Assembly (NCBI GenBank): GCA_041658765.1
Contig: JBAZZO010000006.1
Span: 37,947-101,946 of the forward strand
DNA from: Coriobacteriia bacterium
Lineage (GTDB): Bacteria > Actinomycetota > Coriobacteriia > Anaerosomatales > JBAZZO01
DNA length: 64,000 bases
Reading direction: 5' to 3'
Part shown: positions 1 to 64,000 of the stretch, in pieces
Layout of the letters: each line of letters starts with the position of its first letter
How positions within the stretch are numbered: the stretch's first letter is position 1
Notes under the pieces: generated by a model
What the model was told of the DNA's origin: nothing
Seen by the model: the letters and a program-made list of their open reading frames with translations, nothing else
Database searches by the model: none
Position numbers and translations under genes: made by a program

Positions 1-1
1 C

Positions 2-280
2 GAACTCCAACAGCTGATCGGCGACGAGAACGCGATCATGCTGCGCGTCGAGGAGGTCCCGGACGAGACGCTGGCGTCGCTGCGTGCGGTACCGGGCGTG
101 GACCGGGTCACGTTCGCCGACGGCGCCCTCGAGGTGCTCGCCCGGGACACGGCCGCGGTGCTCTCCCCGGTCGTGTCGGCGCTCGACGCGTCGGGCGCGC
201 GCGCCTCTTCGATCGACATCGTCGAGCCCAACCTGGAGACCGTGTTCCTGCACCTGACCGGGAAGAGCCTCCGGGACTGA
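2..280 (+). CDS. ABC transporter ATP-binding protein, C-terminal fragment (5' end lies outside the window)
   Basis: The open frame runs from the window edge to TGA at 278-280. The tail ...IDIVEPNLETVFLHLTGKSL is typical of ABC-2 type ATPase C-termini. It is followed after 1 nt by two ABC-2 permease genes. Confidence 0.6.
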   Translation, partial: ELQQLIGDENAIMLRVEEVPDETLASLRAVPGVDRVTFADGALEVLARDTAAVLSPVVSALDASGARASSIDIVEPNLETVFLHLTGKSLRD

Positions 281-281
281 C

Positions 282-1487
282 ATGATGCGCATCCTCGCCA
301 TAGGGCTGAAGGACGTCCGCGTGACGGTGCGCGACAAGCCCGCGCTCGGGATCCTCCTCGGTATGCCGATGGTGCTGATCTTCATCCTGGGTTCCGCGCT
401 GGGCGGCATCGGCAAGGGCGGCGCCGGCCGCGTGCCTATCGCGGTCGTCGCGCTCGACCGTGGAGAAGCGGGGACGCGCATCGCCGAAGCTTTCGAGAGC
501 ACGGAGCTCGAGGACGTCTTCGAGGCGCACCGGTTCGTCACCGAGGCGGCCGCGAGACGCGCCGTCGAGCGCGGCGACCTCGCGGCGGCCCTCGTCATCC
601 CCGAGCGGTTCTCCGATGACCTGACGGCGGGATCCGGCGTCAGCTTGCGCGTGTGGGCCGACCCCGGGCGCGAGGTCGCGGCGGGCATCGTGCGCGCGGT
701 GGCCGAGTCGCTGGCGACGCGGGTGTCGGCGGTCGCCGTGGCCGCCCAGGTCACGGGAGAGGCCGTCGGACGCTCCGGGCTCTCTCGCGATCCGAGGGTG
801 GCGATGGCGGCGGCCCGCTCGGCCGCGGACGAGTTGGGGCGCGCCGACGGGCTCGCGAGGGTGCGAGTCGCCGAGGCGAAGGCCCGGCTCCAGCACAAGA
901 TGACCACGCTCGATTACTATGCGGGCGGGATGTCGGTGATGTTCCTGCTCTTCGGCTCGATGTTCGGCGCGTTCTCCCTGGTGGAAGAGCGAACGGGGGG
1001 CACCCTCGCTCGCTTGCTCGCCGGTCCCGTCTCGCGAGTCCAGGCTCTGGCCGGGAAGACGCTGGGCGTCTTCGTCGTAGGTGTCGTCCAGGCGCTCACG
1101 CTCTACGGCTTCACGAGACTGCTCGGGGTGGCGTGGGGACCGGACGTCCTCGCGCTGGGGCTCATCGGCTTCAGTACCATCGTGGCGGTCACGGGCATGG
1201 CCCTCATGCTGTCGACGCTCGCGAAGTCGGTGCGCGGAGTGGGCGCGATCGCCCCGCTCGTCATCCAGGTCCAGGCGGCCGCGGGCGGCAGCTTCTTCCC
1301 CGTCTCTGCGTTGCCCGAGTGGCTGAGGCCCGTCCACTACCTGACGGTGAACGGGTGGGCGCTCGACGGCATCCTCGCGGTCATGCGCGGGGCGGGCGTG
1401 GCCGAGGTATGGCCGAAGGCGTTGGCGCTCCTCGGTCTCGGCGCCTTGTTCTTCGCGATCGGTGTCTGGCGGTTGGAGACCTCGTGA
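282..1487 (+). CDS. ABC-2 type transporter permease
   Basis: 401 aa. It has an N-terminal TM helix, a large loop, then a C-terminal hydrophobic bundle. The motif EERTGGTLARLLAGPVS is shared with the next gene. Its stop overlaps the next start (ATGA). Confidence 0.75.
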   Translation: MMRILAIGLKDVRVTVRDKPALGILLGMPMVLIFILGSALGGIGKGGAGRVPIAVVALDRGEAGTRIAEAFESTELEDVFEAHRFVTEAAARRAVERGDLAAALVIPERFSDDLTAGSGVSLRVWADPGREVAAGIVRAVAESLATRVSAVAVAAQVTGEAVGRSGLSRDPRVAMAAARSAADELGRADGLARVRVAEAKARLQHKMTTLDYYAGGMSVMFLLFGSMFGAFSLVEERTGGTLARLLAGPVSRVQALAGKTLGVFVVGVVQALTLYGFTRLLGVAWGPDVLALGLIGFSTIVAVTGMALMLSTLAKSVRGVGAIAPLVIQVQAAAGGSFFPVSALPEWLRPVHYLTVNGWALDGILAVMRGAGVAEVWPKALALLGLGALFFAIGVWRLETS

Positions 1488-2701
1488 TGCGGAAGGTGTT
1501 CGCCCTCGTGCGGCTCGACGTCGCGCAGGTCTTCAAGGACCGCTCCCAGCTCTTCGGCATGATCGCGCTGCCGTTGCTGCTCACGCTCTTCTTCGGGCTC
1601 ATGCTCGGCGGTTCGGGCGAGTCGCGGGTGAGCGTCGCGCTGGCCGACGCCGACGGGTCGGAGGCCTCCATGCTCGCGGCGCGCCTCGTGCGCGAGGAGT
1701 CGTCGTTCCGCGTCGTCGAGGCGACGCCCGCGCGCGCACGGGCCCTCGTGGGCAGGGGTGACGCCGCCGCCGCGGTCATCCTGCCGTCGGGGTTCGGGAA
1801 CGCCGTCCGGCTGGGGCAGCGAGCAGAGATAGAGCTGGTGAAAGACCCGCGCGACACCGCGGCGATCGCGGTCGGGCAGGTGATCGAAGGCGTGGCCGGG
1901 AGGATCGCGGCCGACGCGCGGACCGCCGACATCGCACTGCGGACCCTCGAGGACCTCGCGGCGGCGCCGGGCGCCCGGCCGCACGGCCCGATACCGTCCT
2001 TCGACGACCTGTACAAGAACGCCGATGCCGCATGGGAGCCGCGGCCGCCCGTCACGGTCGACTCTCGCGAGGTCCGCGCCTCGGCCGTCCGCGGGGACCG
2101 CACCGTCCCGATGGGCTTCTCCCAGTTCTCGCTCGGGTTCACGGTCATGTTCGTGCTCTTCATCGCGTTCAACGGAGCGGGCGGCATCCTGGAGGAGCGG
2201 GAGAACGGCACGTTGGCCCGCCTGCTGACGACCCCGACGCCCAAGACCGTGCTGCTCGCGGGGAAACTCCTCGGCGTCTACACGACGTGCCTCGCGCAGG
2301 CGCTGATAATGATCTCGGTGGGCGCGTTCGTCTTCCGCGTCCCGTGGGGCAACGACCCGTTGGGCGTCGCGGTGATCGTCGGGGTCTACGCGCTGGCGGC
2401 GACCGGACTGGGCCTGCTGCTCTCATCGATCGTGCGCACGCGCAGCCAGATATCCTCCCTCGGCTCGGTGCTTGCCGTCGTCCTGGCGATGCTCGGCGGA
2501 TGCTACTGGCCGATCGACATCGTCTCTCCGACGATGCGCTCCATCGCTTGGTTCACCCCCACGGGCTGGGCGATGCGCGGACTCACCGATATCGTCGTGC
2601 GCAACCAGGGCCTGGGACAGGCTTGGACGCCCGCCCTGGTGCTGCTCGGTTTCGCCGCGGTCTCTTTCGTAGCGGGCGTGCGGGCACTCCGCTTCGAATG
2701 A
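1487..2701 (+). CDS. ABC-2 type transporter permease (paralog of the preceding gene)
   Basis: ATG at 1487 overlaps the upstream TGA. The product MRKVFALVRLDV... has the same architecture and the motif EERENGTLARLLTTPTP. The long 5' extension of track ORF 653-2701 is Arg/Gly-rich and overlaps the previous gene. Confidence 0.75.
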   Translation: MRKVFALVRLDVAQVFKDRSQLFGMIALPLLLTLFFGLMLGGSGESRVSVALADADGSEASMLAARLVREESSFRVVEATPARARALVGRGDAAAAVILPSGFGNAVRLGQRAEIELVKDPRDTAAIAVGQVIEGVAGRIAADARTADIALRTLEDLAAAPGARPHGPIPSFDDLYKNADAAWEPRPPVTVDSREVRASAVRGDRTVPMGFSQFSLGFTVMFVLFIAFNGAGGILEERENGTLARLLTTPTPKTVLLAGKLLGVYTTCLAQALIMISVGAFVFRVPWGNDPLGVAVIVGVYALAATGLGLLLSSIVRTRSQISSLGSVLAVVLAMLGGCYWPIDIVSPTMRSIAWFTPTGWAMRGLTDIVVRNQGLGQAWTPALVLLGFAAVSFVAGVRALRFE

Positions 2702-2714
2702 TGGGCGACGAGAC

Positions 2715-3332
2715 GTGACAGACTGGTTCCTGAAAGGTCTAGCGGTGGGCTTCGTCATCGCGGCCCCGGTAGGCGCCATCGGCGTACTGTGCATCAGGCG
2801 CACGCTCGAGGGAGGTCTGCCGCGCGGGCTTGCGAGCGGCCTCGGGGCGGCGAGTGCCGACGCGTGCTACGGCGCGATCGCCGGATTCGGGCTGACGGCG
2901 ATCTCCGGACTCCTTCTCGGTCTCGAGGCGCCGCTGCGCGGCGCCGGGGGCCTCTTCCTGGTGTGGCTCGGCGTGCGGACCTTCTTCTCCCGCCCGAGAG
3001 CAGGCGCCTTCCGGACCGAACCGGCCGGACTCGCGGGGGCGTGGGCGTCGACCTTCGGACTGACGCTCGCGAACCCCTCGACGATCCTCGCGTTCGGCGC
3101 TGTCTTCGCGGGGCTCGGGCTCGCGGCGCATCCCGGTGGTCCCGGCGCCGCGGCCGCGCTCACGGTCGGTGTCTTCGTGGGCTCGGCGGTCTGGTGGCTT
3201 CTACTCACCACGGCGGTCTCCGTCGTCCGGGGGCGCATGGACGATCGCGCGATGGTCGCGCTCGACCGCATCTCGGGCTCCGTCATCGCGGTGTTCGGCG
3301 TCGTCGCTCTCGCGAGCTTGTTCGCTAGCTGA
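2715..3332 (+). CDS. LysE/RhtB family amino-acid exporter
   Basis: 205 aa polytopic membrane protein. The N-terminus FLKGLAVGFVIAAPVGAIGVLCIRRTL is typical of LysE-type translocators. Confidence 0.7.
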   Translation: MTDWFLKGLAVGFVIAAPVGAIGVLCIRRTLEGGLPRGLASGLGAASADACYGAIAGFGLTAISGLLLGLEAPLRGAGGLFLVWLGVRTFFSRPRAGAFRTEPAGLAGAWASTFGLTLANPSTILAFGAVFAGLGLAAHPGGPGAAAALTVGVFVGSAVWWLLLTTAVSVVRGRMDDRAMVALDRISGSVIAVFGVVALASLFAS

Positions 3333-3402
3333 CACCGCCGAACACCGCCGCTTCTGTCATCATCGCAAGGAACGCCTGCCGTCCCGAAGGGGCCCGACGA
3401 CC

Positions 3403-4302
3403 ATGGAAGACCGGCCCGACGCACGTACACTGGTGGCCGTCATCGTCGCGCTCGTCGTCTGGGCATCGGCGTTCCCCGGAGTGCGGGCCCTCGTCGACTC
3501 GCGGCACCCGATCTTCGGCCCCGGCCAGATGGCGCTCCTTCGCTTCCTCGTCGCCTCCGCCGCGTTCGCGGTCCTCGCCCTAGCGCGGCGCATGCGGCTC
3601 CCCGCGCTGCGTGACGTCCCGCGCATCGCGCTCGCGGCGCTCTGCGGCATCACCATCTACCACCTGGGGTTCACGTTCGGCGAGTCGACCGTGACGGCGG
3701 GTGCGGCGGCGCTGATCATCGCGTCGGGACCGATCTTCACCGCTCTGCTCTCCATCGTCTTCCTCGGTGAGCGGTTGAACGCCTGGGGATGGGGAGGCGT
3801 GCTGCTAGCCTTCTCCGGGGTGACGCTCATCGCTCTCGGTGAGGGCGGCGGGTTCTCCGTCGAGCGAGGCGCGCTCTTCGTGCTGATGGCGGCGATCGGC
3901 ACGGCGTTCTACTTCGTGCTGTCGAAGGGGCCGCTGAGGGTGTATGGCGCGCTGGAGTTCACGTCGTACGCGGTCTGGTTCGGGACCGTGCCGATGCTCT
4001 TCTTCCTGCCCGGGCTCGCCGCCCAGGTGAGCTCCGCGCCCTCCTGGGCGATCGCTACGATCGTCTACCTCGGCGTCTTCCCCGGGGCCGTCTCGTACGC
4101 TCTGTGGTCGTACGGCCTGGCGCGCATGCCCGCCACCAAGACCGCGAGTTTCCTTTACGCGCAGCCCGTGCTGGCGGCGTTCATCGCGTGGGTGTGGCTG
4201 CGAGAGGTCCCCGCGTGGCTGACGATCGCCGGCGGGGCGATCGCGCTGGCCGGGGTCGTCGTCGTCGGCACGAGAGGGAAAGCCGTCACGCGCAGGCCCT
4301 AG
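3403..4302 (+). CDS. EamA/DMT family transporter
   Basis: In-frame ATG at 3403 (MEDRPDARTLVAVIVALVVWASAFPG...). About 10 hydrophobic spans form two EamA-like halves. The upstream part of track ORF 3136-4302 overlaps the LysE gene and is Ser/Arg-rich. Confidence 0.7.
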   Translation: MEDRPDARTLVAVIVALVVWASAFPGVRALVDSRHPIFGPGQMALLRFLVASAAFAVLALARRMRLPALRDVPRIALAALCGITIYHLGFTFGESTVTAGAAALIIASGPIFTALLSIVFLGERLNAWGWGGVLLAFSGVTLIALGEGGGFSVERGALFVLMAAIGTAFYFVLSKGPLRVYGALEFTSYAVWFGTVPMLFFLPGLAAQVSSAPSWAIATIVYLGVFPGAVSYALWSYGLARMPATKTASFLYAQPVLAAFIAWVWLREVPAWLTIAGGAIALAGVVVVGTRGKAVTRRP

Positions 4303-4580
4303 CGGCGTACGGAGAAGCCCGTCTCCCCCAGCGGGGTCTCCCGCGTGACCTCGACGCTCGAGACTCTCGCCCCCCGAGGCCCGGTGCGCGTCCACTCGAT
4401 GGCGGCTTCGACCGAGCCAACGGGTCCCTCGAAGACCGCCTCGACGCTACCGCCCGGGAGGTTGCGCACCCATCCGGCGAGGCCCAGGCGCCGCGCCGCG
4501 TCGACGGTCGACGCGCGGAAGTACACGCCCTGCACGAGACCCGAGACGATCACGCGCGCCCGCGACACCGCTTGATCCAT
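4299..4580 (-). CDS. acyP: acylphosphatase
   Basis: 93 aa. It carries VSGLVQGVYFRAST...GWVRNLPGGSVE, the classical acylphosphatase signatures. Confidence 0.85.
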   Translation of the reverse strand: MDQAVSRARVIVSGLVQGVYFRASTVDAARRLGLAGWVRNLPGGSVEAVFEGPVGSVEAAIEWTRTGPRGARVSSVEVTRETPLGETGFSVRR

Positions 4581-4678
4581 GACCCGCCCTTCGAGCCGGG
4601 CTCCCGCCCGAGGTCCGCCGGACGGGAGTAGAATCGCACATCAGGCGGGGATGCGGCCACGCCGGGAGAGGGGGAGAC

Positions 4679-5473
4679 GTGGAGGTGCCTGTCGGACGAT
4701 GGGCCGATGCCATATCCGTTCGGCGGTCCCGGCGCGCTTTCGACGGCGTGTCCGTCGCCGGCGATCTTCTCGACGCCCTCGACGAAGTCTGTCGATCCTT
4801 CAGACCTTTCCCGGAGGTCCGCACGGTCCTATTGAGCGATGCCCCAGCCGACATCTTCACGGGTCTCGTCGCGGGCCTCGTCGGCTCCTACGGTCGCGTG
4901 ACGGGCGCGCCGTCGGCGCTGCTCTTCATCGGCGTGCCTGGCCCGAAGACGCCGGAGCGCATCGGCTACACTGGTGAGGGCGCCGTGCTCGAGGCGACGG
5001 CCCTCGGTGCCGGGACGTGCTGGGTGGGCGGCGCTTTCGACCGCAGGCGCGCGGCGGGACTCGCTGACCTCGCCGAGGACGAGCGTGTCTTCGCGGTCTC
5101 GCCCGTCGGGACGCCGCTCGCGCCGCCCGCCGCCACGGAGCGGCTGCTCTTCGGTGCCGGGAAAGAGAAGCGCCGGCGCCCTCTCGACATCATCGCTCCG
5201 GGCCGGGAGGACTGGCCCCGGTGGGCGATCGCCGGCGTCGAGGCGGCACGGGTCGCGCCGTCAGCGCTCAACCGTCAGCCGTGGAGATTCTCGCTCGTGG
5301 GGGGCGACGTCCTGCTGAAGCACGCCGGACCCGACACCCCGGGGTCCTCGAAGCGGCTCGATTGCGGGATCGCCATGCTCCACTTCGAGATCGCGGCGCA
5401 CGCGGCCGGCTCCGAGGGGGCGTGGGGGCCGGGCGTAGATGGGACGCTGGCCAGGTGGGCGGAACCGGGGTGA
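4679..5473 (+). CDS. nitroreductase family protein
   Basis: 264 aa. The SVRRSRRAF start motif and the SALNRQPWRF motif are characteristic of the nitroreductase fold. Confidence 0.65.
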   Translation: MEVPVGRWADAISVRRSRRAFDGVSVAGDLLDALDEVCRSFRPFPEVRTVLLSDAPADIFTGLVAGLVGSYGRVTGAPSALLFIGVPGPKTPERIGYTGEGAVLEATALGAGTCWVGGAFDRRRAAGLADLAEDERVFAVSPVGTPLAPPAATERLLFGAGKEKRRRPLDIIAPGREDWPRWAIAGVEAARVAPSALNRQPWRFSLVGGDVLLKHAGPDTPGSSKRLDCGIAMLHFEIAAHAAGSEGAWGPGVDGTLARWAEPG

Positions 5474-5541
5474 TTGTGATTCGTGTCACTATGGTATCAT
5501 CGACCTAGGAGAAGGATCGGCGCTCGGAAGGGGGACGACCG

Positions 5542-6204
5542 GTGAGCCGGCGTACGATGGCGCGGCGCATATCCGACGGACTCGTCTCCCCGCGCGGAAG
5601 GTTCTTGTGCGCGACCGGAGTCGTCTTGCTGCTCACCTCCGCCGGGGCATTCGCCGATCCGTGGTACCTGCTCAGCGCGGTCATCTTCGTCGGCATCTGG
5701 GGGCTTTTGTACCGCCTTTCCCGCGTCTGCGTTCTCGTGCGGCAGCCCCGCTACGCGGGAGCGGCCGTCTTCGTCGACCGGTTCTGCCTCCTCTTGCTCG
5801 TCATCGGAACTTACGCCCCGTTCGCGATGGTCGTCCTCACGGGCATGCACGGCTGGATGTTCTTGGCGCTGTTCGGATGTCTCGCCGTCTTCGGTGTCGC
5901 GTTCGGCGCCGCGGTCGTGCATTCGCGCCGCTTCCTGACGACGATGGTCCATCTCGTCTGCGTGTGGGTGGGGATCGTCGTCCTGCACCCCGTCGCCGAC
6001 CGTTTCGGACTCGTCGGGAACGTCGTCCTTCTCGGCGCCGGGCTCGGCGTGACGCTCGCTGTCGCCATCTCGGTGCTCCGCGGGGTCACGAAGCCGAGGA
6101 TGCTAGCGAAGGTCTTACGCATCGCATGGCTGGCGGTGATCACCCCGCAGGCATGGCACGGCGGGGCGCTCCTGCTGACCGAGCTCTCGGAGCTGGGGCT
6201 CTAG
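5542..6204 (+). CDS. PAQR/hemolysin-III-like membrane protein, degenerate paralog
   Basis: 220 aa, about 7 TM helices. VDRFCLLLLVIGTYAPFAMVVL aligns with IDHASIYMLIAGTYTPFTLVTL of the next gene, but the His-rich metal motifs are missing. Confidence 0.5.
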   Translation: MSRRTMARRISDGLVSPRGRFLCATGVVLLLTSAGAFADPWYLLSAVIFVGIWGLLYRLSRVCVLVRQPRYAGAAVFVDRFCLLLLVIGTYAPFAMVVLTGMHGWMFLALFGCLAVFGVAFGAAVVHSRRFLTTMVHLVCVWVGIVVLHPVADRFGLVGNVVLLGAGLGVTLAVAISVLRGVTKPRMLAKVLRIAWLAVITPQAWHGGALLLTELSELGL

Positions 6205-6205
6205 G

Positions 6206-6898
6206 ATGATCGCAGGGAACGACCCGACCGCACCCGACACAGGGCGTTCCCGGCGGTCGGGCGCTTCGGGATACACCCTCGGCGAGGAGATAGCCGCAAG
6301 CGTAACGCACGGCGTCGGCGTCGCGGCCGCCATCACGGCGCTCGTGCTCCTCGTGGCGTTCGCGTTCGCCCGCGGCACAACGACTCACGTGATCAGCGTG
6401 GCCGTGTACGGTTCGACTCTGGTGCTCCTGTACACGGCGTCCACGCTCTACCACAGCGTCACCCACGAGCGGGCCAAGCACGTGCTCAAGGTCATCGATC
6501 ACGCGAGCATCTACATGCTCATCGCCGGTACGTACACGCCGTTCACCCTCGTGACGCTGCGCGGCGTATGGGGCTGGTCGCTGTTCGGGACGGTGTGGGG
6601 GCTCGCTCTCGTCGGGGTGCTGCTGGAGGGCTTCTGGGTGTGGCGTCCGAAGTGGGTGTCCGCGCTCGTATACCTCGGGATGGGATGGCTTGTCGTCGTC
6701 GCGATTCGTCCTCTCGTCGCGACACTGCCTCGGGCCGGGGTGGCATGGCTCGTCGCGGGGGGGCTCGCATACACGCTCGGGACGGTATTCTATGTGATGA
6801 AGCGCGTGCCCTACATGCACGCGGTCTGGCATCTTTGGGTGCTCGCCGGCAGCGCGTGTCACGTGGTCGCCGTCCTCTTCTACGTCTTGCCCCGCTGA
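6206..6898 (+). CDS. hemolysin III / PAQR family protein
   Basis: 230 aa, 7 TM helices. Motifs LYHSVTHERAKHVLKVIDHASIY and HAVWHLWVLAGSACH are seen. Confidence 0.8.
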   Translation: MIAGNDPTAPDTGRSRRSGASGYTLGEEIAASVTHGVGVAAAITALVLLVAFAFARGTTTHVISVAVYGSTLVLLYTASTLYHSVTHERAKHVLKVIDHASIYMLIAGTYTPFTLVTLRGVWGWSLFGTVWGLALVGVLLEGFWVWRPKWVSALVYLGMGWLVVVAIRPLVATLPRAGVAWLVAGGLAYTLGTVFYVMKRVPYMHAVWHLWVLAGSACHVVAVLFYVLPR

Positions 6899-6931
6899 CT
6901 CCACCGCGACGTCGCGACGAAGGGGGGGCCG

Positions 6932-7450
6932 ATGGCCCCGGAAGTGAAGGGACCGTCGAAGGGCGCGATGCCCGGGATCGTCCTGGTAGTGGCGGGACTC
7001 GTGCTGTTCGCCCTGCAGTGGGCGCCCGACGCCGCCGATTCCGCTGTCCTGCTCGCGATCGGCGCGGCGTTCATGACCGTGTACGTGATGCGCGGTCAGT
7101 ACGGTCTCCTCATCCCGGCGTGCGTCCTGCTGGGCATCGGAGCGGGCGTGCTACTCGAGGATCTCGGCATCGGGCTCTCGGACCCCGTTCCTCTCACGCT
7201 CGGAGTCGGCTTCATCGCCATCTGGGCCATCGACCTCGTCAGGCGCCGCTCGACGCCGTGGTGGCCGCTCGTCCCGGGAGGGGTCCTCGTCTTCGCGGGT
7301 GTCGCCGACGACTTCGCCGGCGCCGAGGAGGCGCTGGCGAAAGCATGGCCTCTCGCCATCGTGATCGTGGGTGTCGCCATCATCGTCGGGTCCGTGCGGG
7401 ACCGGGAGCGACCGGCGGACGGCGAACGTACGGAGGAGTCGGGCTCCTAA
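6932..7450 (+). CDS. membrane protein, unknown function
   Basis: 172 aa with 4-5 hydrophobic helices. Coding-like composition. No recognisable catalytic motif. Confidence 0.55.
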   Translation: MAPEVKGPSKGAMPGIVLVVAGLVLFALQWAPDAADSAVLLAIGAAFMTVYVMRGQYGLLIPACVLLGIGAGVLLEDLGIGLSDPVPLTLGVGFIAIWAIDLVRRRSTPWWPLVPGGVLVFAGVADDFAGAEEALAKAWPLAIVIVGVAIIVGSVRDRERPADGERTEESGS

Positions 7451-7463
7451 AGGCGTGGGGAGT

Positions 7464-8207
7464 TCAGCCGACTTCCGCGGCCGCGTCCGGGTCGAACGGG
7501 TTCGTCCGTACGGCGAACGAGTAGAGGAACGGGTAGTTCTGCTGGAGGTGCCCGAGATACGAGACCCACTCACCGAGCAGGGCGGAGTAGGCTCGCCGCA
7601 TGTCGACGGTCAGATGAGCGTGGTCGGCCTCGGACGTCGACGACAGGTCGGAGCGCGCCGCGAGTTCCTCGCTCAAGTGGAAGAGCGCCCACAGCAACTC
7701 CGTGAAGGACTCGTGCTCGAGCAGGTTCGGGTTCTCGAGGAGTCCGAGAAGGAACGAGCGCCGAGACACCAGAAGGTCGCGGAGGTCCGCGAGATCCGCT
7801 GCGCGCGAGTCTATCCGATGCTCCCTCGACGCTACCGCGGCACGGGCACGCGCGAAGTCGGCGGGCGTCCACTCCGGCGAGAACCTGAGCAGCGACCTCA
7901 GCGCAGCGGGATCGGTGTCGAACGTCGTGATGCGACCGATCGCATCGGTCCCCACCTCGGCGAAGAACGCTCCGATCACCATGTTGAGCTTGTGGAGCAT
8001 CGAGCGCTTCTCGCGCATCGCGAGCAGGCGGTTGATGATGAGGCCTACGATGAGCACGCTCACAGGGATGAACGCGAGATCGAGCAGCGAGTAGAAGACG
8101 GTGTCCGTGTGGCGGTGAGGGAAGCCGAGCCACATCCCGGCGTACAGGACGAGGGTGAGAGCGGCGAGTGATGCGGCGAGCGTGACGGGCCGGTCCTTGG
8201 CGCGCAT
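7464..8207 (-). CDS. membrane-anchored hypothetical protein
   Basis: ATG at 8207 is preceded by GGGAGG. There are two N-terminal TM helices and a soluble helical domain. The upstream part of track ORF 7464-8417 looks non-coding. Confidence 0.55.
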   Translation of the reverse strand: MRAKDRPVTLAASLAALTLVLYAGMWLGFPHRHTDTVFYSLLDLAFIPVSVLIVGLIINRLLAMREKRSMLHKLNMVIGAFFAEVGTDAIGRITTFDTDPAALRSLLRFSPEWTPADFARARAAVASREHRIDSRAADLADLRDLLVSRRSFLLGLLENPNLLEHESFTELLWALFHLSEELAARSDLSSTSEADHAHLTVDMRRAYSALLGEWVSYLGHLQQNYPFLYSFAVRTNPFDPDAAAEVG

Positions 8208-8321
8208 GGATCCTCCCTCGATCGGTCCACTCCGATTCTCGCCCCGGCACGTCGTCCTGTGAAGCGCCGGCTGTGATAACGTCGCAACATCCGGGAGGCG
8301 GGAAGGGGCTGGGAAACGATC

Positions 8322-9098
8322 GTGGCTACGGTTCTCAAGCGCCTCGTCGAGTCGCTTCTCGTCCCGCCCGGGGTCGTCGTGGCGCTGCTCGTCTTCGCGG
8401 TGGTGGGAGCGCGGCATGCTCCGCGCCGCGTGCGTGCGCCCTTGTGGGCCGCGCTCCTCATCCTGTGGGCCGCTTCGATCGGTCCCTTCCAGACGCTCCT
8501 GTCCGGGCCTCTCGAGCGTGCGTACCGGCCGTATCCCGTGGCGGGCGCTCCCGCAGGCGGAGTGCCGGACGCGATCGTCGTGCTCGGTTCCGGGGTGCGT
8601 GGTTCAGCCAAGGAGGCCGTCGGAGGTGAGACGCTCTCGCCGGTCTCGCTCGCGCGGCTCGTCTACGCCTTCGAGCTGCACGAACGCACCGGCGCGCCGC
8701 TCGTCGTGTCGGGAGGCGACCCGCTCCGTTCCCAGCAGCGCAGCGAAGCGAGGCACATGGCCGACCTGCTCGCCTCGTTCGGCGTGGACAGGTCCGATGT
8801 CTTCATCGAAGAAGGCTCCGAGGACACCCTCGGGAATGCGAACGGCGTCTCGAAGATCCTGGTCTGGGAAGGATTCCGGCGCCCGGCGCTCGTCACGTCC
8901 GCGGTCCACATGCCCAGGGCGGTCCGTTCCTTCCGGTCCGTGGGCGTGACCGTCGTCCCGGCGCCGACCGACTACTCCGGCGGCGGCTGGACGGGAATCG
9001 GCTCGCTCCTTCCCTCGGCGGATCGGCTGCGTCTGACCGTAGCGGCGCTGCACGAGTGGATCGGGCTCGCCTGGTACCGCGTCGCGCGGGGCGTCTAG
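8322..9098 (+). CDS. YdcF/ElyC (DUF218) family protein
   Basis: 258 aa. N-terminal TM helices are followed by DAIVVLGSGVRG...VVSGG...TSAVHMPRA, the DUF218 pattern. Confidence 0.65.
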   Translation: MATVLKRLVESLLVPPGVVVALLVFAVVGARHAPRRVRAPLWAALLILWAASIGPFQTLLSGPLERAYRPYPVAGAPAGGVPDAIVVLGSGVRGSAKEAVGGETLSPVSLARLVYAFELHERTGAPLVVSGGDPLRSQQRSEARHMADLLASFGVDRSDVFIEEGSEDTLGNANGVSKILVWEGFRRPALVTSAVHMPRAVRSFRSVGVTVVPAPTDYSGGGWTGIGSLLPSADRLRLTVAALHEWIGLAWYRVARGV

Positions 9099-9181
9099 GG
9101 CTCGCGCGGGTCTTCGTCTCATTCCCGGTCCCTCCGGTGGTCGTCTCGAGGTGTGTACCTCACGCGCGGCACCCGCACTCG

Positions 9182-11323
9182 ATGTCCGAGAGCAGTGGAC
9201 CGGCGCCGCGGAGGGTATCTAGAACCGTGGAGGCTACACCCGAGGAGACGCGGATGACCGAGGAAGACGAACCGATGCTCCTCTTCGAAGAGGACCCTCT
9301 GCCCGCGTGGGTGTGCGATCCGCTCACCCTGCGGGTGCTTGAAGCGACCCCGGACGCATCGGCGTTGTTCCCGGACGGGACCGGGACGATCGTCGGCTCG
9401 TCGGCAGCGGACCTCGTTGCGCCGGAGGAGTCCGCGGCCCTGTGCACGTGGTTGCGCGCCGCGGGCGCCACGTCGCGCACGCGTGTTTTCCGATGCGGGC
9501 GCCCCGGTGGCGTCGCGCACGTCGAGTTCGCCGTCCGGCGCGCGACCCGGGGAGGCGTCGAGCGCATCCTGTGCCACGGACGCGACGCGACCGCGCAGCG
9601 CGATGCGGAGGCGCGGGCGCGCGGTTGGGAGGAGAGATACAGGGCGCTCACCCTGGGAGCGAACGACGGCATGTGGGAGATCGACCTGCCGGCGCAGCGG
9701 CTGAGAGTCTCCCCGCGACTCGCGGCGATGGTCGGTCTCGACGAGGACGATCTCTCGGGCGACCCCGAGGGATGGCTCGGGCTCGTCCACCCCGATGACC
9801 GGCCCGACGTCGATCTCGAGATCGACCTGCATCTCAAGGGGCTCACGCCCCACGTCGAGCGCGAATGCCGCATGCTCGCCCGCGACGGCACGTATCGCTG
9901 GGTGCTGCTGCGGGGCGAGGCCGTGCGCGACGGCGACGGCGTCGCCGTGCGCCTCGCGGGCTCCCAGACCGATATCGGCGACCGCAAGCGGTTCGAGGAA
10001 CAGTTCGTGGCGCACGCGCTCTACGATCCGCTGACGGGCCTCGCGAACAGGGCGCTGTTCACCGACCGGCTCTCCTTCATGCTCGCACGCCTGCGCAGGG
10101 ACCCGCGGCTCCAGTTCGCGGTCTTCTACATCGACATCTACCGCTTCACGGCGGTCAACCAAGGACTGGGCCACGCGAACGGCGATGCGGTGCTGCGGGA
10201 GGTGGCGCGCCGGATCGCCGAAGACGCCGGGAGTGGGGCGACCGTCGCCCGTTTCGGGGGCGACGACTTCGCCCTCCTCATGGAAGAGCCCGATGCGGTG
10301 TCGGAGCCGCTCGCGCGAGCGCGAGGACTGCTCGCCTCGTTCGGCGAGCCGGTCCGCATCGGGGGCGAAGAGGTCTTCGCCCGGGCGAGCGTCGGCGTCC
10401 TGGTATGTTCCGATCCCGATACGGGACCCGAGGATGTCATCCGCGACGCGGAGACCGCGATGCGCCGGGCGCAGGAGGAAGGCCCGGGCGGCGCGGTCCT
10501 GTTCGTCCCAGGGATGCAGGCGGATGCGGCGCAGAGGCGACAGGTCGAGGCCGAGCTGCGCCGAGGGCTCTCTCGTGGCGAGATAGTGCCGTACTTCCAG
10601 CCGATAGTGTCCCTGCGCGGCATGCGTATCGTCGGCGCCGAAGCGCTCGCGCGCTGGGTCCACCCCGAGCGCGGGGTCGTCTCCCCGGTGGACTTCATCC
10701 CCGTCGCGGAGGAGACCGGGTTGATCGTGGATCTCGGGGAGGCAGTCCTTGCCGCGGCTTGCGTGAGATGCCGTTCGTGGCTCGACGACCATTCGCCGGA
10801 CGTCTCGGTCGCGGTGAACCTCTCCGCACTGCAGTTCGTCCCGGAACGACTCTCCGCAGTCGTCGCGAGCGCTCTGGCCGACAGCGGTCTCGAACCACGC
10901 CATCTCGAGCTGGAGGTCACGGAGAGCGCCGTGATGCATGATCCCGAATCGTCGCTCGCGATCATGAACGATGTCTCCGCCTACGGGGTCAGGTTCTCTA
11001 TGGACGACTTCGGGACCGGATACTCGTCGCTGTCGTATCTCAGGCGCTATCCGTTCGACTCGATCAAGGTCGACCGTTCGTTCGTCACCGACGTGGCGAC
11101 GGACGCGGACAGCGCCATGATGGTCGCCGCGATAGTCGGTCTCTCCCACGGCTTCAAGGCGTCGGTGGTCGCCGAAGGGGTCGAGACCGTCGAGCAGCTC
11201 GACTTCCTCCGCGCGCTCCGCTGCGACCAGGTCCAGGGGTTCCTGCTGGGAAGACCGATGCCGCCGGACGACTTCGCCGCGCTGCTCGACGCCGGACTCC
11301 CGGGATACCTGCTGCGGGCCTAG
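9182..11323 (+). CDS. PAS-GGDEF-EAL signalling protein (c-di-GMP turnover)
   Basis: PAS-like repeats come first. The GGDEF domain reads RFGGDDFALL. The EAL domain is complete (EALARW, ELEVTES, DDFGTGYSSLSYL, KVDRSFV, QGFLLGRP). The start is uncertain: ATG at 9182 or ATG at 9254 after GAGGAG. Confidence 0.85.
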   Translation: MSESSGPAPRRVSRTVEATPEETRMTEEDEPMLLFEEDPLPAWVCDPLTLRVLEATPDASALFPDGTGTIVGSSAADLVAPEESAALCTWLRAAGATSRTRVFRCGRPGGVAHVEFAVRRATRGGVERILCHGRDATAQRDAEARARGWEERYRALTLGANDGMWEIDLPAQRLRVSPRLAAMVGLDEDDLSGDPEGWLGLVHPDDRPDVDLEIDLHLKGLTPHVERECRMLARDGTYRWVLLRGEAVRDGDGVAVRLAGSQTDIGDRKRFEEQFVAHALYDPLTGLANRALFTDRLSFMLARLRRDPRLQFAVFYIDIYRFTAVNQGLGHANGDAVLREVARRIAEDAGSGATVARFGGDDFALLMEEPDAVSEPLARARGLLASFGEPVRIGGEEVFARASVGVLVCSDPDTGPEDVIRDAETAMRRAQEEGPGGAVLFVPGMQADAAQRRQVEAELRRGLSRGEIVPYFQPIVSLRGMRIVGAEALARWVHPERGVVSPVDFIPVAEETGLIVDLGEAVLAAACVRCRSWLDDHSPDVSVAVNLSALQFVPERLSAVVASALADSGLEPRHLELEVTESAVMHDPESSLAIMNDVSAYGVRFSMDDFGTGYSSLSYLRRYPFDSIKVDRSFVTDVATDADSAMMVAAIVGLSHGFKASVVAEGVETVEQLDFLRALRCDQVQGFLLGRPMPPDDFAALLDAGLPGYLLRA

Positions 11324-11324
11324 C

Positions 11325-12053
11325 GTGTGTCCCCGAACGGAAGGAGTGCCGAAGCCGGTGAGGACATCGCGGTTCCTGGAGAGGGTCGACCTCGTCGAGG
11401 GCGTAGCCTCCTTCCGGTTCGAACGGCCGAAGGGGTACGCCTACGAGCCCGGGCAGTACTTCGACGTTCGACTCGAGGCTGTGCGAGACGGTCGGGATGT
11501 CGAGCGCTTCACGATCTCCTGTGCGCCTGGGGACGCATACCTAGAGTTCACGACCCGCCTCTCGGGCTCGGCCTACAAGACCGCGCTCCAGGCGTTGCCC
11601 GAGGGCGGGGCCGTGGCCGTGTCGGACGCGGCGGGTCGACTGGTCGTCCCCCCCGGCGAACTCGAGACCGGCTTCCTCCTTGGCGGGATCGGGATCACTC
11701 CCGCACGCAGCATCCTGCGCGATGCGGCGCAGCGCGGCACGGGTCTGTCCGCGACGCTCTTCTACGGGAGCCGGGACGCGTCCAGCGTGGCGTTCCGCAA
11801 CGAGCTCGATGCCTACGAAACAGGAGGCGCCGGCGTTCGCGTGGTCCACGTGCTCGCGGCACCGTCCCCGGGTTGGGCCGGGGAGACGGGATTCATCACG
11901 GCCGAGATGGTGCGCCGCCACGTGAACGACCCGAGTCGGCTCTGGTGGGCTGTCAGCGGACCGCCGGCGATGGTCGCGGCGATGCGTACCGTCCTCGACG
12001 ACCTCCGCGTTCCCCCGGACCGGGCGGCCTTCGAGTTCTTCGCGGGATACTGA
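11325..12053 (+). CDS. FNR-like FAD/NAD(P)-binding oxidoreductase
   Basis: 242 aa. RFTISC (the RxYS-type FAD motif position) and GGIGITP (NAD(P) binding) are seen. GTG at 11358 has a better-placed GGAG and may be the true start. Confidence 0.65.
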   Translation: MCPRTEGVPKPVRTSRFLERVDLVEGVASFRFERPKGYAYEPGQYFDVRLEAVRDGRDVERFTISCAPGDAYLEFTTRLSGSAYKTALQALPEGGAVAVSDAAGRLVVPPGELETGFLLGGIGITPARSILRDAAQRGTGLSATLFYGSRDASSVAFRNELDAYETGGAGVRVVHVLAAPSPGWAGETGFITAEMVRRHVNDPSRLWWAVSGPPAMVAAMRTVLDDLRVPPDRAAFEFFAGY

Positions 12054-12115
12054 CGCGGATGGCCCGGAAGAGGGTACATACACTTGTGAGCATGATACCC
12101 GCTGGGGTATGAGAG

Positions 12116-12138
12116 GGACCGCGGGATCCCCGCGGTCC
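12116..12138 (+). other. perfect 10-bp stem hairpin (GGACCGCGGG-ATC-CCCGCGGTCC)
   Basis: Read directly from the sequence. It lies between the oxidoreductase stop and the next gene's RBS (GGGAG at about 12144). No U-tract follows. Confidence 0.5.
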
Positions 12139-12148
12139 AGGAAAGGGA

Positions 12149-12571
12149 GTGGCCCAGATGCAGATCGCGGCGCGCGTGTGTCACTACGAGCGCATGAACT
12201 ACGAGAGGTTCTTTGCTCGGGTCTTCGTGGCGCTCGGAGGTGTGTTCTGGATCATCGCGGCGTTCAGCTCTCAGATGGTGTTCCGCGGAACGAACGCTCT
12301 CGGTGCGATGGGCACGGCTGTTCTCCCGCTCGGGATCACCGTCGGCGCCCTCGTCGTCGGCTGGTTCTTCGAGCGGGTGGCGGGGATCGCGCTCCTGGCG
12401 GGCGCCGTCGCTTCGCTGGCGTGGGGTCTGGTCGCCGGCTGGGAAGCCGGAGTCTGGTGGACGACGCTCGGAGAGTTGACCGTCCCTCTGGTCGTCTCGG
12501 GCGTGCTCTTCCTGCTCGCCGCGCGCATGCAGGACATCTGCGCGTCCGCGACCGCGAGGTCGACGGACTAG
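12149..12571 (+). CDS. membrane protein, unknown function
   Basis: 140 aa with four hydrophobic helices. ATG is preceded by GGGAG. Confidence 0.5.
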   Translation: MAQMQIAARVCHYERMNYERFFARVFVALGGVFWIIAAFSSQMVFRGTNALGAMGTAVLPLGITVGALVVGWFFERVAGIALLAGAVASLAWGLVAGWEAGVWWTTLGELTVPLVVSGVLFLLAARMQDICASATARSTD

Positions 12572-12990
12572 GTCTCGACGACCTCCACAAGCTCTATCTC
12601 GAACGTCAGCGTCTGGCCCGCGAGCGGATGGTTGAAGTCGAGCGTGACGCTCTCGTCGCCGACGGCCGTTATCGTGGCCGCGAGTTCCTGACCGTCCTCG
12701 GCGACGAGGCGCACGACGGCACCCACGTAAGGGTCACCGGCGAACGCTTCGAGAGGGGCTATCTGCACCGCTTCTTCGACGCGCTCCCCGTACGCGTCTT
12801 CCGGAGAGAGGCGTACCGAAGTGGTGTCGCCGATGGCGAGTCCCGAGACGGCATGTTCGAAGCCCGGGATGATCTGCCCCGAGCCGAGAGTGAACTGGAG
12901 CGGGTCACGTCCGGCACTCGAGTCGAACTCGGAGCCGTCATCGAGTGTCCCGCGGTAGTGGACGCGGACGGTCTGTCCGTTGCTGGGCAT
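12568..12990 (-). CDS. FKBP-type peptidyl-prolyl isomerase, SlyD-like (with IF insert, no His tail)
   Basis: ATG at 12990 follows GGAGGAG. VRVHYRGTLDDGSEFDSS...LQFTLGSGQIIPGFE...LDFNHPLAGQTLTFEIELV is the SlyD/FkpA-type pattern. Confidence 0.8.
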   Translation of the reverse strand: MPSNGQTVRVHYRGTLDDGSEFDSSAGRDPLQFTLGSGQIIPGFEHAVSGLAIGDTTSVRLSPEDAYGERVEEAVQIAPLEAFAGDPYVGAVVRLVAEDGQELAATITAVGDESVTLDFNHPLAGQTLTFEIELVEVVET

Positions 12991-13270
12991 GGCTCCTCCG
13001 GTCGTCAACGGGAGCGGACGTGTCCACTCTAGCATCCTCCGGGCCGGGTGGCCGTCGGCCGGTCGTCGCCGATTGTGACGCAGGACACAGTTCGTGCTAC
13101 CGATGGTCGGCCCGGTCGTCGCATCGGCATACCGTTCAGACTCAGTTCACGCCCGCTGGACTCCATACCCTCACGGACTCCAAGGAATTGGGTAAACTTT
13201 AGAGGCTCCACCGGCCGATAACAACGGTGTCCATCATCCGCCGGACAAGGTGCCGTCTCGCTCTTGAGGC

Positions 13271-13675
13271 GTGCCGAGGAGGGATGGCGTGGGGACACCG
13301 AGCGAGGACGGGAGCGACGTGTACGACCTCGAGGGCGTTCTGGGACCTTCGGTCATGCAGTTCGTCGACCACCACGTCAGATCACTTCTGACGTGGGATA
13401 TCCTCGTGTTCTTCCACCGCAACCCCGACGCGGTCCTGGATGTGGAGGGTCTGGCGTCGAGGCTCGGTCGCCGCGTGGACGAGCTGGAACCCGAGATAGA
13501 TTCGTTGTGCGCCGGCAGGATACTGCAGAACGCGGGCGGTCTGGTCCGCTACAAGCCGAGCGCCGAGATGCGCGATGCCATCGGGAAGTTCGTCGAGGCG
13601 TGCCAGGAGCGTGGCCGCCGGCTCGCGCTCATCGCGCTCGTCCTGCACAAGATCAATCCGCATCCCGGCCAGTAG
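13271..13675 (+). CDS. hypothetical protein, possibly winged-helix-like
   Basis: 134 aa with coding-like composition. It is convergent with the HD-GYP gene. Start uncertain (GTG 13271). No firm motif. Confidence 0.45.
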   Translation: MPRRDGVGTPSEDGSDVYDLEGVLGPSVMQFVDHHVRSLLTWDILVFFHRNPDAVLDVEGLASRLGRRVDELEPEIDSLCAGRILQNAGGLVRYKPSAEMRDAIGKFVEACQERGRRLALIALVLHKINPHPGQ

Positions 13676-13694
13676 CAGGGCCGCACACGCGGGA

Positions 13695-15008
13695 TCACAG
13701 GTGGTCCGCGACCGCCGCGTCGAGGCTCTCGGGTTCGACGACCTCGACGATCGTGAGTTCGGACTCGGCGAGGTCGACGTCGACCGGTTCCGCCGCCTGC
13801 AGTCCGTCCGGGCCATAGACGATCCTTACCACGGGCGTGAGAAGGTCCGTGCCCTTGCGGCACACCACGCCGACCGACAGGTCCGAGAGTCGGACCATGC
13901 AACCGATCGGGAAGACGCCGAGCGCACGCACGAATAGTCGCGTGAAGACAGGATCGAGCGCTTTTGACTCCTGAAGAAGCCGGACGACGGCCTTGTCGGG
14001 AGTGCGGCTGTTGCCGGACGCATCCGGTTTCGTCAGCATCTCGTAGCGGTCCGCGATGGCCACCATCCGGCTGAACGGGTGCGGGACGTAGAGGTCGTCC
14101 CTCTCGGGGAATCCGCTGCCGTCCACGCCCATGTGGTGCTCGTACGCGACCAGCATCGGAGCGCGGTCGTCTCCGGGCATCCGCGCGAGGATCTCGGCGC
14201 CGACGACGGGGTGCATCGCGCGCGCAGCCTCCGCCTGCTCGGGATCGGAGACGTCGTACATAGCCTTCCCGATATCGTGGAGGAGCGCCGACAGCCCGAG
14301 CGATTCGAGGCCCTCCTGCGGAAGGCCGAGCTGCGCGCCTAGGGTGAGTGCGTAGATCATGACGTTGATGGAATGGAAGAGACTCTGCTCGCTCGAGGCG
14401 CGAAGGGTCGCCATGCCCAGCACCGCGGCCTCGTCTTCCATCAGCCGGCCGAGGATGGATTCGACCATGCCGCCGGCCTGCACGATATCGGGCTCCCCGC
14501 CCTGCTGGATGCGGGCGGAGACCCGGCGCATGACGCCGACGAGTTGGTGGTAGAGCGCGCGGTCCTCCCTCCGTTTCCGGTCGCGGTCCTCGCGGTCGTC
14601 GTCGGGATCGGCGAGCTCGGTCACTGCGACGTTCGTCGCCCCCCGCGCGAGAAGGGCCGCGTCGAGGTCGGGCTCGAGGTCGGGCCTGAGCGACAGCACC
14701 TCCGCGACCGCGACCGCGTCCGTCTCCGTGAACCCCGGCTGGAACGTGAGGGACACGAGACGGCGCGCCTCGAACGCCTCCGCGAGTGCGCACACGCCCG
14801 GTGCGTCGTCGGCGAGGATGTGGCTGCCCGCGTACAGACCGCCTTCATGGATGTTGAGCGAGAACGGGCCCGATGCCGCGCAAGCGCGTATCGCCCCCAC
14901 GAGCGCTTCGAGCGCTTCCCGGTGACGCGGGTGGGTCGGAGGGTAGAGCTGGAGCGCCTTTCGCGCCCCGGCGATCGCGGCGACGGCTGCAAGTGCGATG
15001 TCGCTCAT
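13695..15008 (-). CDS. HD-GYP domain phosphodiesterase (GFP variant) with uncharacterised N-terminal domain
   Basis: 437 aa. LLHDIGK and HHMGVDGSGFP are present. The N-terminal roughly 130 aa carries LQLYPPTHP. There is a 4-nt overlap with the upstream HEAT gene. Confidence 0.85.
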   Translation of the reverse strand: MSDIALAAVAAIAGARKALQLYPPTHPRHREALEALVGAIRACAASGPFSLNIHEGGLYAGSHILADDAPGVCALAEAFEARRLVSLTFQPGFTETDAVAVAEVLSLRPDLEPDLDAALLARGATNVAVTELADPDDDREDRDRKRREDRALYHQLVGVMRRVSARIQQGGEPDIVQAGGMVESILGRLMEDEAAVLGMATLRASSEQSLFHSINVMIYALTLGAQLGLPQEGLESLGLSALLHDIGKAMYDVSDPEQAEAARAMHPVVGAEILARMPGDDRAPMLVAYEHHMGVDGSGFPERDDLYVPHPFSRMVAIADRYEMLTKPDASGNSRTPDKAVVRLLQESKALDPVFTRLFVRALGVFPIGCMVRLSDLSVGVVCRKGTDLLTPVVRIVYGPDGLQAAEPVDVDLAESELTIVEVVEPESLDAAVADHL

Positions 15009-16996
15009 CGCTCGCCCCCCTTCGCCTGGATCTCGAGCGCCTGTCGCGCGAGTTCCTGTACCTGGGCGAAGTCCCCACGCTTGATCAGCGCGCGCCGCTG
15101 CACGAGCGCGCGCAACGCGTCGGTCGCGGCCGCCTCGGGCACTCGCGCGAGGCAGCCGATCAGCTCGCGCGCGAACCGGAAGTCCTTGCCGTCGACGTCG
15201 ATCTCACCGAGGCGGGCGGCGATGGCCGCGCCGGACCCCGGGATACCGCTGTGAGCGGTCAGGCGGGCTGCCGCGATCGCGACCTCCATGCTCGGGTCCC
15301 GCATGAGCGAGGAGAGGCGCGGGAGCGCCGACGGGCTTCCCGAGGCGGCGAGTCCCTTGGCGGCCTCGCGTCGCGACTGATCGTCGCCTCGCTTCAGCAG
15401 ACAGTCGAGCGCGGCGCTCGCGCGCGGATCGCTCGCACACGCGAGACGTCTCGCGATGGGAGCGACCTGGAACCACTGGGCGTTCGCGGCGAGGGCGGGA
15501 AGCGTGTCCACGAGACGCCGCCCGAGCAACGGCTCGGCGAGCTCGAGGCCGTCGCGACCCGGGAGCGCGAGGGCGGCGGCGGTGAGCGCAGTCTGGGCGA
15601 CCTCGCCGCCGCGACGGAGGATCTGCTGCGCGACAGGCACGAGGCCGGCGTCCTCGTCGACCGCCTCCAGGAGCGCGGTCATCGTGGCCTCGGCGAGAGA
15701 ATGCTCTATGGCGGCCGTGAGGACCGCGGTAAGTTCGGGCCACGGCTGCACCGCGCGTCCTTCGCGCGCCGCGAGCTCGGCGATCACTCGGTCCGCGAGC
15801 TCGAGTTCGCGCTTGCGGACGAGCACGCGGACCATCCCGGCGAGGCTCTCCACGCTCTTGCGGTAGAGAGCGAAATCGCTCTGCTGGTCGAGGAGGGAGA
15901 GCATCGTGGCCACCGCGCGGGCCTCGGTGCGGCCGACGTCGGCGGCGACCTCTTCGCATGCCCGTGCCGCGGCGTCCTCGTCGACCGACGCGACCTCCGC
16001 GACCTTCAGGTAGCCGTGTTCGGCCTCGAGCAGCGGCTGCTCCGCGGCGTTCGAAGAGCGCACCGCGAGCATGTGCCCGAGGAAGTCGACCTCCTTCGGA
16101 GTGTGGCCCGCCGTGGGGAGCAGAGACCTGACCTCGGAGAGGACCGCGTCGAGACGTCCACCGAGCGGGAGGCACGTCAGCGCGTTCGAGAGCGAGAGCA
16201 TGTTCTTGCCGTAGAGGCCACCGGTGACGGCTCCGGCCACCTGGTCCGTCCCGAGGCGGGCGAGGAACTCGCCGACCAGTGGTCGCGCGGCGGTCTCGTC
16301 GATGCCCAACCCGAGTATCGCGTCGCGACCTTCGGGGTCGAGGCCGCCGAAAGCTTCGGCGAGAGAGGCGAGAAGGCGCGAGCGTCCTTCCGCGCCCGAA
16401 GCGTCGGCCAGCTCGAGAAGGCCGTCGGCGAGAGTCGCCTGATCTCCACGTGCCGCCGTGCTCAGCCAGGTCGCGAGTCGCCCGGGATCCGCGGCCAACT
16501 CGGCGAGGAAGTCGTCGGCCATGTCGTCGCCGATCTCAGCGAAACCTGCCTCGACGACGGTCAGGGCCACCTCCATCACGCGCACCCGCTCGACGCCACG
16601 TGCCAGTAGGGCTGCCGAGAGCCCGCCGTCGGCGAGGACCGCCTCTGGTTCGGCGAGGACCGCCTGAAGGAACGAGAGGAGCTCGTCGGTCGAGCACCCG
16701 GGAAGGACGTCGAGTTCCGCGACGCCGTGGCCGCGAAGCGTCTGAGCGAGGTCTCCCACGGCCGGGGAGACGGCCACCGGCAGGCCGGCGGCCGAGAAGC
16801 CGGACCGGGTCACGGCCAGAGACAGGACCGGCCTTCCAGAGAGGCACTCGGCGATGGCGTCTGTCGCCTGCACGAGCGATTCGCGCGGGATGGGGCTCGA
16901 CGGTGGATAGAGGCGGAGGCTGCGCGCCGCGGAGGCCATGGCGCGAACCATCGCGTCCACGCACTGTTCTCCCTGGTTGTCCGGCATCCTCACCAT
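15005..16996 (-). CDS. HEAT-repeat protein sharing the N-terminal domain of its HD-GYP partner
   Basis: The N-terminus carries LRLYPPSSPIP. The C-terminus has HEAT/PBS-lyase-like repeats (...SPSALPRLSSLMRDPSMEVAIAAA...). Start uncertain (ATG 16996 or 16987; the track ORF extends to 17176). Confidence 0.65.
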   Translation of the reverse strand: MVRMPDNQGEQCVDAMVRAMASAARSLRLYPPSSPIPRESLVQATDAIAECLSGRPVLSLAVTRSGFSAAGLPVAVSPAVGDLAQTLRGHGVAELDVLPGCSTDELLSFLQAVLAEPEAVLADGGLSAALLARGVERVRVMEVALTVVEAGFAEIGDDMADDFLAELAADPGRLATWLSTAARGDQATLADGLLELADASGAEGRSRLLASLAEAFGGLDPEGRDAILGLGIDETAARPLVGEFLARLGTDQVAGAVTGGLYGKNMLSLSNALTCLPLGGRLDAVLSEVRSLLPTAGHTPKEVDFLGHMLAVRSSNAAEQPLLEAEHGYLKVAEVASVDEDAAARACEEVAADVGRTEARAVATMLSLLDQQSDFALYRKSVESLAGMVRVLVRKRELELADRVIAELAAREGRAVQPWPELTAVLTAAIEHSLAEATMTALLEAVDEDAGLVPVAQQILRRGGEVAQTALTAAALALPGRDGLELAEPLLGRRLVDTLPALAANAQWFQVAPIARRLACASDPRASAALDCLLKRGDDQSRREAAKGLAASGSPSALPRLSSLMRDPSMEVAIAAARLTAHSGIPGSGAAIAARLGEIDVDGKDFRFARELIGCLARVPEAAATDALRALVQRRALIKRGDFAQVQELARQALEIQAKGGER

Positions 16997-17136
16997 CCTC
17001 GCGACGAGCCTGCGCCGAGCCGACGCTCCGTGCCGCCGGGTAGATTCTCCGGCAACGCCTCGGCCGCGTCCATCATCCACCAGGACCTGCTTGCCCGCGC
17101 TGTTTGCGGCCGGTGACTCCTGGTAATGTATCGTCC

Positions 17137-18435
17137 ATGGGCAGCTACCTGGGCGAGATGTTGCTGATCGTTGCACTCGTCGTGTTGAACGGCTACTTCG
17201 CCGCCGCCGAGATCGCCCTCATCAGCGCCCGGCGCGCGAGCTTGAAGGCCGTCGCCGACGCCGGGTCGGAGGGCGCGAGGGTCGCGCTGCGGCTGACGGA
17301 GGATCCCTCGCGGCTGCTCGCCGCCGTCCAGGTCGGCATCACCTTCGTCGGCTTCCTCGCTTCCGCGACGGCCGCCGTCAGTCTCTCGCAAGGCGTCGCA
17401 GGGTGGCTCCGTTCGCTCGGATCCCCCGGGCTCGCGCGGGTCGCCGGTGGGCTGTCGGTGGTGCTGGTCACCGTCGCGGTCTCGTACCTGACGCTCGTGC
17501 TGGGCGAGCTGACCCCGAAGCGTTTGGGCCTACAGCGGGCGAACGCCGTCGCCGTGAGGGTGGCGAGGCCGATCGCGGTGCTGGCGGTGGTCGCGGCGCC
17601 GCTGACCTGGCTGCTGACCGTCTCGACCGACCTTGTCGGGCGGCTCTTCGGTCTGCCGCCGGGAGCGGGTCGCCCCGGCGTCACCGAGGAGGAGATCAAG
17701 CTCCTCGTGACGGAGCAGGGGACGCTGCTCGACGAAGAGAAGCGGATGATCCACGAGGTGTTCGAGCTGGGGGACACCGTCGCGCGCGAGGTCATGGTCC
17801 CCCGGGTGGACATGGTGCTCCTCGAGGACACGGTCACTCTCGGGGAAGCGCTGGGTGTCTTCACACGATCGGGATATTCGCGCCTTCCGGTCTTCCAGGA
17901 GGACCCCGACACCATCGTCGGCGTCGCGCTGCTGAAGGACCTCGTCGGTCTCGCGGCGTCCGGCCGTCTAGGCGAGCCGATCACGGAGCACATGCGCGGG
18001 CCGATCTTCGTGCCGGAGACGAAGCCGGTGCTGGCGCTCCTCTCGGAGATGCAGCTGACGCGCACGCACCTCGTGGTCGTCGTCGACGAGTACGGGGGCA
18101 CGGCGGGGCTCGTCACGATCGAGGACATCGTCGAGGAGGTCATCGGCGAGATAGCGGACGAGTTCGACAAGGAGCGCCGATACGTCACACAGACCTCCGA
18201 CGGCGTATGGGCGGTGGACGCGCGGTTGAGCGTCGAGGAGGCGCGGGAGACGTTCGGGTGGCCGGTGCCGGAGTCCGACGAGTACGAGACCGTGGCCGGT
18301 TGGGTGCTGATGGAGCTCGGCCACATCCCGGTCCCTGGTGAGACGGTGTGGATGGAGGGTTTCGAGGTCCGGGTGGAGGCGGTCCGCCGCCGGCGCATCG
18401 CGCGCCTCAAGGTCAGCAGGGAGTCCGGCGCCTGA
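17137..18435 (+). CDS. CNNM/CorB-type hemolysin family protein (DUF21-CBS-CorC_HlyC)
   Basis: ATG at 17137 (MGSYLGEMLLIV...). It has a DUF21 TM region, a CBS pair, and the C-terminal CorC_HlyC motif. Confidence 0.85.
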   Translation: MGSYLGEMLLIVALVVLNGYFAAAEIALISARRASLKAVADAGSEGARVALRLTEDPSRLLAAVQVGITFVGFLASATAAVSLSQGVAGWLRSLGSPGLARVAGGLSVVLVTVAVSYLTLVLGELTPKRLGLQRANAVAVRVARPIAVLAVVAAPLTWLLTVSTDLVGRLFGLPPGAGRPGVTEEEIKLLVTEQGTLLDEEKRMIHEVFELGDTVAREVMVPRVDMVLLEDTVTLGEALGVFTRSGYSRLPVFQEDPDTIVGVALLKDLVGLAASGRLGEPITEHMRGPIFVPETKPVLALLSEMQLTRTHLVVVVDEYGGTAGLVTIEDIVEEVIGEIADEFDKERRYVTQTSDGVWAVDARLSVEEARETFGWPVPESDEYETVAGWVLMELGHIPVPGETVWMEGFEVRVEAVRRRRIARLKVSRESGA

Positions 18436-18459
18436 CGCCGGGTGGACGAGGAGGAGCCC

Positions 18460-18897
18460 ATGGGCAAGACGCTCTACAGGAGCCGCGATGACCGCACGAT
18501 CGCGGGAGTCTGCGGCGGGATCGCGGAGTACGCGGGGCTCGACCCCGCGCTGGTGAGGCTCATCGCCGTCGCGCTGGCGGTGATCACGCACGGCGGAGCC
18601 ATCCTCGCCTACGTGATCATGGCGCTCGTCGTGCCGGAGACGCCCCTCGACGGCGTCGCGCAGTCCCCGGAGGCGACGACTCCGCAGCAGGCGGCGTCGA
18701 GTCCCGCACCCGCGCCGGTCGCCCCGGCACGCAGCGGCAGCGGACGCGGAGGAGCGACGTTCGGCCTCGTCCTCGTCGCGGTCGGCGCCGTGCTGCTCGT
18801 CGTCCGGTTCGCGCCGGGGCTCGATCTCGGCAGGCTCTGGCCACTCATCATCGTGGCGGTCGGCGCCGCGATGATCTTCGGCGGACGGAGGGGCTGA
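18460..18897 (+). CDS. PspC domain-containing membrane protein
   Basis: LYRSRDDRTIAGVCGGIAEYAGLDPALVRL is the PspC motif. ATG at 18460 is preceded by AGGAGG. An alternative GTG lies at 18442. Confidence 0.75.
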   Translation: MGKTLYRSRDDRTIAGVCGGIAEYAGLDPALVRLIAVALAVITHGGAILAYVIMALVVPETPLDGVAQSPEATTPQQAASSPAPAPVAPARSGSGRGGATFGLVLVAVGAVLLVVRFAPGLDLGRLWPLIIVAVGAAMIFGGRRG

Positions 18898-18903
18898 ACC
18901 GAC

Positions 18904-19851
18904 ATGGACGTGAAGCGTGCGTTCGAAGGGCTGACCGTCATCGCGGCCGGCTCGATCCTGCTGGGGAACTCGCTCGGCTACCTCCCTTGGTCGGTCTGGG
19001 CGTCGATCCTCTCTCTCTGGCCGCTGCTTTTAATCGCTGCGGGCATCGACATCATCGGGCGCAGTCTCGACAACACGTGGTTGAGGGCGCTGTCGAGCTT
19101 GCTCGTGATCGGCGGGCTCGCGTTCGGGGCGCTCGTCATGACGCCCGGCGAATTCGGCCCATGGGTGATCGCCTCGCCGTTCGCGGAGCGCGGAGAGGCG
19201 AAGGACTTCTCGTTCTCCGAACCGCACGACGCCGCTGTCGAGCGCGGCACGCTGCGCGTGCGTGGAGGCGTGGGCAAGGTCACGTTGAGGGGAGGCTCGG
19301 ACCTGCTCTCCGCCGAAGGGCGGACGCCGTTCGGTCCGTTCGTCTTCGCCGTGGAGAAGGATGGCGCCGATGTCGATGCCGAGGTGGCTCCGGGCAGCGG
19401 TGATGTGACGGGCGACTTCGGCGACGCGGAGACGACGATCTCGCTCGACCGGCAGGTGCTATGGGACCTGCGGCTCGACGCCGGGGTGAGTGACGTGCGC
19501 GCAGACCTCTCCGACGTGCGCCTGAGCGCCGTGGACGTGCGGATGGGAGTGTCGAAGGGCACGCTCACCCTCGGCGCGCCCGGTCAGCCTTGGAGTTCGA
19601 AGCGCGAAGTGGGCACGGCCCGCATCGACACGGGGGTCTCTTCGTTCACGTTCAGGGTTCCGCGCGACGTCGCGGTGCGCGTCGAGTCCCGAAGCGGTAT
19701 CGGCAGCGTGGACGTCGGCGACGGCTTCACGCGCCTTTCCGACTCCGGCGGCCGGCGCGTCTGGGAGACCGACGGTTTCGCCGACGCGGGGCGCGTTTGG
19801 ATCGTGGATCTTCGCAACGGGATAAGCACCGTGCGCATCGAGCGGTACTGA
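18904..19851 (+). CDS. LiaF-like membrane protein with C-terminal toastrack-type beta domain
   Basis: 315 aa. N-terminal TM helices are followed by repetitive beta-strand segments (VRADLSDVRLSAVDVRMGVSKGTLTLG...). Confidence 0.6.
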   Translation: MDVKRAFEGLTVIAAGSILLGNSLGYLPWSVWASILSLWPLLLIAAGIDIIGRSLDNTWLRALSSLLVIGGLAFGALVMTPGEFGPWVIASPFAERGEAKDFSFSEPHDAAVERGTLRVRGGVGKVTLRGGSDLLSAEGRTPFGPFVFAVEKDGADVDAEVAPGSGDVTGDFGDAETTISLDRQVLWDLRLDAGVSDVRADLSDVRLSAVDVRMGVSKGTLTLGAPGQPWSSKREVGTARIDTGVSSFTFRVPRDVAVRVESRSGIGSVDVGDGFTRLSDSGGRRVWETDGFADAGRVWIVDLRNGISTVRIERY

Positions 19852-19862
19852 AGGAGGCGGTC

Positions 19863-20288
19863 ATGGACGAGAAGGGCTCTCATCGAGACGACCGCGGTCC
19901 GGCGCTGATAGGAGGCGTCCTCATCGCGATCGGTCTCTACCTGTTCGTCTCGCGCATGGTCGTCGTGCCCGCGTTCTTCTCGACCGCATGGCGCGGCATG
20001 CGCGACGCCGGATGGCCGCTCGCGCTCATCGTGGCGGGAGCGGCGCTGATCGTGTTCGCGAGGGATCCGCGCTTCACGCCTCCGGCGAAGGGGACGAGGC
20101 TCTACCGCAGCAGGACGCAACGGATGGTCTCGGGCGTCCTGGGAGGGGTCGCCGAGTACCTCGGGGTCGACGTGACGGCGGTCCGTCTCGCGGTGGTCGC
20201 GGCCGCGCTGCTCTTCGGCCCAGGGGAGGCGGTCGTCGGGTACATCGTCGCGACGTTCGTCGTCCCCGAGCCGCCTGGGCAGGCCTGA
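19863..20288 (+). CDS. PspC domain-containing membrane protein (second copy)
   Basis: ATG at 19863 follows GAAGGAGG. LYRSRTQRMVSGVLGGVAEYLGVDVTAVRL is present. Confidence 0.7.
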   Translation: MDEKGSHRDDRGPALIGGVLIAIGLYLFVSRMVVVPAFFSTAWRGMRDAGWPLALIVAGAALIVFARDPRFTPPAKGTRLYRSRTQRMVSGVLGGVAEYLGVDVTAVRLAVVAAALLFGPGEAVVGYIVATFVVPEPPGQA

Positions 20289-20295
20289 CCCGGCG

Positions 20296-21216
20296 ATGGT
20301 CCCTCTCGCGCCAGCCGGCCCGACCCGCCCCGGCGACGTCATCGATGCGCATACGCACCTGTTCTCGTTGCCGCTGCTCCAAGAGTACGTCGACGCGCAC
20401 CCCGAGGAGAACGCGCGCTTCCGGCAGGCGGTGAAGGAGAAGCGCTTCGGGAGGCGCGGAGAGGCGCTGCCCGACCTCGCTCCCGACGCGATGGCCCGCT
20501 TCTACGTCGAGCGCATCGAAGCGGCCGGCGTGGCGAGGGCGGTCGTGATGTCGGTCGTGCCGGATTCGAGCTACACGCGGGACTTCATCACAGCGGCGAA
20601 CGGGCACGTCCACGCGCTGTGCTCCATCGACCCCCGCGAGCCGAGGGCGCCGGCGATGCTCGAGCTGGAGATGGCGGCCGGTTTCCGCGGCGTGAAGCTC
20701 CTGCCGGTGAACCGCAAGTACCGTCTCTCCGACGAGGCATGCCGTCCCTTGTTCGAGAAGGCCTCCGAACTCGGAGCGGCGATCGTCGTCCACTACGGCG
20801 TGACGGTCGACCCCACGGGCGACCTGCGATACGCGGACCCGCTCGACCTCTCGCCGGTCGCCCGCGACTTCCCCGACGTCACGTTCGTGATAGCGCACTT
20901 CGGGGCGGGTTTCTTCACGCAGGTCCTCCAGCTCGCCTACCAGTGCAAGAACGTCTGCGTCGACTCGTCCGGGACGAACAACTGGATCGATTACGATCCG
21001 CACGGCTACACGCTCGCCCAGGTCTTCGAGCGCTCGCTCGTCGCTCTCGGTCCCGAGAGGGTGCTGTTCGGCACCGACGCGGGGACCACCGCACCGTATC
21101 GGGAGTGGATCAAGTTCCAGCAGTTGCGCACCCTCGAGGAGTTGGGGCTCTCCGAGGGCGACCGCGACCTCATCGCGCGCGGCAACGCGGTGCGCATCTT
21201 CCGGCTCGAAGGCTGA
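20296..21216 (+). CDS. amidohydrolase family protein
   Basis: 306 aa. The VIDAHTHLF metal-binding start and the TIM-barrel hydrolase pattern HFGAGF...GTD are seen. Confidence 0.7.
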   Translation: MVPLAPAGPTRPGDVIDAHTHLFSLPLLQEYVDAHPEENARFRQAVKEKRFGRRGEALPDLAPDAMARFYVERIEAAGVARAVVMSVVPDSSYTRDFITAANGHVHALCSIDPREPRAPAMLELEMAAGFRGVKLLPVNRKYRLSDEACRPLFEKASELGAAIVVHYGVTVDPTGDLRYADPLDLSPVARDFPDVTFVIAHFGAGFFTQVLQLAYQCKNVCVDSSGTNNWIDYDPHGYTLAQVFERSLVALGPERVLFGTDAGTTAPYREWIKFQQLRTLEELGLSEGDRDLIARGNAVRIFRLEG

Positions 21217-21965
21217 AGGGGGCGGGACCCGCGATCGACTACGACGAGTTCGTCGACTGGGAGAAGCGCCTCGCTCGTGAGGGGCCGTTCTTCCGCGACG
21301 TCTTCTCGGCCGCGGGCGTGCGACGAGTCGTCGATGTCGGATGCGGGTCGGGCCGCCATGCGCTGCTCTTCGCGTCGTGGGGGCTCGAAGTCGTCGGGGT
21401 CGATCCCGATCCCGGGATGCTCGCCGCCGCCAGGGCGAACGCGGCCGCGGTCGGGCTGGACGTCCCATTCCTCGAAGGCGGGTTCGGAGGGGTCGCGGAT
21501 CTCGTGGGAGAGACCGACGCGCTCACGTGCACGGGGAACGCGCTGCCGCACGTGTCCGGCGTCGAGGGGCTGCGGGAGGCGCTCGCCGACTTCTCCGCCG
21601 CCGTGCGCCCCGGCGGGGTCCTCGTGCTCCACCTTCTCAACCACGATCGCCTCGTCGACGGGCGGGTCCGCAGCGTTCCGCCGGTCGTCAGGGACACGCC
21701 GGAAGGGACGAAGGTCTTCCTACGCGTGCTCGACCATCTGGACGACGGCATCAGGTTCGACTTCCTCACGCTGACACGGGGGCCTTCCGGAACGTGGGCG
21801 CTCGCCTCGCGCAGCTCCGTCCACACCGTGTTGAGGAGCGCGTTCCTCGCCGGCGAGCTCGAGCGGGCGGGCTTCGTGGGCGTCGCCCTCTTCGGCGATC
21901 ATGCGGGTGCTGCTTTCGACCCGATGATGCACGAGTCGGTCATCGTCACCGCGAGACGCGCGTAG
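21213..21965 (+). CDS. class I SAM-dependent methyltransferase (start codon unresolved)
   Basis: VVDVGCGSGRHALLFA...VVGVDPDPGML is the SAM motif I/II. The conserved N-terminus (IDYDEFVDWEKRL) has no ATG/GTG/TTG in frame between 21108 and 21317. CTG at 21213 overlaps the upstream stop. Confidence 0.6.
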   Translation: MKGAGPAIDYDEFVDWEKRLAREGPFFRDVFSAAGVRRVVDVGCGSGRHALLFASWGLEVVGVDPDPGMLAAARANAAAVGLDVPFLEGGFGGVADLVGETDALTCTGNALPHVSGVEGLREALADFSAAVRPGGVLVLHLLNHDRLVDGRVRSVPPVVRDTPEGTKVFLRVLDHLDDGIRFDFLTLTRGPSGTWALASRSSVHTVLRSAFLAGELERAGFVGVALFGDHAGAAFDPMMHESVIVTARRA

Positions 21966-22614
21966 CGAGACGCGGGCCGAGGGAGCAGCGTGTCCCGCGC
22001 GCGGCGTCGCAGGCCGCGACCGGCGGGGTGAGGCCGTCGATCTCGTCGCGCAGCGCCGCGTACAGGTGACACAGCGGGAGGCCGGCGACGTTCTGGTAGC
22101 ACTCGCCGTCGTCGACCGAAGCCAGGTGCCGCTCGATGTTGTAGGCGCCGGCGCATCCCATGAGCTCGCCGTCGGCGACCCACGCGGCGATGTCGGCGTC
22201 CGACAGCGCTCGCATCCGCACGCGGGTCGTGACCGGGAAGGAGCGCCCCGGGCCTTCGCCCGGCGCGAGGAGGGCCACTCCGGTGACGACCTCATGGACG
22301 CGGCCGGAAAGGGCGCGAAGCATCCGGCACGCGTCGTCGAGGTCGCGCGGCTTCCCGAGTACCTCTGTGCCGAGGATGACGAGCGTGTCGCACGCCACGA
22401 CGGTCGCGTCGTCCGCGGACCGCCGCGCCGCGAGGGCCTTCTCGGCGGCGAGCGACACGGCGAGAGCGGGAGGGTCCTTCGCGAGCGGGCCCGCGAGATC
22501 TTCAGGCGTGTCCGTCGCGGTGACCCCGTAGGGGACGCCGAGCCAGGCGAGCAGTCTCCTGCGTCGGGGTGAAGCGGAGGCCAGCAGCAGCGGGGCGTGG
22601 GACGGGCGGTCCAT
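21946..22614 (-). CDS. maf: Maf-like nucleoside-triphosphate pyrophosphatase
   Basis: ATG at 22614. LLLASASPRRRRLL...DTLVILG...LGKP...GAYNIE motifs are present. Its 3' end overlaps the methyltransferase 3' end by 20 nt (convergent). Confidence 0.85.
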   Translation of the reverse strand: MDRPSHAPLLLASASPRRRRLLAWLGVPYGVTATDTPEDLAGPLAKDPPALAVSLAAEKALAARRSADDATVVACDTLVILGTEVLGKPRDLDDACRMLRALSGRVHEVVTGVALLAPGEGPGRSFPVTTRVRMRALSDADIAAWVADGELMGCAGAYNIERHLASVDDGECYQNVAGLPLCHLYAALRDEIDGLTPPVAACDAARGTRCSLGPRLATRVSR

Positions 22615-22707
22615 GGCGGGAATGATACCACCGTGACGCGCGCGGTGCGGGCGAGGGCGTGTGTCACAATGTAGGTGGCTTTCGAGCAGTGGGGAGGAGG
22701 GGATAGG

Positions 22708-24870
22708 GTGACCGCTCGAGCGAGCAGATCGAGCGGCGCGCCGTCGTCCATCCAGCGGTTCGTCAAGCAGCTTCTCGTGACGTGCAAGGCGGTCAAGCTC
22801 TACCCTCTCTCGAGCAACATCCCTCTCGAGAACGCCCAGGCCGCCGCGGTCATGCTCCACGGGATCCTGGAACGCGGGCCCGATGTGAGCTTCGGCGTCA
22901 CCAAGGACGCGCTCGTCTTCGAGGGCGTTCCCGTGTACCCGGGACAGCCGACGTACACGGCCTTCGCGCGCGAGTTCTTCTCCCGCAACCTCGCCGAGTT
23001 CCGCTTCCATTCAGGAGTCACCCCCCAGGAGATCGCGCGCTTCCTAGGCGTGCTCCGATACGCCCCTGACGAGATCGCCGCGGCCGGGGGCTTCGAGACG
23101 ATGCTGTGGGACCTGCAGGTGGACTGCGTCACGGTGAAGGATTTGAGCGCTCGGCTGGTGGACACCGAGATCCCGCAGGCCGGGGAGGGAGCGACACGCT
23201 CCGGCGAGCCTTGGCCTCCGGACGCCGAGCGCATCGACCACGCGCTCTCCGTCGCGTACGTCCGCCGACCCCGCGACCAGCGGCTGCTCGTGCGCGTCAT
23301 CGAGGAACCGGCGGTGGTCGCGGCCTTCTTGCGTGAGTTCCTAACGGGTCGCGGCGAACGGCCGGACGAGGGCGTCGCGGAACGCGTGGCCGCGCTCGCG
23401 CACGTGACGGCGCGCGAGGTCCCCTCCGACCAGCCCTCTCTGCTGCGCTCGCTCGCCGACGCGGTCCTCGACCTTCCTCCCGACGCGCTCCGAGGCGTGC
23501 TCCGCGACGCGGTGCTCCCCGACGCGCGCAACGACGAAGCGCTCGCCGATCTCGTGCGCCAGATCGGCGTGGACGCGGCCCTGCAGGCGATCGTCACCTG
23601 CGGCGTGGCCGAGGATGCGGAGAGTGAGGCGATGTGCCGCGCGATCCGCACACTCGCACTCGTCTCCGAAGTCGAACGTTCCGACGTCGTGGCGCGCACG
23701 CAGGCGTCGCTCGAGGACGCGGGCTGTGACCCCGGCTTCGTCGCGCACGTGCTCGAGGGGGTGGCGCCGACCCGGCTGAAAGTCCGGGAGCGTCTGCGTC
23801 CCGACGAGGAGCGTCCGGAAGACACCGTACTGCGTCTTCTCGACCTGGCGCCGGCGGCCGTGGGCCCGGACGACCCCGGCGACCCCGAGACCGAGGCTCT
23901 TCGCGAAGAGGCTCGCGTCGGGATCACGGACGGGGACATCCTGGGAGCCTTCGTGACGCTCGCGACGATCGAGACCCGGCCGGATGCGTTCTCGACGGTG
24001 ATGTCCACCATCGAGGACAACCTCGGACTCCTGCTAGAGCGCGCCGACCTCGATGTGGCCGCCGACGCGGCGGAGGCGCTCGCGGCCGCGGCGTCCGATC
24101 CCGCGTTCGACGAGCGGCGGAGGACGCGGGTCGAGAACGCGCTCGTGAAGCTCGCGCAGCCGAAGGCGGTGCGGACGATCGCGGACGCGATGCGTGTCTT
24201 CCGGCCCGGCTCCGACGAGTACGCCGCATGCCATCGCCTTCTCGACGTCCTAGGTCGTCATGCGATCTCCCCGTTGCTGGAGGTCCTCGCGGACGAGGAG
24301 GACCGGGCGGCGCGCAAGACCATCGTCGACCTCGTCGCGTCGATGGCGGACGGGTTCGTCGACGATCTCGGCGAGCGAGTCGCCGACCCGCGATGGTACT
24401 TCGTGCGGAACGTCATCGGCATCCTCGCGAAGACCCGCAGCGCCAAGGCGCTGCCACACCTTGGGCGGACGCTGCGCCATGCGGACGCGCGCGTACGCAG
24501 GGAGACGATCCGGGCGCTCGCCGGGATCGACGATCGGCTGGCCGACCAGATGCTCGTCGCGGCGCTGGCTGACGAGGACGCGCAGAACGTGCAGCTGGCT
24601 GCGCGCTACCTGGGCAAGGGCACCGTGCGTGGTGCGACGGCCGCGCTCGCGGAAGTGGCGAAGGGCGAAGGCCGCGGCAGCCGCGACGGGGGACCGCGTA
24701 TCGAGGCGATAGGCGCTCTCGGTTCGATCGGCGATCCCGCGGCGGTGCCCGCGCTCGAGGCGATCCTGCACGCGCGCGCGCTGCGCGGCGCGGCGAAAGC
24801 GCGCGAGCTGCGCGCGGCGGCCGAAGCCGCCCTCGCCGCGTTGCGCGGTCGAGGGGGTGCGCCGCTGTGA
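22708..24870 (+). CDS. HEAT-repeat protein (paralog of 15005-16996)
   Basis: GTG at 22708 follows GGAGGAGG. The N-terminus carries VKLYPLSSNIP. The C-terminus has HEAT repeats (DARVRRETIRALAGIDD..., IEAIGALGSIGDPAAVPALE). Confidence 0.7.
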   Translation: MTARASRSSGAPSSIQRFVKQLLVTCKAVKLYPLSSNIPLENAQAAAVMLHGILERGPDVSFGVTKDALVFEGVPVYPGQPTYTAFAREFFSRNLAEFRFHSGVTPQEIARFLGVLRYAPDEIAAAGGFETMLWDLQVDCVTVKDLSARLVDTEIPQAGEGATRSGEPWPPDAERIDHALSVAYVRRPRDQRLLVRVIEEPAVVAAFLREFLTGRGERPDEGVAERVAALAHVTAREVPSDQPSLLRSLADAVLDLPPDALRGVLRDAVLPDARNDEALADLVRQIGVDAALQAIVTCGVAEDAESEAMCRAIRTLALVSEVERSDVVARTQASLEDAGCDPGFVAHVLEGVAPTRLKVRERLRPDEERPEDTVLRLLDLAPAAVGPDDPGDPETEALREEARVGITDGDILGAFVTLATIETRPDAFSTVMSTIEDNLGLLLERADLDVAADAAEALAAAASDPAFDERRRTRVENALVKLAQPKAVRTIADAMRVFRPGSDEYAACHRLLDVLGRHAISPLLEVLADEEDRAARKTIVDLVASMADGFVDDLGERVADPRWYFVRNVIGILAKTRSAKALPHLGRTLRHADARVRRETIRALAGIDDRLADQMLVAALADEDAQNVQLAARYLGKGTVRGATAALAEVAKGEGRGSRDGGPRIEAIGALGSIGDPAAVPALEAILHARALRGAAKARELRAAAEAALAALRGRGGAPL

Positions 24871-26300
24871 GCGCGGGCGGGATCCGCTCGGGCGACCCCA
24901 CGGACGGAGCTTTCGGCGCCGTCTTCTCAGCCAGGCAGGTCGCTCGCGTGCGCGAGCTTCTCGCGCGCCTCTACAACGCGCGCCGCATGATCCGCTTCTA
25001 CCCGTCGGACCATCCCGCGGTCGGCGAGGCGCTCGCCGGTCTCATGGCCACCATCCGCGCGTTCCACGCCGAGGGGGCCGACGTCCCGCTCACCTTCTTC
25101 GAGGACGAGCTGCTCCTGGGCGATCAGCTCCTTCCGGAAGACAGCGTGATGTTCGACCAGCTCATCCGGGACATGATGAGTATCGGCGCGGGCAGCGTCA
25201 CCTTCCGGGCGGGCCTCGACGAGTCCGAGCTCGAGCGAGCGGTGCGGGTGCTCTCGCTCGAGGTGGGAGAGGTGCTGCGTGCCGGCGGGCTCGAACGTGC
25301 CGTCGCCGTCGCGGACCTTCCTCACGTGACGTTCGCGACGGTGACCATCGTGGAGAAGGAGAGCGAAGAGGAGACGGACGCCGTCCCTGGACGCGGTCCG
25401 GCCCGCCGGGCCTACAGCGCCGCCCTGGACCTCATGCGCGAACTGGAGCGTGTCATCCAGCGGCAGGAATCGCTGGGGGCCGGGCGTATCAGGGGGGTCG
25501 CGCGCAGCCTCGTCGAGAATGTCCTGTCGAACCGGTTCGCGATGCTGGAGCTGTCGGGACTGAAGGACCACGACGAGTACACGTTCTACCACTCGGTGAA
25601 TGTCTCCGTCCTCTCGCTCGCCGTCGGATCGGCGATCACACACGACCTGCGGTTCCTCTCCTCGCTCGGCGTGGGGTCGCTCCTCCACGACATCGGGAAG
25701 ATGACCGTCGACCTCGAGATCCTGAACAAGCCCGGCGCACTCACGTCTCATGAGTGGGCGGACGTGCGACGCCATCCCGTACTCGGCGCCGAGACGGCGG
25801 CCTCCATCCCGGGCCTCGATCGTTCGTCCGTCGTCGTCGCTCTCGAGCACCATATGCGCTTCGACCTCACCGGCTACCCCGCTCGGAAGCCGGAGCGCCG
25901 GCAGCATCTCGCGAGCCGCATCGTGGCGATCGCCGACGCATACGACGCCATGACCTCGCGAAGGGCGTATTCCGCGGCGAGGCTCCAGGACGAGGCGATG
26001 TCGATCCTGCTCCGCAACGCCGGTTCGGCATTCGATCCCGCGCTGGTGCGATCGTTCGTGCGGATCATGGGAATCTACCCGCCGCGGGCCGTCGTGCGCC
26101 TGACGACCGGCGAGACGGCGGTCGTTCTCGCCCCCGACGAGCGTGACGTGGCCCGTCCGACCGTCCGCGTCTTCGCCGACGCGGCGGGAGTCATGATCGA
26201 CCCGTTCGACGTGTCGCTCGCCGACGAGGGATCGGGGCGCTCGGTCGAGCGCTGTCTGGACGAAGATGCCATCAACGTCGATGTCGAAGAGTACCTGTGA
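24867..26300 (+). CDS. HD-GYP domain phosphodiesterase (paralog of 13695-15008)
   Basis: The GTG start overlaps the upstream stop (GTGA). The N-terminus carries IRFYPSDHP. LLHDIGK and HHMRFDLTGYP are present. Confidence 0.85.
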   Translation: MSAGGIRSGDPTDGAFGAVFSARQVARVRELLARLYNARRMIRFYPSDHPAVGEALAGLMATIRAFHAEGADVPLTFFEDELLLGDQLLPEDSVMFDQLIRDMMSIGAGSVTFRAGLDESELERAVRVLSLEVGEVLRAGGLERAVAVADLPHVTFATVTIVEKESEEETDAVPGRGPARRAYSAALDLMRELERVIQRQESLGAGRIRGVARSLVENVLSNRFAMLELSGLKDHDEYTFYHSVNVSVLSLAVGSAITHDLRFLSSLGVGSLLHDIGKMTVDLEILNKPGALTSHEWADVRRHPVLGAETAASIPGLDRSSVVVALEHHMRFDLTGYPARKPERRQHLASRIVAIADAYDAMTSRRAYSAARLQDEAMSILLRNAGSAFDPALVRSFVRIMGIYPPRAVVRLTTGETAVVLAPDERDVARPTVRVFADAAGVMIDPFDVSLADEGSGRSVERCLDEDAINVDVEEYL

Positions 26301-26314
26301 TCCGAGGAGGTCCC

Positions 26315-29098
26315 GTGGCACGCAGTCGTTCCGATGGAGCAAGGCCCGTTCTCGCGGTCGTCGCGATCGCGATCTTCGTCGTGCTCGTAGCATCGACGGG
26401 GGTGGCGACGTTCTTCACCGACATCCTGTGGTTCCGTGAGATGGGGCAGGAGGCCGTCTTCTGGACGACGCTCTCGAGCCGCTGGGCGATCGGTACCATC
26501 TTCACGGTCGTGATGTTCGCCCTGCTCTTCGTCAACGTGCGCATCGCACGCTCTCTCGCCCCGAGGATCGACCTGCGGCTGCTCGAACCCGAGACGCCGC
26601 TGACCGTCGGCGACGTGCCGATACGGCTCCAACTCACGTTCGCCGAGCTCAAGCAGCGTCTCGACCCGTGGATCGACCGGGGCCTACTCGCCGGATGTGC
26701 CCTGCTCGCGCTCGCCGCGGGGACGCCCATGGCGGCGCGCTGGCACGTCTTCCGTCTCGCGCTCGCACGCGTGCCGTTCGGCGCGACCGATCCGCAGTTC
26801 GGGCGCGATATCGGTTTCTACGTGTTCACATACCCCGCATTGCGCGCGGCGGAGAGCTGGCTGCTCTCCGCGTTCGTGCTCGCGCTCGTCGTGACGGCGG
26901 CGGTGCACCTGCTCGACGGCGCTATCCGCCCGGGGGACCGGCTTCGCGGGTTCGACCCGCACGTGAAGGCGCACCTGTCGGTGCTGGCTGGATTGATCGT
27001 GCTCGTGAAGGGTTTCGGCTACTGGCTCGACATGTTCGGCCTGAACTTCTCTCCGCGAGGCCAGGTGCTGGGGGCCTCCTTCACCGACGTCCACGCGCAG
27101 ATGCCGGCGCTTCGCATCCTCATCGTCATCGCGGTCCTGTCGGGGCTCGCGCTGCTGGTGAACATCCGGTTCAAGGGCTGGCGGCTGCCGGCCGCCGCGA
27201 TCGGCCTCTGGGTCGGCGCGTCGATCATCGTCGGCGGCATCTATCCCGCCATCATCCAGCAGTTCCGCGTCACCCCGAACGAGGTCGCCGCCGAGGCGCC
27301 GTACATCAAGCGCAACATCGAGGGCACCCGGAAGGCGTACGACCTTGAAGCTATCGAGGTGCGGCCCTTCGCGGCAGCCGAGAGCCTGACGGCGAGCGAC
27401 CTCGCCGCGAACCGCCAGACGGTCGACAACGTGCGCCTCTGGGATCCGAGCATCGTCGTCCAGTCGTACAAGCAGTTGCAGGAGATCCGCCCGTACTACG
27501 ACTTCAAGGACGTCGACATCGACCGCTACCGCATCGACGGCACGCGCCAGGAGGTGCTCGTCTCCGTGCGCGAGATGAACGTCGGGCAGCTCGCCGAACA
27601 GGCGAAGACGTGGGTGAACCAGCACCTCGTCTACACGCACGGCTACGGCGTCGTCGTGAGCCCCGTGAACGAGGTGAGCCCGACCGGGCTGCCCCGCTTC
27701 ATCGTGCGCGACATCCCTCCGACGACGACCACGGACCTGCACGTGACGCAGCCCGCGATCTACTTCGGCGAGGAGGAGGGCGAATACGCGATCGCGCCGA
27801 CGGGGATCAAGGAGTTCGACTACCCCTTGGGCGATCGCAACGCCAACGCCTCCTACGCCGGCAAGGCCGGCATCCCGATAGGCGGTCTTTCGCGCCGCAT
27901 CGCCTTCGCGTTGCGCTTCGGCGCGCCCCAGCTGCTCTTCTCCTCGTATGTGACACCCGAGAGCAAAGTCCTGCTGCGCCGCGCCCTGACCGAACGGGTC
28001 GGCGCGCTCGCCCCATGGCTCGCGCTCGACTCCGACCCGTACGCCTCGGTCGTCGACGGGCACGTCGTGTGGATACTCGACGGGTACACGACTTCGTCGT
28101 ACTACCCTTACTCGCAGCGTACCGGCGGCGACGTGAACTACATCCGCAACTCGGTGAAGGTCACGGTCGACGCGTTCGACGGCACGACGACGCTCTACGC
28201 GTTCGACGAGAAGGACCCCGTGCTGCGCGCTTGGCGCGCGGTGTTCCCGACGCTCTTCGCCGACGCGGCGAAGATGCCCGCGGGCGTGCGCGCCCATCTG
28301 CGCTACCCGGAGGACCTCTTCCGCGTGCAGGCCGAGATCTACAAGACCTACCACATGCGCGACCCGCAGGTCTTCTACAACAAGGAGGACTCGTGGGCGA
28401 TACCGGGCGAGAACTCCGCCGACGGCGCGATGGCGCCGTTCTACGTGCTCATGCGCCTGCCCGGGGAGAGCGATGAGACGTTCATGCTCATGCTCCCGTT
28501 CACGCCGCGGAACAAGGACAACATGATCGGCTGGATGGCGGCGAAGGCCGATCCGTCCGACTACGGGCGGCGTGTCGTCTACACCTTCCCGAAGCAGAAG
28601 CTCGTCCTCGGCCCCGAGCAGGTCTCCGCTAGGATCAACCAGGACCCGGTCATCTCGCAGCAGCTCACGCTCTGGAACCAGCGCGGGAGCAGCGTCCTCT
28701 TCGGCAACATGCTCGTCCTCCCGATGGACCAGTCGCTCCTCTTCATCCAACCGCTCTACCTGCAGGCGGAGAAGACCGCGATGCCAGAGCTCACCCGTGT
28801 GCTCGTCGTCTTCGCCGACCGCGTGGCGATGGAGCCCGACCTCGCGACCGCGCTCGCCAAGGTCTTCGGCACCGCTCCGGCGGGGACCGAGCTCTCGAGC
28901 GGCGGCCAGACGGCGGGGAATGCGAGCACGGGGACCGCGACGCCCGCCGGCGACCTCGCGACCGCGCGCTCCCTCTACGAGAAGGCGCTCGCCGCGCAGC
29001 GCTCGGGCGATTGGGCGGCGTACGGCCGCTACATCGAGGAACTGGGACGCGTCCTCTCGAAGATGACGGGTTCGGCGGCCGCGACAGCCACTCCCTAA
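26315..29098 (+). CDS. UPF0182 family large membrane protein
   Basis: About 927 aa. The N-terminal TM bundle carries FFTDILWFREMGQ, followed by a long extracytoplasmic domain typical of UPF0182. GTG at 26315 follows GAGGAGG. GTG at 26297 would overlap the HD-GYP stop. Confidence 0.8.
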   Translation: MARSRSDGARPVLAVVAIAIFVVLVASTGVATFFTDILWFREMGQEAVFWTTLSSRWAIGTIFTVVMFALLFVNVRIARSLAPRIDLRLLEPETPLTVGDVPIRLQLTFAELKQRLDPWIDRGLLAGCALLALAAGTPMAARWHVFRLALARVPFGATDPQFGRDIGFYVFTYPALRAAESWLLSAFVLALVVTAAVHLLDGAIRPGDRLRGFDPHVKAHLSVLAGLIVLVKGFGYWLDMFGLNFSPRGQVLGASFTDVHAQMPALRILIVIAVLSGLALLVNIRFKGWRLPAAAIGLWVGASIIVGGIYPAIIQQFRVTPNEVAAEAPYIKRNIEGTRKAYDLEAIEVRPFAAAESLTASDLAANRQTVDNVRLWDPSIVVQSYKQLQEIRPYYDFKDVDIDRYRIDGTRQEVLVSVREMNVGQLAEQAKTWVNQHLVYTHGYGVVVSPVNEVSPTGLPRFIVRDIPPTTTTDLHVTQPAIYFGEEEGEYAIAPTGIKEFDYPLGDRNANASYAGKAGIPIGGLSRRIAFALRFGAPQLLFSSYVTPESKVLLRRALTERVGALAPWLALDSDPYASVVDGHVVWILDGYTTSSYYPYSQRTGGDVNYIRNSVKVTVDAFDGTTTLYAFDEKDPVLRAWRAVFPTLFADAAKMPAGVRAHLRYPEDLFRVQAEIYKTYHMRDPQVFYNKEDSWAIPGENSADGAMAPFYVLMRLPGESDETFMLMLPFTPRNKDNMIGWMAAKADPSDYGRRVVYTFPKQKLVLGPEQVSARINQDPVISQQLTLWNQRGSSVLFGNMLVLPMDQSLLFIQPLYLQAEKTAMPELTRVLVVFADRVAMEPDLATALAKVFGTAPAGTELSSGGQTAGNASTGTATPAGDLATARSLYEKALAAQRSGDWAAYGRYIEELGRVLSKMTGSAAATATP

Positions 29099-29166
29099 GG
29101 GCCTCGGGCCGAGCGCCATACATATACCCTGACCTGGCCGGATAGCCGGTCGGCCCGCTTTCTGCT

Positions 29167-29190
29167 AGGCTTTGTGAGGTTTCAAAGCCT
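29167..29190 (+). terminator. hairpin AGGCTTTG-N8-CAAAGCCT downstream of the UPF0182 gene
   Basis: Perfect 8-bp stem read from the sequence, about 70 nt after the stop. No clear U-tract follows, so its terminator function is uncertain. Confidence 0.3.
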
Positions 29191-29261
29191 TCCTGCAAGG
29201 TGCCCGCATGCGTGCTCGAGGTCTTCGAAGGCCGAGAGCGCACGGACCAGCGCGGCGGGTG

Positions 29262-29465
29262 CGACGACGAGAAGCCGAGTCACGGGAACCGGTGGCCGCG
29301 TCCCCAGACAGGGGAAGCGAAGAAGAGCCGCCGACCGCGTCCGGCAAAGGGTCCGCACGCCGAAACGCATACTCGCGTTCTCCGGCCGAAGGCGGCGCAT
29401 CGCCCTTTCGGGACCGGGGCCGAGGCAGCGATCGAGCCCACCCAGAACCACCTCCGCTGTCTAAG
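29262..29465 (+). promoter_or_regulatory. candidate structured leader, possibly a ydaO-type c-di-AMP riboswitch (weak)
   Basis: GCCGAGUCACGGGAACC (29274-29290), CAGGGGAAGCG, AAAGGGUCCGC and GCCCACCCAGAACCACCUCCG (about 29436-29456) loosely resemble ydaO core blocks. The downstream gene class (cell-wall hydrolase) fits. This was not verified by a covariance model. Confidence 0.25.
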
Positions 29466-29532
29466 ACTATGCCTTTGTCGAGGCATGCCCCCGGGTCGCC
29501 GCCAGTCCTGCACCCGATCGTGGAGGTCATGT

Positions 29533-29970
29533 GTGAAGGTACGTAACGATCCACCCCGGCCTGGCCGCTCACTCGCCCGGTCCGCCGGCGCTCTCGCGCT
29601 GGTGACGGCGATGCTCCTCGCGAGCGGCACGCTCACCCCGGCGACGGCGCAAGCCGTCACGGCCCCCAGGCCCGCGACGCGCGCCGTCCGCTGGGACGCC
29701 GCGCGCGTCTCGTGGTATGGCCCCGGCTTCTACGGCCGCTCGATGGCCGGTGGCGGGCGCTTGACGCGGGCGAGCATGGTCGTCGCCCACCGGTACCTGC
29801 CGTTCGGTACACGCATCCAGTTCGCATACCGGGGCCAGACGACGGTCGCCGTCGTGCAGGACCGCGGTCCCTACGTCGGAGGACGGGAGTTCGACCTCGG
29901 GCCGGGCGTCGCTCGCAGGCTGCGTTTCTCGGGAGTGGGAAGGGTGCGCTTCCGCATCCTGGGCCGGTAG
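29533..29970 (+). CDS. RlpA-like (DPBB) lytic transglycosylase family protein, secreted
   Basis: GTG at 29533 follows GGAGG. A signal peptide ends ...TPATAQA. VSWYGPGFYGRSMAGGGRL...HRYLPFGTRI...VVQDRGPYVGGREFDL is the DPBB pattern. Confidence 0.75.
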   Translation: MKVRNDPPRPGRSLARSAGALALVTAMLLASGTLTPATAQAVTAPRPATRAVRWDAARVSWYGPGFYGRSMAGGGRLTRASMVVAHRYLPFGTRIQFAYRGQTTVAVVQDRGPYVGGREFDLGPGVARRLRFSGVGRVRFRILGR

Positions 29971-30051
29971 GCTCTCGCCCCGCGTTTTAGGGTATCTTCG
30001 TATCCGGCGGTCCCATTCGGGCCGTCGTGATGAGAGGGAGGACCTAAGACG

Positions 30052-30450
30052 ATGCCGAGACGCGGCCCCAAGGCGTCGAAGACCGAGAGCGCGAGCAGCG
30101 GACCGCAGCCGGCGCCGGCTGCCGACGCGCCGAAGCGCGACGGCGTCTCGGGTGTCATCGACGCGGCGGCGGACCTTCTCCAGACGTTCGTCGACTGGCT
30201 GCGCCAGGAGGCGGAGGCCCTGGTCCGGGAGAAGGTCGTCAAACCGATCCAGCGCCTCGGCCTCACCCTGGCGGCCGCTTCCGCCGCGGGGTGTCTCGCC
30301 GTCTTCGGCCTGATGTTCGTGGCGGTGGGCCTCTTCATGCTGCTCGGGCAGGCCATCGGTTACGCGTGGGCGCTGCTTCTCATCGGTGGGGTCTACCTCG
30401 TGGGCTCGCTCGTTTTCGTCGCGATCAAGGTGAGGATGATGCAGAAGTGA
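30052..30450 (+). CDS. holin-X/DUF1469-like membrane protein
   Basis: 132 aa. An amphipathic helix is followed by two TM helices and a basic tail, the pattern of the actinobacterial holin-X family. Confidence 0.55.
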   Translation: MPRRGPKASKTESASSGPQPAPAADAPKRDGVSGVIDAAADLLQTFVDWLRQEAEALVREKVVKPIQRLGLTLAAASAAGCLAVFGLMFVAVGLFMLLGQAIGYAWALLLIGGVYLVGSLVFVAIKVRMMQK

Positions 30451-30635
30451 CGTCCGAAGCGCCCGCCATCACCCTCGATGAACTGCGCCGCAAGGCCGAG
30501 CGCGTCCGAGAGCTCTCCGAAGAGGAGTTCCGCCGCCTGACGACCGAGCGTCTCTCGCGGACCATCGGCATCGCCGCCGTGGCCGCCGTGGTGCTGGTCT
30601 CGGCGGCATACATGCTGGGCGCGCGACGGCGCTGA
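30447..30635 (+). CDS. small membrane-anchored protein
   Basis: The GTG overlaps the upstream stop (GTGA). 62 aa: a charged helix followed by one C-terminal TM helix. Confidence 0.4.
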   Translation: MTSEAPAITLDELRRKAERVRELSEEEFRRLTTERLSRTIGIAAVAAVVLVSAAYMLGARRR

Positions 30636-30648
30636 CGGGGGGATCCGC

Positions 30649-31122
30649 ATGCGTGTCGACAGCATCACCGTGCACGAGGACCGGGTCGACGTCGTCGTTC
30701 GCGTGGAGGGCGGCGAGCCGTTGCGCACGTCCGCTGTCGGAGAGCTTCCCGAGAAGGTGCTGGAGCTTCTCCCCGGACTCGCTCGTCACCGCTGCGACAA
30801 CGGCGCGTGCGCGACTTTCCGCGAGGAACTCGAGGACACCGAGATCGCGCACCTGTTCGAGCACGTGGTGATGGAGATGATGGCGCTCGCCGGATCGCCG
30901 CGCTCGCTCAAAGGCGAGACCGAGTGGGACTTCGAGCGGGACGGCCGAGGCTTCTTCCGCGTGAGCCTCGAGTACGACGACGACCTCGTCTGCCTCGGCG
31001 CCGTGAAGGCCGCAGACCGCGTGATGGACCATCTGCTCAGGGGCAAGGCGCCATTCGACGTCACCGCTGAGGCCGTTCGGCTGCGGGCGCTACGCGCCGC
31101 GCCGACCGCGATGCCGGCATAG
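30649..31122 (+). CDS. hypothetical protein resembling the cyanophycin-synthetase N-terminal domain
   Basis: 157 aa. LLPGLARHRC...TEIAHLFEHVVMEMMALAG parallels my recollection of the CphA N-domain (LPSLVEHFC...GHIVEHIALELQELAG). Similarity was judged by eye only. Confidence 0.5.
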   Translation: MRVDSITVHEDRVDVVVRVEGGEPLRTSAVGELPEKVLELLPGLARHRCDNGACATFREELEDTEIAHLFEHVVMEMMALAGSPRSLKGETEWDFERDGRGFFRVSLEYDDDLVCLGAVKAADRVMDHLLRGKAPFDVTAEAVRLRALRAAPTAMPA

Positions 31123-31368
31123 ACGCCCCTCGCCTCATCTTCGCGGCACGCTCCAGGGCCATCGCGAGGCCCGCCGTCGCGCCGTGGACGTTGCTCGAAG
31201 CCGCGCCGCCTGCGGAGCGGGACGCACCGCTCGCCGGGATTGCCCCGCCAGTGGCGGGATGTCTCTATCATGCGTTCGCGCCTCCGGATAGCCTCGAACC
31301 ACCGAACGGGTTCCGGCCGATCGTCGTTCCCGCGACCCTGCCGCACCCGCGATTCGGAGGCTGAGGAG

Positions 31369-31632
31369 ATGCCGACAGGGACTTCCAGGTGTCCTGGGAA
31401 CGACGGCAGGTCTCTGACCGCCGGTATCTACAAGTGCCCACGGTGCGGCGGAGAGGTCGAGTTGTTCTCCGACGAAGGGCGCCGACGTTGTCCCTCGTGC
31501 GGCGCGACGGTGGTCAAGGAGCAAGCACCTAGCTGCATAGTGTGGTGTCAGCACGCCAGAGAGTGCCTGGGCGAGGAGCGCTTCGAGGCGCTCACGTCAC
31601 GATCGGACGATCCCGCAGGACCCGAAGAGTAG
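31369..31632 (+). CDS. small Cys-rich zinc-ribbon protein
   Basis: ATG follows GAGGAG. 87 aa with CPRCGG...CPSCG (a 4-Cys ribbon) plus CIVWCQHARECLG. Confidence 0.55.
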   Translation: MPTGTSRCPGNDGRSLTAGIYKCPRCGGEVELFSDEGRRRCPSCGATVVKEQAPSCIVWCQHARECLGEERFEALTSRSDDPAGPEE

Positions 31633-31756
31633 CATCCCCATCCCCGCGACCCCTGCTCGGGCATCCCGCGTAGGGTATGTGTGACTCCGATGGACGAAGA
31701 TCCGCGCACCGGCCGGATCGGCCAGCAGGGCGAGGGAACACGAGGAGCGTGAGTAG

Positions 31757-33451
31757 ATGAAGTCGGATCTGGAGATCGCCCAGGAAGCGACCTTGCGGCC
31801 CATCACCGAAGTCGCTGCCGAGATCGGCATCTCGGAGGACCATCTCGAGATGTACGGCAAGTTCAAGGCGAAGATAGCGCTCGACGTCCTCGGCTCGTTG
31901 GCCGACCGTCCCCAGGGCCGCTACATCGATGTGACCGCGATCAACCCTACGCCGCTGGGCGAGGGCAAGACGGTCACCACGGTCGGCCTCGGTCAGGCGC
32001 TGAAGCATATCGGCAAGAACGTCATCACCTGCATCCGGCAGCCGTCGCTGGGTCCGGTCTTCGGCATCAAAGGCGGTGCGGCCGGTGGCGGCTACTCGCA
32101 GGTCATCCCGATGGAGGACTTCAACCTCCACCTGACCGGCGACGTCCACGCCGTCACGATGGCCAACAACCTGCTCGCCGCCTACATCGACAACCACCTC
32201 CACCACGGCAACGTCCTCGACATCGATCCCTACTCGATCACATGGCGGCGGGTGGTGGACCTCAACGATCGCGCGCTCCGCAACGTGGTCGTCGGCCTCG
32301 GCGGGAAGCTGGACGGTCCGCCTCGCGAGACCGGCTGGGACATCTCGGTCGCGAGCGAGGTCATGGCGATCCTGGCGATGGCGACCGACCTCGGGGACCT
32401 TCGCGCGCGCCTGGGCCGCATCGTCATCGGCACCGACCGCTCGGGCCAGCCCGTCACCGCCGAGGACCTGAAATGCGCGGGAGCGATGGCGGTGTTGATG
32501 CGGGACGCCGTCAAGCCGAACCTGATGCAGAACCTGGAGGGCGGCGCGGTACTCGTGCACGCCGGCCCCTTCGCCAACATCGCGCAGGGCAACAACTCCA
32601 TCATCGCCGACAAGATCGCACTCAGGATCGCGGACTATGTGGTGACGGAGTCCGGTTTCGGCGCCGACATGGGCGCCGAGAAGTTCATGAACATCAAGTG
32701 CCGCGCTTCGGGGCTCGTTCCCGACTGCGTGGTCATCGTCGCGACCGTGCGCGCTCTCAAGGCCGCATCGGGCAAGTTCCAGGTCATCCCCGGCAAGCCG
32801 TTGGACGCCCGGCTGTTGACCGAGGACCTCGACTCGATCGCCGAAGGCATCGTCAACCTCGAGGTCCACGTCGAGAACATGAAGAAGTTCGGCGTACCGG
32901 TGGTGGTCGCGGTCAACCACTTCCCCACCGACACGGAGGCCGAGCACGCCTTCATCAAGGAGCGCGCGCTCTGTGCGGGCGCCGATTCCGCCGTCACGCA
33001 CAAGGTCCACGCGGGCGGTGGGGCGGGAGGCGAGGAACTCGCGACGGCCGTCGTCGCTGCATGCGAGATGCCCAAGGAGTTCAAGTTGCTCTACCCGGAC
33101 GACGCCTCGATCAAGGAGAAGATCGAGACCATCGCCCGCGAGATCTATCGCGCGGACGGTGTGGATTACCTGCCCGCCGCCGAGGCCAAGATCAGGCTCT
33201 ACACCGATCTCGGCTACGGCAGCCTGCCGATCTGCATGGCGAAGACCCACCTGTCGCTGTCGCACGATCCGACGCTCAAGGGCCGGCCCACCGGCTGGCG
33301 CCTGCCGATCCGCGACATCCGAGCCAGCGTCGGCGCCGGGTTCCTCTACCCGCTGTGTGGCGACATGCGTACCATGCCGGGACTCCCGAAGACCCCCGCA
33401 GGCGACAACATCGACCTCGACGCCGACGGCAACGTCGTCGGGCTGTTCTAG
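31757..33451 (+). CDS. fhs: formate--tetrahydrofolate ligase
   Basis: 564 aa. Shows SDLEIAQEA..., TAINPTPLGEGKTT and other FTHFS hallmarks throughout. Confidence 0.95.
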   Translation: MKSDLEIAQEATLRPITEVAAEIGISEDHLEMYGKFKAKIALDVLGSLADRPQGRYIDVTAINPTPLGEGKTVTTVGLGQALKHIGKNVITCIRQPSLGPVFGIKGGAAGGGYSQVIPMEDFNLHLTGDVHAVTMANNLLAAYIDNHLHHGNVLDIDPYSITWRRVVDLNDRALRNVVVGLGGKLDGPPRETGWDISVASEVMAILAMATDLGDLRARLGRIVIGTDRSGQPVTAEDLKCAGAMAVLMRDAVKPNLMQNLEGGAVLVHAGPFANIAQGNNSIIADKIALRIADYVVTESGFGADMGAEKFMNIKCRASGLVPDCVVIVATVRALKAASGKFQVIPGKPLDARLLTEDLDSIAEGIVNLEVHVENMKKFGVPVVVAVNHFPTDTEAEHAFIKERALCAGADSAVTHKVHAGGGAGGEELATAVVAACEMPKEFKLLYPDDASIKEKIETIAREIYRADGVDYLPAAEAKIRLYTDLGYGSLPICMAKTHLSLSHDPTLKGRPTGWRLPIRDIRASVGAGFLYPLCGDMRTMPGLPKTPAGDNIDLDADGNVVGLF

Positions 33452-33473
33452 CACGGGCGGAGGCAGACCGGCG

Positions 33474-35417
33474 ATGCCGCGAGTGACGTTCATGCCCGAT
33501 GGAGTGACCCTCACCGTCTCGTCAGGTGAGAGTCTCCTTCGCGCCGCCATGATGGCGGACGTGGGTGTGAGCGCTTCGTGCGGTGGCGACGGCACGTGCG
33601 GCAAGTGCCGGATGGTCGTCGAGCACGGCAAGGTCGACGGGTCGTCGTCGACGAAGCTGACCACCGAGCAGGTCGAGAAGGGCTACGTGCTCGCCTGTCT
33701 CTCGTCGGTGACGGAAGACGTCGCGGTGCGCATCCCCATCGAGTCGTTGCCGGGGGCCGCACCCGTTCATGGCGCCGGGCGGCGGCTCGTCAACACCGTG
33801 CTGTCGGCGGAGGACCATGCGGTCCGGCTTCCGCCGATCAAGCTGCACGCGCCCATCTTCAAGGCCGCGCTCGATCTGCAGGAACCCGATCTGACCGACA
33901 ACGCCGCCGATGCCACCCGCGTGCGCCAGGCGTTGCGCCGGGGCTACGGCGTGCGCGGCGCGACGATCTCGCTCGACGCCCTGCGGCGCCTGCCCTCGCT
34001 CGCCCGCGAGGGCGGCTGGACGGTCACGGCGTTCGTCGCCGAGCCGTGCGAGGCGGGACCGTGCATCTCCGGGTTCCACGCGGGAGATACGAGCGCGCGG
34101 CAGTTCTCGGCGGCGGTGGACATCGGCACGACGACCGTGGAGGTAGCGCTGATCGACGTCGTGACCGGCCATGTGGTGGCCAGACACGCAGCATACAACG
34201 CGCAGGTCTCGCGAGGCGAAGATGTCATCACCCGGGTCATCGCCGCCGACAGCGAGGAGGGTCTGGAGGAGCTGCACGGTCTCGCCATCAAGAGCGTGTC
34301 GGATCTCATCGCGCTGTGCTTCGAGGAGGCCGGGGCCGACCCGGAAGACCTCGTGTCGTACGTCACCGCCGGCAACACCGTCATGACGCACCTGCTGCTC
34401 GGCATCTCGCCCGCGAGCATCCGCACATCGCCCTACGTCCCTCCCGCGTCGTCCTTCCCGTGGGTGCGGGCGCGCTCCCTCGGGCTCCCGGGTTCGGCCG
34501 CTACCCGCGTCGTGCCGCTGCCGTGCCCGGCGAGTTGGCTCGGCGGCGACGTCGTGGCCGGCGTCGTCGCGGCGGGTATCCCTTGGCGCGACAAGCTGAC
34601 GCTCTTCATCGACGTGGGGACGAACGGCGAGATCGTGCTCGGCAACAGCGAATGGCTGGTGTCGTGTTCGTGCTCGGCAGGTCCCGCGTTCGAGGGCGGA
34701 GGCATCCGACACGGGATGCGCGCCGCGGAAGGGGCCATCGAGCAGGTACGCATCGACCCGGCGACGCTCGAGCCCTCGATCATGACGATCGGCTCGGCCA
34801 GCCCTATCGGCATCTGCGGCAGCGGGCTCATCGACACGGTGTGCGACCTCTTCCTATGCGGTGCGATCGACCGTACGGGCAAGTTCGCCGTGGAGCCCGA
34901 CGGCGGCCGCATCCGCGACGGGGAACACGGGCGCGAGTACGTGCTCGTCCACGCCGGCGACTCGGGGACCGGCCACGCCATCACCCTGGGTGAGGTCGAC
35001 ATCGACAACCTCATGCGCGCGAAGGCCGCCATCTACGCGGGCATCTGCGTTCTGATCGAGAGCCTTGACGTGACCATCGGCGACATCAGCGAGGTCGTGG
35101 TCGCGGGAGGCTTCGGCCACTACCTGGACCTGGAGCGCGTCACCGCCTTGGGCATGGTGCCCGAGATGGACCCGGGCGACTTCGTGTTCCTCGGCAACGG
35201 TTCTCTGCTCGGCGCCACGCTGTGCGTCCGTTCGCGGGAGATGCTCGAGCAGGCGCGCTCGGTCGCCGAGATGATGACCTACCTCGAGCTCTCGGTGAAC
35301 GCCGGCTTCATGGACCACTACGTCTCGGCTCTCTTCCTGCCGCACACGGACCTGTCGGCGTTCCCGCGCACGGAGGCGCTCCGAGCGCAGCGTTCCGGTG
35401 TTCGGGGGGTGAGCTAG
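33474..35417 (+). CDS. acsV: corrinoid activation/regeneration protein (RACo/AcsV): 2Fe-2S ferredoxin + ASKHA ATPase
   Basis: ATG at 33474. The N-terminal plant-type ferredoxin motif is SASCGGDGTCGKC, followed by a large ASKHA-like domain (DIGTTTV, DVGTNGEI). It sits in the CODH/ACS operon. Confidence 0.85.
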   Translation: MPRVTFMPDGVTLTVSSGESLLRAAMMADVGVSASCGGDGTCGKCRMVVEHGKVDGSSSTKLTTEQVEKGYVLACLSSVTEDVAVRIPIESLPGAAPVHGAGRRLVNTVLSAEDHAVRLPPIKLHAPIFKAALDLQEPDLTDNAADATRVRQALRRGYGVRGATISLDALRRLPSLAREGGWTVTAFVAEPCEAGPCISGFHAGDTSARQFSAAVDIGTTTVEVALIDVVTGHVVARHAAYNAQVSRGEDVITRVIAADSEEGLEELHGLAIKSVSDLIALCFEEAGADPEDLVSYVTAGNTVMTHLLLGISPASIRTSPYVPPASSFPWVRARSLGLPGSAATRVVPLPCPASWLGGDVVAGVVAAGIPWRDKLTLFIDVGTNGEIVLGNSEWLVSCSCSAGPAFEGGGIRHGMRAAEGAIEQVRIDPATLEPSIMTIGSASPIGICGSGLIDTVCDLFLCGAIDRTGKFAVEPDGGRIRDGEHGREYVLVHAGDSGTGHAITLGEVDIDNLMRAKAAIYAGICVLIESLDVTIGDISEVVVAGGFGHYLDLERVTALGMVPEMDPGDFVFLGNGSLLGATLCVRSREMLEQARSVAEMMTYLELSVNAGFMDHYVSALFLPHTDLSAFPRTEALRAQRSGVRGVS

Positions 35418-36197
35418 ATGGCCTTCACCATCGCGCTTGCCGGCAAGGGCGGGACCGGCAAGACGACCATGGCGGCGCTGCTCGTGCGCGCCCTGCGCGA
35501 GCTGGGCGCGCGTTCCGTACTCGCGGTGGACGCCGACCCCAATGCGTGTCTTCACGAGGCGCTCGGGCTGGAGGTGGAGCGGTCCGTGGGCGACATAACC
35601 GAGGAGATGCTCCGGCTCGCCGACGACAACCGTCCGGGAGGCATGGACAAGGAGACGTGGCTCGAGCTCAACGTGAACCGCTACGTGGTCGAGTCGACCG
35701 AGTGCGACCTGCTCTCGATGGGCCGTCCCGAAGGCTCGGGATGCTACTGCTACGCGAACAATCTCGTGCGAGCATGCATGGACGACCTGTCGCGCAGTTA
35801 TGAGTACGTGATCATGGACAACGAAGCCGGTCTCGAGCACCTCTCGCGGCGGACCACGCGCAACGTCGACCTGCTGCTCCTCATCGCCGACCCGAGCGTG
35901 CGCGGCATCCGCACCGCCCGTACGCTCGACGAGCTCGCCGGCGAGCTCGGGATAGCCGTTGGCGCGCGCTACCTCGTCGTCGATCGCGCCCAAGAGCCGC
36001 TCGACCCCGTGCTCCTGGAGGCCGTCGCGGCCACTGGCATCCCTCTGCTCGGCACCGTCCCCAGCGATGACGGCGTGACCCGCTGTGATCTGCTCGGCAC
36101 GGGCCTGTTCGACCTGCCCGACGACTCTCCGTCGCTCGCCGCCGTCAAGGAGATGGTCACCCGTGCGGTGCCCGTCCTCTCCGGCGCGAGCGTCTGA
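35418..36197 (+). CDS. cooC: CODH/ACS nickel-insertion accessory ATPase (CooC/AcsF family), copy 1
   Basis: 259 aa. It has the deviant Walker [10 protein letters not shown] and the CxC metal motif GSGCYC. Confidence 0.85.
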
Positions 36198-36235
36198 CCC
36201 CGCGAGTGCCGGTACCGATCAGGGAGGGAACGGAC

Positions 36236-37093
36236 GTGACTGCAACGATCATCGACGGGAAGGCTATCGCGGCGAAGCGGCGCGCAGCCGTAGCGGAGCA
36301 CGTGCGCGAGCTCGTCGCGCGCGGCGTGACGCCGGGTCTGGCGGTCGTCATCGTCGGCGAGGACCCCGCTTCGCAGATCTACGTCCGCAACAAGCACAAG
36401 GCTTGCGACGAAGTGGGCATCCGCTCGTTCCAGTACGAGCTTCCACAGACCACCACGCAAGAGGAACTGCTCGCGCTCGTGCGCGAGCTGAACGGCCGTG
36501 GCGACGTCCACGGCATCCTCGTGCAGTTCCCGCTCCCCGCCCATCTCGACGAGGACGTGGTGATCGAGGCGATCGGTCTGGACAAGGACGTCGACGGCTT
36601 CCACCCCGAGAGCATCGGCCGGCTCGTGGTCGGCAAGGACACGTTCGTGTCGTGCACGCCGGCAGGCGTGATGGTCCTGCTCGAAGAGTCCGGGGTGGAC
36701 CTCACCGGCAAGGACGTGGTGGTCGTCGGGCGCAGCAACAACGTCGGCAAGCCCGCCGCGCTGCTCGCGCTCGCGCGCAACGCCACCGTCACGACGTGCC
36801 ACTCGCGAACACGCGACCTGGCGGGCCATGTGCGCTCGGCCGACGTCGTCATCGTCGCCATCGGCCGAGCGGAGATGATCAAGGGCGATTGGATCCGCGA
36901 GGGCGCCGTGGTCATCGACATCGGGATGAACCGCACCGAGGACGGCCGTCTCGTGGGAGACGTCGAGTTCGAGACCGCCAAGGAACGGGCCTCCGCGATC
37001 ACCCCGGTCCCCGGGGGCGTGGGTCCGATGACGATAGCCATGCTGCTCGAGAACACCGTCAAGTCCGCCGCCAGAGTCGCGGACTCGGAGTAG
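36236..37093 (+). CDS. folD: bifunctional methylene-THF dehydrogenase / methenyl-THF cyclohydrolase
   Basis: IIDGKAIA..., [12 protein letters not shown] and PGGVGPMT motifs are present. GTG at 36236 follows GGGAGGGA. The track start at 36206 is an alternative. Confidence 0.9.
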
Positions 37094-37103
37094 GAGGCGT
37101 GAA

Positions 37104-38051
37104 GTGACGTACCAGGATCCGGTCGAGAGGCCGACCGGCAGCATCCGTGAGGTGACGCTCGGCGCAGGTGCCGGAGCCGTGACCGTGGGCGGAGAGTCCG
37201 CGCTGCCGTTCTACCTGTTCGACGGCGCGATGCCGAACCGGCCGCGCATCGCGATGGAGGTCTTCGACCTCGTCCCCGACGGCTGGTCGGCGACGCTGAC
37301 CGACGCGCTCGGCGCCGTGATCTCGGACCCGGTCGCGTGGGCCCGCGCCTGCGTCGACGACTGGGGCGCCGACATGGTGTGCGTCCAACTCGCCGGTACC
37401 GACCCCAACGGAGCGGATCGTTCTCCCGACGAGGCCGCCGAGACCGTCAAGGCCGTCGTGGCTGCGGTCGGTGTCCCCGTCGTGGTGTACGGCTCGGGCA
37501 ACTCGGAGAAGGACGGCGAGGTCCTCAAGAAGGTGGCCGAAGCGGTCACCGGGACCGTCATCGCCATCGGTCCGGCCACCGAGGACAACTACAAGCCCAT
37601 CACGGCAGCGGCCATGGGCTACGGCCACGCGGTCATCGCTTCGACGCCCATCGACGTCAACATGGCGAAGCAGCTGAACATCCTCATGACCCAGATGGGC
37701 CTGCCCGCCGAGCGCATACTCGTCGACCCGTCGGTCGGCGCGGTCGGTTACGGGGTCGAGTATGCGTACACGGTCATGGAGCGGTTGCGTCTGGCCGCCC
37801 TGAGCCAGAACGACGACATGACGCAGATGCCGATGATCTGCAACCTGGGCAAGGAGGCGTGGCGCTCGAAAGAGGCTCGCGCCACCGAGGAGGACGAACC
37901 GGCCTGGGGCGACGCCTCCAAGCGCGGAGTCCTATGGGAGACGACGACCGCCGTCACGCTGGCTCTCGCCGGTGCCGACGTACTCGTGATGCGCCACCCC
38001 GAAGCGGTGGCGACCGTCCGCACGGCGATGGACACGCTGCTAGACCAGTAG
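37104..38051 (+). CDS. acsD: corrinoid iron-sulfur protein small subunit (CODH/ACS delta)
   Basis: 315 aa with a TIM-barrel delta-subunit pattern. GTG follows AGGAGG. Operon context supports the call. Confidence 0.85.
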   Translation: MTYQDPVERPTGSIREVTLGAGAGAVTVGGESALPFYLFDGAMPNRPRIAMEVFDLVPDGWSATLTDALGAVISDPVAWARACVDDWGADMVCVQLAGTDPNGADRSPDEAAETVKAVVAAVGVPVVVYGSGNSEKDGEVLKKVAEAVTGTVIAIGPATEDNYKPITAAAMGYGHAVIASTPIDVNMAKQLNILMTQMGLPAERILVDPSVGAVGYGVEYAYTVMERLRLAALSQNDDMTQMPMICNLGKEAWRSKEARATEEDEPAWGDASKRGVLWETTTAVTLALAGADVLVMRHPEAVATVRTAMDTLLDQ

Positions 38052-38069
38052 CGCATCCGCAAGGAGAAG

Positions 38070-40025
38070 GTGAGCCCGATGTCCGACGAATCCACCGCCA
38101 CCGAGTCCGACGAATACAGCATCGATCCGACAACGGCCCAGATGCTCAAGATCGCCGACGACCTCGGGATAGAGACGGCGTTCTCGCGGTCGCGCTCCAT
38201 CAAGCCGTGCTCGACCGGTGCGACCGGGGGATGCTGCAAGCTGTGCGCGATGGGACCGTGTCGCCTCATCGGCAAGCACGAACGCGGCGTCTGCGGCGCC
38301 GATCGCGAGACGATCGCCGCGCGCAACTTCGTGCGGCAGGTCGCAGCAGGGGCCTCCGCGCACTCGGATCACGGTCGCGAAGTCGCTCTGGCACTGCGCG
38401 GGATCGCCACCGGAGAGATCGAGGGCGGCTCCATCGCCGACACCATCAAGCTGGCCAAGGTCGCCGGGTACATGGGTATCGACATCGCCGGCAAGGACGT
38501 GAGCCAGCTCGCGCTCGAAGTGGCCGACTGCGCCCTAGCGCAGTTCGGCCAGCAGACCGGCGAGCTGGTCTACATCGGTCGCGCACCGAAGAAGCGCCAG
38601 GACCTGTGGCGCAAGTACGGCGTGGTGCCGCGCGGCGTCGACCGCGAGGTGGTCGAGGCGATGCACCGCACGGCGGCCGGTACCGACCAGAACCACCTGA
38701 CCCTGCTCGACGGAGCCGTGAAGTGCGCGCTCGCGAGCGGCTGGGGCGGTTCGATGCTCGCCACCGACCTGCAGGACATCCTCTATGGGACCCCGCAGGC
38801 GTTGCGCTCCTCCGCCAACCTCGGCGTTCTCTCCGAGGAGAAGGTGAACATCCTCATCCACGGTCACGAGCCGCTGCTCGCCTCGATGATCATCGACGTC
38901 GCGCACGAAGCGGAGATGATCGCGCTGGCCGAGTCGGTGGGCGCCAAGGGCATCAACATCGCCGGCATCTGCTGCACCGCCAACGAGTCGCTCATGCGCA
39001 AGGGCGTCCCGCCCGCGGGCAACATGCTCCAGCAGGAGCTCGCAGTCCTGACGGGCGCCGTCGAAGCGATGGTCGTCGACGTGCAGTGCATCTTCCAGGG
39101 CCTGAACGAGGTCGCCTCGCACTTCCACACCAAGCTCATCTCCTCGAGTCCGAAGGCGCGCGTCGGCGACTCCGAGCACATCGTCGTCGACGAGCACAAG
39201 CCCATGGAGGCCGCGCGAGCCATCGTCCGCGCCGCGATCGAGAACTTCCCGAACCGCAAGGACACGCACATCCCTCACGTGTCCGAGCCGATAGTCGCCG
39301 GCTTCAGCCACGAGTACATCCGCTACATGCTCGGCGGCAAGATGCGCGCTTCGCTCACGCCGCTGAACGAGAACATCGTCAACGGCAGGATCCGCGGCGT
39401 GGCGGCGGTCGTGGGCTGCTCGAACCCGCGTGCCGTCCAGGACTACGCGGTCGTCAACGTGGTGCGCGAGCTCATCGCCAACAACGTGCTCGTCGTGGTG
39501 ACCGGCTGCGCCGCGATCACGAGCGGCAAGCATGGCCTGCTCACCCCCGAGACGATGGAGTTCGCGGGCGAGACGCTGCGGGAGGTCTGCGAGACCGTGG
39601 GCATCCCGCCGGTCCTGCACATGGGCTCGTGCGTCGACAACTCGCGCATCCTCACAGTCCTCGCCGACGTCGCGGCGACCGGGGGACTCGGCGACGACAT
39701 CGCGGGTCTGCCCGCGGTGGGGCTCTCGCCCGAATGGTTCTCGGAGAAGGCGCTCGAGATCGCCACATATGCCGTGGCCTCTGGGGTCCACGTCATCTTC
39801 GGCGGCGTGGGCTCTCCGGTCGCGAACAGTCCGATCGTCACCGAGTACATGATCTCGGGCTGGACCGAGCGCTACGGGGGCAGCCTTCGCTTCATCACCG
39901 AACCGCAGGACATGGTCGTCGCCACACTCGACCTCATCGACGCCGCGCGCAAAGCGCTCAAGATCGATGTGGCCGCCGAACGCGTCCTGTTCGACATGGA
40001 CATGAGGAGGGAACTCAGTGTCTAA
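38070..40025 (+). CDS. acsA: anaerobic carbon-monoxide dehydrogenase catalytic subunit
   Basis: 651 aa. The N-terminal Cys cluster is CSTGATGGCCKLCAMGPCR...GVCGA, and the CooS pattern continues throughout. ATG at 38079 is an alternative start. Confidence 0.95.
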   Translation: MSPMSDESTATESDEYSIDPTTAQMLKIADDLGIETAFSRSRSIKPCSTGATGGCCKLCAMGPCRLIGKHERGVCGADRETIAARNFVRQVAAGASAHSDHGREVALALRGIATGEIEGGSIADTIKLAKVAGYMGIDIAGKDVSQLALEVADCALAQFGQQTGELVYIGRAPKKRQDLWRKYGVVPRGVDREVVEAMHRTAAGTDQNHLTLLDGAVKCALASGWGGSMLATDLQDILYGTPQALRSSANLGVLSEEKVNILIHGHEPLLASMIIDVAHEAEMIALAESVGAKGINIAGICCTANESLMRKGVPPAGNMLQQELAVLTGAVEAMVVDVQCIFQGLNEVASHFHTKLISSSPKARVGDSEHIVVDEHKPMEAARAIVRAAIENFPNRKDTHIPHVSEPIVAGFSHEYIRYMLGGKMRASLTPLNENIVNGRIRGVAAVVGCSNPRAVQDYAVVNVVRELIANNVLVVVTGCAAITSGKHGLLTPETMEFAGETLREVCETVGIPPVLHMGSCVDNSRILTVLADVAATGGLGDDIAGLPAVGLSPEWFSEKALEIATYAVASGVHVIFGGVGSPVANSPIVTEYMISGWTERYGGSLRFITEPQDMVVATLDLIDAARKALKIDVAAERVLFDMDMRRELSV

Positions 40026-42201
40026 GATCATCGCCTCCGCCGCGATCCGCGGCGCTCACAGCATCGTCGGCAAGGCCGAGGCCACGCTCGCAAAGGTCAA
40101 GGAGGCGCACGGCGCCGAGCACGCTGTCGAGTTCCCCAACACCGCCTACTACCTCCCCGTCGTCTACGGTTTGACGGGCGAGAAGGTCGAGAAGCTCTCG
40201 GACATGGACCGCGTACTCGCCATCGCGCGCGACCTTCTTCCCGAGGCCCCCTCGGAGCACCTGTGGCTGCCCTACCTCGGAGGCACGCTCGACGCCGGCA
40301 TCGCCACGCTGCTGGCCGAGGAGTGCATCGAGGCCATGACCTACGTCACCGACGATCCGCCCCCGGTGACCGACCTGTGGCTCGGCGCCGCGGACGACGT
40401 CATCATGCGCGCCAAGGGCGTCGAGTTCGTCGACGGCTCGGCTCCCGGTTTCGCCGCCGTGGTCGGCGCCGCTCCCGACAACGCGACCGCGGTCAGACTC
40501 GCCCGGGAGATGCAGGAGAAGATGCTCTACGTCTTCATGGCCGGTCACGACGGCGGTGTCGCGTTCGGAGAGCAACTCGCCGCCGAGGACATCCAGCTCG
40601 GATGGGACTCCCGTCTCGTCCCGTTCGGCAAGGAGGTCTACAGCCAGATCTACTCCGTCGGCTTCGCCACCCGTGCCGCCATGGCGTTCGGCGGCGTCCA
40701 GCCGGGCGACTACGAGCGCATCCTGGCCTACAACAAGAGCCGCGTCTTCGCGTTCGTGCTCGCGCTCGGAGAGGTCACCGACGAGTGGTACGCGACCGCG
40801 GCCGGCGCCATCAGCTACGGCTTCCCGACCATAGCCACGAGCGACATCCCGCAGATCCTGCCCACCGGCGTGTGCACCTACGAGCACGTGGTGTCCAACA
40901 TCGGCTGCGACGAGCTCGTGCAGAAGGCCGTCGAGGTCCGCGGTCTGAAGATCAAGGTCATCGACATGCCCATCCCGGTGAGCTACGGTCCCGCGTTCGA
41001 GGGCGAGCGCGTGCGCCGCGAGGACACCCATGCCGAGGCCGGCGGCCAGAAGAGCACCGCCTTCGAACTTCTGCGCACCCGCGACGCTGCCGAGGTCACG
41101 GACGGCAGGATCGAGGTCATCGGGCCGGAGCTCGACGAACTCGAAGAGGGCGCGCTCGTCCCGCTCGGCATCGTCGTGGACGTGGCCGGCCGCAAGATGC
41201 AGTCCGACTTCGAGCCGGTCATCGAGCGCCAGTTTCACCACCTCATGAACTTCGCGGAGGGCGTTCTCCACATGGGGCAGCGCGACCTGATCTGGCTGCG
41301 CATCAGCAAGGCGGCGAAGGAGAAGGGTTTCCGGTTCCACCACCTCGGCGACCTCCTGCACGCCAAGCTGCTCGACGAGTTCGACGCCATCGTCGACAAG
41401 GTGCAGGTCACGATCTACACCGAGCAGGCCAAGGTCGACGAGATGATCGTCGAGGCGCGCGCGATCTACGACGTACGCGACGAGCGGATGGCGGGCCTCA
41501 ACGACGACACCGTCGACGTCTTCTACTCGTGCTCGCTGTGCCAGAGCTTCGCGCCCAACCATCTCTGCGTGGTGACGCCCGAGCGTCTCGGCCTGTGCGG
41601 CGCCTACAACTGGCTCGACGCCAAGGCGAGCAACGAACTCAAGCCCACCGGCCCCAACCAGCCCATCACGAAGGGCGCGCTCCTCGAGGAGCGCCTCGGT
41701 CAGTGGTCCGGGGTCAACGAGTTCATCTGGGAGAAGTCGGGCCGCACGATCGAGAGGATGAGCTGCTACTCCCTCATGACCGACCCGATGACGAGCTGCG
41801 GCTGCTTCATGTGCATCATCGCCCTCCTGCCGATGTGCAACGGCGTGATGATCGTGAACAGGGAGTTCGCCGGCATGACCCCGTCGGGCATGAAGTTCTC
41901 CACGCTCGCCGGCATGATCGGCGGCGGAGTGCAGGCGCCGGGCTTCATGGGCGTGGGCCGCGGATACCTTACGAGCCGCAAGCTCCTCTACGCCGAGGGC
42001 GGCCTGTCGCGCGTGGTCTGGATGCCCAAGGAGCTCAAGGAGACGATAGCGTCCTCTCTCAAGCCCCGCATGGAGGAGATGGGCGATCCCGGCTTCCTCG
42101 ACAAGATCTGTGACGAGACCATCGCCGAGACCGAGGACGCCGTGCTCGAGTTCCTCACGAGCGTGAACCACCCCGCCCTTTCCATGGACCCGCTCTTCTA
42201 G
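40018..42201 (+). CDS. acsB: acetyl-CoA synthase (ACS alpha subunit)
   Basis: 727 aa. FPNTAYYLPVVYG is present. The A-cluster Cys region is CSLCQSFAPNHLCVVTPERLGLCG...SCGCF. It overlaps acsA by 8 nt. Confidence 0.95.
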   Translation: MSKIIASAAIRGAHSIVGKAEATLAKVKEAHGAEHAVEFPNTAYYLPVVYGLTGEKVEKLSDMDRVLAIARDLLPEAPSEHLWLPYLGGTLDAGIATLLAEECIEAMTYVTDDPPPVTDLWLGAADDVIMRAKGVEFVDGSAPGFAAVVGAAPDNATAVRLAREMQEKMLYVFMAGHDGGVAFGEQLAAEDIQLGWDSRLVPFGKEVYSQIYSVGFATRAAMAFGGVQPGDYERILAYNKSRVFAFVLALGEVTDEWYATAAGAISYGFPTIATSDIPQILPTGVCTYEHVVSNIGCDELVQKAVEVRGLKIKVIDMPIPVSYGPAFEGERVRREDTHAEAGGQKSTAFELLRTRDAAEVTDGRIEVIGPELDELEEGALVPLGIVVDVAGRKMQSDFEPVIERQFHHLMNFAEGVLHMGQRDLIWLRISKAAKEKGFRFHHLGDLLHAKLLDEFDAIVDKVQVTIYTEQAKVDEMIVEARAIYDVRDERMAGLNDDTVDVFYSCSLCQSFAPNHLCVVTPERLGLCGAYNWLDAKASNELKPTGPNQPITKGALLEERLGQWSGVNEFIWEKSGRTIERMSCYSLMTDPMTSCGCFMCIIALLPMCNGVMIVNREFAGMTPSGMKFSTLAGMIGGGVQAPGFMGVGRGYLTSRKLLYAEGGLSRVVWMPKELKETIASSLKPRMEEMGDPGFLDKICDETIAETEDAVLEFLTSVNHPALSMDPLF

Positions 42202-42229
42202 GGCGCGAGCAGCAAAAGGAGTGAGCCGG

Positions 42230-43579
42230 ATGGCTCTCAGCGGCATCGAGATATTCAAACAGCTCCCCAAGACCAACTGCGGCGACTGCGGTGTTCCCAC
42301 CTGCCTGGCTTTCGCCATGAAGCTCGCGCAGGGCCAGGCTGAGCTCGCTGCGTGCCCCCACATCTCCGACGAGGCGAAGGCAGCCCTGGCCTCGGCGGCG
42401 GCGCCGCCCATGCGCGCCGTGACGGTGGGCAAGGGCGACGCGGCGTTCACCGTGGGCGAGGAGACCGTCGTCTTCCGGCACGATCGGACCTTCGTCAACC
42501 CGTGCGCGATCGGCGTGAGCGTCGACGCGAGTGCGGCCGACGAAGGGATCGACGCCGTGGTCGCACAGGCCGAAGCGGCGAGCTTCGAGCGCGTCCAGCA
42601 GCACCTGGCCTGCGGGTTCGTGGCCGTGCGCGGCGACGGCGATGCCGCCCGCTACAAGGCGGCCGTCGAGCGCGTGATGTCGAAGACGTCCCTGCCGCTC
42701 GTGCTGATGACCGAAGACGCCGCCGAGGCGGGGGCCGCTCTGGAATCCGCCGCCGCCGCCGGGCGCCCGCTCCTGTGTGCTGCGACCGCCGCGAACGCCG
42801 ACGCCATGATCGAGTTGGCCAAGCGGCACTCCTGCCCTCTCGTGGTCCGCGGCGACGGGCTGGCCGAAGTGGCCGCGCTCACCGCCAAGGCGAAAGCGGC
42901 CGGCGTCGAGGACCTCGTCATCGACAGCGCTCCGAAGACCGCCGGCGCTGCCCTGCGCGACGCGGTGTTCGCGCGCCGCTGCGCGCTCGTCAAGAAGTTC
43001 GCGGAGCTCGGCTATCCCACCATCTGCTTCCCCTGCGACCTCGCCGGCGGCGACGCCATGCTCGAGACGGCGTACGCCGCTGTGGATGTCGCCAAGTACG
43101 GCAGCATCATCGTCCTGTCGGGCGCGGAGCCGTGGCGGATGCTTCCCCTGCTGGTCCTGCGTCAGAACATCTTCACCGATCCGCAGCGCCCGATGCAGGC
43201 CGAGTCGAAGATCTACGCCATCAACGATCCCGGGCCGGAGGCACCCTTCCTCGTCACCACCAACTTCTCGCTCACGTACTTCATCGTCTCCTCGGAGATA
43301 GAGGGCGGGAGGATGCCGGCCTACCTCGGCATCGTCGATGCGGAGGGCCTGTCGGTCCTCACCGCGTGGGCGGCCGGCAAGTTCGTCCCGGAGCGGATAG
43401 CCAAGTTCGTCAAGGACACCGGCATCGCCGAGACGGTCTCGCATCGCGAGATCATCATCCCCGGCGCCGTCGCCCAGATCAGTGGCGAGCTCGCGGAGGA
43501 ACTTGACGGGTGGACCGTGACCGTGGGTCCCTACGAGGCGGCCGAGCTGCCGGCCTTCCTCAAGAGACGTGCCGGCTAA
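42230..43579 (+). CDS. acsC: corrinoid iron-sulfur protein large subunit (CODH/ACS gamma)
   Basis: The N-terminal 4Fe-4S motif is TNCGDCGVPTCLAFAMKL. ATG at 42230 follows AAAGGAG. The track start is 42221. Confidence 0.9.
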   Translation: MALSGIEIFKQLPKTNCGDCGVPTCLAFAMKLAQGQAELAACPHISDEAKAALASAAAPPMRAVTVGKGDAAFTVGEETVVFRHDRTFVNPCAIGVSVDASAADEGIDAVVAQAEAASFERVQQHLACGFVAVRGDGDAARYKAAVERVMSKTSLPLVLMTEDAAEAGAALESAAAAGRPLLCAATAANADAMIELAKRHSCPLVVRGDGLAEVAALTAKAKAAGVEDLVIDSAPKTAGAALRDAVFARRCALVKKFAELGYPTICFPCDLAGGDAMLETAYAAVDVAKYGSIIVLSGAEPWRMLPLLVLRQNIFTDPQRPMQAESKIYAINDPGPEAPFLVTTNFSLTYFIVSSEIEGGRMPAYLGIVDAEGLSVLTAWAAGKFVPERIAKFVKDTGIAETVSHREIIIPGAVAQISGELAEELDGWTVTVGPYEAAELPAFLKRRAG

Positions 43580-43600
43580 CGCACGCGAGACCGAGGGACG

Positions 43601-45601
43601 GTGGTCCTCATGGCGGCGCAGAAGACCGGTGGATCGCTCGACTGGTCTCCCATGCCGCCCACTGTCTTCGCGCCATGCCGCTCGAAGTGCCCGGCGCACG
43701 TCGACGTCCCGGGCTACATCACCGCGATCGCCGAAGGCCGGTTCACGGATGCGCTCGAGATCGTGCTCGAGCGCAACCCTCTTCCGAGCGTGTGCGGGCG
43801 TATCTGCCTGCGTCCTTGCGAGGAGGGCTGTAGGCGCTGTCTGCTCGACGAACCGGTCGCCATCGCCATGCTCAAGCGAGCGGCGGCCGATTTCGGCGCC
43901 TACCAGCACCCCAAGCCTCGGGCCCTGCGCAAGGAGTCGGTCGCGGTGGTGGGCTCAGGCCCCGCGGGCCTGACCGTCGCGCACGACCTGGCCGCCCAAG
44001 GCCTTCGCGTGACCATCATCGAAGCCAAGCCCAAGCTCGGAGGCATGCTCCGATACGGCATCCCCGAGTACCGCCTGCCCGGCAAGGCCCTCGACCGGGA
44101 CATCAGCCACATCCTCTCGCTGGGGGTGGAGGTGCGCACCGGCGTCAAGGTCGGAGCAGACGTGACGCTGGCGCGACTCGGCGAGGAGCACGACGCCGTC
44201 GTGGTGACCGCCGGTCTCCAGAGCAGCCGCGTCCTGGAGATCCCCGGCGCCCACCTGCCGCGGGTCCTGGCCGCGCTGCCGTTCCTGGAGGCGGCGGCGT
44301 GCGGAGAGAGGACCGGCATCGGGAAGCGCGTCGTCGTGGTGGGCGGCGGTAACGTGGCGATGGACGTGGCGCGCACGGCCCGACGGCTCGGCGCGGCGCA
44401 GGTCGATGTCGTCTGTCTCGAGAGCGCAGAGGAGATGCCCGCCTCGCGACAGGAGGTCGAGGAGGCGAGGCTCGAGGGCGTCGGGGTGCACTGTTCGTGG
44501 GGTCCGCGCGAGATCTTGGGCGAAGAGGATGTCTCCGCTCTCGACGTGGTCCGGTGCACGTCGGTCTTCGATGAGGACCGGCGGTTCTCGCCTGTGTTCG
44601 ACGAGAGCGAGACGCGTCGCTTCGAGGCCGACACCGTCATCTTCGCCACGGGGCAGGGCGCCGACATCGGCGATCTCGGCATCGAGACCACGCCGCGCGG
44701 AGGTGCGGTCATAGACCCGCAGACCATGAAGACGTCGATCGAAGGTGTCTACGCCGCCGGAGACGTGGTGACGGGCCCGACCAAGGTCATCGACGCCATC
44801 GCCGAAGGCCACCGGGTGGCCGCGTGCGTGATACGGGACCTGACCGGGGACACCGCGTTGCTCGACGGGCTCGACCAGGAGAGCGACACGCTGGGCGAGG
44901 TGCCCGAGAGCATGCGGTACAAGGTCGTGACCCGCAGGCGCGTCCAGATGGAGAGGCTCGAGTTCTACGAGGCCGTCGGCACTTTCGACGAGATCGAAGC
45001 AGGCTACACCGAATACGAGGCCGCCCGCGAGGCCCAGAGGTGCCTCGGCTGCACGACCGGCGCTCGGCTGGTGCGTGAGAAGTGCGCGTCGTGCCTCACC
45101 TGCGTGCGCGTGTGCCCCCACAACGCGCCCAACGTGAAGTACCGCGGCTATCTGATCTTCGACGCGGAGGCGTGCCACGCGTGCGGCGCCTGCGCGTCGC
45201 AGTGTCCGGCGCACGCCATCAACATCGAGGGCCACTCGGAAGAGGAGATGGATCGCCGCGTCGAGACGGTCCTGGCCGGCAGCGCCGGCGACGCGACCAT
45301 GCAGTTCGCCTGCGGGTGCACGCCTCTCCTCCCCGAGCTGGGCTTGAGCGACCCGCGGACCCTGACGGTCACATGTCTGCTCCGCGTGAGCGAGGCGACG
45401 GTGCTCCGCGCGCTCCAGCACGGAGCTGGACGAGTGGTCTTCACCGGTTGCGTCGAGGTCAACTGCCGCTATCCCTACGCGCGCGAACTGGTCGCGCGCC
45501 GGGAGGCCGACATCCGTGCGCTGCTCAGGCAGATGGGGATGGATGACGCCCTCATCGTCCCCGAGGCGACCGACGAGGACGAAGGAGTGCACCTGAGATG
45601 A
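43601..45601 (+). CDS. fusion protein: GltD/NfnB-like NAD(P)H flavin oxidoreductase + 2x[4Fe-4S] ferredoxin + MvhD-like domain
   Basis: The N-terminal Fe-S region reads CPAHVDVPGY...CGRICLRPCE. Two Rossmann motifs are seen (VAVVGSGPAGL, VVVVGGGNVAMD). CASCLTCVRVCP and CHACGACASQCP follow. The C-terminal ...VVFTGCVEVNCRYPY is MvhD/FlpD-like. ATG at 43610 is an alternative start. Confidence 0.8.
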   Translation: MVLMAAQKTGGSLDWSPMPPTVFAPCRSKCPAHVDVPGYITAIAEGRFTDALEIVLERNPLPSVCGRICLRPCEEGCRRCLLDEPVAIAMLKRAAADFGAYQHPKPRALRKESVAVVGSGPAGLTVAHDLAAQGLRVTIIEAKPKLGGMLRYGIPEYRLPGKALDRDISHILSLGVEVRTGVKVGADVTLARLGEEHDAVVVTAGLQSSRVLEIPGAHLPRVLAALPFLEAAACGERTGIGKRVVVVGGGNVAMDVARTARRLGAAQVDVVCLESAEEMPASRQEVEEARLEGVGVHCSWGPREILGEEDVSALDVVRCTSVFDEDRRFSPVFDESETRRFEADTVIFATGQGADIGDLGIETTPRGGAVIDPQTMKTSIEGVYAAGDVVTGPTKVIDAIAEGHRVAACVIRDLTGDTALLDGLDQESDTLGEVPESMRYKVVTRRRVQMERLEFYEAVGTFDEIEAGYTEYEAAREAQRCLGCTTGARLVREKCASCLTCVRVCPHNAPNVKYRGYLIFDAEACHACGACASQCPAHAINIEGHSEEEMDRRVETVLAGSAGDATMQFACGCTPLLPELGLSDPRTLTVTCLLRVSEATVLRALQHGAGRVVFTGCVEVNCRYPYARELVARREADIRALLRQMGMDDALIVPEATDEDEGVHLR

Positions 45602-46257
45602 TCGTGGTGCGCGCGAAACCTCTCGAGGAGGTCTTCGACATGGTCGTCGCTCACGAGCGAGTCCTTCTCGTGGGCTGCAACACGTGCGCCGCCGTCTCCT
45701 TGGCCGGCGGGGAGATGGAGGTCGCCACGCTCGTCGAGGCGCTCCGCTTGATGGCCGCGCGCCGCGGCCGCGCGATCGAGTTCACCGGCTCGGTCCTGCA
45801 GCGCCAGTGCGAGCCCGAGTTCCTCGAGGAGCTCGGGGACGAGGGGTACGACGCCGTGCTCTCGCTGGGGTGCGGCGCGGGCGTGGCCCTGCTCTCCGAC
45901 ACCACGAAGGTTCCGGTGTATCCGGCGCTCGACACCATGTTCATCGGCGCGGCCAAGGGATTCGCCTCGTGGCAGGCCGAGTGTTCGGCATGCGGCCAGT
46001 GCGTGCTCGGCCGCACCGCCGGCATCTGCCCGATCACGCGTTGCGCGAAGGGCATCATGAACGGCCCGTGCGGCGGCGTGAAGGACGGCCGCTGCGAGCT
46101 TGGCGACCGCGACTGCGCCTGGGTGCTCATCTACGAGCGTCTCGAGGCCCAAGGCCGCCTCGGCGAGTTCGGGCGGTTCGGCGAGGCGAAGGACCACTCC
46201 GTCCGCTCGAAGTGCGACGTGTGGGACATGAGCGACAAGGGGGGTGAGCCGAAGTGA
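45598..46257 (+). CDS. metV: methylene-THF reductase small subunit MetV (Cys-rich C-terminal-domain protein)
   Basis: 219 aa. CNTCAA...CSACGQCVLGRTAGICPITRCAKGIMNGPCGG is present. ATGA overlap upstream and GTGA overlap downstream. Confidence 0.85.
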   Translation: MIVVRAKPLEEVFDMVVAHERVLLVGCNTCAAVSLAGGEMEVATLVEALRLMAARRGRAIEFTGSVLQRQCEPEFLEELGDEGYDAVLSLGCGAGVALLSDTTKVPVYPALDTMFIGAAKGFASWQAECSACGQCVLGRTAGICPITRCAKGIMNGPCGGVKDGRCELGDRDCAWVLIYERLEAQGRLGEFGRFGEAKDHSVRSKCDVWDMSDKGGEPK

Positions 46258-47135
46258 CGTTGCGGGAAGCGCTGGAGTCCGGCGAGTTCGTCGTGACCTC
46301 CGAGGTCGGCCCGCCCAAGGGGACCGACATCTCGGAGATGCTCTCCGCCGCCGAGATGTTGCGCGGCCGCGTGCACGCGCTCAACGTCACCGACAACCAG
46401 GCGGCTGTCATGCGCCTGTGCACCTTGGCGGCCTGCGTCCATCTCAAGGAGCGCGGCTTCGATCCGGTGCTGCAGGTGACCTGTCGAGACCGCAACCGGC
46501 TAGCGATGCAGTCGGACCTTCTCGGCGCAGCCTCCTTCGGCATCACGAACGTGCTCGCGCTGACCGGCGATCACGTTGCTGTCGGGGATCATCCGCAGGC
46601 CAAGCCGGTCTTCGATCTCGAGTCCGTGCAGCTCCTGGAGGCGATCAGGGCGCTGCGGTCCGGTCACGACCTGGCCGGCAACGAGCTGCACGGCACGCCG
46701 GAGTTCTTCGCCGGCGCCGTCGTCACCCCTGACGCTCACCCGCTCGCGCCGCAGCTCGCCAAGTTCGAGAAGAAGGTGGCCGCCGGCGCGCGCTACTTCC
46801 AGACCCAGGCGGTCTACGACCCGGCGACGTTCCGCGGGTTCATGGAGTATGCGCACGGACTCGGCGCGAAGGTGCTCGCCGGCCTCGTCATCCTGCGCTC
46901 GGCGCGGATGGCACGCTTCATGACCAAGAACATCCCCGGCATCTCGGTGCCCCAGCCGCTCATCGACGAGCTCGATCGCGCGGAGGACCCCGTCGCCGTC
47001 GGCGTCGAGATAGCGGCCCGCTTCATCACTCAGACGCGCGATGTGTGCGACGGTGTCCACATGATGGCCGTGGGAGCCGAGCACCTCGTCCCCAGGGTGC
47101 TCGACGCGGCCGGGCTCGAAGGGGTGAGCACGTGA
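46254..47135 (+). CDS. metF: 5,10-methylenetetrahydrofolate reductase
   Basis: 293 aa. VTSEVGPPKG, ALNVTDNQ and the TIM-barrel MTHFR pattern are seen. Confidence 0.9.
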   Translation: MTLREALESGEFVVTSEVGPPKGTDISEMLSAAEMLRGRVHALNVTDNQAAVMRLCTLAACVHLKERGFDPVLQVTCRDRNRLAMQSDLLGAASFGITNVLALTGDHVAVGDHPQAKPVFDLESVQLLEAIRALRSGHDLAGNELHGTPEFFAGAVVTPDAHPLAPQLAKFEKKVAAGARYFQTQAVYDPATFRGFMEYAHGLGAKVLAGLVILRSARMARFMTKNIPGISVPQPLIDELDRAEDPVAVGVEIAARFITQTRDVCDGVHMMAVGAEHLVPRVLDAAGLEGVST

Positions 47136-47908
47136 AAGTAGCGGTCTCGGGCAAGGGCGGCGTCGGCAAGACCACACTCGCGGCGGGCCTCGCGCTGCTC
47201 TTCGCGGAGGCGGGCAGGCGGGTCATCGCCATCGATGCGGACCCCGACGCCAACCTCGCCATGGCCCTCGGCGCCACGCCCGAGGCCGCCGCGGCGTGCG
47301 TGCCGCTCGTCGAGGAGGACGAGCTCATCGAGGAGCGCACCGGCGCGGCCCCCGGCAGGGGCGGCATGTTCATCCTCGATCCCGACGTCTCCGACGTCGT
47401 CGAGCGCTGCGGCGTCACCTTCAACGGCGTGACCATGCTCAAGATGGGGACGGTGGAGCGCGGCGGTTCGGGATGCATGTGCTCGGAAGGCACCTTCCTC
47501 AAGGCGTTCATGCGCGATCTGCTCGTCGATCGTGACGATGTGGCCATCCTCGACATGGAGGCCGGCATCGAGCACCTCGGTCGCGGCACCGCCGAGGCGG
47601 TCGACGTGCTCATCGTGGTGATCGAGCCCGGCGGACGCTCGGTCCAGACGGCGCGCCAGGTCCGCGCGCTCGCGGCCGACATCGGCATCCGCGACGTCGT
47701 GGCGGTCGCGAACAAGGTCCGCGACGCCGACGATGCCGTGTTCGTGCGCGACGCGCTCGGCGACATCCCCCTGCTCGGCACGATGCCGCTGTGTGAGGGC
47801 GTCAGAGTCGCCGATCGCGAGGGGCGTCCTTCGTATCACGCCGACCCGGCCCTCGACGAAGCGCTGAGCGACATCGCGGGCGCGCTCGCGGCGCGGGTCG
47901 ACTGGTAG
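47132..47908 (+). CDS. cooC: CODH/ACS nickel-insertion accessory ATPase (CooC/AcsF family), copy 2
   Basis: GTG at 47132 overlaps the metF stop. SGKGGVGKTT and GSGCMC motifs are present. Confidence 0.85.
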   Translation: MKVAVSGKGGVGKTTLAAGLALLFAEAGRRVIAIDADPDANLAMALGATPEAAAACVPLVEEDELIEERTGAAPGRGGMFILDPDVSDVVERCGVTFNGVTMLKMGTVERGGSGCMCSEGTFLKAFMRDLLVDRDDVAILDMEAGIEHLGRGTAEAVDVLIVVIEPGGRSVQTARQVRALAADIGIRDVVAVANKVRDADDAVFVRDALGDIPLLGTMPLCEGVRVADREGRPSYHADPALDEALSDIAGALAARVDW

Positions 47909-47942
47909 CGGTCTCCAGCAACGATCAACGTCAGGAGGACAG

Positions 47943-48767
47943 ATGCTCGTCATCGGTGAGAAGGTCAACATCATGAGCAAGACCATCGGCCCTGCGATGC
48001 GTGAGCGCGACGAAGGGCCCGTGCGTGCCATGGCGCTCACCCAGGTGGAGGGCGGCGCCGACGTGCTCGACATCAACCTCGGCCCCGCCACCAGGGGCGG
48101 CCCCGAGATGATGGAGTGGGTCGTGAAGGTGGTGCAGGAAACGGTCCCCGAAACCCGTCTGTGTCTCGACACGATGAACCCCCAGGCGATGGAGGCGGGC
48201 CTGAGGGTCTGCAAGCTCCAGCCGATCATCAATTCGACGTCGGCCGAGCGTGCCCGTCTCGAGACGTACTTGCCGATGGCGAAGACCTACGAGGCCGAGA
48301 TCATCGGTCTGGCGATGACGGAGCACGGCGTCTCCCGCGACGCCAACGAGCGCATCGAGGCGGCCATGACGATCCTTGCCGCGATGATCGAGTTCGGCGT
48401 GCCGGCGGACCGCCTCTACCTCGACCCGCTCCTGCTCCCCGTGAGCGTGGCCCAGCAGCAGGCGCCCGAGGCGGCCGAGGCGATCGCCATGTTCGGTCAA
48501 CTCGACGAGCCGCCGCTGAAAACGACGGTCGGCCTCTCGAACATCTACAATGGCTGTCCGGAGCACGTGAAGTCGCCGCTGGCCGCGGCCCTGCTCGCGA
48601 TCATGATCCCCGCGGGCCTGACCTCGGCGATCATGGACCCCAACGACGAGCTCCAGATGATGGTCGCCCGCGCCGATCCGGCCGAACTCGAGCTGACCGA
48701 GTCGCTCGAGAAGTCGATGTCGGTGCTGCGGAACGAGACACTGTACTGCGACTCGTACCTGGACTAG
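47943..48767 (+). CDS. acsE: methyl-THF:corrinoid/iron-sulfur protein methyltransferase
   Basis: 274 aa with a pterin-binding barrel (IGEKVN..., DVLDINLGPA). Operon context supports the call. Confidence 0.9.
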   Translation: MLVIGEKVNIMSKTIGPAMRERDEGPVRAMALTQVEGGADVLDINLGPATRGGPEMMEWVVKVVQETVPETRLCLDTMNPQAMEAGLRVCKLQPIINSTSAERARLETYLPMAKTYEAEIIGLAMTEHGVSRDANERIEAAMTILAAMIEFGVPADRLYLDPLLLPVSVAQQQAPEAAEAIAMFGQLDEPPLKTTVGLSNIYNGCPEHVKSPLAAALLAIMIPAGLTSAIMDPNDELQMMVARADPAELELTESLEKSMSVLRNETLYCDSYLD

Positions 48768-48788
48768 CGAGAGGGCCCGGAGACGATC

Positions 48789-49292
48789 ATGGGTGAGTGC
48801 ACCTGCGCGACGGGGCGCGACGAGGGTTTCGACCCCGCGCTGCTCGATGCTGTGCTGGCGGAGCACGCCTCGACGGCCGACGCTCTCATCCCCCTGCTGC
48901 AGGCGACCCAGCGTGCGTACGGCTACCTGCCCGAGGACGCCATGCGGCGCATCGCCGTCGCGCTCGGCCGGCCGCTGTCGGCCGTCCTCGGAGTCGCGAC
49001 GTTCTACGCGCAGTTCCACCTCACGCCGCGCGGCCGGCGGATCGTGCGGGTGTGCCACGGCACCGCGTGTCACGTGAAGGGCGCGCTCGAGGTCACCGAG
49101 GCGCTCGTCGACGAGCTAGGTGTCGCCGTCGGCCGGACCGCCGACGACAGGAGCGTGACGCTCGAGTCCGTGGCGTGCGTGGGTTGCTGCGGCCTCGGCC
49201 CGATCGTCCTCGTCGACGACGAGCCGCACGGCGGTCTCGACGCCAAGAGCACGCGCAAGCTCGCCAAGAGCATCAAGCGGGGGAGGGACTGA
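48789..49292 (+). CDS. NuoE/HydC/FdsG-like [2Fe-2S] subunit
   Basis: 167 aa. The thioredoxin-like 2Fe-2S motif is VCHGTACHVKG...CVGCCGLGP. Confidence 0.85.
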   Translation: MGECTCATGRDEGFDPALLDAVLAEHASTADALIPLLQATQRAYGYLPEDAMRRIAVALGRPLSAVLGVATFYAQFHLTPRGRRIVRVCHGTACHVKGALEVTEALVDELGVAVGRTADDRSVTLESVACVGCCGLGPIVLVDDEPHGGLDAKSTRKLAKSIKRGRD

Positions 49293-51100
49293 TGTCGCCG
49301 ACCTCGAGCCGCGACCCCAGCGCCGTCATCCGCGTCTGCACGGGCTCCGGCTGCGTCATGAACGGCTCGTTGCGCTCGGCCGAGCGTCTCGAGGCCGCCA
49401 TCGCCGAGGCGGGCGCGAGCGAGAAGGTCCGCGTCGTGCGCACGGGCTGCCATGGCCTGTGCGAACTCGGCCCGATCACGGTGATCGATCCCGACCGCAT
49501 CTTCTATCCGAAGGTGACGGAGTCGAAGGCGGCCGCCATCGTCGACGCCCTGCTCGGCGGGGGCTCGCCGGTGACCGACTATCTCTACCGCGACACGGCG
49601 GACTCCGAGCCCGTGGAGCGCTACGAGGACATCCCGTTCAACCGGATCCAGCAGCGCATCGTGCTGAGGAACTGCGGCCTCGTCGACCCCGAGTCGATCG
49701 ACGACGCCGTCGGGCGCGGAGTCTACGAGGGCCTGCGGAAGGCACTGGCCGAGCTCTCGCCCGACGAGGTCATCGAGATCGTCCAGGGATCGGGTCTGCG
49801 CGGGCGCGGCGGCGCCGGCTTCTCCACTGGGATGAAGTGGCGTTTCACCCGCGACGCGGCCGGCGACCTCAAGTACGTGATCTGCAACGCGGACGAGGGC
49901 GACCCCGGCGCCTTCATGGACCGCTCCATCGCCGAAGGCGATCCGCATTCGGTCCTCGAGGGGCTCTCGATCGCGGCCTACGCCGTGGGCGCGAGCACCG
50001 GCTTCGTCTACGTGCGCGCCGAGTACCCGCTCGCGGTGAAGCGCATACGGAAGGCGATCGCCGACGCGCAGGAACGCGGACTCCTGGGGCAGAACGTGCT
50101 CGGCTCCGGCTTCTCCTTCCACCTGGAGGTGCGCGAGGGCGCCGGCGCGTTCGTGTGCGGCGAAGAGACGGCGCTCATGGCGTCGATCGAGGGCGGTCGC
50201 GGCATGCCGCGCTTCCGCCCGCCGTTCCCGGCGCAGTCCGGGCTGTGGGCGAAGCCCACGTGCATCAACAACGTGGAGACGCTCGCCAACGTGGGGTGGA
50301 TCGTCACCAACGGCGCCGACGCGTATTCGTCGATAGGCACCGGCACGAGCCACGGCACGAAGGTCTTCGCGCTCACCGGCCGGGTCCGGCGCACGGGTCT
50401 CGTCGAGGTGCCGATGGGCCGCACCGTCTCCGACCTCGTCTTCGAGGTGGGCGGCGGCTCCTCGTCGGCGAAGCCGATCAAGGCGGTCCAGATCGGAGGG
50501 CCTTCCGGCGGCTGCCTGCCGCTCGAGCTCTTCGACACCCCCATCGAGTACGATGCGCTCGCTGCCGCGGGCGCCGTGGTCGGGTCCGGCGGGATCGTGG
50601 TGGTCGACGACGGCACCTGCATGGTCGACCTCGCGCGCTACTTCCTCTCCTTCACCCAGGACGAGAGCTGCGGCAAGTGCGTCCCGTGCCGCATCGGCAC
50701 GAAGCGCATGCTCGAGCTCGTCACGCGCATCTGCGCGGGCGAGGGCGAGGAGGGCGACATCGAGAAGCTGGAGCGCCTCGCGAACGACGTGAAGGCGTCT
50801 TCCCTGTGCGGGCTGGGGCAGACCGCGCCCAACCCCGTGCTCACCACGCTGCGCTACTTCCGCCACGAGTTCGAGGAGCACATCCGCGAACACCGCTGTC
50901 GCGCCGGCGCGTGCAAGGTGCTCTCGACATTCGTCGTCGTCGCCGAAGCCTGCAGGGGGTGCGGCGTGTGCAAGAAGAACTGCCCGGTGTCGGCGATCTC
51001 CGGCCGGCTCAGGGAGGTCCACGAGATAGACTACGCGTTGTGCGTGAAGTGCGGGCAGTGCGAAGTCCACTGTCCGTTCGAGGCGATAGCACGCAGGTAG
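49292..51100 (+). CDS. NuoF/HydB/FdsB-like NAD(P)H-binding flavoprotein with extra N-terminal 2Fe-2S and C-terminal 2x[4Fe-4S] domains
   Basis: ATG at 49292 overlaps the upstream TGA. GLRGRGGAGFSTGMKW (FMN site), ESCGKCVPCRIG and C-terminal CRGCGVCKKNCP...CVKCGQCEVHCP are seen. Confidence 0.9.
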   Translation: MSPTSSRDPSAVIRVCTGSGCVMNGSLRSAERLEAAIAEAGASEKVRVVRTGCHGLCELGPITVIDPDRIFYPKVTESKAAAIVDALLGGGSPVTDYLYRDTADSEPVERYEDIPFNRIQQRIVLRNCGLVDPESIDDAVGRGVYEGLRKALAELSPDEVIEIVQGSGLRGRGGAGFSTGMKWRFTRDAAGDLKYVICNADEGDPGAFMDRSIAEGDPHSVLEGLSIAAYAVGASTGFVYVRAEYPLAVKRIRKAIADAQERGLLGQNVLGSGFSFHLEVREGAGAFVCGEETALMASIEGGRGMPRFRPPFPAQSGLWAKPTCINNVETLANVGWIVTNGADAYSSIGTGTSHGTKVFALTGRVRRTGLVEVPMGRTVSDLVFEVGGGSSSAKPIKAVQIGGPSGGCLPLELFDTPIEYDALAAAGAVVGSGGIVVVDDGTCMVDLARYFLSFTQDESCGKCVPCRIGTKRMLELVTRICAGEGEEGDIEKLERLANDVKASSLCGLGQTAPNPVLTTLRYFRHEFEEHIREHRCRAGACKVLSTFVVVAEACRGCGVCKKNCPVSAISGRLREVHEIDYALCVKCGQCEVHCPFEAIARR

Positions 51101-51142
51101 GTCCGGCCGGGTGGCCGAGCCTGTGAGAGTGAGGAGGACGGG

Positions 51143-51583
51143 ATGAAGGTCCGCGACATCATGACCCCGAGGGTGGTGTCCTGTCCGCCTTCGGCGACCG
51201 TCGCAGAGGCCGCGCGAGTGATGCGGGACGAGCGGGTCGGCTCGATCCTGGTCGTCGACGAGAAGGGCGTGCTCGTCGGGTTGCTCACCGACCGGCAGAT
51301 CACGCACGCCGTGGTGGCCGACGGGCTCGACCCCAAGACGGTCGCCGTCGACGAGTTCATGTTCACCGATTTCGTTCCTCTCGAGCCGGACATGGACCTG
51401 CTCACCGCCGTACGCCTGCAGAAGGAGCTCGCGATGCGCCGCCTCCCGGTGCTCGAGAACGGCGTGCCGGTGGGCATCATGTCGGTCTCCGACATCGCGG
51501 CGTTCGTGAAGGAGTGCATCGACGCGGTCCTCGTCGAGGGCGAGGTCCGCGTGCTCAGGCGCGCGGGCCGGAGCCACGGCTAG
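51143..51583 (+). CDS. CBS-pair domain protein
   Basis: 146 aa. It has two CBS motifs (VRDIMTPRVV..., GIMSVSDIA). Confidence 0.8.
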   Translation: MKVRDIMTPRVVSCPPSATVAEAARVMRDERVGSILVVDEKGVLVGLLTDRQITHAVVADGLDPKTVAVDEFMFTDFVPLEPDMDLLTAVRLQKELAMRRLPVLENGVPVGIMSVSDIAAFVKECIDAVLVEGEVRVLRRAGRSHG

Positions 51584-51601
51584 GGTCCGAGAGGGAGCAT
51601 C

Positions 51602-54319
51602 GTGAGCAAGCGGGTCGAGGAGAGGACGCTCGCGTTGACCGTCGACGGTCGCGCCGTCGGAGCGCGAGAAGGTTCGACGGTGCTCGAGGCGTGCTGCGAG
51701 GCGGGCGTCCACATCCCCACGCTCTGTCACGACCCGCGTCTCGCGCCCTTCGGCGCCTGCCGCCTGTGCGTGGTCGAGATCGAGGGCATGCGCGGCTACC
51801 CGACCTCGTGCACCACGATGGCCGCCGACGGCATGGTCGTCGCCACCGACACCGAGCGGTTGCGCCAGATGCGCACGACCATCATCGAGCTGCTCCTCTC
51901 CGACCACGACGTGGACTGTCTCACCTGCGAATCCAACGCCGCCTGCGGCTTGCAGGACCTCGCCTACGAGCTCGGTATCGAACACGAGCGCTACGGCGGC
52001 GACAGGCACGGCCCGCCCGCGCTCGGCGACGACCCGCTGATCGCCCGCGACTACTCCAAGTGCATCAGCTGCGGACGCTGCGTGCGCATCTGCGCCGAGG
52101 TGCAGGGATGCAGCGTCTACGGCTGGCAGGGTCGCGGTTTCGACTCGCTTCCCATGACGCCGTACGAGCTGCCGTTGGGCGAGTCGGGCTGCGAGTACTG
52201 CGGCCAGTGCGTCTCCACCTGCCCGGTGGGCGCGCTCACCGACCGCATCTCGCGCTTCGCCGGCCGCCCGTGGGAGACCGGGAAGGTGCGCACGATCTGC
52301 GGCTACTGCGGCGTGGGCTGCACCGTCGAGTACCGCGTGCGCGAAGGCCGCATCGTGGGTGCGAGCGCTCCGGTCGGCGTGGGCGTCAACGGCGGGAACC
52401 TCTGCGCGAAGGGGCGTTACGGTTGGAGCTTCGTCCACCACCCCGACCGCCTCACCGTGCCGCTCGTGCGCAAGGGCGGCGAGCTGGTCTCCTCGACGTG
52501 GGAGGAGGCCATCGGGCTCGTCGCGGCCGGTCTCGCCAAGGCGCGCGACGCCCACGGCCCGGACGCGGTAGGCGGCCTCGCGAGCGCCAAGTGCTCCAAC
52601 GAGGAGAACTACCTCTTCCAGAAGCTGCTGCGCGCGGGTATCGGCACGCATAACGTCGACCACTGCGCCCGCCTTTGACACAGCTCCACGGTGGCCGGTC
52701 TGGCCGCCACCTTCGGGAGCGGGGCGATGACGAACTCGATCGGCGATCTCGGCGAGGCCGACGTCATGCTCGTCGTCGGCTCCAACACCACCGAGGCGCA
52801 CCCGATCATCGGTATCGAGCTCAAGCGCGCCGCCGCGCGCGGGACGCGCATCGTCGTGATCGACCCGCGGCGCATCGCGCTCGTCGATCACGCCCGGAGT
52901 TGGCTGCGAATCCGCCCGGGCACGAACGTCGCGCTCTTCAACGCGATGGCGAAGGTCATCGTCGAAGAGGGTCTCGCCGACTCCGTCTTCATCGAGGCGC
53001 GCACCGAGGGTTTCGACGAGTTCGCGGCGCATGTCGCCTCCGTCGACCTCGACGAGGCGGCCGCGCTCACGAGCATCGGCGCAGACGCCATCCGCGAGGT
53101 CTCCCGCGCCTACGCGAACGCCGAGCGCAGCTCGATCGTCTACTGCATGGGCGTCACACAGCACACGTCGGGCACCGCGCAGGTGCGCGCTCTCGCCAAC
53201 CTCGCGCTGCTCTGTGGCCACATCGGCAAGCCCGGCACCGGCGTGAACCCGTTGCGCGGCCAGAGCAACGTGCAGGGCGCGTGCGACCTCGCGTGCCTGC
53301 CGAACTGCCTGCCGGGCTACCAGCCGCTCACCGATAAGAACGCGCTCGACCGCGTCTGCGACCTCTGGGAGAGCGAGCGCGAGCTGTCGACCGAGGCGGG
53401 ACTCACCGTGGTCGAGATGATCGACGCCGCCGCGCGCGGCGAGCTCAAGGCGCTCTACGTCATGGGAGAGAACCCGGTGCTCTCCGACCCCGACCAGGCG
53501 CACGTGGTCGAGGCGCTGGAGAACCTCGACTTCCTCGTGGTGCAGGACATCTTCCTCACGGAGACCGGCAGGCTCGCCGACGTCGTGCTCCCCGCCGCTA
53601 CGTTCCTCGAGAAGGACGGCACCTACACCAACACCGAGCGCCGCGTCCAGCTGGGACGGAAGGTCGTCGATCCGCCGGGCGAGGCGAAGACCGACTTCGA
53701 GATCGTCACGCTCGTCGCGAACGCGATGGGACTCGCGTGGGGCGAGGAGAGCCCCGAGGACGTGATGACCGAGATGGCCGCCGTCACCCCGCAGTACGGC
53801 GGCATCACCCATCGCCGCCTCGAGGAGGATGGCGGCCTGCAGTGGCCGTGCCCCGACGTCTCGCACCCCGGCACCCCGGTGCTCTACGCCGACGGCTTCC
53901 CGCGCGGCCGCGCCGCATTCGCCGTCGTCGACGACGAGCCGCCCGCCGAGCTGCCCGACGCACAGTTCCCGCTGGTGCTCTCGACGGGACGCCACCTGTG
54001 GAACTTCCACACCAACACGATGACGGGCCGCAGCGCCGGGCTCGCCGATCTCAACGCCGGGGGCTACGTGGAGATATCGCCCGAGGACGCCGAGTCGTTG
54101 TGCCTGTGCGAAGGGGACCGGGCCGAGGTGACGAGCAGGCGCGGCGCGTGCGTAGCGAGCGTGCGGATCGCTGTCGGGCTCGAGCCCGGCGTGGTGTTCA
54201 TGCCGTTCCATTTCGCCGACGCGCCGGCCAACCGCCTCACCAGCGGGGCCGTTCTCGACCCGATCTCGAAGATGCCCGGTCTCAAGACCACGCCGGTGCG
54301 GGTCTCGCGCGTCGAGTGA
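51602..54319 (+). CDS. fdhA: formate dehydrogenase alpha subunit, selenocysteine-containing (TGA 52676-52678 read as Sec), with NuoG-like N-terminal Fe-S domains
   Basis: Track ORFs 51602-52678 and 52691-54319 are in the same frame. The junction reads [30 protein letters not shown], the Sec/Cys-His active-site motif of Mo/W formate dehydrogenases. The N-terminus has 2Fe-2S plus 4Fe-4S motifs. Confidence 0.85.
52690..52711 (+). promoter_or_regulatory. SECIS-like hairpin downstream of the UGA
   Basis: GGUGGC-CGGUCUGGCC-GCCACC has a 6-bp outer stem starting 11 nt after the UGA. The inner part contains GGUC, as in bacterial SECIS apical regions. Folded by eye only. Confidence 0.55.
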
Positions 54320-54344
54320 GGCAACCGGGCGGGTCGGATCGCTG

Positions 54345-54770
54345 TCACTTGTCGCCCTCGGTGCGCCTGGACCGCCACTCTTCCATGAAACCGCTTGGGG
54401 ATACCACGAGCACGCCTTCGCGAGCGCCAGTCGGGAAGTGCGCGAGGTTGCCGGTCACCAGGTAGTCCGCATGGCTGGCCAGCGCGATCTCCAGGAACGG
54501 TTCGTCGTCCGGGTCCGGCAGTCGTGTCGAGAGCGATGAGGCGGCGAAGACGTCACCGCGGAAGTCGATGTAGTCCAGTAGGGCGGCGACCGCGTCCGGA
54601 TCGAATGCGAACCTGGGTCGTAGCAGCACGGTTTCGTATTCCGCAAGGACTCTGGCATCGAGGCACAGGGTCACGGCCCCTGACGACACCATGCGGACGA
54701 TCTCTCCGGGAGGTCCGAAGGGTGACAGAAGACCCGAGACGAGCACGTTCGTGTCGAGGACGATCCTCAC
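54345..54770 (-). CDS. PIN-domain toxin (VapC-like)
   Basis: 141 aa. MRIVLDTNVLVSGLL... and acidic residues are at PIN positions. 4-nt overlap with the upstream antitoxin gene. Confidence 0.8.
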   Translation of the reverse strand: MRIVLDTNVLVSGLLSPFGPPGEIVRMVSSGAVTLCLDARVLAEYETVLLRPRFAFDPDAVAALLDYIDFRGDVFAASSLSTRLPDPDDEPFLEIALASHADYLVTGNLAHFPTGAREGVLVVSPSGFMEEWRSRRTEGDK

Positions 54771-55054
54771 CGCTTGCGCGCTTGCCGAACCGCGGCGATC
54801 TCAGCGCTGATGTCGCTCGTCGACAGCTCGTCCATGCCAGTGGAAGTAGCGCGCCGCTGGAGAGAGGCGACCGCGTCCACGGCTCGGGCCTGTCGGAACG
54901 CGGCGAGGGACTCCTCGAGGTTCGACTCGCTGACGGCGGCGAGGATGGCGACGGGGCGACCGTTGCTGGTGATGACCATCTCACGCTCATCGGGCAGATC
55001 ACGCCAGACCTCGGCGGACTTGCCACGCAGATCGCGAACGCTGACGAATCTCAT
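54767..55054 (-). CDS. type II antitoxin (Phd/YefM-like) partner of the PIN toxin
   Basis: ATG at 55054 follows GGAGG. MRFVSVRDLRGKSAEVWRDL...VITSNGRPVAIL is the Phd/YefM-type N-terminus. Confidence 0.7.
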   Translation of the reverse strand: MRFVSVRDLRGKSAEVWRDLPDEREMVITSNGRPVAILAAVSESNLEESLAAFRQARAVDAVASLQRRATSTGMDELSTSDISAEIAAVRQARKR

Positions 55055-55079
55055 GGCGTACCTCCAATCGTGACCCAAG

Positions 55080-55089
55080 TGTGTACACA
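55080..55089. promoter_or_regulatory. perfect 10-bp palindrome TGTGTACACA upstream of the antitoxin gene (candidate operator)
   Basis: Read from the sequence, 26 nt upstream of the antitoxin start. Type II TA operons are commonly autoregulated through palindromes. Confidence 0.3.
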
Positions 55090-55292
55090 AACGTCACACA
55101 CGTCAAGGGCACGATACGCAAACAGGGAGTCCGCGTCAGACACAGTGAGCGGCTCGAGGATCAGCCGCTCGGTGGTGATTCCCGATGACAGCACGGCAGA
55201 CGTTCCTTTCAACGGCTAGCGATTTCCCGTGCGTCTAGCGATTCCCACTTCAGTACCCTCATCTTCGAGGTAGCGGATCGGGTCACGCGCCG

Positions 55293-55580
55293 TCAGCTTG
55301 CTGCTGCGAATCTTTCCACCGGCTCCGATGGCCGGCTCCGCGCCAGGTCGTACGCGGTCTGCAGGTTGATCCAGAACTCCGGCGTGGTCTCGAGCGCCTG
55401 CGACAGCAGCCATGCGGTCTCGGGAGTCACGCCTCGCTTGCCGCGGACCAGCTCGTTCACGCGCTGCACCGGCACACCAAGATGCGCGGCGAAGGCCACC
55501 TGAGAGATGCCGAGCGGGATGAGGAACTCCTGGCTCAGGATGACGCCGGGGTGCGTGGGGATGCGGTTCTCGGGAATCAC
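55293..55580 (-). CDS. higA: HigA-type antitoxin (XRE helix-turn-helix)
   Basis: GTG at 55580 follows AGGAGG. IPTHPGVILSQEFLIPLGISQVAFAAHLGVPVQRVNELVRGKRGVT is present. Confidence 0.85.
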   Translation of the reverse strand: MIPENRIPTHPGVILSQEFLIPLGISQVAFAAHLGVPVQRVNELVRGKRGVTPETAWLLSQALETTPEFWINLQTAYDLARSRPSEPVERFAAAS

Positions 55581-55594
55581 TTGCGAGCCTCCTC

Positions 55595-55885
55595 TCAGTG
55601 GTAGTCCATCAATCGGACCTTGTGGGCATGATCGCCCTCCCAGCGGAACACGAGTCGCCACTGGTCGTTGACGCGGATCGAGTGGGATCCCTTGAGGTCG
55701 CCCTTCAACACCTCGAGGCGGTTCCCGGGCGGCGAACGCAAGTCCAGCAGCGCCGCCGCCCCGTTGAGAACATCCAGCTTCACGAGAGCAACCGCTGCTA
55801 CCTCGCGCGGGAATCGCTGAGCGCGGTTGGTCGGACGTCCGTGATACAGGTCCTCCGTCGCACCATCACCGAACGAGACGATCAC
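55595..55885 (-). CDS. higB: HigB-type toxin (RelE/ParE superfamily, plasmid-maintenance killer)
   Basis: 96 aa. ...LEVLKGDLKGSHSIRVNDQWRLVFRWEGD.A..V.L.DYH is the HigB signature. GTG start follows an RBS. Confidence 0.85.
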   Translation of the reverse strand: MIVSFGDGATEDLYHGRPTNRAQRFPREVAAVALVKLDVLNGAAALLDLRSPPGNRLEVLKGDLKGSHSIRVNDQWRLVFRWEGDHAHKVRLMDYH

Positions 55886-55906
55886 CGCGCCCCCTCTCGC
55901 ATGCGT

Positions 55907-55943
55907 AGACTAACACTAACACGGTTACCGTGCAAGTGTGCAA
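55907..55943 (-). promoter_or_regulatory. candidate higBA promoter/operator
   Basis: On the minus strand, TTGCAC-N17-TAGTCT. The spacer holds the inverted repeat CACGGT-A-ACCGTG (55920-55932), and there is a tandem TTGCAC. Confidence 0.4.
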
Positions 55944-55994
55944 CCCAGGGGACGAATGTGGGAGTGGGAGCGAACGTTGGGCGTAACCCGGAAA

Positions 55995-56017
55995 CCGAGG
56001 CCCGCACTTGGCCTCGG
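55995..56017 (-). terminator. hairpin CCGAGGCC-N7-GGCCTCGG downstream of the lipoprotein gene
   Basis: 8-bp perfect stem. On the minus strand it is followed by UUUCC. Confidence 0.4.
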
Positions 56018-56082
56018 TGAGAGCGTAGCTCTAAGGGCCGAGGGTTGTCGCGGTTGACGCGCTTGTTACGCGCGACAGCTGA

Positions 56083-56622
56083 CTACAGGCGACCCATCTC
56101 CTTGTCGCTGAAGACGACGCTTAGCTCGCGGGGCGACGGCGTGCCATATCGGGGCGTGTTGTACGAGTAGGCCACTGCGATCCACAGTCTGCCAGCGACC
56201 TCGAACGTGCGCTCAAGCGACGCGGCTCCCTTTCGTGTCCTCGCCGTGAGCACATGTTTGCCGCGGGGCAGCTTGAGGACGTAGTAGCCCTGATCAGGCG
56301 ATGGGCTGATCGCGCTGTCCCGAGCAGAGGGAAGGAGACGGTCGACAACAACCTGGCCGTCGACTTCGACCCGGATGTCGATGGTATCGCCGGGGATGCT
56401 CCCGTTGTCGACGAAGAGGACCACGTTGCCTGACGGGTCGATGAGACTCGAGGTTGTCTCGCTCGTTGTGCCTGCCGTCTCGTCCGTCGAGGAGGCCGGA
56501 GCGCTGGGGTGGGCCGCAGGTGCATCGGCAGACCGAGTTGCCGCGTCTTGGGTCGTACAGCCCGCGATGCCAAGAGCTACCACAAGGGTAAGCGACGCGA
56601 GCACCGATGTTCTCAGCTTCAT
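56083..56622 (-). CDS. lipoprotein, unknown function
   Basis: ATG at 56622. The signal peptide has a lipobox, LVVALGIAGC. A low-complexity linker is followed by a beta-rich domain. Confidence 0.65.
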   Translation of the reverse strand: MKLRTSVLASLTLVVALGIAGCTTQDAATRSADAPAAHPSAPASSTDETAGTTSETTSSLIDPSGNVVLFVDNGSIPGDTIDIRVEVDGQVVVDRLLPSARDSAISPSPDQGYYVLKLPRGKHVLTARTRKGAASLERTFEVAGRLWIAVAYSYNTPRYGTPSPRELSVVFSDKEMGRL

Positions 56623-56749
56623 CGCTGAATCCCGTCTGCGCCTAACAGCGTATATGCAGACCGTGTGATCTCCCGACACAGCTCCCGCTTTCTGCGTGAC
56701 ACGATACGCCTCGCGGCTTCGCGCAGGGGAGGTCACCCCGCCCCCGCCC

Positions 56750-56779
56750 TTGCGCCCCCGCCCTCCGCATGCCTAGAAT
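56750..56779 (+). promoter_or_regulatory. sigma-70-like promoter TTGCGC-N18-TAGAAT
   Basis: The -35 element is at 56750-56755 and the -10 element at 56774-56779. It sits just upstream of the T-box leader. Confidence 0.5.
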
Positions 56780-56785
56780 GGCCAC

Positions 56786-57019
56786 ACTTCGCAGCACCCA
56801 TAGCGCAGCAAGGACGTGAGGGAAGAGGGACCGCCGCCCGCGGGCCCGGCCACCCCTCCGAAGTCCCCCGCCAGGGCGGTCTCCCCGCCGGAAGCGGGAC
56901 GGTGTCCCGAGCCGTTACCAGACCGGGGTCGAGGCTCCGAACCGCCGCGTGCGCCAGGAGCGAAGACAGGTGGTACCGCGATGGCCCCTCGCCCTGTCCC
57001 AAGGCGGGGGCTTTTGTGT
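56786..57019 (+). promoter_or_regulatory. T-box riboswitch leader (tRNA-sensing transcription attenuator)
   Basis: The T-box core GGUGGUACCGCG lies at 56969-56980. The antiterminator has helix A1 GACAGG (56965-70) paired with CCUGUC (56993-98), a 7-nt bulge UGGUACC, and helix A2 GCGA paired with UCGC. A competing terminator follows. The Stem I base has a K-turn-like GUGA (56816-19) opposite GA (56939-40) and an AAGAG specifier-loop motif. Confidence 0.85.
56984..57019 (+). terminator. intrinsic terminator of the T-box leader
   Basis: The GCCCCUCGCC / GGCGGGGGC stem (56984-57011) is followed by UUUUGUGU. Its 5' strand overlaps the 3' strand of the antiterminator. Confidence 0.75.
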
Positions 57020-57065
57020 CCCCGGGCCGCGTGTCCGGGCTCGCCCTCAAGGGAGGTTTGGCGAG

Positions 57066-58331
57066 ATGGGTACCGCCCGCATCGTCTTCGACCGCTGGGA
57101 CGGCCGGTATGCCGCGCGCATGCGCGACGTGCGCTCCTCGGCCGTTCGCGACCTGTTCGCCGCAGCGTCCATGCCCGACATGATCTCGCTATCGGGCGGC
57201 ATGCCCGAGGTCTCCCGCGTGCCCGCCGACGTGGTCGCGCGCGTCGTGCGCGACGCCATCCGTCACGAGGGCGCCTCCGCGCTCCAGTACGGCTCCTCCG
57301 ACGGCCGTCCCGAGCTGCGGGCGATCATCGCCGAGCTGATGGCCGAGATCGGTGTGCGCATCTCGCCGGGCGACCTCATCGTGACCGCCGGCGCGCAGCA
57401 GGGCCTCGACCTCCTCGCGAAGATCTTCATCGATCCCGGCGACACGATCGTCACCGAGGGCCCGACGTACGTCGGCGCGCTCCAGGCGTTCTCCGCGTAT
57501 CAGCCCAACATGGTGTGCGTGCCCATGGACGACGACGGCATGCGAGTCGAACTGCTCGAAGCCGAGCTCGCGCGCCTCGGCCCGCGCGGCGCGAAGTTCA
57601 TCTACACGATCCCGAACTTCCAGAACCCCGCCGGCGTCACGCTCTGTGCGGAGCGCCGCCGCCGACTGCTCGAGCTCGCGCGCGAGTACGACATCCCCGT
57701 CATCGAGGACGACCCGTACGGGCGGCTGCGGTTCGAAGGCGGCCACATGAAGCCGCTGCGCGCGCTCGACGACGAGGTGATCTACCTCGGCACGTTCAGC
57801 AAGATCTTCGCGCCCGGCCTGCGCCTGGGCTGGATGACCGCCCCGAAGCCGATACTCGCGAAGGTGCTGCTCGCTAAGCAGGCCGCCGACCTGTGCGGGA
57901 GCAACTTCGCGCAGGTAGCGGCGGAACGCTACTTCCGCGGCACGCGGTGGCGCAGCGTGCTGCGCGACCTGACCGAGACGTACGCGCGACGCCGCGACGC
58001 CATGCTCGAATCCCTCGCCGAGCACTTCCCGCCGGAGGCGCACTGGACGAGGCCGGAGGGCGGCTTCTTCGTCTGGGTGACGCTGCCCGAGTTCCTCGAC
58101 ACCGGGGCGCTGCTGCCCGAGGCGGTCGAGCACGGAGTGACGTTCGTGCCGGGGACGGGCTTCTTCCCCGACGGGCGCGGGCGCAACCAGATGCGGCTGG
58201 CGTTCTGCTATGCCGAGCCCGACGCCATCCGCGAGGGCATCCGCCGTCTCGGCGAGGTGCTCGAGGGTCGGCTCGACCTCTACCGCGCGTTCGCCGCCGC
58301 GGGCGCGCTGCCGATCGCGAAGGGGGCTTAA
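57066..58331 (+). CDS. PLP-dependent aminotransferase (class I/II, ARO8/LysN-like, no HTH domain)
   Basis: ATG at 57066 follows GGGAGG. 421 aa. The pattern SGGMP...YG...G...LR and the PLP lysine context GTFSKIFAPGLRLGW are present. Confidence 0.85.
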   Translation: MGTARIVFDRWDGRYAARMRDVRSSAVRDLFAAASMPDMISLSGGMPEVSRVPADVVARVVRDAIRHEGASALQYGSSDGRPELRAIIAELMAEIGVRISPGDLIVTAGAQQGLDLLAKIFIDPGDTIVTEGPTYVGALQAFSAYQPNMVCVPMDDDGMRVELLEAELARLGPRGAKFIYTIPNFQNPAGVTLCAERRRRLLELAREYDIPVIEDDPYGRLRFEGGHMKPLRALDDEVIYLGTFSKIFAPGLRLGWMTAPKPILAKVLLAKQAADLCGSNFAQVAAERYFRGTRWRSVLRDLTETYARRRDAMLESLAEHFPPEAHWTRPEGGFFVWVTLPEFLDTGALLPEAVEHGVTFVPGTGFFPDGRGRNQMRLAFCYAEPDAIREGIRRLGEVLEGRLDLYRAFAAAGALPIAKGA

Positions 58332-58334
58332 GGC

Positions 58335-59285
58335 GTGAAAGAGAAGATTGCGGTCCTCATGGGAGGGCGCTCGCTCGAGCGCGAGGTCTCGCTGCGCAGC
58401 GGCGAGCGGGTGTGCGCCGCGCTGACCGCGGCGGGTTTCCACGTGCTCGCGCTCGACGTCGTGCCCGATCTCGTCGAGACGCTGCGCCGCGAGCGGCCCG
58501 ACGCGGTCTACGTCGCGTTGCACGGCCGCTTCGGCGAGGACGGCACCGTCCAGGAGCTCCTCGAGTTCCTCGGGATCCCGTACACCGGTCCCGGAGTCGT
58601 CGCCTCAGCGCTCGCGTGGGACAAGTCGCTCTCGAAGCGTCTCTTCATGCAGCACGACGTGCCTACGCCGCCGTGGGTGACGTTCACCGCCGACGCCTTC
58701 AAGGAGATGGGCGCGGCCACCGCGCTCGACCTCGTCCCCGGCGCGGTCGGCGGCTTCCCGGTCGCGGTGAAGCCCGCCGAGCAGGGCTCGGGCCTGGGCA
58801 TGTCGCGCGTCGAGGACGCGGAGTCACTCCCGGAGGCGCTGCTCACCGCTCTCTCGTTCGGGGACGCCGCGCTCGTCGAGCGCTGGGTCGACGGCGTCGA
58901 GATCGCCGTCTCGGTGCTCGACGGGCCCGAGGGAGTCTTCGTGCTGCCGCCGGTCGAGATGGTCGCGAAGTCGGGCATCTTCGACTTCTCGGCGATGTAC
59001 ACGCGAGGCGAGACGGAGTATTTCGTGCCGGCCCGTCTCGAGCCCGCGGTGATGGCCGAGGTGGAGCGGCTCGCCGCGCAGGTGCACGCGTTGCTCGGCT
59101 GCCGCGACGTGAGCCGCGTGGACATGGTCGTCGGCGCCGACGGCACGCCTTTCGTGCTCGAGTGCAACACCAGCCCGGGGATGACCGACACGTCGCTGCT
59201 GCCGATGGCCGCCGAGGCCGCCGGCATCGGCTTCCAGGACCTGGCGGTACGGCTCGTCCGGGCGGCGCTCGATAGGGTAAAATGA
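58335..59285 (+). CDS. ddl: D-alanine--D-alanine ligase
   Basis: 316 aa. GGRSLEREVSLRSG, HGRFGEDGTVQELLE and the ATP-grasp motif ...ECNTSPGMT are present. Confidence 0.9.
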   Translation: MKEKIAVLMGGRSLEREVSLRSGERVCAALTAAGFHVLALDVVPDLVETLRRERPDAVYVALHGRFGEDGTVQELLEFLGIPYTGPGVVASALAWDKSLSKRLFMQHDVPTPPWVTFTADAFKEMGAATALDLVPGAVGGFPVAVKPAEQGSGLGMSRVEDAESLPEALLTALSFGDAALVERWVDGVEIAVSVLDGPEGVFVLPPVEMVAKSGIFDFSAMYTRGETEYFVPARLEPAVMAEVERLAAQVHALLGCRDVSRVDMVVGADGTPFVLECNTSPGMTDTSLLPMAAEAAGIGFQDLAVRLVRAALDRVK

Positions 59286-59302
59286 TGGGTAGATACCAAG
59301 GT

Positions 59303-59337
59303 ACGGACGGCGCCCCCGCGGCGCCGTCACAGTCCGT
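59303..59337 (+). terminator. GC-rich hairpin after ddl (GACGGCGCC-CCCGC-GGCGCCGTC core)
   Basis: A 9-bp perfect stem is extended by ACGGAC/GTCCGT. No U-tract follows. Confidence 0.35.
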
Positions 59338-59366
59338 GGGTCCTCGACGATGGAGGTGTTCCGAAG

Positions 59367-59816
59367 ATGTGCTGTGACGATCGCAGGGGCGGCGGGTTCG
59401 GCGCGTTCCTGCTGGGCGGGATGCTCGGCGCCGTGCTGGGGCTGCTCTTCGCGCCCCGCTCGGGCAAGGAGAGCCGCGACATCCTCGCGGGCAAGGCCGA
59501 GGAGCTCATGACCGAGGGTAAGGACCTATACGAGACCGGACGCGAGAAGGTCGTCGAGACCTACGCCACCGGCAGGACGGTAGCGACCGAGAAGACCGAG
59601 GAGCTGCGCGAGAAGCTCGATGTCGCGCGCGAGAAGCTCAAGGAGCAGGTCGGACAGGTCTCTGGTGTCGCGAAGGAGAAGGCCGCCGAGGTGGGCGGGG
59701 TCGCTAAGGACCTTGCCACCAAGGTGAGCGGGGCCATGCGCCACGGCGCGGACGCCATCGAGGAGGCCGCGGACGGCGTGACGCCCGAGGCGTCCGCCGA
59801 GCCGCCGCTGGTCTGA
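59367..59816 (+). CDS. YtxH domain-containing protein
   Basis: 149 aa. The N-terminal TM segment GGMLGAVLGLLFAPRSGKESR is followed by a long charged helical region. Confidence 0.7.
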   Translation: MCCDDRRGGGFGAFLLGGMLGAVLGLLFAPRSGKESRDILAGKAEELMTEGKDLYETGREKVVETYATGRTVATEKTEELREKLDVAREKLKEQVGQVSGVAKEKAAEVGGVAKDLATKVSGAMRHGADAIEEAADGVTPEASAEPPLV

Positions 59817-59893
59817 AGGGCGCCTGAGTTCGAGTGAACGGGGGCCGGGGCGCACGCGTCCCGGCCCCCGCGATTCCCGAGGAGGGGAGCGGA

Positions 59894-60595
59894 GTGGCGA
59901 GCGTCCTGCGTCTCGAGGGGACTCCGGTCGTCGGCGCCCGAGGCCGGCGGCTCGGGGTCGTAGAGCGCGTCCTCTTCGCCCCCCGCGAGCCTCTCGTCGT
60001 AGGCGTTCAGGTGCGACCGCGCCGCATCCTGGGGCTCATGGCGCGGCGGGAGAGGTTCGTCGTCCTTGCCGGGCTTACGTACGCCGAACGGGAGATCCGT
60101 CTCTCCGGGAAGCGTCTGCCCTCCGCGCGCGAAGCGGCCGCGGCGCTGGGCGGGGACTGGGAGGAGACCGTCGCCTGGCGAGGTATGCCCGTGCTCGACG
60201 AGGACGGAGAAGCCACGGGCGTGGTCCACGACGCGGACGTCTCCCTGCGCGACGGGTCGGTACGGTCCCTCGCGCTCTCGGGCGGAGTCGCCACCGACGC
60301 CGCCGTCGGGCGGGGCTCGGTCGCGGGCGGCGAGGTCATCGGTTTCGACGGCGCCGCCGTGCGGATCGCGCGGCCCCGCGACGATGTCGCCGTCTCGGGA
60401 GGAGCGGCCGCATCCGCGGGCAAGGCGACGGCCGCGGTGAAGGTGCATGGAGGCCGTGCGGCGAAGAAGGCGTACGATACGGGGGTGGCCGCGGCGATCG
60501 CCGTCGGCCGCGCGGCGCGGCGATCGGCGAAGCGAGGTCTCATCAAGCGCCTCAAGGACGCCGCGACCGTCGAAGAGGACGAGCCGGGCGCCTAG
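59894..60595 (+). CDS. PRC-barrel-like domain protein
   Basis: GTG at 59894 follows GAGGAGGGGA. Two repeats fit the pattern G..V...G..LG.V..V.F. Basic tail. Assignment is weak. Confidence 0.45.
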   Translation: MASVLRLEGTPVVGARGRRLGVVERVLFAPREPLVVGVQVRPRRILGLMARRERFVVLAGLTYAEREIRLSGKRLPSAREAAAALGGDWEETVAWRGMPVLDEDGEATGVVHDADVSLRDGSVRSLALSGGVATDAAVGRGSVAGGEVIGFDGAAVRIARPRDDVAVSGGAAASAGKATAAVKVHGGRAAKKAYDTGVAAAIAVGRAARRSAKRGLIKRLKDAATVEEDEPGA

Positions 60596-60622
60596 ACGCC
60601 CTTTCGACACGGGAAACGAAGG

Positions 60623-61261
60623 ATGCGACGTCTCCTCAAGCCGTTCGATCCAAGTGAGGCAGCCGGCCTTCCCGCCGTCTGCGCCGGTTGCGCGTTCTGG
60701 GAGTCGGACGTCGTGCGGCCCGTACGCTGCGGCGCAACCTGCGACGAGGCCCTCGTCGCCGAGCGCGTGCGCGCCGTCCACGAGGAGTGGGGCGAGATGG
60801 GCCGCGCGGCCTGGGAGGACGGAGAGCTTCTCGGGTTCGTGAAGTACGCGCCCGCCCGCTTCTTCCCACAGTCCGCCCTCCTGCCCGCCGGTCCGCCCTC
60901 CGAGGACGCGGTGCTGCTCGCCTGCCTCCACATCACTCCCGAGGCGCGCCGTCACGGTCTCGGGAAGCTCCTGCTGCAAGCCGCGATGCGCGACGCCGTC
61001 AGCCACGGCGCGAAGGCGTTGGAGGCGTTCGCGGCCGCGCGCCGTATCGACTACGAGACCTCGCCCGTGGTGGGGATGGAGTTCCTGCTCAGGCACGGGT
61101 TCACCGTACGGCGGCCGCACCCGGAGTACCCGCTGCTCCGTCTCGAGACGCGCTCGCTCGCCGTGTGGCGCGAGGACCTGGAGTCGATGCTCGAATCGCT
61201 ACGCTTCCCTTTGAGGGTCCCGGCGCGCGTGCCTTCGACCAACATGCGGGAGCGGGGATGA
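60623..61261 (+). CDS. GNAT family N-acetyltransferase
   Basis: 212 aa. The acetyl-CoA binding region reads LHITPEARRHGLGKLLLQAAM. Confidence 0.7.
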   Translation: MRRLLKPFDPSEAAGLPAVCAGCAFWESDVVRPVRCGATCDEALVAERVRAVHEEWGEMGRAAWEDGELLGFVKYAPARFFPQSALLPAGPPSEDAVLLACLHITPEARRHGLGKLLLQAAMRDAVSHGAKALEAFAAARRIDYETSPVVGMEFLLRHGFTVRRPHPEYPLLRLETRSLAVWREDLESMLESLRFPLRVPARVPSTNMRERG

Positions 61262-61746
61262 CGGCGGGTCCCGCTCGCAAGCCGGGGTCGCTCGAGCGCG
61301 TCCGCGAGTTCCTCGCCGAGCGCGGGCTCGAGGACCGTCTCGTCGTCTTCGAGCAGTCGACGAAGACCGCGCAGATGGCGGCCGACGCTATGGGGTGCCT
61401 CCTCGGACAGATCGTGAAGTCCCTGGTCTTCGCGGGCGGCGGCGAGGCCGCGATCGCGCTCGTGGCGGGCGACCGGCGCGGGGACGTGCCCGCGATAGCC
61501 GCCGAGCTCGGCTGGGCGCGGGCCTCGTTCGCGGACGCGGATGCGGTGCGCGCCGCCACCGGCTACGCCATCGGCGGCGTGTCCCCGTTCGACCTGCCCG
61601 AAGACCTTCCGCTCCTCGCCGACGATTCGCTGGCGCGCTTCGACGTCGTCTTTCCGGCCGGAGGCACGCCCGCCTCGATGGTGCGGCTCTCTCTCGACGA
61701 GCTGATCACCCTCACGGGCGCGCGCATGACGCGGATCTCGCACTAG
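61258..61746 (+). CDS. YbaK/EbsC-type aminoacyl-tRNA editing domain protein
   Basis: ATG at 61258 overlaps the upstream stop (ATGA). ...GQIVKSLVF...GYAIGGVSPF... is present. Confidence 0.7.
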   Translation: MTAGPARKPGSLERVREFLAERGLEDRLVVFEQSTKTAQMAADAMGCLLGQIVKSLVFAGGGEAAIALVAGDRRGDVPAIAAELGWARASFADADAVRAATGYAIGGVSPFDLPEDLPLLADDSLARFDVVFPAGGTPASMVRLSLDELITLTGARMTRISH

Positions 61747-61753
61747 GAAGGCC

Positions 61754-62914
61754 ATGGCATTCCTTCGATCCCAGGGCGCCGAGCCCGACGGGCCCCCGCC
61801 GTTGCGCGCGTTCGTGGCGACTCTCGCGGTCGTCCTCGCCGTGGGCTTCGCCCTCGCCGCGTACCTGCCGGTCACGGTGACGGTCGACGGCGTGCGCGTG
61901 TGGGAGCGTGCCGGGACGACGGTCGCGGAGGTGGTGCGACGCCACCCGCCGGCCGCCACTGCGGGCGACCTGCTCGCCGCGGCGGACCGGAGCGTGGTGC
62001 GCGCCGGCGGAGGCGACCCGTCGCGGGTGCTGCTCGAAGGGGTACCGGTCGAGCTCGACGCGCGCGTCTTCGAGGGGGCGGCGCTGACGGGCGTTCGCGG
62101 AGCCGACCGGGTCGAGCCGACGGAGACGACACGCGTCCTGGTGCCGAGCCCGGTCGTCTTCAAGGGAGCGGGGCCGATACTGCAGTTGGCGAGCCCGGGA
62201 GAGGCGGGCACCGCCGTCGTCGTGCGCGGGACCGTCTCCCGGCTGGTGGTCGCGACGCTGTCCGCCGTCCCGCCGACGCCGATGGTGTTCCTCCGCAAGC
62301 CCATCGACGGGGGGACCAAGGTGGTGGCGCTGTCGTTCGACGACGGCCCCTGGCCAGGTCAGACTGAACGCATCCTCGACGTGTTGCGCCGAGAGCGCGT
62401 CCACGCGACGTTCTTCATGGTCGGCTATCGTGCGAGCCTCGCGTCGGCGCTCGCCCGGCGAGTCGCGCGCGAGGGACACACGGTGGGGAACCACACCCAG
62501 CGCCACGTCGATCTCGGCCAGGCGGGAGCCCCGCTCGTAGCCTCCGAGATGGGCCGCGCGCAGAAGGTGCTGCTCGGCGACACGGGGGTCGAGCCGCGCT
62601 GGTTCCGGCCGCCGGGGGGATCGGTGAGCCCGCTCATCTATGCGCGCAGCCGGGCCCTCGACCTGAGGCTCGTGCTGTGGACGGTCGATCCCGAAGACTG
62701 GAGCCGGCCGGGCGCGGCGACCATCGTGAAGCGGGTGCTCGAGCTGGTGCGGCCCGGGGGTGTCGTGCTGCTGCACGACGGCGGTGGCGACCGGACCCAG
62801 ACGATCCAGGCGCTGCCCTACATCATCCGAGGGCTGCGGGCGCGGGGCTACTCGCTCGTGACGCTCGGCCAGCTGCCGGGCGCTACCTATCGCTTCCGGT
62901 CGCTGCGCCGGTAG
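61754..62914 (+). CDS. polysaccharide deacetylase (NodB homology) with N-terminal anchor and DUF348/G5-like region
   Basis: VVALSFDDGPWPG, TFFMVG, GNHTQRH and LLHDGGG motifs are present. Confidence 0.8.
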   Translation: MAFLRSQGAEPDGPPPLRAFVATLAVVLAVGFALAAYLPVTVTVDGVRVWERAGTTVAEVVRRHPPAATAGDLLAAADRSVVRAGGGDPSRVLLEGVPVELDARVFEGAALTGVRGADRVEPTETTRVLVPSPVVFKGAGPILQLASPGEAGTAVVVRGTVSRLVVATLSAVPPTPMVFLRKPIDGGTKVVALSFDDGPWPGQTERILDVLRRERVHATFFMVGYRASLASALARRVAREGHTVGNHTQRHVDLGQAGAPLVASEMGRAQKVLLGDTGVEPRWFRPPGGSVSPLIYARSRALDLRLVLWTVDPEDWSRPGAATIVKRVLELVRPGGVVLLHDGGGDRTQTIQALPYIIRGLRARGYSLVTLGQLPGATYRFRSLRR

Positions 62915-63468
62915 ACGACAGTGGCGGTCACGACGACGTCCACGAGCGCGTCGTGCTCCTCTCGCGGGAGCGTCTCGCGGACCTGCGCGTCGAAGGCGAC
63001 CCCGATCCGTGCGACGTGCGGCGGCAGGTCCGCCAGCAGGGTGTCGTAGAAGCCGCCGCCATGCCCGAGCCGGACGCCGGACCGGTCGAAGGCGAGCCCG
63101 GGTAGCACGACCGCGTCCAGTCCGTCCGCCGCCATGACGGGAGCGTCGGCGGCCGGCTCCAGGATGCCGTAGGTCCCGGGTGCGAGGTCCGTCTCGGAGG
63201 CGACGTGCAGCGTCAACGCTCGCGGACCGGTGACGCGCGGGTACGCGACGGCGGTGCCCCGTTCGCGCAGTAGGGCGAACGCGGTCGCGAGGTCGGGTTC
63301 CTCGGGGAGCGCGGCGTAGGCGAGCACGGTGCGAGCTCGCGCGAGCTCCGGGAGTGACAGCACTCTCTCGGCGATCTCCGCGGACTCCCGCGCGCGCACT
63401 TCGCGCGGCATCGCGCGCAGGGTCTCGCGGGCCTCCTTGCGCAGGGCGTTCTTGGGTCCGTCTTCCAT
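62887..63468 (-). CDS. 5-formyltetrahydrofolate cyclo-ligase
   Basis: ATG at 63468. LRKEARETL..., ILEP, VVLPGLAFDRSGVRLGHGGGFYD are present. Confidence 0.85.
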   Translation of the reverse strand: MEDGPKNALRKEARETLRAMPREVRARESAEIAERVLSLPELARARTVLAYAALPEEPDLATAFALLRERGTAVAYPRVTGPRALTLHVASETDLAPGTYGILEPAADAPVMAADGLDAVVLPGLAFDRSGVRLGHGGGFYDTLLADLPPHVARIGVAFDAQVRETLPREEHDALVDVVVTATVVYRRSDRKR

Positions 63469-63533
63469 GGCGACAGCATAGCGCCCGGCGCCCTCCCGAG
63501 GGAGGACTCGGCCATGTGGGTATATCGACGGAG

Positions 63534-64000
63534 ATGGCGACATCACCGACAAGACCACCGAAGGACAGGGCAACGGCCGCGCGGGCGGGACGTCCCCCCA
63601 GCGTATGGCCCACGCTCGTCATCTTCGCAGTCCTCGCGGCGGCGATCGCCACAGTCGGTCGCGTTTACTACGTCGAACAGCGTCGCGCGATGCTCGACCA
63701 CCAGCGCGACGAGATAGGCGCCATCGCCCGCCTGAAGGTCGGGCAGATCACACAGTGGCGTAGCGAGCGCTTGACGTTCGCGCGCGTGCTCTTCGCCGAT
63801 CCGCGTTCCGTCTCGGAGGTCGAGGACTACCTAGCGGGGCGAGCGACCCCGGCGGACCGTGCCCGGCTCGAGCGTTGGCTAGTGACCGCCGCGACCACGG
63901 ACGAGGCGCAGGGGGTCTGCCTCTTCGACAAGGCCGGGACTCGCGTCTTCGAGAGCGCCCCTCACGAGGTGGGGCCTGTGGACCGCGCCGAAGTTACCGA
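63534..64000 (+). CDS. membrane-anchored sensor protein, N-terminal part (3' end outside the window)
   Basis: The frame is open from ATG 63534 to the window end (my own translation: MATSPTRPPKDRA...WPTLVIFAVLAAAIATVGRVYY...). One TM helix is followed by an extracytoplasmic region. It is absent from the ORF track because no stop is reached. Confidence 0.5.
   Translation, partial: MATSPTRPPKDRATAARAGRPPSVWPTLVIFAVLAAAIATVGRVYYVEQRRAMLDHQRDEIGAIARLKVGQITQWRSERLTFARVLFADPRSVSEVEDYLAGRATPADRARLERWLVTAATTDEAQGVCLFDKAGTRVFESAPHEVGPVDRAEVT

What the first reader, a model, noticed from the sequence alone, without database searches (positions are those of the whole stretch)
13695..26300. Two paralogous HEAT-repeat + HD-GYP gene pairs whose four proteins share one uncharacterised N-terminal domain
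Pair 1 is on the minus strand (HEAT 15005-16996, then HD-GYP 13695-15008). Pair 2 is on the plus strand (HEAT 22708-24870, then HD-GYP 24867-26300). Both pairs have the same order and the same 4-nt start/stop overlap. All four products begin with a similar module of roughly 130 aa. The anchor is a (L/F)YPxx(H/S/N)(P/I) motif: LQLYPPTHP, LRLYPPSSPIP, VKLYPLSSNIP and IRFYPSDHP. Each motif is followed by comparable hydrophobic and GG-containing segments. The large protein then continues into about 600 aa ending in PBS-lyase-type HEAT repeats. The small protein continues into an HD-GYP phosphodiesterase domain (HHMRFDLTGYP in pair 2, the variant HHMGVDGSGFP in pair 1). A shared N-domain in obligately co-translated partners suggests hetero-oligomerisation of a scaffold with a cyclic-dinucleotide phosphodiesterase. 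The two pairs are in inverted orientation and bracket an envelope-stress-like block (CorB, PspC, LiaF-like, PspC). I cannot name a characterised system with this architecture.
Basis: partly seen in the sequence, partly recalled or inferred. Interest (0 to 1): 0.75.

Follow-up and report, generated by a model that had tools for sequence, protein, structure and literature searches.

The report
Unannotated domain linking HEAT and HD-GYP proteins
Two duplicated, tightly coupled gene pairs in an uncultured Coriobacteriia genome each encode a HEAT-repeat protein and an HD-GYP (cyclic-di-GMP-type) phosphodiesterase that start with the same, previously unannotated ~135-residue domain, a domain that elsewhere is also attached to cyclic-di-GMP synthases and sits next to cyclic-di-GMP-binding pilus/secretion ATPases.

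Summary
All four ORFs exist at the stated coordinates. Both pairs have 4-nt stop/start overlaps (ATGA, GTGA). The small proteins carry HD-GYP domains and the large ones carry C-terminal HEAT_2 repeats. The four N-termini are homologous: family profile-profile comparisons give 98-99.9% probability over about 130 columns.

This "X" domain (signature [KR]AxxLYPPxxP) has no Pfam, NCBIfam or PADLOC model. A very confident AlphaFold model (pLDDT 96) matches nothing in the PDB or BFVD. It is nevertheless widespread: 5,620 cluster representatives in 1.84 billion proteins.

The X-HEAT gene is followed directly by an X-HD-GYP gene in every informative locus: 33/33 genome loci, 21/21 metagenome loci and three distant loci. 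In 41 of 44 junctions the two genes overlap by 1-8 nt.

Elsewhere X occurs in tandem inside GGDEF-STAND-X-X-HEAT proteins, and in X-X proteins directly upstream of MshEN-type ATPases.

The most likely reading is a split sensor/adaptor (X-HEAT) plus phosphodiesterase (X-HD-GYP) module of cyclic-di-GMP signalling, coupled through X. Physical X:X pairing is unproven: the only structural test available (a natural X-X tandem) gave pTM 0.52. Verdict: a real, undescribed domain family and architecture within a known kind of signalling.

The parts
13695..15008 (-). HD1: X domain + linker + HD-GYP phosphodiesterase domain + ~75-aa C-terminal extension (437 aa)
   Evidence: ORF. Pfam HD_5 E 2e-11. PDB sequence matches to the HD-GYP enzymes PmGH 4MCW and PA4781 4R8Z. 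100% identical to a protein named 'MAG: HD domain-containing phosphohydrolase [Coriobacteriia bacterium]'.
14607..15008 (-). X domain of HD1 (residues 1-134)
   Evidence: Profile match 1-133. AlphaFold2 model pLDDT 96.2, pTM 0.89. hhalign against the other three families 98-99.5%.
13920..14423 (-). HD-GYP catalytic domain of HD1 (residues ~196-363). Metal ligands H212, H244/D245, H266, H291/H292 and D320 are present. Motif is HHMGVDGSGFP. The KPG(K)L loop is absent.
   Evidence: Alignment to PmGH. Family conservation over 123 members.
15005..16996 (-). HEAT1: X domain + ~380 aa unannotated + C-terminal HEAT repeats (663 aa). Its stop overlaps the HD1 start (ATGA).
16556..16969 (-). X domain of HEAT1 (residues ~10-147 of the 663-aa protein)
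   Evidence: Profile match. BLASTP to the HD1 N-terminus, 33% over 131 aa, E 2e-10. hhalign.
15245..15412 (-). HEAT_2 repeat match in HEAT1 (marginal: 28.5 bits against a cut-off of 27.7)
   Evidence: Homology of the whole remainder to HEAT2.
22708..24870 (+). HEAT2: X domain + unannotated middle + HEAT_2/HEAT_PBS repeats (720 aa). Its stop overlaps the HD2 start (GTGA).
22741..23157 (+). X domain of HEAT2
24361..24768 (+). HEAT_2 / HEAT_PBS repeats of HEAT2
   Evidence: Pfam HEAT_2 E 2.7e-17, four stretches; HEAT_PBS E 9e-4.
24867..26300 (+). HD2: X domain + linker + canonical HD-GYP domain (HHMRFDLTGYP, KPG loop present) + C-terminal extension (477 aa)
24942..25349 (+). X domain of HD2 (residues ~26-161)
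25560..26045 (+). HD_5 (HD-GYP) domain of HD2
   Evidence: Pfam HD_5 E 2e-19. PDB sequence matches to PA4781, PmGH and V-cGAP3.
17104..21216 (+). Conserved neighbours, probably context rather than core: CorB-like CNNM-CBS-CorC (17104-18435), PspC (18442-18897), LiaF-like (18904-19851), PspC (19863-20288), Amidohydro_2 (20296-21216). They are followed by a methyltransferase (to 21965) and Maf (21946-22614, minus strand).
   Evidence: Pfam. Synteny kept in most related loci but absent from the distant pairs L005 and L047.
26297..29098 (+). UPF0182 membrane protein directly downstream of HD2 (start either overlapping by 4 nt or 15 nt after the HD2 stop). Possible third gene of the pair-2 operon.
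   Evidence: It follows the HD2-type gene in 14 of 15 metagenome loci that reach that far, and in L002 and L003.

Best explanation
The window holds two paralogous two-gene modules. Each encodes (i) a soluble alpha-solenoid protein, X-(unannotated ~380 aa)-HEAT, and (ii) an X-HD-GYP phosphodiesterase whose start codon overlaps the stop codon of (i). X is an undescribed ~135-aa alpha/beta domain. Its secondary-structure order is alpha1-alpha2-beta-beta-alpha-beta-alpha-alpha-beta, and its signature is [KR]AxxLYPPxxP at the alpha1/alpha2 turn.

The most likely mechanism is this. The HD-GYP enzyme hydrolyses cyclic di-GMP (or pGpG or a related cyclic dinucleotide). Its activity or location is set by the HEAT partner, which acts as the sensor or adaptor part of a split signalling protein. 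The two X domains form the coupling element, either by pairing with each other or by receiving the same input.

Shown:
- homology of the four X domains;
- strict gene pairing with overlap-type junctions;
- intact HD-GYP metal sites;
- recurrence of X, in tandem, between a GGDEF-STAND unit and HEAT repeats in single-chain proteins, and next to MshEN-type cyclic-di-GMP-binding ATPases.

Inferred: physical X:X contact, the substrate, the signal, and the direction of control.
For: 1. X homology: E 2e-10 pairwise; all six family pairs 98-99.9%.

2. X folds as an autonomous domain: pLDDT 96.2, pTM 0.89.

3. Pairing. The HEAT1-type gene is followed by an X-HD-GYP gene in 33/33 species-level genome loci that continue past the stop. 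The HEAT2-type gene is followed by one in 21/21 metagenome loci. The same holds in the distant loci L005, L046 and L047. Of 44 junctions, 29 overlap by 4 nt, 10 by 1 nt and 2 by 8 nt; 3 have gaps of 1-15 nt.

4. Catalytic competence. H, HD, H and HH are invariant in 123 HD1-family members, and D320 is D in 91 and N in 32. HD2 has the canonical GYP and KPG loop. PA4781, an active enzyme, also has GFP (alignment).

5. Links to cyclic-di-GMP proteins by fusion and neighbourhood:
- GGDEF-AAA_16-X-X-HEAT_2 proteins of 1000-1456 aa, one named diguanylate cyclase from Planctomycetota.
- The same unit split into three overlapping genes in an Acidobacteriota MAG.
- X-~200 aa-X-HD in one chain (P0136).
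- X-X proteins overlapping the start of MshEN+T2SSE ATPases in 3 of 3 loci examined, and P0136 also next to one.

6. The organism has cyclic-di-GMP enzymes: a PAS-GGDEF-EAL protein at 9056-11323.

7. In HD-GYP proteins the N-terminal position is normally occupied by a sensor or regulatory domain (REC, GAF, DUF3391; bioRxiv 10.1101/2021.11.05.467447).
Against: There is no direct evidence of X:X contact. An AlphaFold2 model of a natural X-X tandem (17-sequence alignment) has confident domains (pLDDT 88.9) but pTM 0.52, so no confident mutual packing. The heterodimer chimera could not be run.

The HD1 family lacks the KPG(K)L loop, whose lysine binds cyclic di-GMP in PmGH. Both families have HHM in place of HHE. 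The substrate may therefore differ, at least for HD1.

The conserved residues of X are mostly hydrophobic core plus the YP turn. That fits an interaction surface or a structural turn equally well.

Most loci surveyed come from one lineage (Coriobacteriia / Anaerosomatales-like MAGs), so part of the conservation reflects shared ancestry.
Confidence: 0.5

Rival explanations
1. X is an ordinary small-molecule sensor domain, playing the role that GAF or PAS play elsewhere. It works independently in each protein. The two partners share it because they answer the same ligand, not because the domains touch. Any HEAT/HD-GYP contact would go through other surfaces.
For: X sits where sensor domains sit in HD-GYP proteins. 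It is a compact alpha/beta domain. The tandem X-X model shows no confident packing. X combines with several different output types, as sensor domains do.
Against: No pocket-like set of conserved polar residues was found: only Y22/P23 and hydrophobic or glycine positions are conserved. Tandem duplication and strict co-occurrence of two X-bearing genes are more typical of paired modules. No fold similarity to known sensor domains.
Confidence: 0.3
2. X is itself a cyclic-dinucleotide receptor domain. The HEAT protein would then be a cyclic-di-GMP effector, and X in the enzymes would give product or substrate feedback.
For: Every context found is a cyclic-di-GMP context: HD-GYP, GGDEF and MshEN ATPases. 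A conserved basic residue precedes the LYP motif (K 53%, R 35%).
Against: X does not resemble any known receptor (PilZ, MshEN, I-site and others) in sequence or fold. Too few polar positions are conserved for a nucleotide site. MshEN ATPases already carry their own receptor domain.
Confidence: 0.12
3. The adjacency is inherited synteny without functional coupling. The shared domain only reflects an old domain shuffle.
For: Most surveyed loci belong to one lineage in which a roughly 15-kb neighbourhood is syntenic as a whole.
Against: Overlapping stop/start codons are kept while the proteins diverge to about 23-35% identity. The pair persists where the rest of the neighbourhood does not (L005, L047). 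The pair was duplicated as a unit. Two X domains are fused in one chain elsewhere.
Confidence: 0.04

Closest known systems
HD-GYP class II cyclic-di-GMP phosphodiesterases with an N-terminal regulatory domain: RpfG (REC-HD-GYP), the Bd1817 family (DUF3391-HD-GYP), PmGH (GAF-HD-GYP)
   Same: C-terminal HD-GYP catalytic domain with the H...HD...H...HH...D metal ligands and a G[YF]P motif. An N-terminal non-catalytic domain joined through a helical linker.
   Different: The N-terminal domain is none of REC, GAF, DUF3391, DUF3369, PAS or MASE. The same domain is present on an obligatorily adjacent HEAT-repeat protein. There is an extra ~75-aa C-terminal extension. HD1 lacks the KPG loop, and both families have HHM instead of HHE.
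STAND (AAA_16) nucleotide cyclases: effector-NTPase-repeat sensor proteins, such as the mycobacterial adenylate cyclase-AAA_16-TPR proteins (named from my own knowledge)
   Same: Relatives of the window's HEAT proteins are the C-terminal part of GGDEF-AAA_16-X-X-HEAT chains. In such proteins the repeat region is the sensor. By analogy X-HEAT would be the sensor half.
   Different: In the window there is no NTPase and no GGDEF domain. The effector is a hydrolase on a separate polypeptide, and only one X is present per chain.
PBS-lyase-type HEAT proteins (CpcE/CpcF, NblB)
   Same: Repeat type: HEAT_2 / HEAT_PBS Pfam matches.
   Different: NCBIfam scores are far below the family cut-offs (16.7 against 330; 12.4 against 300). 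This is a non-phototrophic Coriobacteriia genome. The N-terminal 500 residues are unrelated.
Local cyclic-di-GMP signalling complexes, such as FimX-PilZ-PilB or enzyme-receptor pairs (named from my own knowledge)
   Same: The idea that an enzyme of cyclic-di-GMP turnover is tethered to a partner protein. X-X proteins and an X-X-HD protein lie directly upstream of MshEN-type ATPases.
   Different: No known docking domain is involved, and no ATPase gene is present in this window.

Membership tests
HD-GYP phosphodiesterase (Pfam HD_5/HD; PROSITE PS51832 concept) | Profile match above the curated threshold | tested here: met
   HD_5 scores 44.2 bits (HD1) and 70.3 bits (HD2) against a cut-off of 27.2.
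HD-GYP phosphodiesterase | Metal-binding residues H, HD, H, HH, D | tested here: met
   HD1: H212, H244/D245, H266, H291/H292, D320. HD2: H242, H274/D275, H303, H328/H329, D357. These are invariant or nearly so in 123 and 24 family members, except D320, which is N in 32 of 123.
HD-GYP phosphodiesterase | HHExh(D/N)GxGYP motif | tested here: inconclusive
   HD2 has HHMRFDLTGYP (GYP kept, E replaced by M). HD1 has HHMGVDGSGFP, and the family shows Y46/F34/W29 at the aromatic position. GFP also occurs in PA4781.
HD-GYP phosphodiesterase | Cyclic-di-GMP-binding lysine of the KPG(K)L loop (Lys235 of PmGH) | tested here: inconclusive
   Present in HD2 (LNKPGAL; K in 22 of 24). The loop is deleted in HD1.
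HD-GYP phosphodiesterase | Hydrolysis of cyclic di-GMP | not testable with these tools
   Needs an enzyme assay.
HEAT-repeat proteins (Pfam HEAT_2 / HEAT_PBS) | Profile match above the curated threshold | tested here: met
   HEAT2 scores 63.3 bits and HEAT1 28.5 bits against a cut-off of 27.7. The two proteins are homologous over 495 columns.
Phycobilin lyase / NblB (CpcE, CpcF, NblB) | NCBIfam equivalog score above the cut-off | tested here: not met
   16.7 against 330, and 12.4 against 300.
Bd1817 family (DUF3391-HD-GYP) | N-terminal DUF3391 domain (four beta-strands followed by two long helices) | tested here: not met
   No PF11871 hit. X begins with two helices. 3TM8 is not among the Foldseek matches. 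HD2 matches 3TM8 only from residue 161 onward.
Known cyclic-di-GMP receptor domains (PilZ, MshEN and others in Pfam) | Profile or fold match of X | tested here: not met
   No Pfam hit in 45 X sequences at E up to 1. Best Foldseek match against the PDB has E 1.1 and TM no higher than 0.31.
Anti-phage defence systems (PADLOC) | Match to a defence-system model | tested here: not met
   Only weak, generic HD similarity to Cas3/Cas10 (E at or above 4e-4). Nothing for the HEAT proteins, X-X or the GGDEF-STAND relative.

The most novel reading that the evidence does not exclude
X is a dedicated docking or transmission domain of the cyclic-di-GMP network. On this reading, proteins carrying it (HD-GYP hydrolases, GGDEF-STAND synthases, HEAT adaptors, and small X-X proteins beside MshEN pilus/secretion ATPases) assemble through X:X pairing into local synthesis-degradation-receptor complexes. 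The window would then show a split sensor (X-HEAT) plus enzyme (X-HD-GYP) version, duplicated into two insulated channels.
Probability: 0.3. Interest if true: 0.75.

Novelty: new variant of a known kind. Interest (0 to 1): 0.6.

Why it matters
Most HD-GYP proteins have N-terminal regions with no recognised domain, and how their activity is controlled is largely unknown (stated in bioRxiv 10.1101/2021.11.05.467447).

This finding defines a widespread domain family (5,620 cluster representatives) that has no model in Pfam or NCBIfam and no solved structure. The family is tied, by fusion or by adjacent genes, to three classes of cyclic-di-GMP proteins: synthase, hydrolase and receptor ATPase.

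It gives a concrete, testable case of a two-protein sensor/enzyme module. The pairs lie in Coriobacteriia (OPB41/Anaerosomatales-like) MAGs, and this order now has cultured members that form pili-like appendages (PMC9686372). I did not check whether those isolates carry the pairs.

The family would also merit a new domain entry in the protein family databases.

Tried and rejected
1. Word-indexed search with the four-sequence X profile found only five fragmentary or frameshifted proteins. The exhaustive search was needed.

2. PDB sequence search with the X profile: nothing below E 0.29.

3. Foldseek of the X model against the PDB and BFVD: nothing with E below 0.7. The top-ranked GAF/PelD rows have TM about 0.2 and are noise.

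4. Looked for a second, degenerate X copy inside HEAT1 with hhalign: none.

5. Genome scan with the mixed X alignment failed because no stretch was conserved enough. It was repeated with the HEAT1-type subset.

7. A natural X-X tandem was modelled instead: pTM 0.52, inconclusive.

8. Asked whether X1 and X2 of the tandems correspond to HEAT-type and HD-type X. This holds for the actinobacterial-like X-X proteins, where X2 scores 78-101 bits with the HD2-type profile. It is not clear for the Planctomycetota-type proteins.

9. PADLOC and NCBIfam: no family for X.

10. Literature searches for HEAT + HD-GYP, GGDEF + STAND, and novel HD-GYP-associated domains found no description of this domain or pair.

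11. Cluster look-ups for taxon names of distant HEAT2-like hits returned no names.

12. Rejected a phycobilin-lyase reading and a defence-system reading.
Full report
**What is in the sequence**

The window is about 70% G+C. It holds four ORFs exactly as described:
- HD1, 13695-15008 (-), 437 aa.
- HEAT1, 15005-16996 (-), 663 aa.
- HEAT2, 22708-24870 (+), 720 aa.
- HD2, 24867-26300 (+), 477 aa.

The junctions read ...GAGCGATGAGC... and ...CCGCTGTGAGC.... The downstream start codon (ATG or GTG) therefore overlaps the upstream TGA by 4 nt, and each is preceded by a G-rich Shine-Dalgarno. The HEAT1 start at 16996 and the HEAT2 start at 22708 are supported by homologue lengths of 650-670 aa, by an independent gene call of 720 aa, and by upstream Shine-Dalgarno sequences.

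Pfam finds HD_5/HD in both small proteins. It finds HEAT_2 (plus HEAT_PBS) at the C-terminal end of both large ones. The HEAT1 match is only just above threshold, at 28.5 bits against a cut-off of 27.7. Nothing in Pfam or NCBIfam covers the first ~200 residues of the small proteins or the first ~520 of the large ones.

**The shared N-terminal module is real**

BLASTP aligns the N-termini of HD1 and HEAT1 at 33% identity over 131 residues (E 2e-10), and HD1 with HEAT2 at E 0.003. The other cross-type pairs are invisible to BLASTP. A four-way alignment is convincing over about 135 columns.

I then built separate alignments of this region for each of the four families. Members were chosen by similarity outside the region. 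hhalign on all six pairs gave 98.1-99.9% probability, with E from 9e-14 to 8e-36, over 128-138 columns. I call the module X.

HEAT1 and HEAT2 are also homologous over the remaining 495 columns (99.7%). HD1 and HD2 are homologous over their full length. The X domains of the two HEAT proteins are each other's closest relatives. So a whole pair was duplicated.

**What X is**

An AlphaFold2 model of HD1 residues 1-134, built from a 45-sequence alignment, is very confident: pLDDT 96.2, pTM 0.89. The secondary-structure order is:
- helix 2-21, helix 27-43;
- strands 49-54 and 57-60;
- helix 72-81, strand 84-89;
- helices 95-106 and 115-121;
- strand 127-131.

Foldseek finds nothing significant. The best PDB match has E 1.1 and TM no higher than 0.31. 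The best BFVD match has E 0.77. No sequence-based search found a match either:
- a PDB sequence search with the X profile;
- Pfam scans of 45 X sequences;
- NCBIfam;
- PADLOC.

X is not DUF3391, the N-terminal domain of the Bd1817 family of HD-GYP proteins. DUF3391 begins with four strands, and its structure 3TM8 is not among the fold matches.

An exhaustive HMMER search of 1.84 billion cluster representatives with the four-sequence profile returned 5,620 proteins at E no higher than 1e-3, and 1,202 at E no higher than 1e-10.

Over 329 X domains from the retrieved proteins, only a few positions are highly conserved. These are Y22 (98%), P23 (92%) and L21, which lie at the end of helix 1 and in the turn before helix 2. 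Before them lies a basic residue (K or R, 88%). The other conserved positions are hydrophobic or glycine. The signature is [KR]AxxLYPPxxP.

**Conservation of the pair**

A scan of one genome per species, using the HEAT1-type motif, returned 38 loci. All are MAGs labelled Coriobacteriia, Anaerosomatales or Actinomycetota. The window's HD1 is 100% identical to a protein of a 'Coriobacteriia bacterium' MAG.

In all 33 loci where sequence continues past the HEAT1-type stop, the next ORF on the same strand begins with X. The remaining five loci are uninformative:
- three are cut by contig ends;
- two are long-read assemblies broken by frameshifts.

A metagenome scan with a HEAT2-type motif gave 35 loci. 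In 21 of the 21 that continue past the stop, an X ORF follows. In 18 of these the ORF reaches far enough to show the HD-GYP domain.

More distant relatives keep the pair as well:
- L005, with the HEAT protein at 34% identity;
- L047, with the HEAT protein at 23% identity to HEAT2 and an 8-nt overlap;
- L046, where the downstream gene is cut by the contig end but starts with X.

Of 44 junctions, 29 overlap by 4 nt, 10 by 1 nt and 2 by 8 nt. Three have gaps of 1, 2 and 15 nt. A few of these are the same genome seen twice.

**Are the enzymes active?**

Alignment with the solved HD-GYP enzymes PmGH (4MCW), PA4781 (4R8Z) and V-cGAP3 (5Z7C) shows that all the metal ligands are present. In 123 HD1-family members, H212, H244/D245, H266 and H291/H292 are invariant, and D320 is D in 91 and N in 32. 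In 24 HD2-family members the equivalent residues are conserved.

HD2 has a canonical GYP and the KPG loop. The lysine of that loop binds cyclic di-GMP in PmGH.

HD1 differs in two ways. It has GFP, with the family showing Y, F or W at that position; PA4781 also has GFP. It also lacks the KPG loop altogether. Both families have HHM where the consensus is HHE.

Both are therefore probably metal-dependent hydrolases. HD2 is close to canonical. HD1's substrate is less certain.

**Other architectures with X**

Among the best 150 hits, ten proteins of 1000-1456 aa carry two X copies in tandem. All six of these that I scanned with Pfam begin with GGDEF and AAA_16 (a STAND-type NTPase). In five of the six the tandem is followed by HEAT_2 repeats. 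One is annotated as a Planctomycetota diguanylate cyclase. Their C-terminal ~290 residues are homologous to those of HEAT1 and HEAT2.

An Acidobacteriota MAG has the same unit as three overlapping genes: GGDEF | AAA_16 | X-X-HEAT.

P0136 is X-~200 aa-X-HD in one chain.

Small X-X proteins of about 300 aa are complete genes. In all three loci I could fetch (L048, L050, L051), they overlap or directly precede an MshEN+T2SSE ATPase. Its N-terminus matches the MshEN cyclic-di-GMP-binding motif (RIGDMLLEAGVITQEQLIRALDRQ). In two of the loci a Wzy_C gene follows. P0136 is also followed by such an ATPase.

So X is found with a synthase, a hydrolase and a receptor of cyclic di-GMP. The window itself also encodes a PAS-GGDEF-EAL protein.

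**Test of X:X pairing**

A natural X-X tandem (P0085 segment, 17-row alignment) was accepted. Both domains are confident (pLDDT 88.9) and have the same secondary-structure order as the single-domain model. However, pTM is 0.52 and the linker is disordered. The model therefore gives no confident relative placement.

This neither supports nor excludes pairing. The alignment is shallow, and a tandem is only a proxy for the two-chain case.

In the actinobacterial-like X-X proteins, X2 scores clearly best with the HD2-type profile (78-101 bits), while X1 scores about equally with the HEAT1-type and HD2-type profiles. This hints that such tandems may join the two flavours in one chain, but the evidence is weak. 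The pattern is not clear in the Planctomycetota-type proteins.

**Neighbourhood**

Between the pairs lie, all on the + strand:
- CorB-like CNNM-CBS-CorC;
- PspC;
- a LiaF-like protein;
- a second PspC;
- Amidohydro_2;
- a methyltransferase.

Maf lies on the - strand. The order is kept in most related loci. A few lack PspC and LiaF. The distant pairs L005 and L047 lack the block. I therefore treat it as lineage synteny rather than part of the core.

UPF0182, a large membrane protein, follows the HD2-type gene on the same strand in 14 of 15 loci that reach that far. In the window it either overlaps HD2 by 4 nt or starts 15 nt after its stop. It may be co-transcribed with pair 2.

**Interpretation**

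I favour a split sensor/adaptor-plus-enzyme module of cyclic-di-GMP signalling (confidence about 0.5), for three reasons:
- In single-chain STAND relatives, X-X-...-HEAT occupies the position of the sensor arm behind the NTPase.
- In HD-GYP proteins, the N-terminal position is the regulatory one.
- In this lineage, the two halves are separate but translationally coupled genes, each keeping one X.

The main rival (about 0.3) is that X is an independent ligand sensor shared by both proteins. A receptor role for X (about 0.12) and mere synteny (about 0.04) are less likely.

**Novelty**

The Galperin and Chou census of HD-GYP architectures lists REC, GAF, DUF3391, DUF3369, PAS and several membrane domains. 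It notes that most HD-GYP proteins have unrecognised N-terminal regions. It does not mention HEAT. I found no paper describing this domain or this pair.

This is a new domain family and a new two-gene architecture inside a well-known kind of signalling system.

Noticed in passing
window 51602-54319 (+), in-frame stop at 52676-52678: The formate dehydrogenase alpha subunit is split into two same-frame ORFs by a single stop codon inside the motif NVDHCARL*HSSTVAGL. This is the position of the catalytic selenocysteine, so it is very probably a Sec (UGA) codon and not a pseudogene.
   Followed up: partly
window 32973-51100 (+): A complete-looking Wood-Ljungdahl / CODH-ACS cluster: RACo, CooC-like ATPase, FolD, CdhD, CooS-type CODH, ACS beta, CdhD+FeS, HdrA/MvhD-like protein, MetV-like protein, MTHFR, pterin-binding methyltransferase and NuoF-like protein. 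This fits an anaerobic OPB41/Anaerosomatales-like Coriobacteriia genome.
   Followed up: partly
window 13271-13675 (+): A small ORF (up to 134 aa; 118 aa in relatives), convergent with HD1. It has no Pfam match but is conserved next to the HD1-type gene in 37 of the 44 loci that were in hand at that point.
   Followed up: partly
window 26297-29098 (+): A UPF0182 membrane protein follows HD2 at a 4-nt overlap or a 15-nt gap. It follows the HD2-type gene in 14 of 15 metagenome loci, so it may be a third gene of the pair-2 operon.
   Followed up: partly
window 13698-13919 (-) and about 26046-26297 (+): [quoted passage not shown] It has no Pfam match and its fold was not examined.
   Followed up: no
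L048 6001-8623; L051 462-3036; L050 819-2061; L049 1351-4764: Small X-X proteins (294-313 aa) and an X-mid-X-HD protein lie directly upstream of MshEN+T2SSE (MshE/PilB-like) ATPases. In two loci the genes overlap by 11 nt and a Wzy_C gene follows. This looks like a separate conserved operon that uses the same domain.
   Followed up: partly
L044 6431-10655: An Acidobacteriota MAG has GGDEF (147 aa), AAA_16 (375 aa) and X-X-HEAT (884 aa) as three abutting or overlapping genes. In Planctomycetota the same parts form one 1400-aa protein. This is either a true split or assembly frameshifts.
   Followed up: no
window 9056-11323 (+): A PAS-PAS-GGDEF-EAL protein lies 2.4 kb from pair 1. It shows that the organism has cyclic-di-GMP turnover enzymes besides the HD-GYP pairs.
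   Followed up: partly
window 13920-14423 (-), HD1 family: The HD1 family as a whole lacks the KPG(K)L substrate loop. Its last metal-ligand aspartate is replaced by asparagine in 32 of 123 members. The GYP tyrosine varies among Y, F and W. HD1 may therefore have drifted towards another substrate or a partly regulatory role.
   Followed up: partly
window 15413-16555 (-) and 23158-24360 (+): The roughly 380-400-aa middle regions of HEAT1 and HEAT2 have no family match. They are homologous to each other, but the match to the GGDEF-STAND relatives covers only the last ~290 residues. Their structure was not modelled.
   Followed up: no

Follow-up and report, generated by a model that had tools for sequence, protein, structure and literature searches.

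The Wood-Ljungdahl pathway (WLP) has been described in metagenome-assembled genomes (MAGs) of the Coriobacteriaceae/OPB41 since 2018 (PMC6146748; PMC7325909), a subject also of Jiao 2021 (ISME J), as cited in PMC9686372. The deep-branching anaerobic Actinomycetota Hakuba, UBA1414 and RBG-13-55-18 likewise carry a WLP (Merino et al. 2020, PMC7325909), in Hakuba with a hybrid archaeal/bacterial CODH/ACS (acsED-cdhABC-acsC) and with MetVF tied to an MvhD-containing electron module, hdrA-mvhD-metVF-hdrCB. A single-cluster organisation is known from clostridial acetogens, C. ljungdahlii, C. autoethanogenum and C. aceticum having both branches in one co-directional cluster (PMC4600107, PMC5651825).

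The window analysed here is a stretch of 64,000 nucleotides from an uncultured member of the Coriobacteriia. Its WLP block has the bacterial-type CODH/ACS and the methyl branch of the Coriobacteriia clusters of the OPB41 MAGs, to whose lineage it belongs. Like the Hakuba type it links MetVF to an MvhD-containing module, but it has a CODH/ACS of purely bacterial type, contains neither hdrB nor hdrC, and its flavoprotein is GltD/NfnB-like rather than HdrA. With the clostridial clusters it has in common the joining of both branches and the genes cooC, acsV, fhs, folD, metV, metF, acsC, acsD, acsE and acsB. Clostridial WLP clusters also carry fchA, and they enclose lpdA and gcvH and have a Rex operator upstream, whereas the window lacks lpdA/gcvH, no Rex box was found in the 246-nt gap preceding the block, FolD is bifunctional, acsA adjoins and overlaps acsB, and the block includes a formate dehydrogenase with a diaphorase and a dedicated NfnB-like/MvhD partner for MetVF. 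Compared with these clusters, the extras are this formate dehydrogenase with its bifurcating-type NuoEF partner and the unusual partner of MetVF.

Gene content and layout of the block

Third-position GC calling and the ORF list give 18 ORFs between 31369 and 54319, all on the + strand and all with matches to WLP or formate dehydrogenase families in Pfam and NCBIfam (Table 1). They run in the order Zn-ribbon, fhs, acsV, cooC, folD, acsD, acsA, acsB, acsC, GltD/NfnB-like-ferredoxin-MvhD fusion, metV, metF, cooC, acsE, nuoE-like, nuoF-like, CBS and fdhA. The preliminary description, which had reported a complete pathway with formate dehydrogenase on a single strand and with methyl- and carbonyl-branch genes interleaved, is borne out on each of these points; its count of 17 genes becomes 18 once the Zn-ribbon ORF is included, and its list, correct for the genes it named, had omitted the fusion, the nuoE-like and nuoF-like genes and the CBS gene.

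Table 1. Features of the WLP block and its upstream region (window coordinates).
Feature	Position	Strand	Basis
Intergenic region, 246 nt	31123..31368	+	largest non-coding gap 5' of block
Small Cys-rich Zn-ribbon protein, 87 aa	31369..31632	+	weak Zn_ribbon Pfam matches
Spacer/leader before fhs, 124 nt	31633..31756	+	partly conserved with G117 and G015
fhs, formate-tetrahydrofolate ligase	31757..33451	+	PF01268, 863.5 bits, full length
acsV/RACo, corrinoid Fe-S protein reductive activator	33474..35417	+	Fer2 + RACo_linker + Raco_middle + RACo_C_ter
cooC/acsF-type Ni-insertion ATPase, copy 1	35418..36197	+	CbiA/MinD-type P-loop
folD, bifunctional methylene-THF dehydrogenase/cyclohydrolase	36206..37093	+	PF02882 + PF00763, both full length
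acsD, corrinoid Fe-S protein small subunit	37104..38051	+	PF03599; NF003376 436.8 bits (cut-off 280 bits)
acsA, Ni-CODH catalytic subunit	38070..40025	+	TIGR01702 558 bits (cut-off 478 bits)
acsB, acetyl-CoA synthase	40018..42201	+	CODH_A_N + CdhC + ACS_CODH_B_C
acsC, corrinoid Fe-S protein large subunit	42221..43579	+	PF04060 FeS + PF03599 CdhD, full length
GltD/NfnB-like NAD(P)H:FAD module + 2x[4Fe-4S] ferredoxin + MvhD, 666 aa	43601..45601	+	
metV, methylene-THF reductase small subunit	45598..46257	+	PF12225, MTHFR C-terminal
metF, methylene-THF reductase	46254..47135	+	PF02219, full length
cooC/acsF-type Ni-insertion ATPase, copy 2	47132..47908	+	CooC structure 3kje match
acsE, methyl-THF:corrinoid Fe-S protein methyltransferase	47943..48767	+	PF00809
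NuoE/HydC-like [2Fe-2S] subunit, FDH diaphorase module	48789..49292	+	PF01257, full length
NuoF/HydB-like FMN subunit	49292..51100	+	Pfam domains; bifurcating-enzyme architecture
CBS-pair protein, 146 aa	51143..51583	+	PF00571, two stretches
fdhA, NuoG-fused molybdo/tungstopterin formate dehydrogenase alpha, selenoprotein, 905 aa	51602..54319	+	TIGR01591 810 bits (cut-off 666.25 bits)
In-frame TGA, selenocysteine (HCARL-U-HSS)	52676-52678	+	read-through; codon conserved in relatives
SECIS-like hairpin GGUGGCC-GGUCU-GGCCGCCACC	52690..52711	+	11 nt after UGA; fold

Junction distances, computed after correction of start codons (that of acsV among them), are 22 nt from fhs to acsV, 0 nt from there to cooC, 8 nt to folD, 10 nt to acsD and 18 nt to acsA, then 19 nt between acsB and acsC, 21 nt from acsC to the fusion, 34 nt between the second cooC and acsE, 21 nt from acsE to nuoE, 42 nt between nuoF and CBS and 18 nt from CBS to fdhA. 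The genes acsA and acsB share 8 nt (40018/40025), 4 nt are common to the fusion and metV (45598/45601, an ATGA overlap), metV and metF (46254/46257) and metF and cooC (47132/47135), and nuoE is joined to nuoF by a TGATG overlap at 49292; these five overlaps and the 42 nt maximum between fhs and fdhA agree exactly with what had been described. The sole wider gap in the block is the 124 nt between the Zn-ribbon ORF and fhs, and at the 3' boundary a convergent PIN/Phd pair starts 25 nt downstream of fdhA.

The Zn-ribbon ORF has 28 homologues, all unnamed, and is a conserved companion of CODH/ACS clusters, found at one cluster edge in relatives: in G117 it lies upstream of fhs, as in the window, whereas in G083, G143, G057 and G157 it is convergent and directly follows fdhA. 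It adjoins acs clusters of other phyla too (L027, L044, L041, L067). The CBS gene, kept in the window, is present in G143, G117, G063, G042, G157 and L013 and missing in G083, G057, G147 and G079; it is a variable accessory gene, its product possibly a nucleotide-sensing regulator.

CODH/ACS, methyl branch and formate dehydrogenase

AcsA is the genome's only CODH (a single Prismane-family match over cut-off), and its cluster-ligand positions align with those of solved CODHs. AcsB scores 706 bits against solved ACS, with SCSLCQSFAPNHLC..LGLCGA and TSCGCF conserved. The two CooC copies are 36% identical, copy 1 with the CxC site GSGCYC and copy 2 with GSGCMC aligned to GSQCYC of 3kje (173 bits, E 7e-50, residues 1-223). 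The metal-cluster motifs of AcsA, AcsB and CooC are intact. AcsV matches NF040756 (AcsV) over its full length at 616.7 bits, under the 800-bit exception cut-off, and AcsE reaches 238.8 bits with NF005719 (cut-off 259) and 208 bits with NF040758.

The fusion protein comprises Fer4_20, Pyr_redox_2, Fer4 and FlpD domains (Pfam), and the solved structures nearest to its flavin module are NfnA 9n5u_A (320 bits) and NfnB-type 5jca_L. Its gene is kept between acsC and metV across the order and is missing from Geothermincolia-type clusters, and it is presumed to be the electron-input partner of MetVF.

The NuoF-like subunit has a Trx-like [2Fe-2S] domain at the N-terminus and a 2x[4Fe-4S] domain at the C-terminus, and compared with Bfu-type enzymes (HydABC-type, NfnABC; 7t2r, 7q4v, 8a6t, 9n5u) it matches the HydB type over its full length, that C-terminal domain included: 7t2r_B at 791 bits, 7q4v_B at 755 and 8a6t_B, an 'electron bifurcating hydrogenase HydB', at 681, whereas FdsB 6vw7_B gives 425 bits with the C-terminus uncovered. 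FdhA is nearest the FdsA-type alpha subunit, with its NuoG-like N-terminus, of the FdsGBA NAD-dependent formate dehydrogenases (6tg9, 6vw7), scoring 743 bits against FDH alpha 9wxb_B and 724 bits against 6tg9_A. In contrast to either group, the window would pair an FdsA-like Sec catalytic subunit with a bifurcating-type flavoprotein, in a module that has no hydrogenase subunit and has the CBS-pair gene between nuoF and fdhA. Judged from domain architecture, the FDH and MTHFR modules may both be bifurcating.

The fdhA gene was listed as two ORFs, an in-frame TGA splitting what read-through translation joins as one gene. A TGA occupies the same codon in L009, L022, L052 and L061, with Cys there in L063 and L078, and the genome has tRNA-Sec and selB (over cut-off). 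The SECIS-like hairpin is not significant against shuffles (z -0.64); in L022 and L061 its GGTCT loop is retained, with the stem altered yet paired.

Transcription of the block

The block's main promoter probably lies in the 246 nt that precede the Zn-ribbon gene, on the evidence of the size and position of this gap. The gap gave no match to a sigma-70 consensus and none in Rfam, and the promoter scan returned 0 sigma-70-type matches, Actinobacterial promoters being poorly captured by such scans. The spacer before fhs, also without a match in Rfam, shares with the upstream regions of G117 and G015 a CCTGCTCGGGCA..CCCG block and a nearly identical last ~30 nt with a GAGGAG RBS, and possibly holds an internal (second) promoter or a leader. 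No terminator-like site was found on the + strand at any junction, in a scan that captures hairpin-only terminators poorly, and in an MFE test against the block's own background no 60-nt junction window was more stable than the 20th percentile, in keeping with the earlier remark that no terminator-like hairpin had been noticed inside the block; the single + strand match, at 54187, lies within fdhA, and its T tail is poor. The overlaps, the lack of junction hairpins and the SD motifs present in the block are compatible with one transcript. We propose that a promoter in the 246-nt gap would drive most transcription of the block, with a possible second start in the 124-nt spacer, and that the product would be a single long polycistronic mRNA that stops at fdhA, before the convergent PIN/Phd pair.

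Several transcription units, each with its own promoter (for example the Zn-ribbon gene alone, fhs-acsC, the MTHFR module, acsE and the FDH module), form a credible though less probable arrangement. The spacer before fhs is conserved and the Zn-ribbon gene stands at the opposite end and on the opposite strand in relatives, which suggests that this gene may be its own unit. The 3' modules can be separated in evolution, since L010 and L012 have no FDH module after acsE and the presence of the CBS gene varies. By dRNA-seq, the carbonyl cluster of Eubacterium limosum consists of two operons (PMC5651825). However, with four start/stop overlaps and the other gaps at 0-42 nt there is scant room for non-coding promoters, and the junctions show neither an outstanding hairpin nor a + strand terminator-like site.

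Direction of the pathway

All WLP enzymes are reversible, as is established biochemistry, and direction is therefore not fixable from gene content. Outside the block, the genome encodes RnfD/RnfC, NiFeSe, group-3b-like and Mvh-type hydrogenases, PFOR-type enzymes and an ADP-forming acetate-CoA ligase, whereas AckA, Pta and DsrA were not found in it. Rnf, the several [NiFe] hydrogenases, PFOR and the ligase favour H2-driven reductive operation. The [NiFe] hydrogenases would oxidise H2, and Rnf would keep NAD(P)H and reduced ferredoxin in balance, these two supplying both the bifurcating-type Sec-FDH and, via the NfnB-like/ferredoxin/MvhD fusion, the MetVF complex. Acetyl-CoA would be assimilated via PFOR and/or turned to acetate with a gain of ATP, a route assigned to the ADP-forming acetate-CoA ligase because Pta and AckA are absent.

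A mainly oxidative pathway, in which acetate activated by that ligase is oxidised to CO2, or the substrate oxidised is CO or formate, with electrons passing to H2 (syntrophy) or an external acceptor, is unlikely. The reversibility of every step would allow it, as would a reversible ACD-type enzyme in place of Pta and AckA and the presence of bidirectional group-3 hydrogenases and Rnf; the section of a soda-lake study that reports the Coriobacteriaceae/OPB41 MAGs also discusses (reversed) acetogenesis, for a different MAG with a WLP (PMC6146748). However, a periplasmic NiFeSe-type uptake hydrogenase is present, as is PFOR for assimilation, those members of the presumed order that are in culture grow as hydrogenotrophic lithoautotrophs (PMC9686372; PMC11708057), and, a slight point, a search for a terminal reductase that covered DsrA found none.

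Conservation and origin of the cluster

The host genome (2.06 Mb, 68% GC, rated 100% complete with 1.1% contamination) probably belongs to the order OPB41/Anaerosomatales, judging from MAG labels and the literature, and is the sole representative of its family in the genome collection. Within the class AcsB occurs only in this order, in 38 of its 146 genomes. Relatives have the gene order of the window from fhs to fdhA, CBS being optional, across many families of the order, with 70-86% AcsB identity: it is complete in G143, G117, G063, G042, G147 and G079, is followed up to the contig ends in G057 and G157, and recurs in L009 and L013. Geothermincolia-type loci (L021, L023, L024, L061, L063, L066) have the same backbone, fhs-acsV-cooC-folD-acsD-acsA-acsB-acsC-metV-metF-acsE, in some loci followed by nuoE-nuoF-fdhA, but are without the fusion and the second cooC; their FdhA has Sec in L061 and Cys in L063, and their AcsB (58-62% identity) groups with the window's clade, though with loose support (SH-aLRT 87).

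The MAGs nearest by AcsB, which share the gene order, are labelled Coriobacteriia, Coriobacteriaceae or Actinomycetota, which supports an actinobacterial host. That the cluster is foreign, on a mis-binned contig or recently acquired from a non-actinobacterial acetogen, is highly improbable: the WLP has a patchy distribution within the order, two of the nearest MAGs (L009, L014) are labelled 'Eubacteriales', and two AcsBs from Bacillota and one from Anaerolineae are placed near the clade, but the block sits in mid-contig (120.7 kb, GC 0.688; the genome's contigs 0.674-0.703) with a flat GC profile and actinobacterial-type housekeeping flanks such as UPF0182 and ddl, completeness and contamination are as given above, many families of the order have the same cluster, and in the AcsB tree the window groups with Coriobacteriia-type MAGs in a clade with full support.

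We consider it probable that the block, a co-directional cluster typical of its lineage and for the most part coupled in translation, encodes the whole bacterial WLP with its maturation and redox-coupling proteins, and that it would be transcribed and operate reductively as proposed. The novelty first attributed to it was overstated, the layout being conserved across the order, the WLP of the lineage published since 2018 and single-cluster WLPs known. The block is real and complete, and with a layout common to many relatives it is a good example of such a cluster, not a discovery.

Gene content and organisation of the Wood-Ljungdahl cluster

Spurious ORFs are abundant at this high GC (30 kb holds 120 ORFs that reach 80 aa), and frames were therefore picked by third-position GC, with starts then set from ribosome-binding-site context and domain boundaries (acsV, cooC2 and nuoF-like). 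The selection leaves 18 non-nested plus-strand ORFs in the Wood-Ljungdahl pathway (WLP) block, from a Zn-ribbon gene to the formate dehydrogenase (FDH) gene fdhA, and each enzyme of the complete WLP plus FDH that the preliminary description had listed could be matched to its family. The gap limit of 42 nt claimed between fhs and fdhA is the largest gap measured there, and the overlaps that had been listed (40018/40025, 45598/45601, 46254/46257, 47132/47135 and a TGATG at 49292) are all exact; the sole larger spacer within the block is the 124 nt from the Zn-ribbon ORF to fhs. An SD-like motif stands ahead of nearly every gene. The cooC1 start follows the acsV stop at a spacing of 0 nt, suggesting translational coupling, and only a G-run lies in front of the cooC1 start. 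The first in-frame start of folD has no clear SD motif before it, and the real start may differ.

Features of the WLP block, its 3' flank and related loci on other contigs (C3, C12) of the same genome
Feature	Position	Strand	Content or basis
WLP block	31369-54319	+	
Block order, first half		+	Zn-ribbon, Fhs, RACo/AcsV, CooC-type ATPase (cooC1), FolD, AcsD, Ni-CODH AcsA, AcsB, AcsC; Pfam, NCBIfam
Block order, second half		+	666-aa GltD/NfnB-like + 2x[4Fe-4S] + MvhD fusion, MetV, MetF, second CooC-type ATPase (cooC2), AcsE, NuoE-like, NuoF-like, CBS-pair, NuoG-fused formate dehydrogenase alpha; Pfam, NCBIfam
Zn-ribbon gene	31369-31632	+	
acsV start	33474	+	RBS context, domain limits
cooC1 start	35418	+	
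folD first in-frame start	36206	+	
cooC2 start	47132	+	RBS context, domain limits
nuoF-like start	49292	+	RBS context, domain limits
fdhA, two ORFs	51602-52678; 52691-54319	+	
fdhA in-frame TGA	52676-52678	+	
fdhA hairpin	52690-52711	+	
Lower-GC region	54320-56950		GC 0.65
PIN/Phd pair	54345-55090	-	3' of block
ORF	54395-55219	+	no Pfam match
HigB/HTH pair	55293-55885	-	3' of block
ORF	56083-56736	-	no Pfam match
tRNA-Sec	C3:176178-176274		
[NiFe] hydrogenase large subunit	C12:21645-23111	-	best match NiFeSe hydrogenase family
Hydrogenase-rnf locus	C12:43054-52078	+	

Fhs (PF01268, 863.5 bits), the dehydrogenase/cyclohydrolase FolD (PF02882 and PF00763), MetF (PF02219) and MetV (PF12225) all match over their full length and above gathering scores. 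AcsE is over the cut-off of PF00809 and scores 238.8 bits with NF005719, slightly under the 259-bit cut-off; AcsC contains the FeS and CdhD domains (Pfam), while AcsD (NF003376, 436.8 bits, cut-off 280) and AcsA (TIGR01702, 558 bits, cut-off 478) exceed their thresholds. Against solved Ni-CODHs AcsA scores 547 bits, and alignment to 6t7j_B shows the HGH, CC, QC, GC, GC and GSC positions to be kept, these conserved His and Cys residues standing at the positions of the cluster ligands, those of the C-cluster included, in CODH structures. Alignments to solved acetyl-CoA synthases cover the full length of AcsB (706 bits, 7zkj_B), and its A-cluster motifs SCSLCQSFAPNHLC..LGLCGA (the [4Fe-4S] Cys motif, Cys-x2-Cys...Cys...Cys) and TSCGCF (the Cys-Gly-Cys Ni site) are identical in 7zkj_B. 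A genome-wide search revealed no second CODH or ACS, leaving AcsA as the genome's only CODH. The cooC2 product matches the CooC structure 3kje (E 7e-50, CxC site included), and the cooC1 product, 36% identical to it, has a CxC site of its own; two copies would be expected if one served CODH (CooC) and the other ACS (AcsF), as in Moorella. The corrinoid activator RACo/AcsV has all four RACo Pfam domains and scores 616.7 bits with the AcsV NCBIfam model, below its 800-bit 'exception' cut-off. Taken together, the family assignments indicate a complete bacterial WLP, with all required steps and maturation factors predicted within the block.

A selenocysteine formate dehydrogenase with a bifurcating-type flavoprotein

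The two ORFs at the 3' end of the block lie in one frame and are split by a single TGA. Reading through it gives an 18-residue stretch that includes HCARL-U-H, the catalytic Sec/Cys-His site of the enzyme family, and the joined FdhA scores 810 bits with TIGR01591 (cut-off 666.25 bits) and 724–743 bits against FDH alpha structures, with FdsA-type subunits closest. Among homologous loci the codon is likewise TGA in L009, L022, L052 and L061, and Cys in L063 and L078. The genome encodes a tRNA-Sec and, ~3 kb from it, selB (337.8 bits, rising to 378.8 when neighbouring segments are included; cut-off 242.25 bits). Read in this way, fdhA is one gene, encoding a predicted selenoprotein formate dehydrogenase. 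A hairpin with a GGUCU loop begins 11 nt past the UGA; its z-score, in this GC-rich context, is only -0.64 against shuffles, from which the fold is not separable, and we therefore relied on comparative evidence instead. In L022 and L061 the loop is retained and the stem is altered yet still paired. Rfam, searched over the whole window at gathering thresholds, gives no match to the hairpin, which is likely but not proven to be a SECIS element. Elsewhere in the genome, the gene for a [NiFe] hydrogenase large subunit on contig C12 contains a TGA in frame close to the C-terminus, and the protein is probably a second selenoprotein.

Beside the NuoE-like subunit, the NuoF-like subunit carries additional N-terminal [2Fe-2S] and C-terminal 2x[4Fe-4S] domains (Pfam). 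It aligns over its full length with structurally characterised bifurcating B subunits of the HydB type (681–791 bits), whereas the non-bifurcating FdsB scores 425 bits and leaves the C-terminus uncovered. The pair thus has the architecture of Bfu-type (HydABC-like) bifurcating enzymes, with bifurcating activity putative. In the fusion gene between acsC and metV, the presumed electron partner of MetVF, the flavin module is closest to NfnA and NfnB.

Host, distribution and synteny

The assembly of this uncultured bacterium (2.06 Mb, 24 contigs, 67–70% GC) is rated 100% complete and 1.1% contaminated. The closest AcsB sequences (76–84% identity) belong to MAGs with the labels Coriobacteriia, Coriobacteriaceae, Actinomycetes or Actinomycetota, which bears out the actinobacterial host suggested from the neighbouring genes. 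In the AcsB tree the window belongs to a fully supported 10-member clade of Coriobacteriia-type MAGs, nested in a looser group with Geothermincolia-type Actinomycetota (SH-aLRT 87, not starred). L009 and L014, titled 'uncultured Eubacteriales bacterium', lie within the Coriobacteriia AcsB clade. L009 shares the clade's gene order throughout the cluster, and in L014, which has a divergent acsA, the shared order begins at acsB; these record labels are probably wrong.

AcsB occurs in 19 genomes of a 201-genome sample of the class, all 19 from the window's own order, and across that whole order in 38 of 146 genomes, from 28 of 76 genera. No other member of the family of the window's genome is present in the collection searched. 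The full gene arrangement from fhs to fdhA, including the fusion and both cooC genes, recurs in loci L009 and L013 and in genomes G143, G117, G063, G042, G147 and G079 of the same order, and G057 and G157 show it up to their contig limits; among the genomes compared, the lowest AcsB identity at which it is still shared is 70%. About half of the genomes compared have the CBS gene. Geothermincolia-type loci differ in that they keep the backbone but have neither the fusion gene nor the second cooC. That the block was mis-binned or recently acquired by horizontal transfer is rejected on GC (65–73% throughout the window, with block composition that of the flanks), on its position inside a 120.7-kb contig and on the order-wide synteny.

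Several relatives depart from this layout. In the close relatives L010 and L012 the cluster stops at acsE and is followed by an opposite-strand Zn-ribbon gene, with the FDH module unattached. In G083 (loci L097/L098), L014, L015, L017 and L019 a divergent CODH, 51–53% identical to the window's AcsA, replaces acsA before acsB and is preceded by NuoE-, NuoF- and Fdh/NuoG-like genes (31–35% to FdhA); G083 also retains the usual nuoE-nuoF-fdhA at the 3' end. Five genomes of the order (G215, G216, G221, G242 and G161) have AcsB in two to four frame-shifted pieces, which may reflect either decaying pathways or assembly errors.

The Zn-ribbon gene lies at the edge of the WLP cluster in every relative compared, with varying position and strand: it precedes fhs in G117 and lies convergent past fdhA in G083, G143, G057 and G157. 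It is also at the cluster edge in loci L010 and L012, and homologues with 41–54% identity adjoin CODH/ACS clusters of other phyla (L027, L044, L041, L067), the MAGs carrying the labels Armatimonadota, Desulfocapsa and Victivallaceae. Its 28 database homologues are all unnamed or misnamed.

Transcriptional organisation

Plus-strand terminator scans detected nothing at any junction, in agreement with the absence of internal terminator-like hairpins reported in the preliminary description, and when 60-nt windows at stop codons were folded and ranked against all 60-nt windows of the block, none fell under the 20th percentile. A single strand, short gaps or overlapping start and stop codons and no internal intrinsic terminators are necessary, and insufficient, for an operon; these features fit the block being one long transcript and are no proof of it. 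At the 5' edge a 246-nt gap follows a cyanophycin-synthase-N-like ORF, and at the 3' edge the minus-strand PIN/Phd toxin-antitoxin pair ends 25 nt past the fdhA stop and is followed by the HigB/HTH pair; both minus-strand pairs lie in the stretch of lower GC. A sigma-70 promoter scan of both halves of the block gave 0 matches, with a consensus that is uninformative for a 68% GC actinobacterium. Rfam searches of the whole window (gathering thresholds) and of the 31050–31800 leader (E<=1) were both negative, and no THF or other known riboswitch therefore precedes fhs. A Rex operator of the kind that lies ahead of clostridial WLP clusters was rejected, as TGTGAANNNNNNTTCACA with up to 3 mismatches matched twice against 5.1 expected, neither match being in the leader. 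The 124-nt spacer before fhs is partially conserved with G117 and G015 and might contain a second start site.

Energy metabolism and direction of the pathway

At least 4 [NiFe] hydrogenase large-subunit loci are found in the genome, which encodes, outside the window, a periplasmic NiFeSe-type enzyme, a group-3b-like NAD(P)-linked enzyme and an Mvh/Vhu-type enzyme beside an HdrA2/MvhD-like protein. The genome also encodes RnfD (320.5 bits) and RnfC (TIGR01945, 511.6 bits, above 245.95) and, outside the window, PFOR-type enzymes; no DsrA was found in it. On contig C12 the group-3b-like (sulfhydrogenase-type) enzyme immediately precedes rnfC and the other rnf genes, all on one strand, an unusual juxtaposition that may form one unit. 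Pta and AckA were not detected in this genome rated 100% complete (no PF01515 or PF00871 match). A fused ADP-forming acetate-CoA ligase (PF13549, 268.9 bits; TIGR02717, 533 bits, below the 567-bit cut-off) could stand in for them.

With this complement the pathway would most likely run reductively, driven by H2. A confurcating Sec-FDH and the NfnB-like/MvhD-coupled MetVF would both draw on NAD(P)H and reduced ferredoxin, which Rnf would keep in balance, and acetyl-CoA would pass to biomass via PFOR and/or to acetate and ATP via the ADP-forming ligase. The same gene content is also compatible with oxidative operation, the less likely direction.

Comparison with known systems and significance

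Everything in the preliminary description that sequence can show was confirmed; the novelty that it implied was too generous, as the layout is order-wide and the WLP has already been published for the lineage. Jiao et al. (2021), as cited in PMC9686372, are said to have reviewed the pathway in these actinobacterial lineages, and among the papers searchable in full text none was found to describe such an operon in Coriobacteriia. A 2018 description of WLP genes in Coriobacteriaceae and OPB41 MAGs (PMC6146748) was followed in 2020 by one covering further deep actinobacterial clades (PMC7325909). The Hakuba actinobacteria of the latter study differ from the window in having a hybrid archaeal/bacterial CODH/ACS and an hdrA-mvhD-metVF-hdrCB arrangement. 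Clostridial acetogens have both branches in a single cluster with lpdA and gcvH, a Rex site upstream and FDH elsewhere (PMC4600107, PMC5651825), whereas the window's cluster includes FDH with its diaphorase and a MetVF partner, has acsA overlapping acsB, and is without lpdA, gcvH and a Rex box.

Any novelty lies in the MetVF partner, the bifurcating-type Sec-FDH with its CBS gene and the Zn-ribbon companion. A broader reading, which we put forward tentatively and regard as doubtful, is that the block could be a self-contained, order-wide CO2-to-acetyl-CoA module with two unstudied redox couplers. In the first, a HydB/HydC-type bifurcating flavoprotein, optionally with a CBS-pair sensor, would drive Sec-FdhA, and the second would be a methylene-THF reductase of a new type, its MetVF fed by a single NfnB-like/ferredoxin/MvhD fusion and not by HdrABC-MvhD, RnfC2 or LpdA; the Zn-ribbon protein might additionally be an unrecognised CODH/ACS accessory factor in several phyla.

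Current understanding of the WLP is unchanged by the cluster. Its value is as a clean and complete reference for the actinobacterial WLP cluster, mid-contig in a genome rated 100% complete, with the enzymes of every step gathered in one block alongside the two Ni-insertion ATPases, the activator of the corrinoid protein and the electron-input modules, and as a compact source for expressing the two candidate bifurcating modules. Cultivated Anaerosomatales have been described as users of the reductive glycine pathway (PMC9686372), which fits the patchy distribution of AcsB. Because only about a quarter of the order's sampled genomes carry the WLP and cultivated members use reductive glycine, the block should be a useful marker for metagenomes of the subsurface, soda lakes and mud volcanoes, separating autotrophic lineages with the WLP from lineages that lack it. 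As judged from gene order, it shows FDH and a predicted dedicated MetVF partner travelling with the WLP across a whole order of subsurface Coriobacteriia.

What the first reader, a model, noticed from the sequence alone, without database searches (positions are those of the whole stretch)
43601..47135. MetFV is paired with a GltD-ferredoxin-MvhD fusion instead of HdrABC or RnfC2
A single 666-aa gene lies directly upstream of metV-metF, translationally coupled by an ATGA overlap. It fuses three parts. The first is a GltD/NfnB/SudA-like NAD(P)H:FAD module (two GxGxxG motifs and an N-terminal Fe-S region). The second is a 2x[4Fe-4S] ferredoxin domain (CASCLTCVRVCP, CHACGACASQCP). The third is an MvhD/FlpD-like C-terminus (VVFTGCVEVNCRYPY). 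Described acetogen MTHFR complexes are MetF alone, MetFV, MetFV-RnfC2 (Acetobacterium woodii) and MetFV-HdrABC-MvhD (Moorella, Sporomusa). No hdrA, hdrB or hdrC is present in this operon. The fusion is therefore a plausible, apparently different electron-input module for the methylene-THF reductase step. That step is energetically the most debated one of the pathway, because of possible bifurcation.
Basis: partly seen in the sequence, partly recalled or inferred. Interest (0 to 1): 0.72.

Follow-up and report, generated by a model that had tools for sequence, protein, structure and literature searches.

The report
New electron-input subunit for MetVF reductase
A previously uncharacterised iron-sulfur flavoprotein gene sits directly in front of the methylene-tetrahydrofolate reductase genes metV-metF here and in bacteria of many other phyla, so it is very probably the missing NADH-oxidising third subunit of a widespread, undescribed form of this key CO2-fixation enzyme.

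Summary
A 663/666-aa gene (43601/43610-45601) fuses three parts: a GltD/NfnB-like FAD and NAD(P)H module with an N-terminal Fe-S domain, a 2x[4Fe-4S] ferredoxin domain, and an MvhD ([2Fe-2S]) domain. It overlaps metV by ATGA, and metV overlaps metF by GTGA. The gene lies inside a complete Wood-Ljungdahl operon of a Coriobacteriia MAG. No hdrA, hdrB or hdrC occurs anywhere in the 64 kb.

The pairing is not a local oddity. In 57 of 71 informative loci from GTDB species genomes, the same fusion is followed directly by metV and/or metF, often as an isolated three-gene cassette. These loci include Actinomycetota, Dehalococcoidia, Anaerolineae, anammox Planctomycetota, Nitrospirota, Nitrospinota, Syntrophobacterales and Spirochaetota.

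The closest solved relatives of the flavin module are the non-bifurcating NADPH-input modules of StnC and Bfu-type NfnA. The protein shares their Lys ligand on the proximal cluster (K89), not the Glu of bifurcating NfnB. The NADPH motif VYRR is replaced by a conserved VCLE, which suggests NADH.

Best reading: a heterotrimeric NADH:methylene-THF reductase, a fifth MTHFR type, with a linear route FAD, four [4Fe-4S], MvhD [2Fe-2S], MetV, MetF. Bifurcation to ferredoxin is not excluded. No description was found in the searchable literature. Nothing is shown biochemically.

The parts
43610..45601 (+). Gene for the GltD-like / ferredoxin / MvhD fusion flavoprotein (663 aa from ATG 43610; 666 aa if GTG 43601 is used). 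Proposed NADH-oxidising third subunit of the MetVF methylene-THF reductase.
   Evidence: P0001 is 100% identical at 663 aa. AF2 model: pLDDT 87.8, pTM 0.86.
43670..43894 (+). N-terminal Fe-S domain (Fer4_20). In 663-aa numbering, Cys23, Cys27, Cys62, Cys66, Cys70 and Cys74 are invariant or nearly so, Cys77 is at least 90% conserved, and Lys89 is invariant. Cys27, Cys66, Cys70 and Lys89 align with the proximal-cluster ligands of Csac NfnA (Cys108, Cys147, Cys151, Lys170).
   Evidence: Pfam. Conservation. Alignments to 9bov_A, 8oh5_C and 4ylf_B. Ligand identities from PMC11829005 and PMC10482914.
43937..44809 (+). FAD and NAD(P)H dinucleotide-binding module (Pyr_redox_2). It carries GSGPAG for FAD and GGGNVA for NAD(P)H. 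A conserved VCLE (Cys269-Leu270-Glu271) sits where NADPH-dependent relatives have VYRR.
   Evidence: Foldseek hits to NfnA, StnC, NfnB and GltD.
45062..45223 (+). 2x[4Fe-4S] ferredoxin domain with two invariant CxxCxxCxxxCP motifs (Cys492/495/498/502 and Cys522/525/528/532). It is preceded by an invariant RCxxC (Cys478/481) that is shared with StnC.
   Evidence: A profile of the C-terminal part matches the C-terminal Fd domain of HdrA (9sfi_A, 5odc_A). NCBIfam HdrA2 model positions 572-742 match.
45356..45556 (+). MvhD/FlpD-like [2Fe-2S] domain. The four invariant Cys are 568, 589, 614 and 619. It is proposed to be the docking and electron-exit port towards MetV/MetF.
   Evidence: Pfam FlpD. 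Profile hits to MvhD chains 5odc_D, 7bkb_F and 9sw2_D at E about 1e-13. Residue alignment. Conservation.
45598..46257 (+). metV, the Fe-S/Zn subunit of the reductase. Its start overlaps the stop of the fusion gene (ATGA).
46254..47135 (+). metF, the catalytic flavin subunit. Its start overlaps the metV stop (GTGA). It scores far below the cut-off of the NAD(P)H-type MetF model TIGR00676 (74 against 294 bits).
31757..54319 (+). Surrounding Wood-Ljungdahl operon (context). Gene order: fhs, RACo, cooC, folD, acsD, cooS/acsA, acsB, acsC, [fusion, metV, metF], cooC, acsE, nuoE-like, nuoF-like, CBS, and a Sec-containing fdhA.
   Evidence: No + strand terminator-like site lies between 36000 and 54187. 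The same gene order is seen in L003-L007 and L085.

Best explanation
The gene encodes the third subunit of a heterotrimeric MetVF-type methylene-THF reductase, which would be a fifth MTHFR type. MetF and MetV of this kind have no pyridine-nucleotide site. The fusion protein supplies one.

Proposed electron route:
1. NADH is the inferred donor, because of the conserved Glu271 in VCLE. NADPH is not excluded. It reduces the FAD of the GltD-like module.
2. Electrons leave one at a time through the Lys-ligated proximal [4Fe-4S] and the distal [4Fe-4S] of the N-terminal domain.
3. They pass through the two [4Fe-4S] clusters of the ferredoxin domain and the [2Fe-2S] of the MvhD domain.
4. The MvhD domain docks on MetV/MetF. 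MetV clusters pass the electrons to the MetF flavin, which reduces methylene-THF.

In domain terms the protein is the ferredoxin-MvhD tail of an HdrA::MvhD fusion grafted onto a StnC/NfnA-type non-bifurcating NAD(P)H input module. Functionally it is the analogue of RnfC2 in Acetobacterium woodii.

What is shown: the domain architecture, the conservation of all cofactor ligands, translational coupling, and conserved synteny across phyla.

What is inferred: complex formation, the donor, the order of the clusters, and the absence of bifurcation.
For: Architecture: Pfam and NCBIfam.

Structure: a confident AF2 model. The top Foldseek hits are NfnA of NfnABC (9bov_A, 9n5u_A) and StnC (8oh5_C), with 584-691 aligned columns. 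NfnB, GltD and DPD follow.

Cofactor ligands: all are invariant in 68 homologues. K89 aligns with K170 of StnC/NfnA, whereas NfnB has Glu (LER against LKR). In StnC and NfnA this flavin sits at the start of a linear wire and does not bifurcate (PMC10482914; PMC11829005).

Donor: VYRR in the NADPH enzymes corresponds to VCLE here, with C269, L270 and E271 at least 90% conserved.

MvhD domain: it aligns Cys-for-Cys with solved MvhD structures. In S. ovata, tagged MvhD pulls down MetF (PMC9430772). In Moorella, mvhD lies next to metV.

Synteny: 57 of 71 loci have metV/metF directly downstream, many with a 4-nt overlap. Isolated three-gene cassettes occur. No Hdr family recurs in the flanks. The linkage is spread over nearly all clades of an NJ tree.

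Precedent: type II MetVF enzymes lack an NAD(P)H site, and RnfC2 is the known solution to that problem (PMC8760232).
Against: - There are no biochemical, proteomic or structural data for any member. No MetV structure exists in the PDB.
- About 20% of loci carry the fusion without metVF. Examples are a Bacillota/Syntrophomonadaceae clade next to an FMN_red-type flavoprotein, Desulfovirgula, and some Nitrospirota. The module is therefore not exclusively an MTHFR subunit.
- Five Fe-S clusters are more than a simple NADH-to-MetV wire needs.
- The NADH assignment rests on a general Rossmann-fold rule, not on a test.
- The rest of this MAG, with possible hdrABC or rnf genes, was not seen.
Confidence: 0.6

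Rival explanations
1. The three-subunit enzyme is electron-bifurcating. It would catalyse 2 NADH + methylene-THF + oxidised ferredoxin -> 2 NAD+ + methyl-THF + reduced ferredoxin, or the reverse confurcation in organisms that run the pathway oxidatively. One Fe-S branch would lead via MvhD to MetVF. The other would lead via a ferredoxin-like domain to ferredoxin.
For: - The flavin module belongs to the fold that bifurcates in NfnB.
- The protein has two separate cluster-bearing regions plus a [2Fe-2S] domain, which is more than a linear wire needs.
- MvhD and the HdrA-type ferredoxin domain come from bifurcating Hdr systems.
- Many carriers, such as Thermodesulfovibrionales, Syntrophobacterales and Dehalococcoidia, would probably use the step oxidatively. 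That direction is endergonic with NAD+ alone (PMC6295475).
- A bifurcating MTHFR has long been postulated (PMC8760232).
Against: - The proximal cluster has the Lys ligand of the non-bifurcating StnC/NfnA module, not the Glu of NfnB.
- No NfnA/NfnS-like [2Fe-2S]/FAD partner or HydBC-like core is conserved next to the cassette.
- The analogous RnfC2-MetVF enzyme does not bifurcate.
Confidence: 0.2
2. The fusion replaces only HdrA and MvhD. The working enzyme is still a type IV-like supercomplex that recruits HdrBC-like or other subunits encoded elsewhere in the genome.
For: - MvhD normally partners Hdr.
- In some Acetothermia, hdrA-mvhD lie next to metVF while hdrBC are encoded elsewhere (PMC9586279).
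- Only 64 kb of this MAG was seen.
Against: - The protein has no HdrA thioredoxin-reductase-like domain on which HdrBC could dock.
- No hdr genes lie within 8-10 kb in any sampled locus, and no Hdr family is among the recurrent neighbours.
- None is in this window.
Confidence: 0.08
3. The fusion is a general NAD(P)H:ferredoxin-type oxidoreductase that is merely co-regulated with one-carbon genes. It does not bind MetVF.
For: About 20% of loci lack metVF next to it. The orphan forms sit beside unrelated housekeeping genes.
Against: - 4-nt start/stop overlaps with metV occur in about 26 loci from different phyla.
- The cassette occurs away from all other Wood-Ljungdahl genes.
- Unlinked forms are derived sub-clades in the tree.
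- MetVF has no other nucleotide-binding partner in these loci.
Confidence: 0.07

Closest known systems
Type III MTHFR, RnfC2-MetV-MetF of Acetobacterium woodii (Bertsch et al. 2015, as summarised in PMC8760232)
   Same: Both are three-gene units in which an extra flavin/Fe-S subunit encoded next to metVF supplies the NADH site that MetV and MetF lack. This is the best functional analogue.
   Different: The input subunits are unrelated. RnfC2 is an RnfC/NuoF-type FMN protein with a MetV-like domain. Here the input subunit is a GltD/NfnL-type FAD protein with a ferredoxin domain and an MvhD domain.
Type IV MTHFR, MetFV-HdrABC-MvhD of Moorella thermoacetica and Sporomusa ovata (Mock et al. 2014; PMC9430772)
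   Same: Both have MetV, MetF and an MvhD element encoded next to metV. The Moorella HdrA even contains an inserted GltD domain with the NAD(P)H site. The ferredoxin-MvhD tail here resembles the C-terminus of HdrA plus MvhD (NCBIfam HdrA2 positions 572-742).
   Different: There is no HdrA thioredoxin-reductase-like (bifurcating) flavin domain, no HdrB and no HdrC. Everything is on one 663-aa chain.
GltD-like NADPH-input module of StnC (8OH5) and of NfnA in Bfu-type NfnABC (9BOV, 9N5U)
   Same: These are the closest solved structures (E about 1e-94 by sequence, about 1e-50 by fold). They share the PCxxxCPAH and CxxxCxxxC motifs, the Lys ligand of the proximal [4Fe-4S], and the RCxxC linker motif. 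In those enzymes the FAD starts a linear, non-bifurcating wire.
   Different: Those proteins carry an N-terminal [2Fe-2S] domain and a NuoG/Fdh-like domain, dock on a HydBC-like bifurcating core, and use NADPH (VYRR). Here those parts are absent, an MvhD domain is added, the partner is MetVF, and the motif is VCLE.
NfnB / NfnL of the bifurcating NfnAB (NfnSL) transhydrogenase (4YLF, 5JCA)
   Same: Same fold and cofactor set (FAD and two [4Fe-4S]). TM-score is 0.77-0.78 normalised to the target.
   Different: NfnB has Glu (LER) where this family has an invariant Lys (LKR). It has an N-terminal CxxC that is missing here. It has an NfnA partner that is absent here.
HdrL of Desulfobacterium autotrophicum and the HdrA-NfnB fusions of ANME-1 (PMC2702500, PMC9012536)
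   Same: Both are combinations of a GltD/NfnB-like NAD(P)H module with Hdr-system parts and an adjacent or fused MvhD.
   Different: Those retain the HdrA core and are not linked to metVF. This protein lacks the HdrA core.

Membership tests
GltD/NfnB/DPD-type Fe-S flavoprotein module | Fer4_20 N-terminal Fe-S domain followed by two dinucleotide-binding folds (FAD and NAD(P)H) | tested here: met
   Pfam PF14691 (E 8.6e-21) and PF07992 (E 2.8e-34). Foldseek TM 0.77-0.78 to NfnB and GltD.
Bifurcating NfnB (NfnSL type) | Glutamate ligand on the [4Fe-4S] cluster proximal to the bifurcating FAD | tested here: not met
   Lys89 is invariant. It aligns with Glu of 4ylf_B and 5vj7_A (LER) and with Lys170 of StnC/NfnA. 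The significance of this ligand comes from PMC10482914.
Bifurcating NfnB (NfnSL type) | Partner subunit NfnA/NfnS ([2Fe-2S] plus a second FAD, PyrK-like) encoded alongside | tested here: not met
   None is in the operon or in the cassettes L081-L084.
Bifurcating NfnB (NfnSL type) | Arg hydrogen-bonded to N5 of FAD (R201) | not testable with these tools
   The Arg of the E(Y/F)RLP motif is conserved (R155), but it is also conserved in non-bifurcating StnC. Geometry decides the function, and no model coordinates or cofactors are available.
StnC / Bfu-NfnA GltD-like input module | Proximal [4Fe-4S] ligated by three Cys and one Lys; FAD at the end of a linear cluster chain | tested here: met
   C27, C66, C70 and K89 align with Cys108, Cys147, Cys151 and Lys170 (with PMC11829005). 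Linearity of the chain is inferred only.
StnC / Bfu-NfnA (whole protein) | N-terminal [2Fe-2S] domain, a NuoG/Fdh-like domain, and a HydBC-like partner | tested here: not met
   The protein starts about 20 residues before the GltD module and ends with MvhD. nuoE/F-like genes exist downstream here, next to fdhA. They are absent from the isolated cassettes.
MvhD / FlpD | FlpD fold with four conserved Cys binding a [2Fe-2S] cluster | tested here: met
   PF02662 scores 46.3 bits against a cut-off of 22.3. Profile hits to solved MvhD chains at E about 1e-13. C589, C614 and C619 align with MvhD Cys, and C568 is invariant.
Type IV MTHFR (MetFV-HdrABC-MvhD) | hdrA, hdrB and hdrC encoded with metVF and mvhD | tested here: not met
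   No Hdr family was found in any scanned ORF of the window or among recurrent neighbours in 44 loci.
Type III MTHFR (RnfC2-MetVF) | RnfC-like FMN subunit next to metVF | tested here: not met
   The upstream gene is GltD-like, not RnfC-like. Only the logic of a three-subunit enzyme is shared.
HdrA2-type HdrA::MvhD fusion | Full-length match including the HdrA thioredoxin-reductase-like flavin domain | tested here: not met
   NF040770 matches only residues 488-650 (model positions 572-742), scoring 85 bits against a cut-off of 1100.
MetVF-type MTHFR core | MetF (PF02219) with adjacent MetV (PF12225) | tested here: met
   MetF scores far below the cut-off of the NAD(P)H-type model TIGR00676.

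The most novel reading that the evidence does not exclude
The fusion-MetV-MetF trimer is the long-sought electron-bifurcating methylene-THF reductase. It would couple exergonic methylene-THF reduction by NADH to ferredoxin reduction. In acetate- or methyl-oxidising carriers it would use reduced ferredoxin to drive methyl-THF oxidation with NAD+. The complex would be minimal, with three subunits and no Hdr, and would be used by anammox bacteria, Dehalococcoidia, Nitrospirota and subsurface Actinomycetota.
Probability: 0.2. Interest if true: 0.88.

Novelty: new variant of a known kind. Interest (0 to 1): 0.64.

Why it matters
The methylene-THF reductase step is the most exergonic step of the Wood-Ljungdahl pathway. 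Its electron donor decides whether acetogenesis, or its reversal, yields net ATP. For MetVF enzymes the physiological donor is still disputed (PMC8760232).

This family supplies an obvious donor module. It occurs in a large and ecologically important set of uncultured anaerobes, including anammox bacteria, and it forms a three-gene unit that is far simpler to express and image than the Hdr-containing complex.

The gene is currently annotated as 'FAD-dependent oxidoreductase', 'glutamate synthase beta subunit-like' or 'formate dehydrogenase beta subunit'. Genome-based energy budgets for these organisms therefore overlook it.

Tried and rejected
1. Rosetta-stone evidence. P0091 (882 aa) seemed to fuse the GltD module to MetV. 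tblastn on its contig (L085) shows the MvhD part in another frame, so it is a frameshift artefact or pseudogene. It proves adjacency only.

2. hdrABC in the window. I looked for these genes among the GC3-selected and manually added ORFs that I scanned and found none.

3. A solved MetV or MetVF complex, to learn how MvhD docks. There is none in the PDB copy.

4. Literature. Nine full-text searches found no description of this fusion as an MTHFR partner. Merino et al. 2020 only list 'gltD' in a figure legend of actinobacterial Wood-Ljungdahl clusters. Jiao et al. 2021 (ISME J) on the pathway in Actinobacteria is not in the searchable library and was not read. The cap on papers was reached.

5. 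NfnB-like bifurcating flavin module. I considered this and rejected membership because of the Lys/Glu ligand test.

6. Cluster-to-cluster distances. These could not be measured, because model coordinates are not exposed, so the linear-chain order stays an inference.

7. Terminator and promoter scans add nothing beyond chance.

Full report
**Observation**

The window is high-GC DNA (about 69% GC) from a Coriobacteriia metagenome-assembled genome. The deposited protein P0001 is 100% identical and is named only 'FAD-dependent oxidoreductase'.

ORF 43601-45601 on the + strand is 666 aa from GTG. The deposited form starts at ATG 43610 and has 663 aa. A GGTGG lies 5 nt upstream of that ATG, so I use 663-aa numbering below.

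Pfam finds four parts (666-aa numbering):
- Fer4_20 at 24-98.
- Pyr_redox_2 at 113-403.
- A two-cluster Fer4 domain at 488-541.
- FlpD/MvhD at 586-652, above its gathering score.

The stop of the gene overlaps the metV start (ATGA). The metV stop overlaps the metF start (GTGA). The one slip is that the second dinucleotide motif is GGGNVA rather than GxGxxG.

**Context in the window**

The gene sits in a complete Wood-Ljungdahl operon. The order is fhs, RACo, cooC, folD, acsD, cooS/acsA, acsB, acsC, the fusion, metV, metF, cooC, acsE, nuoE-like, nuoF-like, a CBS protein, and fdhA with an in-frame TGA at the canonical selenocysteine position.

No + strand terminator-like site lies between 36000 and 54187. 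Pfam and NCBIfam scans of the GC3-selected ORFs of the 64 kb, plus a few added by hand, found no HdrA, HdrB or HdrC.

**Anatomy of the protein**

An alignment of 68 homologues shows these residues invariant or at least 90% conserved:
- N-terminal domain: Cys23, 27, 62, 66, 70, 74 and 77, and Lys89.
- Both dinucleotide motifs.
- An RCxxC pair, Cys478 and Cys481.
- Two CxxCxxCxxxCP motifs, Cys492-502 and Cys522-532.
- Four Cys in the MvhD domain: 568, 589, 614 and 619.

AlphaFold2 gives a confident single-chain model with pLDDT 87.8 and pTM 0.86.

The closest solved relatives, by sequence and by fold, rank as follows:
1. NfnA of the Bfu-type NfnABC (9BOV, 9N5U) and StnC of the Sporomusa Stn transhydrogenase (8OH5), with 584-691 aligned columns.
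2. NfnB/NfnL, GltD and dihydropyrimidine dehydrogenase.

A profile of the C-terminal 227 residues matches the C-terminal ferredoxin domain of HdrA and, separately, solved MvhD chains at E about 1e-13. The cysteines are aligned. The NCBIfam model for HdrA2, an HdrA::MvhD fusion, matches residues 488-650 only.

The protein therefore reads as the ferredoxin-MvhD tail of an HdrA::MvhD fusion joined to a StnC/NfnA-type flavin module.

**Is the pairing with metVF real?**

I scanned one genome per GTDB species with patterns from the ferredoxin-MvhD part. More than 600 stretches matched, 447 were confirmed as relatives, and 80 loci were kept. tblastn with the proteins of this window gave these results:
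- The GltD part and the ferredoxin-MvhD part lie in one gene in 77 of 80 loci.
- Of 71 loci with at least 1.5 kb of downstream sequence, 57 (80%) have metV and/or metF directly after the fusion.
- About 26 of them have a 4-nt overlap.

The carriers include Coriobacteriia, Acidimicrobiia, Gaiellales, Ca. Aquicultor, Dehalococcoidia, Anaerolineae, Brocadiia and other Planctomycetota, Nitrospirota/Thermodesulfovibrionales, Nitrospinota, Syntrophobacterales and Spirochaetota.

Only 20 of the 71 loci have other Wood-Ljungdahl genes nearby. In L081-L084 the three genes are an isolated cassette among unrelated genes, with no Hdr gene within about 8 kb.

I also scanned the two genes on each side of the cassette in 44 loci outside Coriobacteriia, 147 genes in all. 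The recurrent families are two-component regulators and CODH/ACS subunits. No Hdr family is among those hit three or more times.

In a neighbour-joining tree, linkage to metVF is found in almost every clade. Unlinked copies form derived groups:
- A Bacillota/Syntrophomonadaceae clade that sits beside an FMN_red-type flavoprotein, dnaG and sigA.
- Two Nitrospirota loci.
- Three singletons.

The tree has no support values, so this is a qualitative statement.

At 50% clustering, 234 representative proteins match the C-terminal profile at E of 1e-30 or better. About 60 of the best 150 are full-length.

**How it most likely works**

MetF and MetV of the acetogen type have no pyridine-nucleotide site. 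A. woodii solves this with RnfC2 (PMC8760232). MetF here is of that kind, because it scores far below the cut-off of the NAD(P)H-type model. The fusion supplies an NAD(P)H site.

Two sequence features sharpen the picture.

1. Cluster ligand. The ligands of the [4Fe-4S] cluster next to FAD in Csac NfnA are Cys108, Cys147, Cys151 and Lys170 (PMC11829005). These align with Cys27, Cys66, Cys70 and the invariant Lys89. Bifurcating NfnB has Glu at this position, LER against LKR. The Stn study treats the Lys/Glu difference as one of two changes that separate the non-bifurcating StnC flavin from NfnB. It also shows that the StnC FAD feeds a linear chain of clusters (PMC10482914).

2. Nucleotide preference. 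The strand after the second Rossmann motif reads VYRR(S/T) in the NADPH-dependent relatives. In this family it reads a conserved VCLE. By the general rule for Rossmann folds, which is my own knowledge and was not tested here, an acidic residue at this position favours NADH.

I therefore propose this route: NADH, FAD, proximal and distal [4Fe-4S], the two ferredoxin-domain clusters, the MvhD [2Fe-2S], MetV, the MetF flavin, methylene-THF. The RCxxC pair shared with StnC may complete the distal cluster. This family lacks the N-terminal CxxC of NfnB. That assignment is an inference, and Cys62 and Cys77 remain unassigned.

There is indirect support for MvhD as the port to MetVF. mvhD lies next to metV in Moorella-type clusters. 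Tagged MvhD pulls down MetF in S. ovata (PMC9430772).

**Rival explanations**

- Bifurcation (about 0.2). The enzyme could couple NADH oxidation to reduction of both methylene-THF and ferredoxin, or run in reverse in oxidative carriers. In favour: the number of clusters, the parentage of the domains, and the occurrence in organisms likely to run the step oxidatively. Against: the Lys signature, the lack of a conserved second flavin subunit, and the non-bifurcating RnfC2 precedent.
- A larger complex with HdrBC encoded elsewhere (about 0.08). This cannot be excluded from one window. However, there is no HdrA core on which HdrBC could dock.
- Co-regulation without binding (about 0.07). This fits poorly with translational coupling across phyla.

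**Comparison with what is known, and novelty**

Reviews list four MTHFR types: MetF alone, MetVF, RnfC2-MetVF and MetVF-HdrCBA-MvhD. None contains this subunit. It works most like type III. Its parts are most like type IV, whose Moorella HdrA even carries a GltD insert, and like StnC/NfnA.

It fails the membership tests for NfnB, for whole StnC/NfnA, for HdrA2, and for types III and IV.

Nine full-text searches found no description of it. One paper on Actinobacteria merely labels a 'gltD' in Wood-Ljungdahl clusters. The library omits many subscription papers, including Jiao et al. 2021, so prior mention elsewhere is possible.

I rate it a new variant of a known kind. It is a widespread, unannotated, probably NADH-dependent three-subunit MTHFR, and it makes the donor question for this step directly testable.

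**Limits**

- Nothing here is biochemical.
- The P0091 'fusion' to MetV is a frameshift artefact.
- Cluster order, nucleotide preference and complex formation are inferences.

Noticed in passing
window 51602-54319 (TGA at 52676-52678): fdhA is one gene interrupted by an in-frame TGA in the motif HCARL-U-HSSTVAG, the canonical selenocysteine position of formate dehydrogenases. It follows nuoE-like (48789-49292), nuoF-like (49289-51100) and CBS (51143-51583) genes, which suggests an NAD(P)H- and possibly ferredoxin-linked FDH complex. No SECIS element or selenocysteine machinery was checked.
   Followed up: partly
L085 10001-12649 (protein P0091): An 882-aa gene call that appears to fuse the GltD module to MetV is a frameshift. 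The GltD and ferredoxin parts are in frame 2, the MvhD part in frame 3, and MetV in frame 2 again. The 2.67-Mb contig otherwise has the same operon order as the window.
   Followed up: yes
L023, L036, L064 (Brocadiaceae / Ca. Scalindua): In these anammox loci the fusion, with a complete MvhD-like tail, is followed directly by metF. No metV is detectable in the locus. Other Brocadia loci (L052, L057, L068) do have metV.
   Followed up: partly
L022, L033, L039, L049, L065, L069, L080 (Syntrophomonadaceae and other Bacillota); also L045 Desulfovirgula thermocuniculi: An orphan subfamily of the same fusion has no metVF beside it. In L022, the only one of these Bacillota loci scanned against Pfam, it sits after an NADPH-dependent FMN reductase-like gene and before an HD-domain phosphohydrolase gene, dnaG and sigA; the other six have flanking ORFs of similar sizes that were not scanned. 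Its partner is unknown.
   Followed up: partly
flanks of the cassette in 44 loci (L012-L074): The most frequent neighbours of the fusion-metV-metF cassette outside Coriobacteriia are two-component regulators: Response_reg in 18 of 147 genes, plus HATPase_c, GAF, PAS and GerE/LuxR. I did not tabulate which loci or taxa carry them. This suggests dedicated regulation of the cassette.
   Followed up: no
window 13695-17176 (-) and 22675-26300 (+): There are two divergently oriented copies of a gene pair: a HEAT-repeat protein (723 and 731 aa) and an HD-domain (HD_5) protein (437 and 477 aa). Their function is unknown.
   Followed up: no
window 33513-35417: A RACo (reductive activator of the corrinoid protein, acsV-like) gene lies between fhs and cooC. 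The mechanical ORF list hides it inside an 814-aa ORF that overlaps fhs.
   Followed up: yes
L050 2252-3808 and 6182-9868: A Nitrospinota contig carries two metV-metF pairs. Only one of them is preceded by the fusion.
   Followed up: no
one search hit table: Public annotations of this family are inconsistent and misleading. They include 'FAD-dependent oxidoreductase', 'NADPH-dependent glutamate synthase beta subunit-like oxidoreductase', 'formate dehydrogenase beta subunit' and 'hydrogenase iron-sulfur subunit'.
   Followed up: no
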